From a virus (lineage: Duplodnaviria > Caudoviricetes): a stretch of 42,807 nt of DNA. Every line of letters begins with the position of its first letter. Position 1 is the first letter of the stretch. Both the position numbers and the translations under genes were made by a program. This document shows positions 1 through 42,807 of the stretch, in pieces. The stretch spans positions 1 to 42,807 of the IMG/VR virus record IMGVR_UViG_3300034349_000021; one strand, 5' to 3'. The notes below the pieces were generated by a model, which worked only from the letters and a program-made list of their open reading frames with translations, had not been told where the DNA came from and ran no database searches.

Positions 1-127
1 CTATTATAGTTCTGTGTGAAGAAGTAGTTTAGCCCGTCGACGCCATAGGGGTACGGGCCGGCGCTGACTCCGCGGGGGACATACTCGGCGGGGTTTTGGT
101 TAGATTGGCCGGCTACTTGGGTGACTT
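1..127. repeat. 127-bp terminal direct repeat (assembly overlap of a circular/permuted contig), copy 1
   Basis: Identical to 42681-42807; a minus-strand reading frame runs uninterrupted across the join. Confidence 0.95.
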
Positions 128-887
128 GCGGACAGCTAATTTCAATCGTACAGTTTACTGCGGACCCAACTGTCATCAAAAAAGAAATAAACGCCCCATA
201 CCTGGAAACTAATGGATTCGTTAACGTTGCGATGTGCGAAAATCTTTTACTAGCTGAGACAGAGAATATCGAGGATGTTAAACCCGATAACCACGTTCCC
301 CCATTGTACTGATCTATGGTAAGGTTTGCGGAATTTATCCCGCTTCCAGAGGCTGAAAGGTTTACTGAATAAGACAGCACGTTTCCAACTGCAATTACTT
401 CAGTTGGATTATAAAATCCATCCAAATAGAAGGCAATCCAGTTCTGGCTTGGAGTACCGGATATACCTAGCGTCAACTTATTGTCCGCTATTGACACTAC
501 AGAGACGATTAAGCCCCCGCCAGCTGATTTTTGCCAATTCGTCGGAAGTGCCCCACCGGAACCGACCACCCCGACAGCCGCCCCCGCTGTACCCGTGTTG
601 CGGATCAAGTTGTAAACCGGCCTGGCATTCTCGATTTGTGCCGCACCGGCCGGGAGCTGCTTTAGCAATCCCTCCCAATCTTTGACATAAGCGGTCGTAG
701 TGCGAGCGACCGTTGGGCCGTCGCCAAGCGAGCCAGACGCAAGATCGCGATAAAAAACCCGGTCCTCTTCGGCCAAGGTTATGGGGAAACCTTTTCTCCC
801 AAGTGGGAGCATGAAATGCTTGCCGCCGGCCTTATACATCACCGTGCCAGCAGGCGAGCGGCAGTTCCTCCGGGGCAGCATCTTCAT
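1..887 (-). CDS. 5' part of an ~830-aa virion (fibre/spike or head-decoration) protein that continues across the junction into 42680-41075
   Basis: ATG at 887 overlaps the stop of the 884-1480 gene (ATGA). I read an open frame MKMLPRRNCRSP...YFFTQNYN from 887 to 1 that joins in frame with the 41075-42580 ORF. Missed by the ORF track. Confidence 0.85.
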   Translation of the reverse strand, partial: MKMLPRRNCRSPAGTVMYKAGGKHFMLPLGRKGFPITLAEEDRVFYRDLASGSLGDGPTVARTTTAYVKDWEGLLKQLPAGAAQIENARPVYNLIRNTGTAGAAVGVVGSGGALPTNWQKSAGGGLIVSVVSIADNKLTLGISGTPSQNWIAFYLDGFYNPTEVIAVGNVLSYSVNLSASGSGINSANLTIDQYNGGTWLSGLTSSIFSVSASKRFSHIATLTNPLVSRYGAFISFLMTVGSAVNCTIEISCPQVTQVAGQSNQNPAEYVPRGVSAGPYPYGVDGLNYFFTQNYN

Positions 888-1480
888 TTCTTGGCCTTGC
901 GAGAACGATTGTGCGGTGCTGTAGTAGGCGCGGGCTCGGGAGTAGCCGTGCCATTGTAGGCGACTTTGTCGTCAGCAAAGCCCTCAGACCAAGAGACACC
1001 TTCCGGTGTACTCAAATCGTGTGGGTTCGCATTCGCGAGCAGCCCCTTGGCTTGTGCTTGCGCGCCTTCATCGTATGCAATATTAAGCTTTGGATTATTG
1101 CAGTAAAGCTTTCCTGGCATGATGATTGACCCCTTATCAGGTGTTAACGAGTCTGGCACAAGTCGTTGCCGTACTGTACGCAGCTGCTCACCTGCACTTG
1201 AGCGCAAGAGAGTGAGCCAGGCTTTAGTACGAATTTCGTTGTCTTTGCTGGCAAGGTCTGGATTGGCTTTGATAAGCGCTTGGTAATCGGAGTATGGGAT
1301 TTGCCCAATAGGCAGTGCCCAACGCTTCGTTACAGCGCTCTTATCAATATTGTCACGCCAAAACTGGTTTTCAGCAAAGTAGCGGTTGCTATCCTGCACT
1401 CGAGTATGACGCACCTCTCGATGCGTCACCTCGAGTACTTCATAGCCGTCAGCCGCGACGTCTATGACTTGCGTGGTCAT
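884..1480 (-). CDS. Hypothetical protein after the capsid gene; C-terminal part RMF/CrpP-like
   Basis: 198-aa ORF coupled to the capsid stop; C-terminal AYDEGAQAQAKG..NPH..W.EGF pattern. Confidence 0.7.
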   Translation of the reverse strand: MTTQVIDVAADGYEVLEVTHREVRHTRVQDSNRYFAENQFWRDNIDKSAVTKRWALPIGQIPYSDYQALIKANPDLASKDNEIRTKAWLTLLRSSAGEQLRTVRQRLVPDSLTPDKGSIIMPGKLYCNNPKLNIAYDEGAQAQAKGLLANANPHDLSTPEGVSWSEGFADDKVAYNGTATPEPAPTTAPHNRSRKAKK

Positions 1481-2556
1481 CAGGCAACAACCGCCGCTGT
1501 AAGATCAAGATCCGAGACTACGCCGCTGGACTTCTCCTGATAACAGATCAGGCCGAGGTCAGCAGTAACCATGTAGTGCTCAGAGAGGCCGGTTTTGGCA
1601 AGCGGCTTGGTTTCGTAACCCTGAAGCGTGACGTTGGCCCAGTACTCGGGGTCGATGATCAGTAGGTCGCAGGAATTACCGGTACCAGTAGCACCATCGT
1701 AAGGGACGTACTGACGATCAGGCACGAGCTCGATGGTGATGCCGAAATCGGTAGCCAGAATGTTGACAGCGCCGTATGCCGTCATCCCATCACCCATGCT
1801 TTCACCTTGGGGCTTGTTGCTGGTGATAGTGGCGATGCGAGCGGAAGACGTGAAATGGAAGTTACTGTACTTCCGAATCATCGACGGGTGACTGATTGCT
1901 TTGCTTGGATTGCCGCCGGCAGTGAAGATCTTCTCTAGAAGATCCTTGACACGCGCGTCTGAAAGGGCACGAATTGCGCCCGCGACAGGCTTCACCTTGG
2001 GGTAGCCGGCTTTGGCGGTGTTATCAGACCACTGCGGGGCAGCGCCGATGCTGTCACGATTGGTCATGAGCCAGCATGGAGCACCGGCCATCTTGGCTGG
2101 GCCGGTGGTAGCAGCATTTGCCACAATGCCGTCACCGGGCTGAGCGGCCTGCGGATACAGCTTGATTGCCTCTTCGTCGCGCCGCAACTCCTTCTGAATC
2201 ATGGCGACCTGAAAGAGCAACTCGTCCTGACGTGCGATGGTATCGACGTTGGAGGCACGCTCGGAAACAGCCACGTTGTCCAGCAAGATCTGGCAATAGC
2301 CGCCAAACCGCTTGCCGGGATCACCCTTTTTGGCGGTGACGTCTTGGCCGTCGACAGCAGCATTATTGACGTTACGGGCACGAAGAGGCCGTTCGACAAA
2401 CTCCTTGTAAGGGTTGTCGGTCGACTCATTGCCGATCATGTCGATGAAAGGCCGCTCGACAGGATCGATGTTAAAAAGTTGATCCATTACATCCTCATGG
2501 ATCATGGGCCCAACTTTCGTTGAAGCAAGATCGACTGCGTTAGTATTGAGACCCAT
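1480..2556 (-). CDS. Major capsid protein (DUF5309-like)
   Basis: 358 aa; ED..D.LFNIDP..RPF, QI....AVS, QKELRRD.E, TDFG...LVPDR, LAKTG motifs; follows scaffold; strong codon bias; SD GAGG. Confidence 0.88.
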   Translation of the reverse strand: MGLNTNAVDLASTKVGPMIHEDVMDQLFNIDPVERPFIDMIGNESTDNPYKEFVERPLRARNVNNAAVDGQDVTAKKGDPGKRFGGYCQILLDNVAVSERASNVDTIARQDELLFQVAMIQKELRRDEEAIKLYPQAAQPGDGIVANAATTGPAKMAGAPCWLMTNRDSIGAAPQWSDNTAKAGYPKVKPVAGAIRALSDARVKDLLEKIFTAGGNPSKAISHPSMIRKYSNFHFTSSARIATITSNKPQGESMGDGMTAYGAVNILATDFGITIELVPDRQYVPYDGATGTGNSCDLLIIDPEYWANVTLQGYETKPLAKTGLSEHYMVTADLGLICYQEKSSGVVSDLDLTAAVVA

Positions 2557-2623
2557 CTCTAGCTACCTCAAATGTGTTGAATTGCCACCTTACTCTCGTA
2601 AGTAATTAACGCCACTCTCGTAG

Positions 2624-3604
2624 CTAGTTTTTGCCGAAGATACCAGCAGCGTCGGCCACAGCGCGAAATGCAGCGCGTTTGTCGGTCTCCAGCCTGCTGG
2701 TCTTGGCCTGGGTTACTGCAGTAGCAGCTTTCTCTCTCGAGACAGCTGAACCGCTATGCGAACCAACAGTAAGCCGCTTGATCGACTTACTCTTAATGCC
2801 GTCTTTCGTTGACTTGACAGCCATTTGATGATCATCCCACTGTTGCGCTTTGTAAAAAAGGCTGGCCACGCGAGCGTCGTAGAGCTTGTCCACTTCATCA
2901 GGAGTAATGCCCTGGCCGAGTAAATAGCTCTTGAGCTTTGCCTTAATTTCAGGTCCGCGCTCTTTGTCAGCAAAAGCAGGGATGCGCTCAGCAAGCTGCC
3001 GTTGCTGATCTTGCATATATTCAGACAACGCGCGTTCTTGGAACTGCTGCGCTTGGAAGCTAGCTGCATTCAACTCGTCGGTTGCCTGGCCATAAAGACC
3101 TTGCAGCCTGAGCAAATCGGTTTGCGCCGCAACGAGGCCAGCTGTATCACCAGCCTGCGACAGCTCTTCAATACGTGAATAGACGCCGCTGTAGGCCTGC
3201 TTGATTGTTTCGACCTTTTGATTGGCAGCGGCTACGGCCTGAGAGATTGGCTTTGCCACTTGCTCCTGAAAGACTGAGGCATTCTTAAGTTTAGCCTCTT
3301 GCTCTTGAAGCGCCTTCTCTTTGACCGACAGTTCTTCTTGCACTCGCTTGTGCTTTTGAAGGTAGTCCTTGACTTCGGAGAAGGTGTACTCATCTCCAGT
3401 GTCAAGCTTGAGCTTGAGGTTGTAGAAGTCTTCAGGAGCTACGCCGAGTATATCAGGCAGCTCATTAAAGTATTGTACAGCCTCACCTTCGTCTTCCGGT
3501 TGGTCCTCATCCTCGACTACCGTCTCCTCCCCAAGGGTGGCGGCCGCCGCGTCTTCTGCCGGAAGTTGTTCTCTAAACGCCGTGATCTGGTCTAATGTTG
3601 GCAC
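2624..3604 (-). CDS. Scaffolding protein
   Basis: 326 aa, acidic N-terminus, coiled-coil Q/A/E-rich body, located between portal and capsid. Confidence 0.75.
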   Translation of the reverse strand: MPTLDQITAFREQLPAEDAAAATLGEETVVEDEDQPEDEGEAVQYFNELPDILGVAPEDFYNLKLKLDTGDEYTFSEVKDYLQKHKRVQEELSVKEKALQEQEAKLKNASVFQEQVAKPISQAVAAANQKVETIKQAYSGVYSRIEELSQAGDTAGLVAAQTDLLRLQGLYGQATDELNAASFQAQQFQERALSEYMQDQQRQLAERIPAFADKERGPEIKAKLKSYLLGQGITPDEVDKLYDARVASLFYKAQQWDDHQMAVKSTKDGIKSKSIKRLTVGSHSGSAVSREKAATAVTQAKTSRLETDKRAAFRAVADAAGIFGKN

Positions 3605-3831
3605 TATAGTTCCTCTCGGATCCTGTTGATAACTAGGGTCACTGCCGCACGCCTATCTCTAAGCTTGGCAAGTTCCTCTAGTGTTGTGTCATCATGAAAT
3701 GCAAGAAACATTTCAGAGGTCAATACTTCTTGTAGTTCGTCCCATAGCCCGCGTTCTTCGGCTTGCCGAATAGCCTCAAGTGCCTGATTACTGAAGTGAA
3801 TCCGGTACTTGTTCTGCGTCGTATTTGGCAT
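3604..3831 (-). CDS. Small hypothetical head-module protein
   Basis: 75-aa helical ORF overlapping the portal end and coupled to the scaffold start; exact start uncertain. Confidence 0.55.
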   Translation of the reverse strand: MPNTTQNKYRIHFSNQALEAIRQAEERGLWDELQEVLTSEMFLAFHDDTTLEELAKLRDRRAAVTLVINRIREEL

Positions 3832-5809
3832 TTAATTCTACCAGTTGCAGTCTTAGTGCGTCATAGTCTTTTGCCAACTTGTCGTACTCGAGTTGCTGGT
3901 CAAACTTGAGACTCAGCTGCTCCATCTGGTTCTTGAGCATTTGAACATTGGCGCTGCCTTCAGCCTTAATCTGCTCTACTCGTGGCAGCAGCTCCATGTT
4001 CATCATCTGAACCTGCATGTCTTGCTGGTTCTTCTGCTGCGCAGATTGCGTTCTGGCTTGCGCAGCTTGCTGGCCTTCTGGACTGGCCGGGTCAGTGTAA
4101 TAGGTATGCGCGTTAGGTACCATAAGCGCGTTAGCCCGCGCCACGAGCAGCCTGTACATTTTCTTCTCATCGACAAGGATACTACCTTGCTGCATCAGCT
4201 CTTTTTGTTCAGCTATGAGTTGGGTATAGGATTGGGCCTGCCTCAATCGATCACCCATGGTTAAGCCCAGGGCAACAGAAACATGCTGCCGCTCGGGCCA
4301 ACTAGAGGGCGTGGCGGTTATCCAGTTGCCTTGCACTTTAGCCGCAATAGGCTGACTGAAATTAGTGCGTAGATTGTAGTGGATCTTCGTATAGATCTGG
4401 CGAAGCAGCGTCTCAGCCAGCACCTTAGCCATTAAGCTGTTAAGCTGCTCCATAGCAGACATGATGCGCTCAAGGCCGTGCGCAGTATCTCCACCAATTA
4501 GAACCTCCTCGCTGGCCTTATCGACAGCCGAGCCACCACTTTCCTTTCGCCGCTGATCCATCAAAGTGAGAAGTTGGAATACCTCACTTGGGAAGGGATT
4601 AGTGGGGATAGGCACTACACCATTTGGCGTGGTCATTCTAACCATACCGCCAAAGATAGAGTCTTTGACATCGTTGATGTTTACTTGATTCCCGACGATA
4701 CCAAGGCGTCCACGCACTGCGGTCTCGCCGGCAGTTAGCAGCTGGCGCACAACCTTGGTCTTAATGTCTTGAACTTGCTTGATCTTGTCAAACAAGCTAA
4801 TACCAGGAACCCGATGCGGATAGATAAACGGGACTCCAATGCAGTACGGCTGGCTGGCAGCAGGTTCGTCTTCAAGAATAGTGGGTGTGCCAGTAAGATT
4901 ACCAGCCAGCACTATTCTTCTACGCTCCGCTATGCCATCGTCGTCTTCATCAAGCAGCATGTAGCAAAAAGCCACATGTACCATCTTGGTGTCAGTTAGC
5001 GCGTATTCACGTTGACGATGCGGCTTTGCGGTTGAGTTGTAGCTGTAATCAGGCAGCCCAGCTACTAGTTCTTTGTCGTAACCAAGTTGTACAAGCTCAG
5101 AACGAGAAAGCAAACGCTCACGAGCAACAAAGCGGGCCGAGTCAAGGTCTAGCTCCTCATGATCTGGATTGACAAACAGCTCATTAGGCGGGAATGCATC
5201 AATATAAAGATGCTTCTGAATCTTTGTCTGGCGCAGTGTAGCAGAGAATGAATCCTTATCGAGCAACTCGGCCATCTTGGCGCTATCGATCTCTGCGTCG
5301 TCGTCAAACGCCTTACCGTCAAGCTCGATAATCTCTGTATCTTCAGTTTTTAAGCTGACCAGTATATCAATTGTAGCGTCTTCTACTTTAAGGTAAGAAA
5401 CAGCAGCCTTTTCGTAGGTATTAACCTCTACGACACCGATACGCTGTAATAGTGCATTTTTACAAGCTGTAGTAAGCTGAATAAAGCCGTTAGATTGCTG
5501 AATAAAAATGTCGTTTACTAACTGGGTCTCTATCCTTACCTGCTCCTCGTCTTCTGGCCCCATAGGGTTAAACGAGACTGGAGTCTCAGAAGCAAAAGCA
5601 GGCATAATGTCAGCCAAAGTATGCTCAACAGCATTAGCGACGTCAGGGCTGACAATATCTTGGAAATATTCCTGCACATCCTTGTCGAGAATCTTCGGTT
5701 CAACACCATCGAAGTAAGCATAAGCATCGCGACTATTTTTTGAAAGTAACTGTTCAGAATACTCACGTGCTTTAGTGAGCTCTTTAACCACGTCCTTGAC
5801 TATATCCAT
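3788..5809 (-). CDS. Portal protein
   Basis: 673 aa directly after TerL; VSPDV..AVE....DIM..F, P.GPEDE, NALLQR.G, D.DDDGIAE motifs; Q-rich C-terminal barrel as in P22-like portals. Confidence 0.88.
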   Translation of the reverse strand: MDIVKDVVKELTKAREYSEQLLSKNSRDAYAYFDGVEPKILDKDVQEYFQDIVSPDVANAVEHTLADIMPAFASETPVSFNPMGPEDEEQVRIETQLVNDIFIQQSNGFIQLTTACKNALLQRIGVVEVNTYEKAAVSYLKVEDATIDILVSLKTEDTEIIELDGKAFDDDAEIDSAKMAELLDKDSFSATLRQTKIQKHLYIDAFPPNELFVNPDHEELDLDSARFVARERLLSRSELVQLGYDKELVAGLPDYSYNSTAKPHRQREYALTDTKMVHVAFCYMLLDEDDDGIAERRRIVLAGNLTGTPTILEDEPAASQPYCIGVPFIYPHRVPGISLFDKIKQVQDIKTKVVRQLLTAGETAVRGRLGIVGNQVNINDVKDSIFGGMVRMTTPNGVVPIPTNPFPSEVFQLLTLMDQRRKESGGSAVDKASEEVLIGGDTAHGLERIMSAMEQLNSLMAKVLAETLLRQIYTKIHYNLRTNFSQPIAAKVQGNWITATPSSWPERQHVSVALGLTMGDRLRQAQSYTQLIAEQKELMQQGSILVDEKKMYRLLVARANALMVPNAHTYYTDPASPEGQQAAQARTQSAQQKNQQDMQVQMMNMELLPRVEQIKAEGSANVQMLKNQMEQLSLKFDQQLEYDKLAKDYDALRLQLVELNAKYDAEQVPDSLQ

Positions 5810-5810
5810 T

Positions 5811-7196
5811 TTAGTTATACGCCCTGTTCACGGACTTATCCCAATCTTTAGTGTAGCCGAGCAACTCGTAGCCCAAACCAGCACCCATTGCGGCGTATTG
5901 ACCAGCTTCACAAACGTGTGAGTACATTGTCTTGTCAGGAACGTCTTTGAATCGCTCGTCACCAACTACTTGCACGCGACGAAGCTTATAACCACCGCCG
6001 TAACCTTTGCGAGTATAGTGGCAGTTAGGCGACACAATAAAGGCTGGTTGACCGTTAAAAGTCATACGCATCATCAAAGATGCAACAGTCTCGCGCCTAA
6101 TCTCCCAGTCGTTGGTCGGAGCCGGCTGCGCAAATATCCCAAGGGCGGCTAGAACCATGAAGGGAGTCTGCTCATCGGTCTGTACTCTCTCAGATCCCGC
6201 TGGGTCGCCCCAGATTTCCATCAAATAGCCGCTGTACTTGTTACGTAAATGTATGCCTAACGCCTCACCAAACCGTATAGCACCCATTTCCTCGCTGACT
6301 AGCTCATCAATACAGCGTAGCTGACCATTGATAAACTGATTGATAGACGCAGCAGGCGTTAACCCAAAGTCTAGGCCAATAATTAACGGCTCGTCTTCAA
6401 CAGGTTCAATAACCTGCTTAGAGACGTGCACGTCGTCGTTAAACTCAGCGTAGACAGGTTTGCCGTCGCTCACGAAGCCAAACTTCCCATGGACAAAGAC
6501 TTTAACCCATTCTGCTGTTTGACCGACGCTAAGCTGTTCATAGTATGTCTTCGGCAGGTTCTTTCGGTTTTCTGCTTCTGGGCTAAGACCAGACGGCTGA
6601 TGGAAAAATGCCCAGCCTTGGGGCAGCTTTTCAACAAACGTCTTATGGATATAGTGATCCACATCTGGTGGGTTAGTGTCCATAATGACACAATAACGAT
6701 AATCCTCTACTCTATCGCGTGTAGGAAAGCGACCGACGCGGCCCAACAGCATATTCAGCACAGCTCGCGGCACCTCCTTTGCCTCGTTTATAAAAGCCCC
6801 AGTTAGCTCTAGCGAAAGCAGCTTGCGAACATCCTGTGGCTTGTCAAGTGCACGAAACAGCACCTCTAGTTCAACAGTGCTGCCGTCACCAGGCGCAAAC
6901 TGCATTACGAAGCGCAGTTCTTGTTTATTCCAGTAGCCTAGTTCTTGAGGGATCCACTCAAAGAACGTGCGGATAGTGGTGTCCTTTAACTCACCATACG
7001 TATTACGTACAACCAGCCAGCGACTTGGCCTAATGCCACTCTTGTCCATTGGCATTTGCAGCGCGCAGCGTAGTATCTCTACAATACACGCTACAGACTT
7101 GCCAGAACCAATTGGCCCTAAGATCAAGCGTACAAACGCCATGCTCCTATGGAACGCGCTTGTAGTCTTAGCGGCCTTGTAGGTCCTATTTAACAT
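5811..7196 (-). CDS. terL: Terminase large subunit
   Basis: Walker A GPIGSGKS, Walker B AFINEAKE, DTNPP coupling motif, nuclease IGLDFG; ATG at 7196 preferred over 7223. Confidence 0.93.
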   Translation of the reverse strand: MLNRTYKAAKTTSAFHRSMAFVRLILGPIGSGKSVACIVEILRCALQMPMDKSGIRPSRWLVVRNTYGELKDTTIRTFFEWIPQELGYWNKQELRFVMQFAPGDGSTVELEVLFRALDKPQDVRKLLSLELTGAFINEAKEVPRAVLNMLLGRVGRFPTRDRVEDYRYCVIMDTNPPDVDHYIHKTFVEKLPQGWAFFHQPSGLSPEAENRKNLPKTYYEQLSVGQTAEWVKVFVHGKFGFVSDGKPVYAEFNDDVHVSKQVIEPVEDEPLIIGLDFGLTPAASINQFINGQLRCIDELVSEEMGAIRFGEALGIHLRNKYSGYLMEIWGDPAGSERVQTDEQTPFMVLAALGIFAQPAPTNDWEIRRETVASLMMRMTFNGQPAFIVSPNCHYTRKGYGGGYKLRRVQVVGDERFKDVPDKTMYSHVCEAGQYAAMGAGLGYELLGYTKDWDKSVNRAYN

Positions 7197-7203
7197 AAGT
7201 GGC

Positions 7204-7346
7204 GGGCGCCCACAAACCGACAAGACAGTCCGAGACAGGATTGATAGTCAATTTGCAGGCACCCATAGAAAAGGTGGGGCTCCACACAGCTGTGTCAACC
7301 ACCCAGTCGGAGGTCACCAAAAGGATGCACACCTGCAGGAGCCCCA
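7204..7346 (-). ncRNA. Structured intergenic RNA (two domains) upstream of terL
   Basis: 18-bp stem 7204-7221/7247-7264 pairs fully only on the minus strand (several G-U pairs); 9-bp stem 7275-7283/7338-7346. Confidence 0.45.
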
Positions 7347-7350
7347 TTAT

Positions 7351-8274
7351 TCAGTACTTGGGCAACGGGTTCAAAATGCCCATCTTTGTCAACATTTTTT
7401 CAAGAAACGAGTCTTCAATATCGGCTTGCGACATATTGCCTTTCTCTACTTGATCTTCAAACCAAGCTTGGGAATACAGCGCTGGTTGCAGCTTACGCAT
7501 TTGTGGCACATCCTTATACCCTTCACGATAAAAGGTAGCCATGTCATCTTCAGACCCGAGATGACCGCTGACTACGTCGTTATAAATTGGCACATCAGAC
7601 AGCTCTTTGCCAGGAGGCAACCTAGTGTTGATCGCAGCCAAATCGGCCAGCATTTCATGGGAGCTAGGCACACCCTCACCGAGTAGCGAGAAATACCTAG
7701 AAACCGGCCTATTAAGGTCAATCTTCATATGATCGCCTTGGCCGACCATACGCCGCTCATGACTAGGCAACGCCCGCTCAAACGGCAAGTTGACCTGAGC
7801 GTTTGCGTTGTCTCTGCGGCTCCAGTGCGACATTTCATGAGGCAGTAGCAAGTCAGCCGTTGTTTCATCAACGCTGCCAGTAGGCTGTAAGTACACGCCT
7901 GGCTGCGCGTCAAACGGCGACAGGCCATGACCAGTAACTGTCAACCCCTTAACGTAGTTGTTGATGTCGCCGCTTTTCAGCTGGCTATTGACGCCCTTCT
8001 CAAACTCAGGCTTAAGGCCAGGTACGCCAGTGGTTAGCAAGCCACCGTGCGACGAGAAGTACAGCTGCGGGTAGTCAGCAGCTTTAGAGCCGTTTAGACG
8101 CTTGAGATGATCGGCTATTCCTGGCACATCCTTGATATCATAGTGCTCCGAGAAGAACTTGGCCAGCTGAGGACCTACACCAGAATCTAGAAGCTGCTGA
8201 CCTACCTGATTCAGACCGGTAGGCGCCTGTCTGAAAACAGAGTCTTTGGGCAGCAAGTCCAGTAAACCAGCCAT
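7351..8274 (-). CDS. Hypothetical protein with HEXXH zincin-like metallopeptidase motif
   Basis: 307 aa; LLPHEMSHW plus downstream HEMLA glutamate; sits between TerS and TerL. Confidence 0.6.
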   Translation of the reverse strand: MAGLLDLLPKDSVFRQAPTGLNQVGQQLLDSGVGPQLAKFFSEHYDIKDVPGIADHLKRLNGSKAADYPQLYFSSHGGLLTTGVPGLKPEFEKGVNSQLKSGDINNYVKGLTVTGHGLSPFDAQPGVYLQPTGSVDETTADLLLPHEMSHWSRRDNANAQVNLPFERALPSHERRMVGQGDHMKIDLNRPVSRYFSLLGEGVPSSHEMLADLAAINTRLPPGKELSDVPIYNDVVSGHLGSEDDMATFYREGYKDVPQMRKLQPALYSQAWFEDQVEKGNMSQADIEDSFLEKMLTKMGILNPLPKY

Positions 8275-8277
8275 GCT

Positions 8278-8649
8278 TTAGTCGTCCAGCTCAATTTTAA
8301 ACGACTTAACTTTGGAGACCTGCTCGCTGATGGTCCATTCGCTAGCAAGCCGCGACAAGGCAGCAAGTGATGCGCCCATACCGTTCTTTGAGTTGGACAT
8401 CTGCTGCTTGAGGTTGTGCAGAGCGAAGTCACGGATTGACACGCGACCACGCTTATACGCGCGATCAACCCACTTTTTGTCAGAATCTGACAGGTCTTTG
8501 TACTCAACACCGAAGTAGCCGAGCCCTTCATCTTTGCTCTGACCCTCGTACAGACGCTCAAGCGTCTCTAGGTCAGTCTGAATGAAGAAGCTATCTTCAT
8601 CAGGTTCGTACTTAAAAAGCATGCCGTGCTTTGAATATTCAGGAGACAT
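8278..8649 (-). CDS. Putative terminase small subunit
   Basis: 123 aa, HTH-like centre then RAYKRGR...ALHNL helix typical of TerS; position upstream of terL. Confidence 0.55.
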   Translation of the reverse strand: MSPEYSKHGMLFKYEPDEDSFFIQTDLETLERLYEGQSKDEGLGYFGVEYKDLSDSDKKWVDRAYKRGRVSIRDFALHNLKQQMSNSKNGMGASLAALSRLASEWTISEQVSKVKSFKIELDD

Positions 8650-8935
8650 ATCTGCTACCTTTTCTAGTATTCGATCTGACAGTGATTATTTGTAGATTGC
8701 TCTCGCAGTGTAGACCACATACCGTATCGGACTTTAAAGGAACAATGTGGTCTACTACAAAACGCACACCATGCAACGTACTCAGTTGCTCAGCTCGAGC
8801 ATAGAATTTGGCTATCTTCTTCAAATCAGCCCACTTAGGGATGGCATTGAGCTTTTTCGCCTTACATTTGGCCTGATTAGCTGCGCCGTTGGCAGGATGC
8901 TCTAATAACCAAACGCTTACTTTACTTGAACTCAT
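8639..8935 (-). CDS. HNH endonuclease
   Basis: PKWAD..KI..FY, VVDHIVPL...VCGLH...NLQII...N.RK; SD GGAGA before ATG 8935. Confidence 0.85.
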   Translation of the reverse strand: MSSSKVSVWLLEHPANGAANQAKCKAKKLNAIPKWADLKKIAKFYARAEQLSTLHGVRFVVDHIVPLKSDTVCGLHCESNLQIITVRSNTRKGSRYVS

Positions 8936-9045
8936 TTTGATCTCCACCAGCATGGGGAGACCCTTACCACCGATGCTGGGTGAGCGTTCATGAGGCGCTC
9001 ATCGGTGGGTCGGGTCATTTTGGTGTCTTTCGACACCGTAAGTCA

Positions 9046-9115
9046 ATCGTATCATATTTTCCACAGTTTGTATATTCAGATTCGTTAATACTTAGTATTT
9101 GATTTTTAAATACAC
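9046..9115 (-). promoter_or_regulatory. Late-module promoter with conserved four-box upstream element
   Basis: GTGTATT at 9115, -10 TACGAT exactly 64 nt downstream, same layout as six other promoters. Confidence 0.7.
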
Positions 9116-9295
9116 CTGCCGTGTACCTGAAACGGCTCCCACAAACCCCTCCTCCCAAGGGTGGTCTAGGGCCGAACCCGCCTCTAGAATCGGCCCTCTG
9201 AACGGGGAGTTCAGGGGCCACCCTGCATCCTATCACCGATAGGTAACTGTAGTGTCAGGTAGAGATCTAGGTAGTCTAGATGCCTTTCAGTGCAT

Positions 9296-9313
9296 AATTC
9301 GCATTTGCGAATT
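9296..9313. promoter_or_regulatory. AATTCGC-N4-GCGAATT palindrome (operator-like)
   Basis: One of five perfect TTCGC-N4-GCGAA sites. Confidence 0.65.
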
Positions 9314-9600
9314 TTTTTCTGGGACTTACGACGGCTAGTATTGTGTAGATAAATGTGTGTCTGTCTATCCGACAGAGACTTTAGGGAGGTAAAAATTTTT
9401 CAACTTTGCCCTTATCGATGGATGAAAAAGGAGGTTTTACGGATACGCCACCCCGCACACGTTTTGTGTACGCCGGCAGAGGGGGGCAGCATTCAAGGCG
9501 TGTATACCAAGCACACGCTCTGTGGAATTGATCTAATCAGTATGTGTGCACACTGATTGCGTATTCCTATTCAATATGTGTATGCGTGTGCAGACAGTAT

Positions 9601-9670
9601 GTGTATTAATAAATATAATAATTAAGATTGATATATCTAATTGTACCTCAGGCATAATTATATATATAAT
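9601..9670 (+). promoter_or_regulatory. Early promoter with four-box element
   Basis: GTGTATT 9601, TTGTAC, TATAAT at 9665 (+64). Confidence 0.75.
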
Positions 9671-9799
9671 ATCTTATATTAAATAAATAAGAACGACTTA
9701 TAGATCTTTAACAATTTGTGTTCAACAACCGATCGTGTGCGATCGCACACACGCACACGATCGTTCATCATGTGTGCATCAATAGAGAGTAACACTACC

Positions 9800-10132
9800 A
9801 TGTCTAAGTATGATACAGCAGAAGCAGTACTGGCCTCTAGTGAGACCAAGTTTGCTAAGAAAGCTCAACTGTGTGCCAACTTTGGCTACACAAGCAAAAG
9901 AGCTGATGAGCTCTTGGCAACTGACCAACCAGTTGTTAGAACTGACTTTGTCAAGCTGGTGGCCTTTGTGAGAGCCAACAAGACTGTCGCTCGTCGCAAG
10001 TTGGCCAAGATGTGTGAAGAGCAAGGCTTGTGCAAAGAGTCAAGTGCATTTCACTACCTCTCCTTCCAAAACTATGTTGATGAGTATGTCAAGCAAGAAA
10101 TTGCTGACATGAAGCCTGCTACTAAGAAGTAG
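9800..10132 (+). CDS. First early protein; paralog of the C-terminal half of the 17361-18089 HTH-repeat protein
   Basis: 110 aa from ATG 9800; LV..VRANK...R..L.K...EQ....E...EY..QE shared with the 17361-18089 product. Confidence 0.75.
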   Translation: MSKYDTAEAVLASSETKFAKKAQLCANFGYTSKRADELLATDQPVVRTDFVKLVAFVRANKTVARRKLAKMCEEQGLCKESSAFHYLSFQNYVDEYVKQEIADMKPATKK

Positions 10133-10154
10133 CACACACTATGGCCAAGGATGG

Positions 10155-10178
10155 CCAACCAACCAACCAACCAACCAA
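10155..10178 (+). repeat. (CCAA)6 microsatellite in an intergenic leader
   Basis: Directly visible, between the ARGGAY hairpin and the next RBS. Confidence 0.85.
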
Positions 10179-10189
10179 GAGTAAATGAA

Positions 10190-10438
10190 ATGATACTGTG
10201 TCACAAATGTAGCGGCCTGCTTACCAACCACTATCGCGACCACAAGGAGCTGTATCCTTGCGAGTGTATCAGCGGTTACATCAGAGGTTTTGAGCCAACA
10301 GTAACCCTTGAGCAGGCCAAGGCTGAGCAGATCAAGGCCACTAAGGCCAACCTAGAGCTCTACCGCCGCCAAGGTCGCGATGAGGACGGCCAGCACATCA
10401 CCTTCATGAAGGCCAGGCTGGCTGACCAGACCAAGTAA
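10190..10438 (+). CDS. Hypothetical Cys-containing early protein
   Basis: MILCHKC...CEC; ATG 10190 preferred over 10151. Confidence 0.65.
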   Translation: MILCHKCSGLLTNHYRDHKELYPCECISGYIRGFEPTVTLEQAKAEQIKATKANLELYRRQGRDEDGQHITFMKARLADQTK

Positions 10439-10446
10439 CCACACAC

Positions 10447-10468
10447 AGCGGCCGCAAGGCCGCTTTTT
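10447..10468 (+). terminator. Rho-independent terminator
   Basis: AGCGGCC-GCAA-GGCCGCT stem-loop followed by TTTT. Confidence 0.85.
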
Positions 10469-10574
10469 ATTACTCACACAAAGCGCGCCATGACCTTTTT
10501 GGTAGCGACTCTAGTTGAAGGCGCCATGAGGCGCGCCATGCCGACTCTGGTGGCGACTCTAGCGAGCACAGAAC

Positions 10575-10644
10575 GTGTATCAATTTTATTAATACTAAAT
10601 ATTGACATATTCAATTGTACTTAATATATATATCATGCTATAAT
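10575..10644 (+). promoter_or_regulatory. Early promoter with four-box element
   Basis: GTGTATC 10575, ATCA-N7-TAAT-N7-ATTG-N7-CAAT, TG-n-TATAAT at 10639 (+64). Confidence 0.8.
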
Positions 10645-10682
10645 ATTATCTCAAGTAAAACCTGACAACACAAGAGCATACT

Positions 10683-10880
10683 ATGAAACGTCACTATAAA
10701 TGCAAAGTTATATTTAGCAATCATAGCATGGTTGAATGCTTCGTGCCATTGACCGACCGAGCATTCTATGATATTAAATGTCAAGTAGCAGATTGGCTGC
10801 TTGACAACTACAGTGATATACATCAAGCCTATATCACACAGAAAAGTAGCAAACGGCCTGTTAACGAAAGAGTGATCTAA
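10683..10880 (+). CDS. Hypothetical protein
   Basis: 65-aa ORF directly after the promoter, with SD-like GAG. Confidence 0.6.
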   Translation: MKRHYKCKVIFSNHSMVECFVPLTDRAFYDIKCQVADWLLDNYSDIHQAYITQKSSKRPVNERVI

Positions 10881-10882
10881 TC

Positions 10883-11026
10883 ATGATTGACGACCTTGAC
10901 ATTGATGAGCTGCTCAACCTATTGAAAGAGCAGATTGAAGCATGGTGCTACCTCAACAGCACCAGTACCAACGACAACTGGATGCCGCAGGCTGTTGTTG
11001 AAGAGCTAGCAAAAAGGGTGAAATAG
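10883..11026 (+). CDS. Small hypothetical protein (47 aa)
   Basis: MIDDLDIDELLNLLKEQ...AKRVK read by hand; fills the gap between flanking genes. Confidence 0.55.
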   Translation: MIDDLDIDELLNLLKEQIEAWCYLNSTSTNDNWMPQAVVEELAKRVK

Positions 11027-11029
11027 GCT

Positions 11030-11491
11030 ATGTATAAGCATGTAAGACTGGCCGTACCTGATATGGCCAAAGATGTTGAAGAATTTGCTGAAGCGATATA
11101 TAACCTAGAGGATATGCTAAATGACCCAGACGTAACTATCACAATCGAGCAGCGTAATCGCGCCAGGTTCAGGCTTCATGAGCTGAAAAACCAGGCGTAT
11201 ACCCGCGGTATCCTCCTTCCCAAGGGTGGCCGCCCCTCAGACCAACAGGTGACACAAATGAACGACGAGACCCTAACCCGCATGGCACAATATGTGGCTC
11301 ACAGTCTTCCATTGCTTATGGACATCATTGAGATGGAACCGCTCAAGGAGTCAATCAAAGAGTTTGTGGCCCGTGAGGTCGCCGCAGGCGTTGAAGAGAA
11401 GTGGATCATTGGCGCACTTCTTGGGGACGGCGGTGACGTGACCACCAAGATCCTGTTTGAGCTCGCTGGCCAGATCGCAGAGGCATATTGA
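11030..11491 (+). CDS. Hypothetical protein; likely internal start at 11258
   Basis: 153-aa ORF; in-frame ATG 11258 has SD AGGTGA and a C/A-rich leader. Confidence 0.6.
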   Translation: MYKHVRLAVPDMAKDVEEFAEAIYNLEDMLNDPDVTITIEQRNRARFRLHELKNQAYTRGILLPKGGRPSDQQVTQMNDETLTRMAQYVAHSLPLLMDIIEMEPLKESIKEFVAREVAAGVEEKWIIGALLGDGGDVTTKILFELAGQIAEAY

Positions 11492-11492
11492 A

Positions 11493-11741
11493 ATGACCAC
11501 ATTGTACACAAACAGCGCCTACATCAAAATGATTATGCTCAAGGCTGAGTTGCTGCGCTACATACCAGGTCTGGCTGATATTGAGGACTTGATTGACCCT
11601 GAGTTTGATGAGCATATCAACACAGTAGTAAACACAATGAGTGAAGTCGACCAGGAAACGCTCCACCAGCAGATTGAGGATCGCAAGCCTGACGTGGCAC
11701 AACTGATCCGCATCGCTGGCCAGATCGTCCAGCACTTCTAG
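11493..11741 (+). CDS. Hypothetical protein, paralog of the preceding C-terminal module
   Basis: Ends IAGQIVQHF versus LAGQIAEAY; shares the 15-bp TCGCTGGCCAGATCG. Confidence 0.65.
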   Translation: MTTLYTNSAYIKMIMLKAELLRYIPGLADIEDLIDPEFDEHINTVVNTMSEVDQETLHQQIEDRKPDVAQLIRIAGQIVQHF

Positions 11742-11796
11742 CCAGCCAAAGCACAGGGATGTGCACCTACTATCTAGGGCACACGGTAAGTGTAAT

Positions 11797-11810
11797 TTCG
11801 CAATCGCGAA
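11797..11810. promoter_or_regulatory. TTCGC-N4-GCGAA palindrome
   Basis: Perfect copy between convergent genes. Confidence 0.6.
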
Positions 11811-11814
11811 CAGA

Positions 11815-12186
11815 TCACCGCTTAGACAACCAAGCCCTTAACCAAAAGGCAAACGGTGCCGACCCCATAGCTAGGTACCCAGGCGCCCCGACCACTAGCA
11901 GATACGCAGGTACACAGAATGTCCACGCTTCCCTATTGCGTCTATACATCAGTATCGGTAGCTCGCCCTTAGCATCAGCCGCACGGCATACCTGTTTCCA
12001 CCAACTATTCACATTGAGCGTTTCATGCCTTTTAACCTCCACACAGATACCCGGCAATCCGTCTATATCTTCACCGCCATCACGCGCCTGGCCCAATGTG
12101 CGACTCATTTCAAAGCCAGCAAGCTCGCTCAACAGTGCAGCGGCTTCGCGTTCACCGTTCTGGCCCTTCGTGCGTATGTTCACCAT
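11815..12186 (-). CDS. Holliday junction resolvase (PD-(D/E)XK, Hjc-like)
   Basis: RTKGQNGERE...GGEDI...CVEVKR...WW.Q; SD GGGAGG before ATG 12186. Confidence 0.8.
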   Translation of the reverse strand: MVNIRTKGQNGEREAAALLSELAGFEMSRTLGQARDGGEDIDGLPGICVEVKRHETLNVNSWWKQVCRAADAKGELPILMYRRNREAWTFCVPAYLLVVGAPGYLAMGSAPFAFWLRAWLSKR

Positions 12187-12238
12187 TCCCAAACCTCCCA
12201 AGGGGTGTAAGGCCGCCAATCAAATAACGGCAAAAGAC

Positions 12239-12535
12239 TTCGCAAATCGCGATGAGTGGAACGTATGGAAAAAAGGATAAGAAAAAGAGTGAAAGAATAT
12301 ATTATAAGTTATTGATTTTTATATATTTTTTTTCTTTTAACTCCCTCTCTCACCCCAATCACTCTCCGGGGGTATTCGGGGGGGCTCGCTCACGGGCCCC
12401 CGGGTGAGGGTGATAGGTGGTTGGAAATTCCTTAAAAATCAATAAGTTACAAAAAAAATCAAGGACTTAGGATCACTCTAGCCACTCGCGTGAAACTCCT
12501 TTTTTCTAAAAAGATAAGAAAATCAATCACTTAGA
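12239..12535. other. Putative replication origin: four IHF consensus sites around a GC-rich core
   Basis: WATCAA-N4-TTR at 12305-12317(-), 12437-12449, 12457-12469 and 12521-12533; A/T tracts; just upstream of the primase-helicase. Confidence 0.5.
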
Positions 12536-12601
12536 TTACCGAATACCCTTTGCGGCCTTTAACCTTCCCAGGCACTCACCTTGGGAGAGGGATTAAGCTA
12601 T

Positions 12602-12672
12602 ATTATAGCGCCGTTAATCTGTATCTGTATATTTGATTAGATCAATGTATAATATATTACAGCCTAATACAC
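12602..12672 (-). promoter_or_regulatory. Leftward promoter with four-box element
   Basis: GTGTATT at 12672, TATAAT 65 nt downstream. Confidence 0.65.
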
Positions 12673-12677
12673 AAATT

Positions 12678-12747
12678 GAGTATTAGTATTTTAAATGCTT
12701 CAAGTTAATGAATTCAACTGTTAATCTAACAGAAAGTGAGGTATAAT
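12678..12747 (+). promoter_or_regulatory. Rightward promoter with four-box element (back-to-back with the previous one)
   Basis: GAGTATT 12678, TATAAT at 12742 (+64). Confidence 0.65.
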
Positions 12748-12806
12748 GTGCGTTCATCTGTTGAAAAGGCCTTGGCGGCCCAACTGGTATCCTATAACGG
12801 TGAAGT

Positions 12807-13070
12807 ATGAGTAAAAAAGAGCTAGAAGACAATTCGCGTTTGCGAATTTTTCCTGAGATTAGCCGAGGTATTGAGATGCATTTTAAACACTGTAAGCAAT
12901 GTGGTAGGCTGCTGCCTGATACTAGCGAGTATTTCGATCATGTGGTAGGTGGTGGCGGAGTGCGCAAGACTGTGGCTTCGTGTAAGAAGTGTTATGGTGC
13001 AGCGCGCAAAGAGCGTAGGTTGGTGGCTAAGATCAACAAGATGCTGGAGAAAGCTAGTGCAGCAGGCTAA
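12807..13070 (+). CDS. Small zinc-finger protein
   Basis: KHCKQC..LP...EYF......CKKC; the start may be the later ATG after SD GAGGT. Confidence 0.6.
   Translation: MSKKELEDNSRLRIFPEISRGIEMHFKHCKQCGRLLPDTSEYFDHVVGGGGVRKTVASCKKCYGAARKERRLVAKINKMLEKASAAG
12831..12848. promoter_or_regulatory. AATTCGC-N4-GCGAATT palindrome
   Basis: Perfect extended copy about 85 nt downstream of the 12742 -10 box. Confidence 0.6.
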
Positions 13071-15207
13071 AGACTTTCTCACAGCGCTAGACCCTGATGC
13101 AACCAAGTGGTTGTTTGTAGCCATAAACAAAGGCAGAGTAACAACCCTGTACAATACCTGGAGTGCTGCTAGAGACGGGTTGCTCTCGCTCAATAAGCAG
13201 CACTGCGACATTTATGTCACTGTCAACGAAACTAAGGGCAATAAGCGCGAACTCACTGACATAATCAGAGCGCGCGCAATCTGGCAGGAAGATGACCGTA
13301 ACTCAGAGGCACCTGATGGCGCTGGCATAGTGGTCGAGACTTCCAAAGAGCACTACCATCGCTACTGGCTGACGTCAACTGAAGAGCTAGACCGCTGGCA
13401 GCATACCCAAGATTGGATGGTTAAGCGTTGGCACAGCGATCCCAAGGCGAAAGACCTGTCGAGGGTATTGCGTGTGCCAGGATTCCTGAACTGGAAGCGC
13501 GACGAGCCTGAAGAAGTGAAGCTACTCCATTGCTCAGGTAAGCGCTGGGAGTTTGATGAGCTCTATGCACACCTTGGGGTTAGTGGGAAGCGGGATGCTG
13601 GGCCCGAAGGCAACTCCACTATCGATAAGTTAACACAAGAAATCTTACGGGGTGAGCATCTCCACGGGCCAATCCGTACGCTGATGCTAGTCTATGCTAA
13701 CAAAGGCTTAGACAAAGTCGTTAACAGAAACATCTGCACTGGCTTAATCGGTTTGTGCCCTGATGACGCAAAGAGGCATAAAGCGTTACACGACCTAGAA
13801 GGTATGCTTAAGGCTACCTACGACAAAGTAAATGAAGAGCAAGAGATCCACGGCCCGATTGTCTTCAAGAAACAAGATGAGATATTTCTTGAATGGCCGC
13901 CTGGGTTAATGGGTGAGTTAGCAAGAGCGGCTAACGACTTTGCTGTAGTGCCTAACAAGATCAGATCTATCATGACTGCGTTAGGCTTAATAGCGGGTAT
14001 AGCTGGCCGCAGATACAATATCTCGAGAGCTGGCTTAAACATCTATGTCAACCTGATGGCCACCACTGGTTCTGGGAAAGACGCGATACGCAACTTCTGC
14101 TTCCAAGTACTCTCAGACAATGCCATCCTTGGGAATACTGGGATAACCTTCCTTGGGTCACAGAATTATACGGGCCCCAAACCTTTGTGGCGTGACCTCA
14201 TTAAAAAGCCCTCAATGCTGGCTATCTTCACAGAAGCTGGCTTGCTTTATCAGACAGACTCAGGCGATAAGGTGGGCTTTCTGCGTGTATTGCTTGAGGT
14301 GTATGGCGCAAGCGGGAAGAAAGGCCACATGAGTCCAGAAGCGTATTCAAATGAAGCAGACAATCTGCCTATGCTGCGTGCGCCATCGCTAAGCGTGATC
14401 AATGAGGCAACTGAGATCTCGTTCAAAAAAGTGTTGCAAAAGCGTGAATCGCTAGAAACTGGCGATCTGCCTAGAAGCTGGGCATTCATATGCAAAGGGG
14501 CGCGGCCATATGATAACCCAAACCACAGCCAGCTTGCGCTGTCCGAAACTTTGTCTGACAGACTGCGTGACCTCTCCACAGACTGCTTCTCGCAACAAAC
14601 AGCAACAGTACCAGAAGTAGTTGAGATAGCTGTGCCAGAGTGTTATACAGCATACTCACATAAGCTTGTAGACGAGCAAAATCGCTTGCAAGCAGAAGGC
14701 GACAACCGCTACCTAATGTACACACGCGCTGGCCTGAAAGTGCTAAAGGTGGCTGGCATTATAGCAGCACTTGAAGGTAGTCTTAAGATTACGCCTGAAG
14801 TATGGGAATGGAGCACTAAGCTGCTGGATTACGAAATGGCTGGTATTGCCCCACTACTAAGCAACGACTCAGCAATGGATGATGTCAGAGACGCTGCGCT
14901 CAGAGTACTGGCCAAGCTTATAGCCGGTGGTTATCACGGTCCTAATGTTGAAGTAGACATAGAGCTACGCAGTAAGAACAGATTCAAGGAGTCCCCTTTC
15001 AAACAAGTGTGTGAGCGTGTCTCGCTTATTAAGTCATTCGCTGATCCACAGCACCACAGCAACCCTAAATCAGGTGCAAAAAAGATCCTCATCCATCTAC
15101 TAGACGAAGGGTATATCAAAAAGATAGACCACTTAAGTAAAGGCAGAACTGCAGTATATGAACTAACAAAGTTAGCAAGAGATCGTATCAACCAAATCGT
15201 TGAGTAA
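13057..15207 (+). CDS. RepB-type primase fused to a P-loop helicase domain
   Basis: IYVTVN..RAIW.EDD..VETS..HYHRYW..DP..KD.SRVLRVPGF primase motifs; ATTGSGKD Walker A; GTG 13057 with SD GGAGA. Confidence 0.85.
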   Translation: MQQAKDFLTALDPDATKWLFVAINKGRVTTLYNTWSAARDGLLSLNKQHCDIYVTVNETKGNKRELTDIIRARAIWQEDDRNSEAPDGAGIVVETSKEHYHRYWLTSTEELDRWQHTQDWMVKRWHSDPKAKDLSRVLRVPGFLNWKRDEPEEVKLLHCSGKRWEFDELYAHLGVSGKRDAGPEGNSTIDKLTQEILRGEHLHGPIRTLMLVYANKGLDKVVNRNICTGLIGLCPDDAKRHKALHDLEGMLKATYDKVNEEQEIHGPIVFKKQDEIFLEWPPGLMGELARAANDFAVVPNKIRSIMTALGLIAGIAGRRYNISRAGLNIYVNLMATTGSGKDAIRNFCFQVLSDNAILGNTGITFLGSQNYTGPKPLWRDLIKKPSMLAIFTEAGLLYQTDSGDKVGFLRVLLEVYGASGKKGHMSPEAYSNEADNLPMLRAPSLSVINEATEISFKKVLQKRESLETGDLPRSWAFICKGARPYDNPNHSQLALSETLSDRLRDLSTDCFSQQTATVPEVVEIAVPECYTAYSHKLVDEQNRLQAEGDNRYLMYTRAGLKVLKVAGIIAALEGSLKITPEVWEWSTKLLDYEMAGIAPLLSNDSAMDDVRDAALRVLAKLIAGGYHGPNVEVDIELRSKNRFKESPFKQVCERVSLIKSFADPQHHSNPKSGAKKILIHLLDEGYIKKIDHLSKGRTAVYELTKLARDRINQIVE

Positions 15208-15226
15208 GGCCCACCTTGGGAAAGGG

Positions 15227-15242
15227 CGTTTCACGTGGAACG
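15227..15242. promoter_or_regulatory. parS-like centromere site
   Basis: CGTTTCACGTGGAACG; the 14-bp core matches the chromosomal parS consensus tGTT(T/C)CACGTGAAACa on the reverse strand; intergenic. Confidence 0.7.
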
Positions 15243-15283
15243 CCGATACATAATATGGCAAAGGATTGCCGTGTAAACGATTC

Positions 15284-15353
15284 GTGTATCAAAAACGTTA
15301 ATACTAAGAATTGACAAATTTAATTTTACTTTCTTGGCAAAATAGAATATTAT
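15284..15353 (+). promoter_or_regulatory. Promoter with four-box element
   Basis: GTGTATC 15284, TATTAT at 15348 (+64). Confidence 0.75.
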
Positions 15354-15381
15354 ACGCATTCGATTGAGCAAAACGAGACGC

Positions 15382-15594
15382 ATGATGAAAACGTACAAAT
15401 GTACGACAAGCAAAACTGTGGTAGAGAAGCCCGATGATTTCCACTGTGACGTGTGTAAGGAAGAAGTTGGTAGTGTGATGTTCGACGCGCGCACCGTTAA
15501 CGGTCAGTGGGCGTGGATGTGCATCGACTGCTTCTGCGAGCAAGGCGTTGGTCTAGGCATTGGCAAAGGTCAAAAGTACATGGAGATTAAATGA
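15382..15594 (+). CDS. Small zinc-binding phage protein
   Basis: CDVC..FDART..G.WAWMC..C...G.GLG.GKGQKY pattern. Confidence 0.7.
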   Translation: MMKTYKCTTSKTVVEKPDDFHCDVCKEEVGSVMFDARTVNGQWAWMCIDCFCEQGVGLGIGKGQKYMEIK

Positions 15595-15794
15595 TCATGA
15601 AGTGGTCGGTAACGCTGATGCTGGAAACTGAGAAAAGCGCCAGCATCTGTTACATGTTGAGTAACATCGTGGCTAAAAACGAAAAAGAGGCAATCAACAA
15701 TGCAATAACAGAGGCTACCAAGCTGAAATACACGATGTCTGTCAAGGCATTCGAAGTGGCAAACGTTGAACTGCAAAAAGAGAGTATGCACTGA
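15591..15794 (+). CDS. Hypothetical protein
   Basis: 67 aa, SD GGAG, ATGA-coupled. Confidence 0.65.
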   Translation: MIMKWSVTLMLETEKSASICYMLSNIVAKNEKEAINNAITEATKLKYTMSVKAFEVANVELQKESMH

Positions 15795-16042
15795 TGCATA
15801 TAGGCGATAATCCAAACCTGCATCAGCCGGGTTATTATCTGGTCTACGAAGTCAAAGAGGTGAGGCTAATAACGCTACTGAACAGTGATACTGAAGTGTC
15901 ATCTATAGGCTGCTTCAAGTTTGTTGGGCCGTTTGGTGACAACGAAGCGGCTGAAAAGGCCGATATCCACAACGGCAAAATAGATATCGTAAAAGTAACA
16001 AAAGAAGGCACCGTAAAATGGCTAATGACCTCGTCGAAGTGA
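15794..16042 (+). CDS. Hypothetical protein
   Basis: 82 aa, TGATG-coupled. Confidence 0.6.
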   Translation: MHIGDNPNLHQPGYYLVYEVKEVRLITLLNSDTEVSSIGCFKFVGPFGDNEAAEKADIHNGKIDIVKVTKEGTVKWLMTSSK

Positions 16043-16992
16043 CCAGCAATCAGCTTGTTAGCCCTACCTGGGAAAAGCAGTGGGCCAAGAAGCTGACCAA
16101 CAGCGGCGTCAAGCGGAAAGAGTGGACGATCAAGCATGCGCTTGACATCCACAACTTCTATGAAGATGCCAAGACGCACGAGGCAGCTCTGCCTGCCGAG
16201 CTGAAGATCTACGCTCGTGCCAAGCTCAATGAGTGGCTGGGCTACAGCGAGTCAGCTGTCAGTCAGTGGCTCGGCGCTGGGCGGTTCCTGGCTGATCTCG
16301 ATGATCAGGCTGCGCTGCTCGGCAGAACTAATGAGTTGCCTGGAAGCACACGCGCTCTCTATGAGCTCAGCACGCTGGATCCTGACCAACTGCAGCTTGC
16401 TTACGACGCTGGCCTGATCAGCTCGTCGACTACTGTGAAAGAGGTCAGCGAGTTCAAGGCTGAGCTTAAGGCTAAGAAAGCGTTGGAAGAACCGGCTAAG
16501 GCCGAACCTGCGTCCAGTATCGATGAAGGCTCTCTTCTGTTCTTTCAGTACGACGGCAAAATCCCTTCCTGGATCGTAGGCAAGATTGAGGACATGGTCC
16601 ATGAGCTGGGCGAGGAGGCCGTCAGGGGCACGCCAACGATGAAGTTCCCCCTGGACACAGGCGGGACCTGGGTGATGACCCTCTTCAATGATCTGTGGGA
16701 AGGCACGTTCATCCCCAAAAATGCCCCCCAAGTGGACGACCTCCCAAGGGAGGAGAAACCCACGAGGCCCAGTGCTCCAGCTGAAGCGGCGGCCGCTGAC
16801 CAGCCCTCCTTGGGAGTAATGGTTAGCCCGGCTGTGGCCAAGCATCTTGGCTTGCTGGGTGTCAATCTCAAGAAAGGCTACGTCGAGAAGTGGGCACTCG
16901 AGGCGCTCGTGCAAGCCGCCTACAGTGCGTACACCAGCGACGACCTGAAAATCGAAGCGGCTGAGGCAGCCGAAGAGCTCAAGAGGAAGTAA
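16018..16992 (+). CDS. DUF3102-like / HTH-containing protein, possible regulator
   Basis: LGYSESAVSQW helix-turn-helix and LP.S..ALYELS.L...G.I...TT..EV motif. Confidence 0.6.
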   Translation: MANDLVEVTSNQLVSPTWEKQWAKKLTNSGVKRKEWTIKHALDIHNFYEDAKTHEAALPAELKIYARAKLNEWLGYSESAVSQWLGAGRFLADLDDQAALLGRTNELPGSTRALYELSTLDPDQLQLAYDAGLISSSTTVKEVSEFKAELKAKKALEEPAKAEPASSIDEGSLLFFQYDGKIPSWIVGKIEDMVHELGEEAVRGTPTMKFPLDTGGTWVMTLFNDLWEGTFIPKNAPQVDDLPREEKPTRPSAPAEAAAADQPSLGVMVSPAVAKHLGLLGVNLKKGYVEKWALEALVQAAYSAYTSDDLKIEAAEAAEELKRK

Positions 16993-16995
16993 GCA

Positions 16996-17193
16996 ATGCC
17001 AACCATAACTAAAGCGACTAAGACTGACGTAGTCTACAGTCACGATGAGATTAAAAGACTGCTGTCTTGGGAGGCATTTGGTCATTATGACGCAGATATA
17101 TTCCTGACAACGATCAACGATGAGCCGGCTATCTGCGTAACTGAAACTGTGGAAACCGAATCCAACGAAGTTTCGTTGCGCATGCGCAAGTAG
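16996..17193 (+). CDS. Hypothetical protein
   Basis: 65 aa, SD GAGG. Confidence 0.6.
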   Translation: MPTITKATKTDVVYSHDEIKRLLSWEAFGHYDADIFLTTINDEPAICVTETVETESNEVSLRMRK

Positions 17194-17197
17194 TCGG

Positions 17198-17211
17198 TTC
17201 GCGAACGCGAA
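17198..17211. promoter_or_regulatory. TTCGC-N4-GCGAA palindrome
   Basis: Perfect intergenic copy just upstream of the 17254 promoter. Confidence 0.6.
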
Positions 17212-17253
17212 TTACACAACCCGTGTACACCGTAACGCAAGAGTGGGCAAACT

Positions 17254-17323
17254 GTGTATTAGAAAATTTAATACTTGCTATTAGTATTTTCTAGTATACA
17301 AGGAGACTAAAATGCCGTAAAAT
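17254..17323 (+). promoter_or_regulatory. Promoter with four-box element
   Basis: GTGTATT 17254, TAAAAT at 17318 (+64). Confidence 0.75.
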
Positions 17324-17360
17324 ATCATTTCCAAGTCGAAACAACCTAAGGTGAAATCAA

Positions 17361-18089
17361 ATGGCTGAAGAGAACGAAATGAGCAACGAAAAGGTCACGG
17401 CAATCTTTACTGAGGCGCGTGAAGCCGGTCTGGACAAGAACAAGACCATCATGAAGATGGTTATGGAGGGCGACATTGACGTCACCTCCGCTGTCCGTGA
17501 GTACCAGCGTCTGGCCCGCGAGACCGGTCTGATCCTCGGCGCAAAAGAGCGTACGATTCAGGTCGACACGATGCTCGACGAATGCGATCTGACCGATGCC
17601 AACGTGCGTCGTGAGATGATCATCCGCATCGCTGACAAGTTTGATGTTAGCGAGGCGACTGCCGCCGCGCACATCCGGACCTACGCCGAGAAGAAGGACA
17701 TCGAGCTGCCGCAGGCCCAGCGTACCTCCCTGGAGGATATGGTCCAGTTCGTCAAGGAAAAGCTCGACGAAGGCATGGAGCGTTCCAAGGTCGTCGAAGA
17801 GCTCCAGAACGAAATGGGCTATACGGCTAACAGCGCTGCGTCGGCCTACAGTCGTGCTACTCGCGAGCTGGGTATCAGCACCGGCCGCGCTGGCGCCACC
17901 GTGCCGATCGATGTCCTGGTCAATGTGGTTCGTGCCAACAAAAACGCCGGCCGCAAGCAGCTGACCAAGGTGATCCACGAGCAGTGCGGTTACGCCGAAG
18001 CCACTTCCGGTGCCTTCGTGACCTACCTGAACTTCGCCCAGGAGTATGCGCGTCAGGAAGTCGAAGCGTACAAGGCCGGCCAAGCCTAG
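17361..18089 (+). CDS. Probably highly expressed protein with four tandem HTH-like repeats (putative DNA-binding protein)
   Basis: 242 aa; repeated R/K..I..L...(G/D)(Y/V)SE.TA..Y units; strong codon bias; SD AAGGTGA. Confidence 0.75.
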   Translation: MAEENEMSNEKVTAIFTEAREAGLDKNKTIMKMVMEGDIDVTSAVREYQRLARETGLILGAKERTIQVDTMLDECDLTDANVRREMIIRIADKFDVSEATAAAHIRTYAEKKDIELPQAQRTSLEDMVQFVKEKLDEGMERSKVVEELQNEMGYTANSAASAYSRATRELGISTGRAGATVPIDVLVNVVRANKNAGRKQLTKVIHEQCGYAEATSGAFVTYLNFAQEYARQEVEAYKAGQA

Positions 18090-18138
18090 TCCACCCCCAA
18101 GGGCAGGGACGCCCACCCTCAAACAGAGTAAAGCCTAA

Positions 18139-18555
18139 ATGACTAAGACAGAACGTGAAAATGCATTGTTGGATGAATGGCTCAAAGCTCGCCACGCTCT
18201 CGAGCTAGCTAAGAAAGCGGAGCTTCTGCTTCGAGACAAGATCACGCCCGCGATCCTCCTTGGGAAGACCTTGGGCTCGGCCACTGGCATGTACGGCAGC
18301 CACAAGATGACTGCTACCGCGCGCCTGAACTTTACCATTAAAGCTGACACGCTGAAATTGAGTGAAGACAGGCTAACGATGGTTTGGGACGAGCAACAGG
18401 AACTCTGGGACAACCTACCTCCTGAAGAGCTGGAGGCAATCGACTGGAAGCCTAACCTCAAAGAGGGCGTCTACAAAAAGCTGCCGGCAGACGCCAAGCT
18501 TCGCTCGGTCGTGGTTGTTAAGCCTGGCCAAGCGTCATTGGAGCTTAAAGCATAA
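18139..18555 (+). CDS. Conserved hypothetical recombination-module protein
   Basis: 138 aa; K..L...K.AE..LR..I and DWKP.L...Y..L pattern seen next to Sak4/SSB genes. Confidence 0.7.
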   Translation: MTKTERENALLDEWLKARHALELAKKAELLLRDKITPAILLGKTLGSATGMYGSHKMTATARLNFTIKADTLKLSEDRLTMVWDEQQELWDNLPPEELEAIDWKPNLKEGVYKKLPADAKLRSVVVVKPGQASLELKA

Positions 18556-18770
18556 TGGCACTTGCAGACTACTACCTGTGTGACGTGTGCGGCTGCAAAT
18601 GCTTTTATGACTCCAACCTGAATTGGGAGTGGCCAACCAAAGATAATCCGATACCGGCAGAAGAGCTAGTTAAAGATACCAATCTCAAGTTGGACTACTG
18701 CGGAGACATGGCAGCCATTTGCCGCAAGTGCTCTATGACCCATGAGATCAAGGTGGAGCTAAAAGCATGA
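18555..18770 (+). CDS. Small zinc-binding protein
   Basis: CDVC..K.FYD ... ICRKC; TAATG-coupled. Confidence 0.65.
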   Translation: MALADYYLCDVCGCKCFYDSNLNWEWPTKDNPIPAEELVKDTNLKLDYCGDMAAICRKCSMTHEIKVELKA

Positions 18771-18919
18771 CCGACTGGAAGCGTGATAAGTCTTCGCGAG
18801 AGAACATGCTAAGGCAACGTGAAGAAAACCGGCGCCGCAGCATACTAATAGCAATCTTATCCTGGATAGCAGCAGCCGGCATTGTGGCGCTGTTCATCAT
18901 GCTGGCATTCTGGATTTGA
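18767..18919 (+). CDS. 50-aa membrane protein
   Basis: Read by hand: basic N-terminus then ILIAILSWIAAAGIVALFIMLAFWI; ATGA-coupled; SD GGAG. Confidence 0.6.
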   Translation: MTDWKRDKSSRENMLRQREENRRRSILIAILSWIAAAGIVALFIMLAFWI

Positions 18920-18920
18920 C

Positions 18921-19604
18921 ATGGCTATAGAGCTCTCGTCTACTAAGCGAGACGTCCACTTCGTCAAGCTTACTGTCTACGGGCAGTCTGGTACAGGCAA
19001 GACAGTGCTATGCTCAACTGCTCCCAAACCACTCATCATCAGTGCTGAAGCTGGCCTGCTGTCTCTTGCTGAAATGGATATTCCTGTTATCGAAGTGACA
19101 AACTTCGACGAGATGAAAGAGGCCTACTCCTTCGTTAAGAACAACGGTGATGATTTCGAGACCATCTGTCTTGATAGTATCAGCGACATAGCAGAGCAAG
19201 TACTCGATGCCAAGTTACTGAATCTGCAAAAGAAAGCAGATGAAGACGGCAAGAAAGTTGAGCCTAGACAAGCATACGGTTCAATGGCCATCGAGATGAT
19301 GCGCCTAACACGTGCATTCCGTAACCTGGATAAGCACGTTGTATTCACAGCCAAACAGGGGTATATCAACGATGAAGTAGCTAAAACTTTGCGATTCGGG
19401 CCTATGCTGCCTGGTCAAGTCTATACCAACAACCTGCCTTACCTTATGGACCTGCTGCTGTGCTTGCGGGTTACTAAAGACGGCGAGCGTTGGCTTATGA
19501 CACAGCCAGACTTGCAGTATGCCGCTAAAGACAGATCAGGCAAGCTCGAGAAAGCAGAAAAGCCTAATCTCCAAGACCTCTTTAACAAAGTGATGAGTAA
19601 ATAA
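18921..19604 (+). CDS. Sak4-like AAA_24 ATPase (ssDNA annealing)
   Basis: VYGQSGTGKT Walker A, ISAEAGLLS, TICLDSISD, AKDRSG; precedes the SSB gene. Confidence 0.85.
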   Translation: MAIELSSTKRDVHFVKLTVYGQSGTGKTVLCSTAPKPLIISAEAGLLSLAEMDIPVIEVTNFDEMKEAYSFVKNNGDDFETICLDSISDIAEQVLDAKLLNLQKKADEDGKKVEPRQAYGSMAIEMMRLTRAFRNLDKHVVFTAKQGYINDEVAKTLRFGPMLPGQVYTNNLPYLMDLLLCLRVTKDGERWLMTQPDLQYAAKDRSGKLEKAEKPNLQDLFNKVMSK

Positions 19605-19606
19605 CC

Positions 19607-20035
19607 ATGGCTCAATTCAAGTTCAATGTTGCTGATGCTCCTGCTGGTGGTGGCTTCGATCCTATCCCGGCTGGCCGCTATAACGTCGTTATCACCGACA
19701 GCGACCTGTGTGACACCAAGGCTGGCGACGGCCAGTACATCAAACTCACCTTCAAGGTGCTGGAAGGTGACTTCTCTGGTCGCTTGATTTGGAGCAATCT
19801 GAACATCAACAACCCCAATGAGAAGGCGGTTGAGATCGCTCAGCGTGAGCTGGCTGCTATCTGCGCTGCGGTCGGCCTTCCTGCCATCGAGGAAGACACC
19901 GCTGAGTTGCACGGCATCCCGCTGAGCGGCATGGTCAAGATCAAGCCCGAGCAAGGCGGCTACCCGGCCAGCAACACGATTAGCGGCTTCAAGGCAGCTG
20001 TTGAGGCCAGCGGCGAAGAGGCCCCCTGGAGCTAA
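19607..20035 (+). CDS. DUF669 ssDNA-binding protein
   Basis: FDPIPAG.Y...I, YIKL.F.V..G...GR.IW.NLN, L..IC.AVG; C-terminal APW. Confidence 0.85.
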   Translation: MAQFKFNVADAPAGGGFDPIPAGRYNVVITDSDLCDTKAGDGQYIKLTFKVLEGDFSGRLIWSNLNINNPNEKAVEIAQRELAAICAAVGLPAIEEDTAELHGIPLSGMVKIKPEQGGYPASNTISGFKAAVEASGEEAPWS

Positions 20036-20037
20036 GC

Positions 20038-20358
20038 ATGCAGCAACCAAAAATCACCGGATATCGGCAGCTGAATGAAACTGAGGCCGCCTTGATGAAC
20101 GAAATCAAGGCCGAGGGCGAGCGGTTGCACGCGCTCTATCTGCGTGTATCGGGATACCTCAGTACAGAGCGTGAGCTTAAGCAAGCAGCCGCTGCTGCCT
20201 CTAAGCTTGCCCCCAATGATGAGGGTAGCGTAGCAAGCCAAGAGCTTCGTCGGTTCAATTCTGCGCATCCAGGCCGGTGGGCCTCTATTGGCTTGACGCA
20301 TCTGCAAGAGGGGTTGATGGCCCTTACTCGAGCAGTAACTCAGCCCAGTAGCTTTTAA
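20038..20358 (+). CDS. acb2: Anti-CBASS cyclic-oligonucleotide sponge Acb2 homolog
   Basis: KITGYRQL...E..LMN.IK ... PGRW.SIG.T.LQ.G.MAL.RAV.QP.SF closely follows Pseudomonas phage Acb2 as I recall it. Confidence 0.85.
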   Translation: MQQPKITGYRQLNETEAALMNEIKAEGERLHALYLRVSGYLSTERELKQAAAAASKLAPNDEGSVASQELRRFNSAHPGRWASIGLTHLQEGLMALTRAVTQPSSF

Positions 20359-20398
20359 CTAACCACCGCTGCCAAGGACGGCGGCGCAAGAGAGCGCA

Positions 20399-20587
20399 AT
20401 GCACAACACATTCAACACACTTCCGCTAGAGAAGCCTACTGATGTGCTGACCTTGATCAGGTCAGTAGAGCAGTGGGAGCTCTTATTTGCCCAGTTTACG
20501 CAGTCGAGAAAAGCGGATCCGAGTGCGCGTAGCTGGATGGTGACACTGTATGGTGTAAACATACCTCACAAGGGAGAACAATCGTGA
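20399..20587 (+). CDS. Hypothetical protein
   Basis: 62 aa, in operon context. Confidence 0.5.
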   Translation: MHNTFNTLPLEKPTDVLTLIRSVEQWELLFAQFTQSRKADPSARSWMVTLYGVNIPHKGEQS

Positions 20588-20769
20588 CTAACAAACAAAC
20601 CTGCCCATTGTGCGAGCGTGAGCTAGCCTTAGCTAACTTCGACACGTACAAGAACAGAACCACTGGTGAACGCAAGCATGTCATTGTCTGCTATGACTGC
20701 CGCACCAGAGTCAAAAACAGCTACAGGCACCTTCATACCATCCGCGAAAACGCCAATGGCCAAATTTAG
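20584..20769 (+). CDS. Small zinc-finger protein
   Basis: CPLC...F......CYDC; SD GGGAG. Confidence 0.6.
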   Translation: MTNKQTCPLCERELALANFDTYKNRTTGERKHVIVCYDCRTRVKNSYRHLHTIRENANGQI

Positions 20770-21412
20770 CTACGACGACCCGATCAACACGCTGATAGAG
20801 GCCAAGCGCGTTGCGGCCGTCCCAAGGGGATACCTAGGCATGTCCCAGATGGGGCACGAGTGCTCCAGGTACCTCTATTACGTGCTGCACGGCAAAGGCT
20901 CAGCGTCCTTCTCGCCTAGGACCATGCGCATCTTCGAGCGTGGTACCTGGGAAGAAAACCGTGTTATCAAGGATCTCGATAACGTGGGCCTGTATGTTTA
21001 CAACATCCAAAAAGAGGTCTCCATCCTTGGGGGAGAGGTTAAAGGCCACATTGACGGCATGGTAGACTGGCAAGCACGGCCGCACTTGCTAGAGATCAAG
21101 ACGATGGCCGATACATACTGGAAGTTGTTTGCTAGGAAAGGCGTGAAGATTTCGCACCCAGGTTACTATTGGCAATGTCAGTTCTACGCCACTGAGCTTG
21201 GTGTTGCCGACATTATCTTTGTGGCTGTAAACAAGAACACAGAGATGCGCAAGTTTGAACACCTTAAAGCAACAGGTGAATCCTGTGTCGATAGGGCAAT
21301 CGAGATCATCGGTGCATACGAGCCGCCACCGCGTATAGGTGGCTGTGACTGGCATGTATGTAAGCTGTGCGGCTTGAACGAGTATTGCCACTTTGAAGAT
21401 ACCAGCCCTTAG
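20756..21412 (+). CDS. Cas4-like PD-(D/E)XK exonuclease
   Basis: YLGMS..GHEC.R, GHIDG, LEIKT, Y.WQCQ.Y and C-terminal C...CKLC...C Fe-S cysteines. Confidence 0.85.
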   Translation: MAKFSYDDPINTLIEAKRVAAVPRGYLGMSQMGHECSRYLYYVLHGKGSASFSPRTMRIFERGTWEENRVIKDLDNVGLYVYNIQKEVSILGGEVKGHIDGMVDWQARPHLLEIKTMADTYWKLFARKGVKISHPGYYWQCQFYATELGVADIIFVAVNKNTEMRKFEHLKATGESCVDRAIEIIGAYEPPPRIGGCDWHVCKLCGLNEYCHFEDTSP

Positions 21413-22952
21413 GCCGTACCAGCGGTCTGCTGTTGTTGCTGGCTTTGATTACTTCAAAGCTGGCAATAAAGGCAACCCGCTTATCGTAGCCCCAACAGGG
21501 TCCGGTAAGAGCTGGATCCTAGCTGGGTTCATCGCCGAAGCATATCGGCTTTACCCTGAAGAGAAGATCCTTGTACTGACGCATACAAAAGAAATCATCG
21601 ATCAAAACCTGAAGATTTTGCAGAAGCTGCTGCCACCCCACCTAATAGGCGTGTACAGCGTTGGGCTCGGCTACAGGCAAGTGCGGCAGTTCACCATTGC
21701 ATCAATACAGTCAGTTTACAAAAAGGCTGAGTTGTTCCAAGACGTCAAGCTAATCATAGTTGACGAGTGTCATCTAGTTCCTCCCAAGGGAGAGGGCCGC
21801 TACCTAACCTTCCTTGGGGAAATGAAGCACGCCAAAGTGCTAGGCATGACCGCAACCCCATTCCGCCTTGGGACTGGCCTGCTGACTGACAACCACATCT
21901 TCGACCGGATCGTATATGATATCAAGCTGCAAACACTAATAGACCTGAAGCAGCTAGTACCGCTGTCTACAAAAGCAACTGAGTACGCAATAGACACGTC
22001 TGGACTGAAAATAGTCGGAGGCGACTACTCTAAGCTCGAACTATCAGATCGTGTAGATAGGCAAATAGTGACTGAACGCATCGTAGCGGAGCTGATAAAG
22101 TTCGCCGGTACATTCAAGTCTTGGCTAGTGTTTGCAATCGATATAGCACACAGCGAGCACATAGCAGCAGAGCTGAGTAAGCATGGCATAGTGGCAGCAG
22201 CTATCCACTCTAAACTAGACATCGACCGAACGCCGCTGCTTGAGCTCTTCAAAGAGGGGCACATCCAAGCGCTAGTGTCAGTTGAGACGCTGACTACGGG
22301 CTTTGACGCACCTAATGTGGACCTCATCGTAATGATGCGGCCTACGCAATCGCCTGTGCTACATGTACAAATGCTTGGTCGCGGGATGCGTCCGTATGAA
22401 GGCAAAGAAAAGTGCCTAGTCCTAGACTTCGCTGGCAACGTGTCTCGCCTTGGGCCTGTAGACGAGGTCTGTGTATCAAAAAAGACACAGGGAAAGAAGA
22501 AAGGCGGATTGCCTATGACGAAGACTTGCCCTACCTGTAAAGAGGTAGTGGCAATCTCACGCAAGAACTGCCCGGCTTGCGGGCACGAGTTCAAGTTTAA
22601 GACTAAGCTGGCCATCGTGCCGGATGCAGGTAGGGCGCTAGCTAGTGAAGCACCGCAAGTCAAGATAGTGTCAGTCAAGAGCGTACGCTTTACCAAGCAC
22701 CACAAAGCCGGTAAGCCGCCTTCAATGAAAGTAACATATCACTGCGGGCCAGTTACCTTCTACCACGAGTGGGTAGCGTTTGAGCATGAGGGCTGGCCCA
22801 GACGGCGAGCAGAGCAGTGGTGGATTAGATTTGCCAACAACGAGGTACCAGACAGTGTAGATGAAGCATTAGACAGACAAAGCGAAATAAGCAAGCCTAA
22901 AGAACTACGCGTGATAATGGCAGGTAAGTACCCAGAGGTGATAGCTAAATGA
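21393..22952 (+). CDS. Superfamily 2 helicase (RadD/YejH-like)
   Basis: LRPYQ, APTGSGKS, DECH, TAT, LTTGFDAP, QMLGRGMR and a zinc finger. Confidence 0.92.
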   Translation: MKIPALRPYQRSAVVAGFDYFKAGNKGNPLIVAPTGSGKSWILAGFIAEAYRLYPEEKILVLTHTKEIIDQNLKILQKLLPPHLIGVYSVGLGYRQVRQFTIASIQSVYKKAELFQDVKLIIVDECHLVPPKGEGRYLTFLGEMKHAKVLGMTATPFRLGTGLLTDNHIFDRIVYDIKLQTLIDLKQLVPLSTKATEYAIDTSGLKIVGGDYSKLELSDRVDRQIVTERIVAELIKFAGTFKSWLVFAIDIAHSEHIAAELSKHGIVAAAIHSKLDIDRTPLLELFKEGHIQALVSVETLTTGFDAPNVDLIVMMRPTQSPVLHVQMLGRGMRPYEGKEKCLVLDFAGNVSRLGPVDEVCVSKKTQGKKKGGLPMTKTCPTCKEVVAISRKNCPACGHEFKFKTKLAIVPDAGRALASEAPQVKIVSVKSVRFTKHHKAGKPPSMKVTYHCGPVTFYHEWVAFEHEGWPRRRAEQWWIRFANNEVPDSVDEALDRQSEISKPKELRVIMAGKYPEVIAK

Positions 22953-23275
22953 GAATGAGTGAGTACATGCAGCAACAGCGTGAGCTGCAGCAAGAGCTTG
23001 GCGAACCGATGGGCCACGGTGACGCCGCAATCAAAGAGAACATCTTGGCTTTGATTGTTGAATCCACTGAGCTGCTGCAAGAAATCAACTGGAAGCCATG
23101 GCGCAAGACTCAAGTCAAACCCTCCCCAAGGGAAGTCATACTGGGCGAAGTCCTCGACCTTATGCACTTCTATACTAACATCCTTAACGAGCTCTACGTA
23201 ACCGAAGAAGAGTTTGATAAGGCGTGGTTTGAGACCAACCGTAAGATCCGCAAGAGGAACGCAAATGGGTACTGA
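22949..23275 (+). CDS. Dimeric dUTPase / MazG-like nucleotide pyrophosphatase
   Basis: E..EL..EINWKPW.K....EVLD..HF all-alpha NTP-PPase motif. Confidence 0.75.
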   Translation: MRMSEYMQQQRELQQELGEPMGHGDAAIKENILALIVESTELLQEINWKPWRKTQVKPSPREVILGEVLDLMHFYTNILNELYVTEEEFDKAWFETNRKIRKRNANGY

Positions 23276-23552
23276 AGAGATTTTGGCGGCACGTGGCAAG
23301 ACGCACGGCAGGTTCGAAAACTTCTCTAGCATGTGTCAAGCCCTGAAAAGCACGATGCAGATTTCGAATAACTGGGACGTACTGCCGGATACGCACAAGG
23401 AAGCGCTCGAGATGATCTGCCACAAAATGGCACGTGTGCTTGAAGGCAACTTCAGCCACAAAGATCACTGGGACGACATCGCTGGCTACGCCACGCTGGT
23501 AGCTAACACCTTGGCTGACGAACCGCACGAGTGCTGCGGTAAGTGTAAGTAA
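23265..23552 (+). CDS. DUF6378-like protein
   Basis: IL..RG.THG.F...EAL.MI..K.AR...G.....DHW.DIAGYA.L. Confidence 0.75.
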   Translation: MGTEEILAARGKTHGRFENFSSMCQALKSTMQISNNWDVLPDTHKEALEMICHKMARVLEGNFSHKDHWDDIAGYATLVANTLADEPHECCGKCK

Positions 23553-23588
23553 CAACCAACCGCGCCAGGGACGGCGCAGGAGACAGAC

Positions 23589-23780
23589 ATGCCTAGAAGA
23601 TTCAAGCACAACAAAACCGGTAATGTGTATCTATACCTGTACAAAGCCTTAGATACTACTAACAACAAGCCACTGCACACCCGTTGGATGGTAGTCTACC
23701 AACCGGTAGACATCAATGCCGACCTTCGTATCTACGTACGTGAAGAGCAAGAGTTCCTGAGCAAGTTCACAGAGATCTGA
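23589..23780 (+). CDS. DUF1653-like protein
   Basis: FKH.KTG..Y ... MVVY ... YVR...EF...F; SD AGGAG. Confidence 0.65.
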   Translation: MPRRFKHNKTGNVYLYLYKALDTTNNKPLHTRWMVVYQPVDINADLRIYVREEQEFLSKFTEI

Positions 23781-23781
23781 C

Positions 23782-24612
23782 ATGCGTAACTACCTAGATT
23801 TACTTGACAACGTTTTAACCTATGGCTTAGAGCGGGAAAGCCGCGCGGGCCCCACCTTGGGAATCTTTGGCGAAGTGCTTGAGTTCGACTTGACCGACGG
23901 CTTTCCTGCCGTGACTACTAAGAAGCTCAACTTCAACGCAATTGCTGACGAGCTTGCTGGTTTCCTTCGCGCTGAGACCGATGCTAGCAAAATGGGATCC
24001 AAGATCTGGAAGGCAGATGCGCTACGCTGGTATAACGAAGAGGGTAGCAAGAGCAGTGGCCCAACAGATATGGGAATAAACTATGGAGTGCTTTGGAGGA
24101 AGTGGCCTGCATATTACTATTCCTGTCAAGTAGACCAGCTGAGGGAAGTAGTAGACCGCATTAAAACCAACCCTACAGACCGTCGGCTAGTGGTAACTGC
24201 ATGGCATCCTGAGTTCATAAAAGACACTTGTCTTCCTCCTTGCCACTACGCCTACCAGTTTTATGTGGCTAGCAATGCCTACGGAACGTACCTTGACTGC
24301 ATAGTGCACATGCGCTCAGTAGACTGCTTCCTTGGCTTGCCATTTGACATTGCATCTTACGCGTTGTTGATGCATATTGTGGCGCAAGAGACAAAGTTAA
24401 AACCTTGCAAGCTAATTATGACACTTGGAGATACGCATATCTATAAAGGTCATACTGCACAAGTAAAAGAACAGATCAACCGTATCCCATATGCACTCCC
24501 AAAGCTGATATTGCAAGAAGAGGCTACTATTGATAACTTTGCTGGAAGCATGGCTGCACTTGCAAACTATACTCACCACTCGGCAATCAAAGGTGACCTT
24601 TATGTCGGATAA
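23782..24612 (+). CDS. thyA: Thymidylate synthase family enzyme (Asp at the dUMP/dCMP specificity position)
   Basis: FPAVTTKK, YG..WR, DQL, P.DRR...AW, LPPCH, MRSVD.FLGLPFDIASY, GDTHIY..H. Confidence 0.85.
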   Translation: MRNYLDLLDNVLTYGLERESRAGPTLGIFGEVLEFDLTDGFPAVTTKKLNFNAIADELAGFLRAETDASKMGSKIWKADALRWYNEEGSKSSGPTDMGINYGVLWRKWPAYYYSCQVDQLREVVDRIKTNPTDRRLVVTAWHPEFIKDTCLPPCHYAYQFYVASNAYGTYLDCIVHMRSVDCFLGLPFDIASYALLMHIVAQETKLKPCKLIMTLGDTHIYKGHTAQVKEQINRIPYALPKLILQEEATIDNFAGSMAALANYTHHSAIKGDLYVG

Positions 24613-25027
24613 ATGGGACAAACGCTGGCTGCTACAAGCCAGAACAATGGCTCCGTGGTCTACAAACCCTGGAGGTAAGTCTAGCTGCATATTAACCGAT
24701 GTAAATAACCGCGTGCTAGGCGCCGGCGTTAACGGCTTCCCCAAGGGGATGGATGACGTGGCAGACGAGTTCCGCCATCACTTGATGATTCACGCCGAAG
24801 TTAACGCACTGCTAGCTTGCCGTGATCAAGTGCACAACGTCTACGTTTATCCGTATATGCCTTGCTCTAAGTGCGCGTCGCTCTTAGTGCAAATTGGGGC
24901 TAAGCGGTTTATCAGCGTGCAGGACGCGGCTGAGCATTGGCGCCCAGAGCTAACAGCACTACTGGCAAACCGCTACTTGATTGAGCGGGTCTGGATAACT
25001 GAGGAAGAACTAGATGATACCATGTGA
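24602..25027 (+). CDS. dCMP deaminase
   Basis: G.NGFPKG, HAEVNAL, PCSKCA. Confidence 0.85.
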   Translation: MSDKWDKRWLLQARTMAPWSTNPGGKSSCILTDVNNRVLGAGVNGFPKGMDDVADEFRHHLMIHAEVNALLACRDQVHNVYVYPYMPCSKCASLLVQIGAKRFISVQDAAEHWRPELTALLANRYLIERVWITEEELDDTM

Positions 25028-25208
25028 TAGTGTAGTTAAAAATGGCCACGTGTGCTGGTCTTGCATGAAGCCAGACGATCAAAAGTACGGGCCGCCTATC
25101 ACAGACTTTTGTATGGTTTGCGGCCATCGCGGAGAGGGCAAACAAGCTATACGCAAGCCGAACGACTTAGGTTCGTTTACAGTGGTGCCAAAAGATGATA
25201 CCATGTGA
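25012..25208 (+). repeat. 16-bp direct repeat AGATGATACCATGTGA at 25012-25027 and 25193-25208
   Basis: Exact copies, each encoding DDTM-stop and MIPC in overlapping frames. Confidence 0.9.
25014..25208 (+). CDS. Small Cys-rich protein inserted between the deaminase and polymerase genes
   Basis: 64 aa, CWSC...CMVC; bounded by the 16-bp repeat. Confidence 0.6.
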   Translation: MIPCDSVVKNGHVCWSCMKPDDQKYGPPITDFCMVCGHRGEGKQAIRKPNDLGSFTVVPKDDTM

Positions 25209-27063
25209 CTTTCCAGCCTTCTCGACAATCAAGCAACTTGGCTTTGATCTCGAGACCAGCGATCCGTATTTAAAAGAAGCCGGTCCTGGCTGGGGACGAG
25301 GCGTCGGCTACGTCCTTGGGGTGGCCTTGGCCGTCGACCATAAGACTGCCTGGTACGTGCCAGTCGGCAAAAACCCTGACAGCGATGTTGTAGGCTGGCT
25401 CAAGGACCTGCTGGCCCACCCCATACCCCTTATTGGAGCGAATTTGCAGTACGATCTAGGGTGGATCTCTGAGTTAGGCATTTACCCGGCTGGTCCTGCT
25501 TACGACATTCAGTTCGCTGAAGCGTTGCTCGACGACGTACAACTCGACGACTACGGTAGGCACATCAGCATTTCGCTAGATGCGCTAGCTGAAGAGTATC
25601 TTGGTGTGCGTAAAGCATCCAACGAGTTAGAAGCCTACACTAAGGAACGGTGGCCTTGGCAGAAAGACTTCAGGGAAAACTTGTACCGCTGCCCAGTAGA
25701 GATGGTGGCGAGATACGCCAAGCCCGATGCTATGCTACCCATTCGGATATTGCAGACGCAATGGGCCAAGCTCCAGCGCGAAGGATTGCTAGACTTGTTT
25801 AAGCTTGAGTGCGCACTGCTGCCTGTGCTGGTTAAAATGCGGCGGCGTGGCATGCCGGTAGACATGGACCGCGCGATGGAGACGCGTGACGAGATGGTGA
25901 CAGCCGAGCAGATCATGCTGTTCATGCTACAGCAAAAAGCTGGCTTCGCGCTGAACGTCAACTCGCCCAAAGACTTGGCCACACTCTTTGACAAGACAGG
26001 TACTGAGTATGCACGCACTGCTAAAGGCAACCCTAGTTTTACTGCTGACTGGCTTGCTGCTTCAGACGCTCCTATAGCACAAGAAGTACTTAGCCTTAGA
26101 AAGCTAATCAAGGCACGCGGCACCTTCATTGAAAATGCTATCCTTGATAAAGCGATCAATGGCATAATCTATCCATCGCTGCATCCGTTACGCAACGATG
26201 AAGGCGGCACAGTAACTGGAAGGTTTAGCTGCTCAATGCCTAACACGCAGCAGATCCCAAAGCGGGATGCGCAGTGGGCACCAATCATTCGTCGAATCTT
26301 CATACCGGAGGAAGGCTATAGTGGATGGGCATCACTTGACTACTCACAGATTGAGTATAGATTCTTTGCACACTTTGCAAATGATCCCGGACTACTGGAA
26401 GCATACGCTTCTAGAGACGCCGACTTCCACGACATCGTGGCAGGCATTATCGGGCTGGACAAGAGTATGCGGAGAGCCGCCAAAGACATTAACTTTGGTC
26501 TACTCTACGGAATGGGAAAGGGTAAGCTTGTTAAGAAGCTTTCAGCCTTATTCCTGACGGAGGCCAATCCCCAAGGGAGGGCGCTTGAGATCTACAACAC
26601 GTACAACGAGCGCTTCCCTGCCGCCGGGCGTCTGATGAAAGAGTGCGCCAAGCTAGTATCTCAAGATCCGTACGAGATTACAACCATCCTTGGGAGGAAG
26701 TCACGCTTCAAGCTCTGGGAACCGATCCAGCGCAAAGAAGATGACAAAGCGTATCCGCTGGCCTTAGCTCGTTCTAAGTACGGCTCAGCCATCAAAGTAG
26801 CTGATACGTACAAAGCCATCAACAGGAAGCTGCAAGGCAGTGCGGCTGATCTGATGAAGAAGGCAATGGTTAATGCCATACCAATCTTTGAGCAGATCGG
26901 GTATCCGCACATCACTATCCACGACGAGCTCTGCTTGTCTTACCACCCTGACTTGGCAAAAGGCTTTGCTGAGCTACAAGAGTGCATGGAGTCAGCAGTT
27001 AAAATCAACGTGCCTATCTCGGTAGGCCTAGCTGTCGGCGACGACTGGTCACTAGCGAAATGA
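25195..27063 (+). CDS. polA: Family A DNA polymerase with 3'-5' exonuclease
   Basis: FDLET exo I; TVTGRFS..PN.QQIP; DYSQIEYR; RRAAKDINFGLLYG; LQGSAAD; IHDEL. Confidence 0.95.
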   Translation: MIPCDFPAFSTIKQLGFDLETSDPYLKEAGPGWGRGVGYVLGVALAVDHKTAWYVPVGKNPDSDVVGWLKDLLAHPIPLIGANLQYDLGWISELGIYPAGPAYDIQFAEALLDDVQLDDYGRHISISLDALAEEYLGVRKASNELEAYTKERWPWQKDFRENLYRCPVEMVARYAKPDAMLPIRILQTQWAKLQREGLLDLFKLECALLPVLVKMRRRGMPVDMDRAMETRDEMVTAEQIMLFMLQQKAGFALNVNSPKDLATLFDKTGTEYARTAKGNPSFTADWLAASDAPIAQEVLSLRKLIKARGTFIENAILDKAINGIIYPSLHPLRNDEGGTVTGRFSCSMPNTQQIPKRDAQWAPIIRRIFIPEEGYSGWASLDYSQIEYRFFAHFANDPGLLEAYASRDADFHDIVAGIIGLDKSMRRAAKDINFGLLYGMGKGKLVKKLSALFLTEANPQGRALEIYNTYNERFPAAGRLMKECAKLVSQDPYEITTILGRKSRFKLWEPIQRKEDDKAYPLALARSKYGSAIKVADTYKAINRKLQGSAADLMKKAMVNAIPIFEQIGYPHITIHDELCLSYHPDLAKGFAELQECMESAVKINVPISVGLAVGDDWSLAK

Positions 27064-27263
27064 AAACACCAATGTCAGAAAAGACTGAAGCAGTCAAAAG
27101 CATGATTGAAGGGCTGTTCCCTGGTACCAAAGAGCACCTTGCTAACAAGCGGTGCCCGCTGTGCCACGAAGCAATTGGTGAGTTCAGAGACTCAATGTCC
27201 ATGCGTGAGTATGAGATCTCTGGCATGTGCCAAGACTGCCAAGACAAGATCTTTGGGAGGTAG
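27060..27263 (+). CDS. Small zinc-finger protein
   Basis: CPLC...FRD..S.REY.ISGMCQ.CQD.IF. Confidence 0.7.
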   Translation: MKTPMSEKTEAVKSMIEGLFPGTKEHLANKRCPLCHEAIGEFRDSMSMREYEISGMCQDCQDKIFGR

Positions 27264-27265
27264 CT

Positions 27266-27481
27266 ATGAAAGAGTACCTGGGCGCTGATGTTTGGGCCGA
27301 TAGCTGCGACAAGAATCTAAGGCTGTCGGCTTGCGGCGACGTCATACACCTGAGCCCTGCTGTCTTTAAGGCCCTTGTTGAGTTTGCGGAGAAGCTGGCC
27401 GACGCAGGCCTCTTCTATATCGAACCCCCAAGGGATGAGGTTGACTGCCCGTCCGATTTCACAAAGGGTACCTGGGACTAA
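27266..27481 (+). CDS. Hypothetical protein
   Basis: SD GGGAGG before ATG 27266. Confidence 0.6.
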   Translation: MKEYLGADVWADSCDKNLRLSACGDVIHLSPAVFKALVEFAEKLADAGLFYIEPPRDEVDCPSDFTKGTWD

Positions 27482-27607
27482 GCCCTTGATTTCTAAAGAG
27501 TTTCTGGAGGCGATTGCGGCCACGGATGGCCTACGCGCAAATAGCAAGCCAAACCCCTTGGAAAGCAGGTTTTAGGAGACCCTGGCAACGCCGATAACCA
27601 GCGGCTG

Positions 27608-27621
27608 TTCGCACGCGCGAA
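27608..27621. promoter_or_regulatory. TTCGC-N4-GCGAA palindrome
   Basis: Perfect copy in the gap where early and late transcription converge. Confidence 0.6.
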
Positions 27622-27676
27622 TGACGATAAGTATATCGCCATATTCTAACAAACAACCCGTGTGCTCTAGCAAGGT

Positions 27677-27704
27677 AAAAAAGAAGCCCCTGGGGGGAGG
27701 GGCT
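27677..27704 (-). terminator. Rho-independent terminator of the late module
   Basis: Minus strand AGCCCCT-CCCCCC-AGGGGCT followed by TCTTTTTT. Confidence 0.8.
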
Positions 27705-27733
27705 AAAACCAGGTCATGGCGCGAAGGAGGAAA

Positions 27734-29530
27734 CTAGTCGTTGCGGTCTAGTATAGCCGGGCCGAGTAGACCACCGCCAAGGATGGCGCGCTCTCTTGCA
27801 CTGGCATTATACAAATTGTTCATTCCGCCAGTCAAATAACTCTGATACCAAAATGGCGCGGTAATAGCCCTGCCAGCGTTAAGCAAGTTGTGCACAATAC
27901 CTACTTTTGGTATAATGTCTGTTGTTCTTCCTAAGTCTTTAGATACCGCATTAGTCATAATAAACGAGCCGCGGAAACTCTTCTGCTGGTTCTGCAAAAA
28001 CCTTGCCGCTCGTGCAGCCTCTGATTCTGGTGCAATACGCAAAAACGCACCAGGTGGCACATCATCACTAGCCTGTACAGTCCTATCCCTTAGTAACCGC
28101 GTAGCAATCCTATTGCGCTCTGTTGCCGCCGCGCGCTCAACCAACAATTCTGGAGTCAACCCCCTTGGGGTAGGGATGGCAGTGATCAACCCTTCGTAAT
28201 AGTCAGCCAGCGGCATGCGGTTAGCAGCCAGCGCACGGTCTCTTGCATCAGTAAGCACGCTACGTGCAGCCGTAGCTTGATCAGCCCAATTAGGCACCAC
28301 ACGCCCACCAGTGTCCAAGCTGCGCCATAGGTCAGCGTGTTGGTTAGCGCCTGGCGGTAACTGCCGTCGCCCAGTAGCAGCTAAGTAACCGGCACGCAGC
28401 TGCGCAGGAATAGTCTGGTCTAGCGTATACGGAGCGGGCCGCACACTATCATTAATCTCGTGCACTCGTTGTCCTGACGTGTCACGTGCGCCATGCAGCG
28501 ATTCAACGTCTAGTTTACCGGTGGGTGAGGTTATGCCAAGCTCGTTTGCCACTTCAATATTAAAGCGACTTTGATTATTAGCCATTAAGTCATCAAATGC
28601 ACCGGCCGTCTTAGGGTTAGTTCTGACTGCGTTGTCAAGCATCTGTTCTTTAGTGTTACCAGATACAAGCCCGGGGTTAACCCAGTACCCTTTCTGGTGC
28701 ATCTCTTCCGTCAGCTGCCTGATGTTGGGCGGCTGCCGAGAAGGCGCCTTCATACCAGATGGCCCAGGTAAAAATGTCGCTACGCCACTAACCGCACCAC
28801 CGAGAAAACCCAGCCCGCCACCAACAGCCGCGCCCTTCAGCGCACTTCCGCCTTCATCATAAGACTTCAACCCACCAGTAACCGCTCCGGCTCCAGCAGC
28901 CGCTGCAATAGGCAAGTTACCGGCCAACGGTACGCCGCCCCCAAGGGTGCCTCCGAGACTCCCAAGGGTGTTGCTTGTAGGTCGGATGCCGGCCGCCCTC
29001 CCGCCTCTAAGCATGGCGTACTCCAGCGCAGCTTGAGCCGCAATGTTAGTACCAATCTCAGCGGTATTAACAGCCCACGGGTTGGTCTGCTTATAGCTTG
29101 CAGCATCTACAGCGGCTTTACGAGAGTCGATAATACTATCAGGCACAAAAGGCGAGACAGCGTGCCGCAAGCCGGCAGACAGCGCCGCCCCTGTATCGGG
29201 CTCAGGCTTGTAAGTCATTGCGCCCGACATCTGGCCGGTTTTCTCAACAAGCTGCGTCAAGTCACCGAGAGCCACCTCGTCACCGCTAGACGCGCGTGAA
29301 GCCAAGTCAGCCACAGTCAATCCAGTCTTCTGACCAAACTGAGCCATGATATTATCCATGGCCAACGCCGACGCCGAGCGACCGCCAGAGTTAAGAGCCT
29401 TACCAAGCTTTAGAAAAGAACTGACATCCAATGGCTCAACAGGAGCATCAGCCTTGACCAAGCCAGCCGCGCGCATGTCCAAGTGGCCATTGGCCCGAAG
29501 CATCTCGATGATTTCTGCGTCAGCAGCCAT
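27734..29530 (-). CDS. Internal virion / DNA ejection protein
   Basis: 598 aa, Ala/Gly-rich membrane-like segments, last gene of the ejection cluster. Confidence 0.7.
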   Translation of the reverse strand: MAADAEIIEMLRANGHLDMRAAGLVKADAPVEPLDVSSFLKLGKALNSGGRSASALAMDNIMAQFGQKTGLTVADLASRASSGDEVALGDLTQLVEKTGQMSGAMTYKPEPDTGAALSAGLRHAVSPFVPDSIIDSRKAAVDAASYKQTNPWAVNTAEIGTNIAAQAALEYAMLRGGRAAGIRPTSNTLGSLGGTLGGGVPLAGNLPIAAAAGAGAVTGGLKSYDEGGSALKGAAVGGGLGFLGGAVSGVATFLPGPSGMKAPSRQPPNIRQLTEEMHQKGYWVNPGLVSGNTKEQMLDNAVRTNPKTAGAFDDLMANNQSRFNIEVANELGITSPTGKLDVESLHGARDTSGQRVHEINDSVRPAPYTLDQTIPAQLRAGYLAATGRRQLPPGANQHADLWRSLDTGGRVVPNWADQATAARSVLTDARDRALAANRMPLADYYEGLITAIPTPRGLTPELLVERAAATERNRIATRLLRDRTVQASDDVPPGAFLRIAPESEAARAARFLQNQQKSFRGSFIMTNAVSKDLGRTTDIIPKVGIVHNLLNAGRAITAPFWYQSYLTGGMNNLYNASARERAILGGGLLGPAILDRND

Positions 29531-29533
29531 ACG

Positions 29534-31156
29534 TTACTCCGGAAGCAAGTCTGTTCTGCCGGCCTGCTTCATTAACTCATTCATGCGTTTGCGAGCGGCA
29601 AGCTGAGGCGCAGTGAGCTTAGCGGCAGGCACGTCACGATCAGAAGCCACCTGTGCGTCTGGCACCGAGTACTGCGCAGGTTGTGGGGCAGCTGCCGCAG
29701 ACTGACCCCCCTGGGGTCCTGTGAAGTCAGGTGGTACTGGCGGCTCTGGTCGGCGTCCAGCTATCCATTCAATACGCTCTCCAAGGTATTTAGCGTTGGC
29801 ACGAGACACTTGAAGATTATTCTTAAATACATCAGTTTCTTGGCCGGCGACAGGTAGCGTGGCCTTGATACGGTCATGCTCTTGTTCTGATACAGCCGCG
29901 CCGCTTATAAGCTGAGCCATTTCTTGCGCTATCTTATTTGATAGAGTAAGCGAAGCAAGCTCATGGTCAGATAGGTCTTTTACCACGTCTCCATTGCCGA
30001 GCATGTTGCTAATCCAGTTAGTCGCATTGATGCCGGCATTGACGCTCATACCTAAAAGATCGGTCTTAGTACGCCATTCTTTAACTTTACCACCAAGACC
30101 GGACAAGTCTGTGTCTGACGACATTTTTTCGAGTTGATCAAGTGAGTTAATAATAGTGGCGCGCTGGCCAGCTTTAACCATCTCTTCACTTGTAGGTTTA
30201 AGCTCAGATGAGCCTAACGGGCGTTTGACAGTATAGCCGACAGGCGAGTTAGGATCGGGATACATAGCCCCTTTTTCGTACTCACCAGGCTTCGCCCAGC
30301 CTAAGCTGCCGGGAGGCGCCGGCAGCACAGCTTGCTGATCCTTGCCAACATTGACTTGTGTCTTAGGCTGCGTCAGAATCTTTAGCATCATCTGCTGGTA
30401 CTCAGGCGTGCCTGGGGTAAGGCCAGCGTTAATCAGCTGCTTGTCTAATGAGGTAAGATCGGTCCCTTTAGCCTTAATAGCAGCAACCATCAACTCCTTC
30501 TGGAACTGGTCCTTAGCAGCACGCTGCTGAAGCATGTAAGGGGCAAGCTCAGGCCTGCCAAGCTGCATCAGCAGATCGCCAACACCGCCCGTGCCTCCAA
30601 GCGCTTGACCGATAGTGGAGCCCCAGTCGGGGCCAGTGGGCATTTGCACAGGCTGTTGCGGCGACATAGGAGGTGGCGGCATTTGTAAAGGCATGGCTGG
30701 TACGGGCATCCCAAGGTTGGAGGTATCGCCGGCCATCCTTGCGTCAACCGGTTGCTGCGCGCGTTGGCTGCCTTTGATACCATAAAAGTTATTGCCCGGG
30801 GCATGCTTTCCCCAGCCAGTCTCTAGCGCAGACTGCCTTGCGCCAAGCTCTGCCAGATGATCGGGTGCGCCCTTGGCCAGTAGCTCCGCCTTACGTGTGG
30901 CCATAAAAGCTTGCTGCTCAGGAGTACCTGCCTGCATGCTTGCCAGCTTGGCGCCATAGTTTGGGTCTGTGGCATAACCGGACTTAGCCACCGCTGCAAT
31001 AGCCTCGCTCAAGCTGGTGGAGCCGCGCACCCCTTGATAACGCTTGTTGCTAAGCAGCTTGAGGTAGTCATCGGAGGAGTCTGCAGGGCTTAAATACTGC
31101 CTGAAAGAGTCATCGACAGTTTGCATACGACCATTGATGTACTCTTGAGTTTTCAT
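29534..31156 (-). CDS. Ejection protein with N-terminal circularly permuted GH73 (FlgJ-like) muramidase
   Basis: T.EY.NG, FR.Y.S, GYATDPNY occur before QSALETGWG and NNFYGIKG; Pro/Gln linker; helical C-terminus. Confidence 0.8.
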   Translation of the reverse strand: MKTQEYINGRMQTVDDSFRQYLSPADSSDDYLKLLSNKRYQGVRGSTSLSEAIAAVAKSGYATDPNYGAKLASMQAGTPEQQAFMATRKAELLAKGAPDHLAELGARQSALETGWGKHAPGNNFYGIKGSQRAQQPVDARMAGDTSNLGMPVPAMPLQMPPPPMSPQQPVQMPTGPDWGSTIGQALGGTGGVGDLLMQLGRPELAPYMLQQRAAKDQFQKELMVAAIKAKGTDLTSLDKQLINAGLTPGTPEYQQMMLKILTQPKTQVNVGKDQQAVLPAPPGSLGWAKPGEYEKGAMYPDPNSPVGYTVKRPLGSSELKPTSEEMVKAGQRATIINSLDQLEKMSSDTDLSGLGGKVKEWRTKTDLLGMSVNAGINATNWISNMLGNGDVVKDLSDHELASLTLSNKIAQEMAQLISGAAVSEQEHDRIKATLPVAGQETDVFKNNLQVSRANAKYLGERIEWIAGRRPEPPVPPDFTGPQGGQSAAAAPQPAQYSVPDAQVASDRDVPAAKLTAPQLAARKRMNELMKQAGRTDLLPE

Positions 31157-31159
31157 GGC

Positions 31160-31537
31160 TTAGCCCTGGCTGTAGCCGTAGTAAGCTGGGACTGACTGGT
31201 TAAGTCCAAACGACTGTTGCTGCATTTGCTGTTGCTGTTGCAGCCACCGTTGGTAAGCCAGCTCTTCTTCTGACGGGCCTTGCTTTTGCTGCGGTTGTGT
31301 AAGCCGTGCGTAAGCATCGGGATCTGATTGCTGCAGAATAGCCAACCCAGTATTGGGTGCAGCCTTGCCCCACCAAGGTGCTGCAAACGCACCTTGCATC
31401 CAGTCAGGAGCAGCCGTAGAAATGTTAGTAGTTGGCACGTTGTAGCCAAGCCCATTCCAGCTCTGCTGCTGTGGCTGCTGCTGGTTATAGTTACCGAGCT
31501 GCTGCTTGTACTGCTGAAGTGTGTCTAAGATGCCCAT
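31160..31537 (-). CDS. Gln-rich small virion/ejection protein
   Basis: 125 aa, Q-rich, within the ejection cluster. Confidence 0.6.
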   Translation of the reverse strand: MGILDTLQQYKQQLGNYNQQQPQQQSWNGLGYNVPTTNISTAAPDWMQGAFAAPWWGKAAPNTGLAILQQSDPDAYARLTQPQQKQGPSEEELAYQRWLQQQQQMQQQSFGLNQSVPAYYGYSQG

Positions 31538-31539
31538 GA

Positions 31540-32691
31540 TTATTTAGCCGCGGTAGTTGCAGGAGTACGATACTTCTGCCATGCGTCAGCCAGTAAGCCG
31601 CCTACTTGTATGCCAGTGTTCAACCCAGCACCTGCGCCATACAGGCCAGCCTGCTGCTGCGTCATGTAATTGGGATTAGGCGCTGTACCAGTGCTAGTCT
31701 GCGTACCGTAGGGTTGGTACGCGCTAGCCATATTGGTGGCCATCTGGATACGTTGCTGCGGCTCTTGGAACATCCAGTTGTATCGCGAGATCTGATCTTG
31801 CAGGGCTGCGTTCTGGTAGGCCTCTACGGTCTGACCGCCTAGCATGTTAGCTGCTGCAGCGTTGCCTTGTGCAGTTGCACCTGTCTGCATGTAGCCGCCT
31901 GCTTGACCTTGCAAAGTGGCGGCATTGCCGAGTTGCGCGCCAGCCTGACCCATTGCTTGACCAGGCATAGTCAGGTTGTTAAGCATATTACCGGTTTGGT
32001 TTAACGCGCCCTGCTGTGCATTAAGCCCCTGACCGTAAGCGTTCAGCATGGTAGATGCGTTTGTATTGGCAAGCTGCTGTGAGGCTCGCTCCATACCTTG
32101 TGCCTGGGCAATGCCTTGCCGGCTACTCCCAAGGGCGTTAACTTGCTGTGCGCCCTGATTAATAGCTGGCAGCCAGTCTTCTTTAAACGCTTGGCCCACT
32201 TGCTGACGGTTAGCCGCTAGCTGCTGCTGAACGTAAGGGTTGTTAGCCACATCAGCAGCATTGCTAAGCATCCCGTAGTTTTGCTGCTGCTGCCCTAGGT
32301 AGCCGCCCATCTGATCAGCGGACTGGGCATAAGCATCAGCGCTAGTCTGATAGTATGGAACACCAGAATTAGCGGTCTTAGCCGCCTGTTGATAATATGG
32401 TACAGATTGGTTAAGCAACCCCGCTTGCTGCCCTAACTGAGCTACCCCTTGCTGCGTCATCCCACTTGGGGAGACGTAAGTCTGCCCCGGGTAGTACGGC
32501 TGGGGCGATTGCATCAAGTTCTGCGTCTGCGCTCCGGCGTAGTTGAGGAACGGCTGCGCAGCAGGGTTGATTGATGCTTGCTGTGTCTGGGTAGTCTCGT
32601 TAGTAGGAGACACGCTTTTGGCCGCCTTCTTTGCAGATTGGCTTGCCATGTAGGCGCTAACCAAACCTGCGCCGGCTACTATCCAAGGCAT
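31540..32691 (-). CDS. DNA ejection (pilot) protein, P22 gp7-like position
   Basis: 383 aa, Q/A/G-rich; MPWIVAGAGLVSA N-terminus; P.AQP.L, NPY, GSSRQGIAQ motifs. Confidence 0.75.
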   Translation of the reverse strand: MPWIVAGAGLVSAYMASQSAKKAAKSVSPTNETTQTQQASINPAAQPFLNYAGAQTQNLMQSPQPYYPGQTYVSPSGMTQQGVAQLGQQAGLLNQSVPYYQQAAKTANSGVPYYQTSADAYAQSADQMGGYLGQQQQNYGMLSNAADVANNPYVQQQLAANRQQVGQAFKEDWLPAINQGAQQVNALGSSRQGIAQAQGMERASQQLANTNASTMLNAYGQGLNAQQGALNQTGNMLNNLTMPGQAMGQAGAQLGNAATLQGQAGGYMQTGATAQGNAAAANMLGGQTVEAYQNAALQDQISRYNWMFQEPQQRIQMATNMASAYQPYGTQTSTGTAPNPNYMTQQQAGLYGAGAGLNTGIQVGGLLADAWQKYRTPATTAAK

Positions 32692-33188
32692 TAGAGTGCT
32701 CCTAGTTCGGCTTTGATTTGTTTGATAACGTCGATTGACGGCGTTACATTAAACTTACGCAGCTGCGCGTGCCTTGCCAAGTCAAAATGATGCTTGCGCA
32801 AAAATGTCCAAATATCCCTGGCCCGATCTGGATCCATAAGCTGCTGCAACGTAACACGTTCCCAAGGGAGGCTGTGCCAGCGGTCGATTTGGTCTTTGCG
32901 CAAAATAGGCAGGCCCAGTTTTAGTAGCGACGCCTGCACCTCTGCTATGGGACGCTCGAGCAGTATAGTAGGCACGTCAAGTAGCCAGCCGTCAAACAGC
33001 CAACCGCCTGTGCAAGAGATACCACAACTAGTCGTCTGCTCCCAGTTATGGTAGTCGTTGTAAGATCTACACCACTCGTACGGGTCGTGAACGCACAGTA
33101 GCTTACCTGACGAAAGCCAGTTAGCTACCCAGCTAGTGCCAGATCTGGGCAAGCCAAACACTCTGAACTTAATCACAGCTTGACCCAA
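32691..33188 (-). CDS. Sulfotransferase-like P-loop protein
   Basis: FRVFGLPRSGTSWVANWL...CVHDP resembles the PAPS 5'-phosphosulfate loop; ILLERP strand. Confidence 0.6.
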   Translation of the reverse strand: MGQAVIKFRVFGLPRSGTSWVANWLSSGKLLCVHDPYEWCRSYNDYHNWEQTTSCGISCTGGWLFDGWLLDVPTILLERPIAEVQASLLKLGLPILRKDQIDRWHSLPWERVTLQQLMDPDRARDIWTFLRKHHFDLARHAQLRKFNVTPSIDVIKQIKAELGAL

Positions 33189-33418
33189 GCCCCAGCGCTG
33201 TAGCAGTATACGCCACGTCCAGCACCTGGGTTCCAGTTAGTACCATCTGCGAATCGAACCATGCCATCAAATAAATGCTCTGGCTCTGCGCTAAGTACGT
33301 CAAGATCCCAGATGCTTTGCTGCGCCATTGATACAGCTCTAAACTCACGCCTCAACCAGCCGACCAGCTGCTCGAGCTCACTTGGGGGAGTCGACGGAAC
33401 GTAGACAAACCTTTTCAT
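33173..33418 (-). CDS. Small tail-module protein
   Basis: YVP...P ... GMVRFADG..WNPG.G.GVY.Y...W motif common after nozzle genes. Confidence 0.7.
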   Translation of the reverse strand: MKRFVYVPSTPPSELEQLVGWLRREFRAVSMAQQSIWDLDVLSAEPEHLFDGMVRFADGTNWNPGAGRGVYCYSAGAWVKL

Positions 33419-34998
33419 CGCTCACCAGCCCGTACCCAGTTGAACGTCAATCCAGCAAGCGACCAAGCGCCGTCCATCTCACTTTCAATACGAATGCAAG
33501 CCAGCCGTCCTGTCACTCTTGGGCAGAAGTGGTTATCTATGCCTAACTCAAATTGGTACGGCCCATCCCAGCGAACTGGGCTATTGAGCTCGTCCATGCC
33601 TCCTGCATAGAAGTTGACTGTGCCATAGCCCAGAACTTCGGGCCAAACTTCAGTCAGCATTACTACGCCGTCTGCGCCCTCGATAGCCATGCCAACACGC
33701 TCAGCTGCGCAGTACTTTACACGGCCTAAGCTGTCTGTATTAACTAGCGCGCCAAGACTGGCCCACCATTGCGTGTCTGCCTCATTGCTTTCAAGAACTA
33801 GTAGATCAGGAGTCGACGGCTGGTAAACACCCTTATTCCAAGAACCTTGGTTTTGCTGATCCCAAGGCATGCCAGGTTTAAAGGCGCCGCTGCCGCCACT
33901 TGACGGAGTACCAAGTTGATCCCATTGAAGGCCGCTTGAATAAGACACCAGCGCGGTAAGCAATGACGTTGCATTGTTAAGCTTACGCCTGCCCCAGGTA
34001 TCTTGCTCCCAGTCATATGTAAAAGCGAATGAAAAGTTATTGTTGCTGTCCGCTGAAACGCCGCAAACGTATAGCGTGCTAGTAGGTTGGTGTACAAAAA
34101 GCCTTGTGCGCTCCCAGTACTCTTCGCTTATAGCATTAAATAGCGCTTTGCGAATCCTGCCATCGACGATAGATTTAGAGCTGTTACCGTCGAAGAACAC
34201 AAGATCTGAAGTTGTGCAAATAACAACGCCACCTTGCATTTCAGCAAAGCCATGCTCAAGTCGGGTGCCAATGTTTCCTTTCAGTCGTGTGATCTGCATG
34301 ACGTATTGCCCGCCAATCCAGTTCATGGCGTATACCGCGTCTTCCTTTACTATCCATAACGCGTCGCGAACCAGACACGCACCGACTATCTTGCCCGAGG
34401 TTTCCCCAAGGAGGTCGTCTCCCGCGTCGTTTGCTGCTGTGGGTAACCACTCTACAGGCAGCTCCCCCTCTGCAGCTGAGTTACTCCAACGTACTTTATA
34501 AAAGTATGAGTCAGTGCCCTCAGTCATTCCAAGAGCCACTAGGTAGTACTTATAAGCGCAAAGCTGGCGACACCGCCAGGCTGGGTCCCAGCCAGGAAGA
34601 ATCTCTAGCTTGTGCGTGGGTCCTTGCCAGTAGAAGGCACCGCTGCTTGCGCTGTTCACTACTAACACGCCGTTTAGGTCAGCAAACGAGACGTGACCGC
34701 CAGTAAACGGTACAGTAGGCGTGATGTCTTCGTGCAAGCCGTCAAACGTATAGGCGTGTACAAACAGGCCATCAGAGACAAGCAGATAGTTTACTGAACC
34801 GTTGATAGTGAAAGTTTTACTGTGAACTGGCCGTATTGCAAAATTAAAAAGTTTGAACTCACCACTTACTGTTCTAACTTCGCCGTTTTTGAAGTAGCAG
34901 TTGTTGACGTTAGTCCACGCGTCGAATGGCGTCGATGTTACTACTGGATCTGTAATAAGACCGAGCTTGCCAAGTGCCGTTAATCGCTGTCTGCTCAT
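33415..34998 (-). CDS. Tail nozzle / head-closure protein (P22 gp10 / T7 gp12-like)
   Basis: About 527 aa, beta-rich; G...D......AWT...N, VRWS, W.PT..NDAGD..L, RVTGR...R.ES motifs. Confidence 0.75.
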   Translation of the reverse strand: MSRQRLTALGKLGLITDPVVTSTPFDAWTNVNNCYFKNGEVRTVSGEFKLFNFAIRPVHSKTFTINGSVNYLLVSDGLFVHAYTFDGLHEDITPTVPFTGGHVSFADLNGVLVVNSASSGAFYWQGPTHKLEILPGWDPAWRCRQLCAYKYYLVALGMTEGTDSYFYKVRWSNSAAEGELPVEWLPTAANDAGDDLLGETSGKIVGACLVRDALWIVKEDAVYAMNWIGGQYVMQITRLKGNIGTRLEHGFAEMQGGVVICTTSDLVFFDGNSSKSIVDGRIRKALFNAISEEYWERTRLFVHQPTSTLYVCGVSADSNNNFSFAFTYDWEQDTWGRRKLNNATSLLTALVSYSSGLQWDQLGTPSSGGSGAFKPGMPWDQQNQGSWNKGVYQPSTPDLLVLESNEADTQWWASLGALVNTDSLGRVKYCAAERVGMAIEGADGVVMLTEVWPEVLGYGTVNFYAGGMDELNSPVRWDGPYQFELGIDNHFCPRVTGRLACIRIESEMDGAWSLAGLTFNWVRAGER

Positions 34999-35231
34999 TT
35001 GCACTCCCCGCACCTGTTAGTAGCAACCTCTACTTCGTCAGCGTTGCTCTTGTTCCATTCAGGATCTCTCACGTCGTATTTTTGTGGCGTAGGCATGGCT
35101 GGAGCAAGACAACCCACAGACGTAGAGCAAGGAGTGGCCCTGCCGGCAATGGCAAAGCATGCAACAGACGTTTGCCTAAACTTGATGATCCAGTCGTCAG
35201 TCGGGCACTCGCTTACGTTAGTCCAAGGCAT
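34995..35231 (-). CDS. Small hypothetical protein
   Basis: 78 aa, coupled to both neighbours. Confidence 0.55.
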   Translation of the reverse strand: MPWTNVSECPTDDWIIKFRQTSVACFAIAGRATPCSTSVGCLAPAMPTPQKYDVRDPEWNKSNADEVEVATNRCGECK

Positions 35232-35809
35232 TATTGCATACTAGGGGTTGCTGCAATGTTCTGACCCCACCCCTGGGCTTGGAGGCTCATCAGCCTCTCG
35301 CCAAACGCAGCAGCCCATAACGCGAGCCGATCATCATCCTTCAAGTATACGGCCAGCTCTTTTAGCAAGCCATAGACGTAGACATCAGCAAAGAAGCGTG
35401 CAACCCAGTTGGTGTCAGTCGGTAGAAGCAAAGGACACAATGAAGCAAAGTAGTCAATAATAAACGTTGCCGGCTCACTCACAGGAAGGTTTAATTCGAG
35501 TGCCACACCGCGATTTACATATCCGCGAGTCTGTGTGCCTACGATACCGGAATTAGGCGTGTACTCTTTCCAAACAGTATCTGCAGGACAGCGTAGCACT
35601 AGCAGCTGCATCATGTCGGCTGGCAATGGCAATCTACTTGTGCCGGCGACCAACGAATACTCAGCAGTCAATAAGTTTCGTGGATGCTCACGTAAAGCAC
35701 GATTGAGCTCGCCCTCCACAACCCCAGTCAACAGCACTAGGTCGGGATCTGGCAGTGTCGGCCTATTAGAGTACAGCTTTACTGCGTTAAAAATATCAGT
35801 CCTATTCAT
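35231..35809 (-). CDS. Head-tail adaptor protein
   Basis: E..LNR.LR, LP.D, TNW....F.DVY.YG.L.E...YLKDD.R...W motif of podovirus adaptors. Confidence 0.8.
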   Translation of the reverse strand: MNRTDIFNAVKLYSNRPTLPDPDLVLLTGVVEGELNRALREHPRNLLTAEYSLVAGTSRLPLPADMMQLLVLRCPADTVWKEYTPNSGIVGTQTRGYVNRGVALELNLPVSEPATFIIDYFASLCPLLLPTDTNWVARFFADVYVYGLLKELAVYLKDDDRLALWAAAFGERLMSLQAQGWGQNIAATPSMQ

Positions 35810-36060
35810 GACGACAAATCCTTATGCGTGAGCAACGTCCCAAGGGTGGCGTTCCCGGCCAGCATAGACTCACGGAAGCTGTCAACGCTTGCCGCCGTCT
35901 GGCGCTGCTGCTGGCTATTTTCGATAAGCAGGATTGGTATCCAGGCAATGGCACACCCCTGCTGGTCGATCTCCTGCCCAGACTGCGGGTGTACTCCGCG
36001 CAACTGGACATTCCATAGACAAGACGGGCATTTGTGACCAAGGGGACAAGTCTTATCCAT
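35806..36060 (-). CDS. Conserved Cys-rich protein next to the tail fibre gene
   Basis: CPL...C.W...RG..PQ.G..ID..GCAIAW.P.LLIENSQQ.R.T.A...SFR. Confidence 0.75.
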   Translation of the reverse strand: MDKTCPLGHKCPSCLWNVQLRGVHPQSGQEIDQQGCAIAWIPILLIENSQQQRQTAASVDSFRESMLAGNATLGTLLTHKDLSS

Positions 36061-36827
36061 TACACACGCTCACAAAGAATGACATCCAGGTACCGTGGCG
36101 ACCACGACGCCGCGCCAACATTATTGTTTGCTGGCACGCTAAATGGGTGTGTATGACCTGCTTCAGGAGCACCTGTGCGGCCAGATACCGAGTGGGCATG
36201 GTCAGCGCTTTGCCCACTTGTAATGAAGCTGTGCTGATGCGCTATAGAGGTCTGGCCGGTAACACCGCCGCTGAGAGCGTATCCGGCGCCAGATTGCACA
36301 CCGAACCCGCCTGAGACACTGACACCATTAACATGACTGTGCGCTGCGTCTCCTACGTTAGTAGTGCCACTGTGCGTATGATTGACACTAGCACCAGTGG
36401 TTAGTATACTAATACCGTGGGTGTGACCTGCGGCCTCGACAGCGGTAGTACCAGTTTGCACACCATGATTGTGTGCCGCTACCTTGCTATTAACAACAGG
36501 GTCGTCAGTACCACCAGACACACCGCCCGGGTCGAGGGTGGCAACCACTCTAAGGCAGTTAGTGGCCAACAACCCAACTACACGCTGCCAGCCGACTGGT
36601 GGCGCAGCCATGTAGAAGACAGTACGAGTTCCAACAGGTACCACGCCTCTGTTGAGCTGATCTTGCGTTAAAGTAATGGGCCCAGTGACATTTGGAAATG
36701 TACGCTTAAGTACGTTCTTAATGCCGCGGATATGGTTGTCGCCAGCATCAGGCAAGTCGCTTCCGGCCGGCCAGTCAGCGTTAAGCGCGTCTATACTTTT
36801 TGCGCCGACAAGATCTTCAAGTGGCAT
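36060..36827 (-). CDS. Tail fibre protein
   Basis: I..LN..WP...D....GD.HIR.IK.VLK.TFPN N-terminus, P.GW collar, multiple HxH repeats, PRY.DVI.C end; SD before ATG 36827. Confidence 0.8.
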   Translation of the reverse strand: MPLEDLVGAKSIDALNADWPAGSDLPDAGDNHIRGIKNVLKRTFPNVTGPITLTQDQLNRGVVPVGTRTVFYMAAPPVGWQRVVGLLATNCLRVVATLDPGGVSGGTDDPVVNSKVAAHNHGVQTGTTAVEAAGHTHGISILTTGASVNHTHSGTTNVGDAAHSHVNGVSVSGGFGVQSGAGYALSGGVTGQTSIAHQHSFITSGQSADHAHSVSGRTGAPEAGHTHPFSVPANNNVGAASWSPRYLDVILCERV

Positions 36828-36828
36828 G

Positions 36829-37200
36829 TTAACAACCTCTCCAGCGGGCGTATCCTTTGCGCACATCTATGTGCGTAAATGTCTGGTATGACCCAATGCC
36901 GTACTTCATTGGATATTTTTTGTGCAGATAAGCTTGCACTTGCTGAGGGCTCGCTCCTACCACACGGATGTCAGCAGCTGTTCCAAGAAGGTGCTGACTA
37001 TGCTTCGCCCCTCCCACGCGAGCATTATGCTCAGGGCAACGATACCCAGACATAACCACGACCCCAGAATCATTAAAATGAATTCTGATATCCTCCAGAA
37101 TAGCCAGTAACGACGGCGGAGTTCCTCTAGGCGAGCTTTTACCACAGTGATTACACGTAAACTCTTCGGCAAGGAAGTTCTCGCTAATTCTAGTGGCCAC
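36829..37200 (-). CDS. Endolysin, peptidase M15 family
   Basis: F...EF.C..CG, SGYRC..HN..VGGA..SQH..G.AADI, G.G.Y..F.HID.R; GTG 37200 with SD AAGGA. Confidence 0.88.
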   Translation of the reverse strand: MATRISENFLAEEFTCNHCGKSSPRGTPPSLLAILEDIRIHFNDSGVVVMSGYRCPEHNARVGGAKHSQHLLGTAADIRVVGASPQQVQAYLHKKYPMKYGIGSYQTFTHIDVRKGYARWRGC

Positions 37201-37202
37201 TG

Positions 37203-37568
37203 TTAGTGTCCTTTTATGAACGCGTAGATTTCTTCGCGATACGCCCAGGCCGAGGCGGCCAATGCCCCGAGACCAGCCGCCGATGCTGCCCACAGTTTGA
37301 CAGCAAGATATTTCATTGTTCCCTTCTCGCGCTCAGAGTCTACCAAATGAGCAAAGTGTGACTCTGATAGCTTCTCTAACTTTGCCTCCACTGTGCGCTC
37401 TATACGTTCAATAGAATTGTTGAGCGTATTCATGGCGCTTGTATTGGCGTTCATTGCGGCCACAGTGGCCTTGTGGGCGTCATGAAGGCCTTTTACTTCA
37501 TCCTCCACAAGCGCCAGCCTTTCGCTCAGGTTTGTGAGTGAGTAATGCTTAATTGCTTCGTCGCTCAT
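37203..37568 (-). CDS. Putative holin / lysis membrane protein
   Basis: Coiled coil plus a single C-terminal hydrophobic helix; directly upstream of the endolysin. Confidence 0.55.
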   Translation of the reverse strand: MSDEAIKHYSLTNLSERLALVEDEVKGLHDAHKATVAAMNANTSAMNTLNNSIERIERTVEAKLEKLSESHFAHLVDSEREKGTMKYLAVKLWAASAAGLGALAASAWAYREEIYAFIKGH

Positions 37569-37583
37569 GACATGCTCTATTGC

Positions 37584-38456
37584 TTATATGCGAACACTCT
37601 GAATGGCCTCGCCATTGACCACACACCAGATAAGATCGTTTTGCGCTACGATGGTCATGCTGTCCATCATCACTTGGGGATAAGCCCAGATGTGCTGCTT
37701 GGCTATGTTGAACAGCAGGTTGTTTTGCATATTGCCAAAGGTACGCGCCCAGATCAACTTGCGCTGCTCAACGGGCTGCTCAGGAAACACACAACCGGCC
37801 AAATACTGGATTTTGTCTGGCGGGTAGTTCAGCGTGTAAAGCGGGTAATCCATTGCTTTGTACGTGCTGAGCATGTCGTTAGCAATGATCCAGTCATACG
37901 CCTCGGTCATGATGAAGTCAAGGCTAGGGTACTTGTACTGCTCATTAGGCAGATTGATGTCTCGCATGATGCCCATGTCTGGATCATCAATAGTAGGCAG
38001 AAACACCAACGCAGTGACTTTGGCATTGGGCAATGCAGCTTTGATCGCGTCCCGGCACCCAAGGACAGAATTCCCAAGGGAGAGCTTGAGGAACGCCCGC
38101 ATCTCGTCGTATGGTGAGCCAGTCTCGAGGTCCGCTTCTAGGACGGTCCCGAAGTCTACCATATACAGAGCAGGGTACGCTGCGTGGAAAGCATTGCGTG
38201 TCGGCATGTCGTAGAAGCACGGCTTCTGGGTCGGCGGGTTGACCCACCACCACGGCTCACCCACTTGGAGGTTAACTTCGAGGCCAGCGTCATCAGCCAG
38301 CTGCCCGAACGCAATCAGGCACTCTTGCAAATAAGCCATGGCCTCCGTATTACACGGGCTCATCAAATGGCTAGTCGGAGTATAGCCAGTAGCACTGGGG
38401 TTACCATCCCAATCACGTTGGATCCAATCGCCTACAGTTAGTGCTTGTGTTGGCAT
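37584..38456 (-). CDS. C-terminal half of a TIM-barrel tail protein (non-contractile tail sheath-like family)
   Basis: DW.QR..DG....TGY.P.S.L.SP....AMAYL, QVGEPWWW, PC.YD, EAYDW, YLAG.V, WA.PQ...D. Confidence 0.7.
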   Translation of the reverse strand: MPTQALTVGDWIQRDWDGNPSATGYTPTSHLMSPCNTEAMAYLQECLIAFGQLADDAGLEVNLQVGEPWWWVNPPTQKPCFYDMPTRNAFHAAYPALYMVDFGTVLEADLETGSPYDEMRAFLKLSLGNSVLGCRDAIKAALPNAKVTALVFLPTIDDPDMGIMRDINLPNEQYKYPSLDFIMTEAYDWIIANDMLSTYKAMDYPLYTLNYPPDKIQYLAGCVFPEQPVEQRKLIWARTFGNMQNNLLFNIAKQHIWAYPQVMMDSMTIVAQNDLIWCVVNGEAIQSVRI

Positions 38457-38458
38457 GA

Positions 38459-40144
38459 TTAATGAACCAACTCTATTAGTTTGAATGTAATTGGGAGACC
38501 GAGAGTTACCTGAGTAGTAGCGTCTCTAGCAAACACAAAGACAGACGCTATCTGCAAGCCGACTTCGGCAGGAAGTGGCACGGTTACTTCACACTCTTGG
38601 GCAACTAAGTAGCCGTTAGCGGCACCTGGAGCGTCAGTAGCGTTTTGGTGCCAAGCGATAGCTCCTGTGCCGGTACGATAGCCATACCACCATACTGAGC
38701 GTGTATCATTAGCATTGAGACCAAAGTTTACTATTACCAAAAGGTAGCTTTTAGTGGCAGGTGCCGACTCAAGTAGGAATTTCAGATGCAGTCCATTCCA
38801 ACTGCTACTTACTGTAGTCCACCAACTTGCACGTTCTGCTCTGCATACAAATGCAGTTTGTGTCGGAGTAGCGCCTGGATAAAGCGCTGTACCGTCATAT
38901 CTAATCCATAGTGTGCCGTCATCAAGCCCTGTCGGAGAGCCATCACCAGATCCTGGAACAAAAGCCCAATGATCTTTGACGGGAGAGTTAGTTACCCAGT
39001 TGGAAGGCGCATAGCCACTGGGCGGCACGGCTTCCGGTTGCCCAGTTCTTGCATACTCACTAAACATCTCCATGCTGACAGACTGGATGACTTTATATCC
39101 GTATTGTTTAGCAAGGGCCAACAGTGATTGGTGCCATTTAACACACGGAGGGTTAATGAACGCCTTACCATCAGTCGCCTTGGGTAGCAGCATGCACTGG
39201 GCGCCGGAGTTCCAGTAACGGCCTGGGAATGCGCTCATGCCGACGTAATGGTTGATCCAACCACGATAACCCAGCTTGTGAAGATTTTCTACTACCCGCT
39301 GCGGGTTGAGGTCAGACATGTCGTCATAACTGGTGCTCATGCCGATATCATGAATCGGCACCAACGGAATGTTGAGCGTCAGTTTAGAGTTACTGCCAGT
39401 AACAACGCTGTTAGTAACACGGAAGTATCCGTTCTCTTGCGCTGGCAAAGCATCATCATTAAGTTTGTCATAACCACTAAGATACATGCCGAACAGCAGC
39501 TCGTCAATGTCACCGGCATAAACTGGAACAATCGGATCGAACCCGGCTAACACTGTGTTAAAATCAATAGTAGCAGTGCCTTGCCTGGTAGAGGCCTGCC
39601 CGGAGGGCATGTAGTTTTTAATAGCAATATAGTAGCTGATTGGATCGCCGGCCTCATCACGCCCCTTGAGAGTAAGCACGGCAGCATGCGTGTCTTGATT
39701 AAATACAGGCATCGTGGCCGACAGCTCAATGTCGAATGTCCACACCAAATTCCGATAATCACGATTGGTGGAGTACGCCAACAGAGCGTGATCTTTGGTG
39801 TCTTCCGATGTCCACATGACGCCGGAGAAATCACTGTATCGCCGGGAAGTGAAATCGCCTTGGAAACCGTTCAAATACGACGTAACACAGAAACTCATAG
39901 AGCGAGGACCGTCAGCCCTCCAATAGCGGCGATCGAATCGATCAATCTCTACAGTTGTTGAGTTGGGTAAGTATGCCTGGTACAGCGGATAATTATGGGT
40001 GTGGCCAACCGCCGCCGCCCCAATATTATCTAGCGCCTCTTCTGGAGTTTTGGCCCCATCAAAAACGCCGAATGCAATATCGTCGACAGCATTTAACCAC
40101 TTGGCACAAATGGTTGTTTCGTAGTCTACGAATTTAGGCGGCAT
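38459..40144 (-). CDS. Tail spike-like protein: fibre anchor, N-terminal half of the same TIM-barrel family, and an unrelated ~190-aa tail
   Basis: F.D..T.I.A.WLN anchor; RFD.RYW...PR.M, W.SED..DH.LLAY.T.RDY, T.YDD....P.R....LGYRG.INHYVGMS, SVS.E.F. Confidence 0.7.
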   Translation of the reverse strand: MPPKFVDYETTICAKWLNAVDDIAFGVFDGAKTPEEALDNIGAAAVGHTHNYPLYQAYLPNSTTVEIDRFDRRYWRADGPRSMSFCVTSYLNGFQGDFTSRRYSDFSGVMWTSEDTKDHALLAYSTNRDYRNLVWTFDIELSATMPVFNQDTHAAVLTLKGRDEAGDPISYYIAIKNYMPSGQASTRQGTATIDFNTVLAGFDPIVPVYAGDIDELLFGMYLSGYDKLNDDALPAQENGYFRVTNSVVTGSNSKLTLNIPLVPIHDIGMSTSYDDMSDLNPQRVVENLHKLGYRGWINHYVGMSAFPGRYWNSGAQCMLLPKATDGKAFINPPCVKWHQSLLALAKQYGYKVIQSVSMEMFSEYARTGQPEAVPPSGYAPSNWVTNSPVKDHWAFVPGSGDGSPTGLDDGTLWIRYDGTALYPGATPTQTAFVCRAERASWWTTVSSSWNGLHLKFLLESAPATKSYLLVIVNFGLNANDTRSVWWYGYRTGTGAIAWHQNATDAPGAANGYLVAQECEVTVPLPAEVGLQIASVFVFARDATTQVTLGLPITFKLIELVH

Positions 40145-40146
40145 AG

Positions 40147-40647
40147 TTAAACTCTAACAGCCCGCATTTGAGCGCTGTATATTGTCAAGGTAGCTGCACC
40201 AGAAGCCTTAACTGCCAAGGCAAAGGTGTTGCCCTCGACTAACTCGCCTACTCCAGTAATAACAAACTGGGAGAACTTGTTAGCTAGCACATCGACTTTT
40301 GCTTTGAACGGAGTAATGGCGCCATTTTTAGACAGCGCTAACTCAAGCGCTCCAGCGCCAGGACTGGAAAAGCTCACGACAACGTCAATGCTATATAACC
40401 CATCAGCTCCAGAGCCCACGGTAACAATACCACCCGCAGCTGACAAGCCTTTGGTACCAGCTGCTCCGTTAAACGCGGTGAACGGACCCCATGCCGTAGT
40501 AACAGCCTGAGTAAGATCGTTACCGTAGAGCGTTCCACCAACGCCTACCAGTGACTCCAGCAAATCACGTAGTGATGCTGGAGTAATGGCACGGGTCTGG
40601 TTATCGACAAACATCTCCGCGATAACCGCTTGCGTTTTGATGCTCAC
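40147..40647 (-). CDS. Virion structural protein
   Basis: 166 aa; F.DN....ITP..LRD N-terminus followed by a beta-rich (C1q-like) body. Confidence 0.65.
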   Translation of the reverse strand: MSIKTQAVIAEMFVDNQTRAITPASLRDLLESLVGVGGTLYGNDLTQAVTTAWGPFTAFNGAAGTKGLSAAGGIVTVGSGADGLYSIDVVVSFSSPGAGALELALSKNGAITPFKAKVDVLANKFSQFVITGVGELVEGNTFALAVKASGAATLTIYSAQMRAVRV

Positions 40648-41078
40648 TGGAAGCCTCCGCTAAAACCGTTAGAGAAAGACCCAGCAAACCTGCGGTTTGC
40701 TTGCCCAAGGAAGACATGACCCCAGTTTGGATGGTCTATTGTAGCAGGAGTAACGCCAGTGACTTCGCCTTCTTCGTCTACTACGCTGTGCTCTTTCATC
40801 AGCAACAAAATCTCTGACGGATCAGTTGGCCACACCTCTTGGGAGTCTATCCCGGTCCCCTGTTCCCAAGCATAGGCCACGGGGTTACCAAGGGCGCGTA
40901 TCAACGCCCCTATCTCACTAATAACACCCACGACATTATATACTGACTGTGCCCAATAACCAGTTACTGCGCTTCTATACGCAGAGTGCCACGTTTCATA
41001 CGGGTCGCCTTCTTGGGGGGTTATAGCGGCCCAGTCATCTGACTCAACCACAATCCACACATCAAGGAGTGGGCTCAC
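40644..41078 (-). CDS. Hypothetical virion-module protein
   Basis: 144 aa, coupled at both ends; ends FAGSFSNGFSGGF. Confidence 0.6.
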   Translation of the reverse strand: MSPLLDVWIVVESDDWAAITPQEGDPYETWHSAYRSAVTGYWAQSVYNVVGVISEIGALIRALGNPVAYAWEQGTGIDSQEVWPTDPSEILLLMKEHSVVDEEGEVTGVTPATIDHPNWGHVFLGQANRRFAGSFSNGFSGGFQ

Positions 41079-42807
41079 AGGAAATTCTCCTCAATGAATG
41101 CACGGCCCTTGTCTTTATTATACACCGATACTGCTGACGCCTTGATAAGGCCGGCTGTCGTTTTCAGTTCAACGATGTTGGACGATGCAAACGAGCCGTC
41201 ATATGTTCCTTCCGCGCTCCATGTCCAGGTGCCAGAGCCGACGGGCTTGACTCCTATCTGACGCTTGCTGGTTGCTGTGTTGTATCGAACAGCTATTAAC
41301 AGTTCTGCGCCGTCCGCCCAAGAATACTCAACAGTAATACCAGTTGTTCCGTCATAAGTGGACAGGGCCCCGCCGGGGCCGTAAATATAGATCAGTGTAC
41401 TGGCGGGGGTATTAAACGAAAGAATCGCATGATCGCTCGGAAATACAGCACGTGCAAACCCCATCCGCGCCTTAACCACCACCACCCCTTCGGCCTGCGG
41501 TGTGACCAGCGGCCAGGAGACAACGTCCTGATTACGTGTGACAGCAACGGCATCAGCTTTAATATAGCTGGTTAGATTCTGACCAGCGCATAGATTAGCG
41601 CCAGAAATAATAGGGGACGCGTCAGTATTCCGATTTAATGAGAGAACCAGAGTCAATGCTCCGGCAGATTCATTTTTCGCACAGAACCAGTACCTTTTCC
41701 ATCCTGGCAAAGAAGCCAATACGCCATCCGATACGCGCGACATACTGCCAACTGGAGCGGCAGCAACCAAAGTCCCAGCAGCCGTATTTACCGCCCACTC
41801 TTGCCGTATTGTGGAATCAGTTGTTCTTATCCTTACCAAAAATGACCCACTGTTGTCCTTTGCAAAGAAGCTGCCGATCGCATACAAACCGGCACCGATA
41901 GACGGACCGACGACGCCGCTAAGACCACCAGTGGACGCAGTAAAGGCAATCTGTCTAGCTAAGACCCCACAAGGGGACATAGCCGTACTGACCGATACGG
42001 CTGGCTGCGCCGTACCGCCCCAGTTTTCGAGCGTCTCGCTGTACTGATTCGAGCACGTCGCTGCTGGCTCAAGCACAAGCGGAAACGGACCGGTCAGTTT
42101 GGCATCAAATACGCCCGATGCAGTACCCGCGCCGGTGTAGATATATGGAAATAGGGTGAAGCCAGCACAGAGGTTGACGCCGGAGATAGTAACCGATGGA
42201 AGTATCGCGCTTCCAAACAACGCGGCTCGATATGCAACAGGTGTGGCTAAATCGTTGCTTGCGACTATGTAGTACCTACGCCACCCATCAGCCTCAACTG
42301 ACGATCCTTTCTCGATCTCAGTCATACTTGCAGTATATTTAGAGGAAAATAGTCCAGTCGATGTATCACATACAAATTGAATTACCTGGGCACCGCTGAC
42401 TGTCTCTACTTTTACACCAAACGATCCGCTGTTATTTTTCGCATAATAACTTAGTACCACCACGCCGCCAGCAGCAACAGATATGGTATGCGACTCAAGC
42501 GCGTATCCTGCCGACGCAGAAAACGCTACCGCCCTAGCAAGCCGTCCGTGAGGCGCGACACTCTCGCTTACTGTCACCATCCCTGCCTGATGTAGCGTCC
42601 AATTTTCAATCGCCTCGGAATACCAATTAGCGCATGTGACAGTTAACCCTGTTCCTTCGGTAACGATATTATTAGCAACGCTATTATAGTTCTGTGTGAA
42701 GAAGTAGTTTAGCCCGTCGACGCCATAGGGGTACGGGCCGGCGCTGACTCCGCGGGGGACATACTCGGCGGGGTTTTGGTTAGATTGGCCGGCTACTTGG
42801 GTGACTT
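41075..42807 (-). CDS. 3' part of the ~830-aa junction-spanning virion protein, with duplicated carbohydrate-binding-like modules
   Basis: Open frame from the junction through 42580; LVLEPAAT..N.YSE and TSYI...AVTR..D motifs of phage fibre/decoration proteins. Confidence 0.8.
   Translation of the reverse strand, partial: VTQVAGQSNQNPAEYVPRGVSAGPYPYGVDGLNYFFTQNYNSVANNIVTEGTGLTVTCANWYSEAIENWTLHQAGMVTVSESVAPHGRLARAVAFSASAGYALESHTISVAAGGVVVLSYYAKNNSGSFGVKVETVSGAQVIQFVCDTSTGLFSSKYTASMTEIEKGSSVEADGWRRYYIVASNDLATPVAYRAALFGSAILPSVTISGVNLCAGFTLFPYIYTGAGTASGVFDAKLTGPFPLVLEPAATCSNQYSETLENWGGTAQPAVSVSTAMSPCGVLARQIAFTASTGGLSGVVGPSIGAGLYAIGSFFAKDNSGSFLVRIRTTDSTIRQEWAVNTAAGTLVAAAPVGSMSRVSDGVLASLPGWKRYWFCAKNESAGALTLVLSLNRNTDASPIISGANLCAGQNLTSYIKADAVAVTRNQDVVSWPLVTPQAEGVVVVKARMGFARAVFPSDHAILSFNTPASTLIYIYGPGGALSTYDGTTGITVEYSWADGAELLIAVRYNTATSKRQIGVKPVGSGTWTWSAEGTYDGSFASSNIVELKTTAGLIKASAVSVYNKDKGRAFIEENFL
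42681..42807. repeat. 127-bp terminal direct repeat, copy 2
   Basis: Identical to 1-127. Confidence 0.95.

Follow-up and report, generated by a model that had tools for sequence, protein, structure and literature searches.

The NrS-1 primase-polymerase primes at 5′-TTTGGTTA-3′ and 5′-GTGG/GTGA-3′, and its helix bundle binds the site (PMC8718748). For RSF1010, two reports describe ssiA and ssiB as 40-nt hairpins that occur once per strand, with no contact between RepB′ and the CCGAAGG loop of ssiA (PMC8567376, PMC13037366). The PriCT–DUF3987 protein of AgaPH is a 5′→3′ helicase (PMC11724360). We compared these systems with the window, that is, the whole analysed stretch of 42,807 nucleotides, which is a complete 42.7-kb podophage genome. 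Positions 12000–31999 match contigs from four public runs near letter for letter (2 differences), the runs representing the same strain only.

The window encodes a primase-helicase on the + strand (12949–15207, the longest ORF; the true start probably lies ~100 nt further in) that comprises a RepB′-type AEP domain, a helix bundle, a DUF3987 P-loop domain and a C-terminal winged helix. The protein matches PF16793 (E 1.5e-9) and phrog_3022, and profile searches matched 6zp9, 3h25 and 3h20 (Z 17.9/17.5/16.9 for the model against the structures). The model aligned to 3h25 over 172 residues (Z 17.5, rmsd 3.1) and to full RepB′ (3h20) through residue 273 (Z 16.9, rmsd 11.2), and the catalytic domain is structurally closest to RepB′ of RSF1010 and the S-2L PrimPol (Z 17.5 and 17.9). 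The catalytic residues are conserved between RSF1010 RepB′ and the phage protein, and the AEP motifs QEDD and DP..D..R are intact, being invariant in five aligned homologues. The helix bundle, which has no Pfam match, follows the catalytic domain as model helices at residues 195–270 (pLDDT 72–87). The DUF3987 score of the window protein is only E 0.046, and its homologues reach 1e-5 to 1e-13. A family A DNA polymerase (PF00476; 25195–27063, +) that would extend primers is also encoded, for which single-protein PolA scans found no IMG/VR relative, and AT-rich intergenic direct and inverted repeats (D10, I1, I4) at 12300–12540, upstream of the primase gene, form a candidate origin. A promoter-region repeat is present at 9600, 10574, 15283 and 17253.

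NrS-1 resembles this protein in the order of its parts, an AEP domain, then a helix bundle, then a helicase, and in using a short asymmetric word; it differs in the family of the catalytic domain and in the type of helicase. AgaPH likewise links a DUF3987 P-loop domain to an AEP, but as a separate gene in an integrative element, and the available part of its description mentions no genome-wide site. The word in question here is CCTTGGG (CCCAAGG on the opposite strand), whose core CTTGGG shares TTGG with the NrS-1 site. As the NrS-1 genome holds TTTGGTTA only once (and TGTGGTTA 4 times versus 0.6 expected), the proven case does not show the layout of the window, in which 45 copies lie on both strands. 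In the part of ssiA compared, the hairpin contains CCGAAGG, one letter from CCCAAGG, but the ssiA/ssiB layout is not matched by 45 copies without flank pairing. Word flanks formed no hairpin beyond re-paired controls (mean MFE −1.79 versus −2.07, p 0.95), and a hairpin model (CCC-AA-GGG or CC-CAA-GG, by likeness to ssiA) was rejected, the flanks showing no covariation.

CCCAAGG/CCTTGGG is the top 7-mer of the window (z 16), with 45 exact copies (CCCAAGG: 25 on + and 20 on −) against 5.8 expected from an order-2 Markov model; the sequence-only reading had counted about 44 against an expected 5–6, and all 19 positions that it named were found. Forty copies lie inside the 61 called genes and five between them (9154, 12197, 12579, 15214 and 18096). 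Synonymous-codon shuffling under three nulls (genome-wide, per gene and next-base-aware; 300 shuffles each) yielded 5.0–5.6 coding copies and a maximum of 15, so that the observed 40 exceed what codon use explains about 8-fold. The 40 coding copies occupy all six word/frame classes (21, 6, 5, 3, 3 and 2), and an explanation by Leu-Gly/Pro-Lys preference therefore fails. They run in both orientations relative to transcription (26 versus 14). The earlier observation of an enriched word, with copies in both orientations, in several frames and between genes, is confirmed.

The word extends beyond its seven letters. When synonymous codons were resampled at the 41 sites that are coding in the automatic ORF set, position +9 was G in 28 (16.4 expected) and C in none (4.6 expected, p 0.006), +9/+10 was GG in 17 (8.7 expected) and −1 was a pyrimidine in 35 (30.4 expected, p 0.007), giving the extended consensus Y-CCCAAGG-NN-GG. 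The flank bias reported from the letters alone, a pyrimidine before and NNG(G) after, therefore persists; of the near-variants reported to recur, CCCAAGTG is only mildly enriched (6 versus 2.0).

The two strands differ in spacing. On the − strand, 25 copies of CCTTGGG between 3530 and 40710 (at 3530, 6138, 9154, 11219, 12197, 13441, 16743, 18096, 20821, 21783, 23125, 24740, 26570, 27427, 28940, 28961, 30710, 32128, 32861, 33861, 34405, 35839, 38058, 38073 and 40704) are evenly spaced, with a median gap of 1,426, a largest gap of 3,302 and a gap CV of 0.56, where an opportunity-aware null of 2,000 draws gives 1.15 (p<0.001). The 20 copies on the + strand between 1805 and 39184 (at 1805, 1995, 6616, 12579, 13572, 14127, 14151, 15214, 16808, 18258, 18269, 21025, 21812, 21866, 22448, 23855, 25314, 26688, 28163 and 39178) are irregular (CV 1.32, p 0.96); the 11-kb gap from 28163 to 39178 contains CACTTGGG/CTCTTGGG variants. 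With the post hoc word CTTGGGR, CVs were 0.76/0.55 (label-permutation p 0.006).

Close relatives (40–49% GC) have the core CTTGGG in common at shifting positions and drop the last G of CCCAAGG; observed and expected counts were 39:9.7, 41:8.7, 48:12.8, 53:12.1 and 21:5.5 (G002–G005 and L027). Sites are not preferentially conserved, an outcome that the sequence-only reading had named as a refutation and that technically applies: with synonymous divergence saturated, 9 positions are common to relatives where 8.4 would be expected. Relatives retain the word at a similar density, whereas its single sites are not kept. A helix-bundle subtype, GEH[LV]HxP[IL]R, occurs in 7 of 24 aligned primases, all seven from CTTGG carriers, and fits 7 of the 8 CTTGG carriers that have a primase; co-inherited genes fit equally. 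G005 carries CTTGGG at irregular sites, with a primase that is only 24–27% identical and has a helix bundle placed, at weak support (SH 83), beside those of AGCGGA phages. Both AGCGGA and CTTGGG are present in G011/G043, a single phage whose primase lies outside the contigs.

Other phages with an AEP–helix bundle–DUF3987 primase-helicase have words of their own (AGCGGA, CCGCGGA, TGTGGTTA/TCA/GCA); almost every one contains a Y-G-G core and comes close to the proven NrS-1 sites. Among 18 cultured siphophages that have the helicase domain too, 17 are enriched in TGTGG-[TGC]-[TC]-A (z 10–21), and S0112 is weak; siphophage words lie 1–3 letters from TTTGGTTA, and all seven siphophage primases scanned matched the NrS-1 helix-bundle family PF22763. 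Cultured Ss1, VA-RY-3, Queuovirinae and Septimatrevirus show the same layout, with per-strand median gaps of 0.7–4 kb in Ss1, VA-RY-3 and five siphophages (strand-label permutation p 0.000–0.015). That the word follows the type of catalytic domain fitted a first sample and was refuted by wider sampling, RepB′-type primases also occurring with AAGCGGTA, CCGCGGA, weak AGCGG and AAGGGGTT. G022 keeps an AGCGG word with a Cys/His-rich module in place of the helix bundle. CTTGGT in G026, G028, G030 and G033, only about 2-fold enriched and irregular, was not counted as support. In phiM5, CTGTCA occurs 168 times versus 25 and is not regularly spaced.

In a blind screen, the full helicase domain went with a word at z≥6 in 32 of 35 records, versus 10 of 22 records lacking the domain, and with an enriched word evenly spaced per strand in 19 of 35 versus 1 of 22; in the sole positive of the latter group, G046, the primase is cut at the contig end. 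The window itself does not pass (adjusted p 0.23), and G003 alone does among the six CTTGG-type records. The screen left out near-duplicates (G011, G023, VPv62, L031 and L027) and records <18 kb. With 600 draws, none of its p-values can fall below 0.002, and its records are phylogenetically non-independent. In G025, which was kept among the controls, the word reaching z 17 is a tandem repeat of 15 bp and was not taken as evidence.

Trees of the primase, SF2 helicase, Sak4, SSB, Cas4 and HTH proteins are largely parallel, and co-occurrence therefore cannot tell the primase apart from the others. Another reader could lie in the replication and recombination module, with the word marking the place where the DUF3987/winged-helix part of the primase-helicase or the SF2 helicase is loaded or enters, or acting as a phage-encoded Chi-like signal for SF2, Cas4-type exonuclease and Sak4. 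The Sak4 annealing protein, SSB, Cas4-type exonuclease and SF2 helicase (18921–22952, +; PHROG/Pfam matches and trees) form a block that is co-inherited with the primase-helicase; all six CTTGG carriers, G005 included, fall in one SF2 clade (SH 99–100), the Y-G-G core persists across catalytic-domain swaps and even the helix-bundle swap of G022, and motif-free controls lack module genes of the SF2/Cas4/Sak4 type as well as the primase. However, we know of no sequence-specific reader in these families (SF2/Cas4/Sak4 or DUF3987/winged-helix), the siphophage words nearly equal the biochemically mapped NrS-1 primase sites, and G013, G006 and V1022O have SF2 homologues and no regular word. We consider a reader of this kind unlikely. 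Rather less likely still is a double-stranded binding site by which the protein encoded at 17361–18089 (+), or its basic single-repeat paralogue at 9800–10132 (+; E 1.5e-6 to residues 181–238; pI 9.1), coats, protects or regulates the genome. In a structure model the former protein has four three-helix, HTH-like repeats, two of which might fit the 12-bp extended consensus; its structural matches were generic (HTH/homeodomain/RecX only, Z≤6.5 (VIA)), a Foldseek search gave no match, and the ESM Atlas matches were all <0.8 and are leads only, one being named 'D5 protein family'. The sequence-only reading had put this protein forward, and its divergence does track the word: the four-repeat form is a clade (SH 98) of all seven CTTGG records containing the protein plus L045, and in G005 the word is tracked more closely by this protein than by the primase. 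Yet a homologue is absent from 17 of 18 motif-bearing siphophages (profile; RcThunderbird E 0.016), G021 and G029 have a distant family member (E 2e-11 and 6e-18) and the same head with neither primase-helicase nor dispersed word in the 40 kb read of each, L045, a record of just 9.8 kb, encodes the protein (at 32%) with CTTGGG at 1 versus 1.9, and G043 combines CTTGGG with no HTH protein other than the shorter Ss1 type. The protein is acidic (pI 5.0; 4.4–5.4 in 34 of 34 aligned homologues), and regularity per strand but not in the pooled set across the family also counts against it.

Chi, KOPS, mycobacteriophage stoperators and DNA uptake sequences are likewise short over-represented words inside genes. 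Chi and KOPS words are set by the host species; stoperators are oriented with transcription, mostly intergenic, and belong to temperate phages with an immunity repressor. CCTTGGG differs from all of these in being set by phage lineage rather than host and in having no polarity. Mimicry of a host signal (Chi, KOPS, an uptake sequence, or a nucleoid-protein or methyltransferase site) gains something from the resemblance of AGCGG to what we take to be a Bacillus Chi, but three E. coli phages (slur01, ChristophMerian and Shy) have three different words, AGCGGA is common to Cronobacter and Vibrio phages and TGTGGGCA to phages of alpha- and gammaproteobacteria, and PHROGs and Pfam, in which many ORFs had no match, placed no methyltransferase among the 61 ORFs; we hold such mimicry to be very improbable. 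The Chi-/KOPS-like option raised earlier is thus unsupported, the word following phage lineage among the relatives compared, and a stoperator-like role fares no better, with 40 of 45 copies inside genes, 26 versus 14 in orientation, and no integrase or immunity-repressor match in PHROGs or Pfam. Bias at the level of codons, dicodons or mutation, or inheritance of a repeat, could appeal to x-Leu-Gly, which offers the most opportunities (85 of 158) and takes 21 of the 40 coding copies, but is largely refuted by the three nulls, the use of all six frames, the five intergenic copies, the non-homologous positions in relatives and the regular spacing on one strand, and seems to us hardly credible. 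A selected, genome-wide signal, as first proposed, is supported, and it is determined by the phage.

On balance we favour, with moderate confidence, the reading that CCTTGGG is a template signal at which the primase-helicase starts primers for lagging-strand synthesis, now the best of the four options originally offered. For it we count the codon-independent enrichment, common to close relatives, the shifting site positions, the siphophage words near the NrS-1 sites, the blind screen, the per-strand spacing in cultured phages, the helix-bundle subtype of CTTGG carriers, the catalytic DD/D/R residues that align with RepB′ and the 5′→3′ activity of a PriCT–DUF3987 helicase. Against it stand the parallel trees, the window's own result in the blind screen, the discordant G005, the word that G022 keeps under a replaced helix bundle, the two words of G011/G043, the variety of words among RepB′-type primases and the single TTTGGTTA of NrS-1; in addition, a priming array would show even spacing of about 1–3 kb on each template strand, and in the window the − strand alone has regular gaps. 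We suggest that the DUF3987 helicase would travel 5′→3′ along the lagging-strand template while the helix bundle, the putative reader, would recognize 5′-CCNNCCTTGGGR-3′ in the unwound strand, presumably the template; the AEP domain would synthesize a primer from this presumed initiation point, and the family A polymerase would extend it. Because chance 7-letter sites would be too rare (~5 per genome), the sites would be maintained by selection, which at synonymous and near-neutral positions could keep one site per ~1.5 kb; with position immaterial, sites would turn over. Sites on both strands would imply forks in both directions. More tentatively, and as a possibility that we rate slightly below even, a large group of podo- and siphophages with the AEP–helix bundle–DUF3987 protein may write a lineage-specific, both-strand priming grid into their coding sequence, with words (CCTTGGG, AGCGGA, CCGCGGA and TGTGGNNA) that have a Y-G-G core in common, vary with the helix bundle and not with the type of catalytic domain, and after module swaps leave genomes that bear two marks (G043 and part of G005).

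Our literature searches, with subscription papers mostly outside coverage and supplements excluded, returned no description of this layout. If the priming reading is correct, it would supply a predicted site for a RepB′-type phage primase, in a family whose characterized member uses a unique 40-nt hairpin, and the helix-bundle variants with different words would form a natural panel on which an AEP primase recognition code is directly testable. Should the grid exist, primase specificity could be readable from genome sequence alone. On the priming reading, phage coding sequence would be shaped by an Okazaki-priming spacing rule, which would matter for recoding and engineering these phages, given that cultured members have the same layout.

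CCCAAGG and its reverse complement CCTTGGG, which the sequence-only reading had put at about 44 copies against 5–6 predicted by composition, occur 45 times in the window (25 copies of CCCAAGG on the + strand and 20 on the − strand), against 5.8 expected under an order-2 Markov model. As had been proposed, both orientations occur and most copies are genic. The 40 genic copies occupy all six word/frame classes. The enrichment survived codon-preserving shuffles: three synonymous-codon schemes, with 300 shuffles each, yielded 5.0–5.6 genic copies, with a maximum of 15. Single-letter variants are present at 1–15 copies each, and no second dispersed word stood out in the window after masking of CCCAAGG sites. 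The suspected flank bias was also borne out, as the flanks of CCCAAGG hold signal beyond what the protein sequence imposes: position +9 is G in 28 of 41 coding sites (16.4 expected from the protein-constrained background) and never C, and +9/+10 is GG in 17 (8.7 expected). On the opposite strand, the extended consensus reads 5′-CCNNCCTTGGGR-3′.

As a virus record the window is complete, its ends overlapping by 127 bp, and it carries SU10-type podophage head genes; public runs containing the phage are labelled peat metagenome. Its replication module comprises a primase-helicase, Sak4, SSB, a Cas4-type exonuclease, an SF2 helicase and PolA. The primase gene (12949–15207) encodes a RepB′-type AEP domain (PF16793), and its model best matches S-2L PrimPol (Z 17.9) and RepB′ (Z 17.5, or 16.9 with the helix bundle included), with a C terminus resembling winged helices (Z up to 8.0). 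The middle, where the model is unreliable (pLDDT <50 over 268–537), is assigned to DUF3987 via homologues; PMC11724360 reports 5′→3′ helicase activity for a PriCT–DUF3987 protein. The primase cassette (12807–15207) shares its strand with the replication genes downstream, but in related phages lies on the opposite strand (the whole cassette in G002–G004, the primase in G005), an inversion in the window lineage. AT-rich direct and inverted AAAAATCAATAAGTTA-like repeats flank a GC-rich core at 12300–12540, a candidate replication origin, and 20038–20358 encodes an Acb2/Tad1-type anti-defence protein (PF24729, E 5e-16).

CTTGGG is enriched 4–5-fold (z 6–11) in the relatives G002–G005 and L027, CTTGG[AG] is enriched in L031/L042, and enrichment is weak in G001 and L198. 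Preferential conservation of individual sites was not found: in aligned genes, where four-fold-site identity is near 0.3, relatives had 9 of the window's sites in common with it, where 8.4 would be expected given the shared opportunities, indicating that word density is kept while positions turn over. Other relatives carry other words. AGCGGA is enriched in the nearest cultured phages, Vibrio VA-RY-3 (81 vs 18.8) and Cronobacter Ss1 (55 vs 12.5), and occurs in G010, G019, G023/G024, G049 and L232; CCGCGGA is the word of G046/G047, AAGCGGTA of G022 and AAGGGGTT of L123. TGTGG-[TGC]-[TC]-A is found in 17 of 18 cultured siphophages with the same helicase domain. Every listed word but AAGGGGTT contains Y-G-G. 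The word is determined by the phage, since a different one is found in each of three E. coli phages. In G005, 12 of 17 AGCGGA copies are bunched in the last 3.5 kb (20138–23461) of a CTTGGG-type genome, a segment possibly acquired from an AGCGGA-type phage. G043/G011, one phage whose primase region is absent from the assembly, is enriched genome-wide in AGCGGA (55 vs 12) and CTTGGG (41 vs 14.6). Sinorhizobium phage phiM5, which encodes a Prim-Pol, has CTGTCA/TGACAG on both strands (168 vs 25, z 28), unevenly spaced, and the podophage G025, with an NrS-1-type primase, has three arrays (5278–7477) in which a 15-bp unit is repeated in tandem, ~50 times in all.

Per-strand spacing is more even than chance in Ss1, VA-RY-3 and most siphophages, exceeding strand-label permutations. 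When a single procedure was run blind on 59 non-independent records, each 18 kb or longer, an enriched word with regular spacing emerged in 19 of the 35 records whose helicase domain is full, in neither of the 2 with a distant version and in 1 of the 22 that lack it; the primase of that last record is truncated by the end of its contig. Spacing evidence is weaker in the window, which fails this screen (adjusted p 0.23). Regular spacing holds for its 25 CCTTGGG sites on the − strand, whose median gap is 1.4 kb (CV 0.56 vs 1.15, p<0.001), and not for the 20 on the + strand (CV 1.32). An 11-kb gap in the + strand set is partly filled by variant sites, and with CTTGGGR, a word chosen post hoc, the CVs are 0.76 and 0.55.

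The idea that the word tracks the catalytic-domain type failed when sampling widened. Among 24 aligned primases, the helix-bundle subtype GEH[LV]HxP[IL]R was found only in 7 CTTGG carriers; G005 is an exception to this pairing, G022 keeps an AGCGG word although it lacks this bundle type, and G011/G043 combines two words with an unassembled primase. The NrS-1 helix-bundle family was matched by 7 of 7 scanned primases of siphophages with TGTGG-type words, and NrS-1 primase initiates at TTTGGTTA and GTGG, according to PMC8718748. The top hexamer of the NrS-1 genome is GTGGTT (28 vs 11.8), and 4 of its 10 TGGTTA copies lie directly after the primase gene (17166–17440), among them the sole TTTGGTTA and two TGTGGTTA. 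The four-HTH protein at 17361–18089, previously suggested as the reader, is still in play in that its clade coincides with the CTTGG carriers plus L045, but its homologues are acidic in 34 of 34 cases and undetected in 17 of 18 siphophages, and distant family members occur in two genomes devoid of a dispersed word, G021 and G029. A more natural operator or promoter for this protein or its basic paralogue (9800–10132) may be an AT-rich 35–49-nt element (9600–9648, 10574–10622, 15283–15331 and 17253–17287) with a YGTGTAT-N7-TTAATAC core and GTAT..ATAC dyad, upstream of + strand gene blocks. A hairpin-type AATTCGC...GCGAATT element has three intergenic copies (9296–9313, 12831–12851 and 17198–17213). 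A loading or recombination signal is a further possible reading, because the SF2 helicase, Sak4, SSB and Cas4 are co-inherited.

Among the functions proposed earlier, a primase site is the most likely, given the helix-bundle subtype, the siphophage words and the NrS-1 sites. We therefore favour, with some reserve, the word as a putative priming signal that the primase-helicase would read on the unwound template, and for which selection on codon choice would maintain an Okazaki-scale density. Alignment with the NrS-1 site and the pyrimidine-rich 5′ flank suggest that the template strand would carry CCTTGGG, not CCCAAGG. Sites on both strands suggest that forks run in both directions, and the presence of Sak4 and an exonuclease makes recombination-started forks possible.

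Sequence-specific AEP priming is already known for NrS-1, pRN1 and RepB′ (PMC8567376, PMC13037366 for RepB′); in literature search listings, neither arrays spaced evenly across a genome nor the word CCTTGGG turned up as the subject of a paper. New here are a podophage branch that combines a RepB′-type domain with a different word, and a panel of swaps that makes the recognition code testable.
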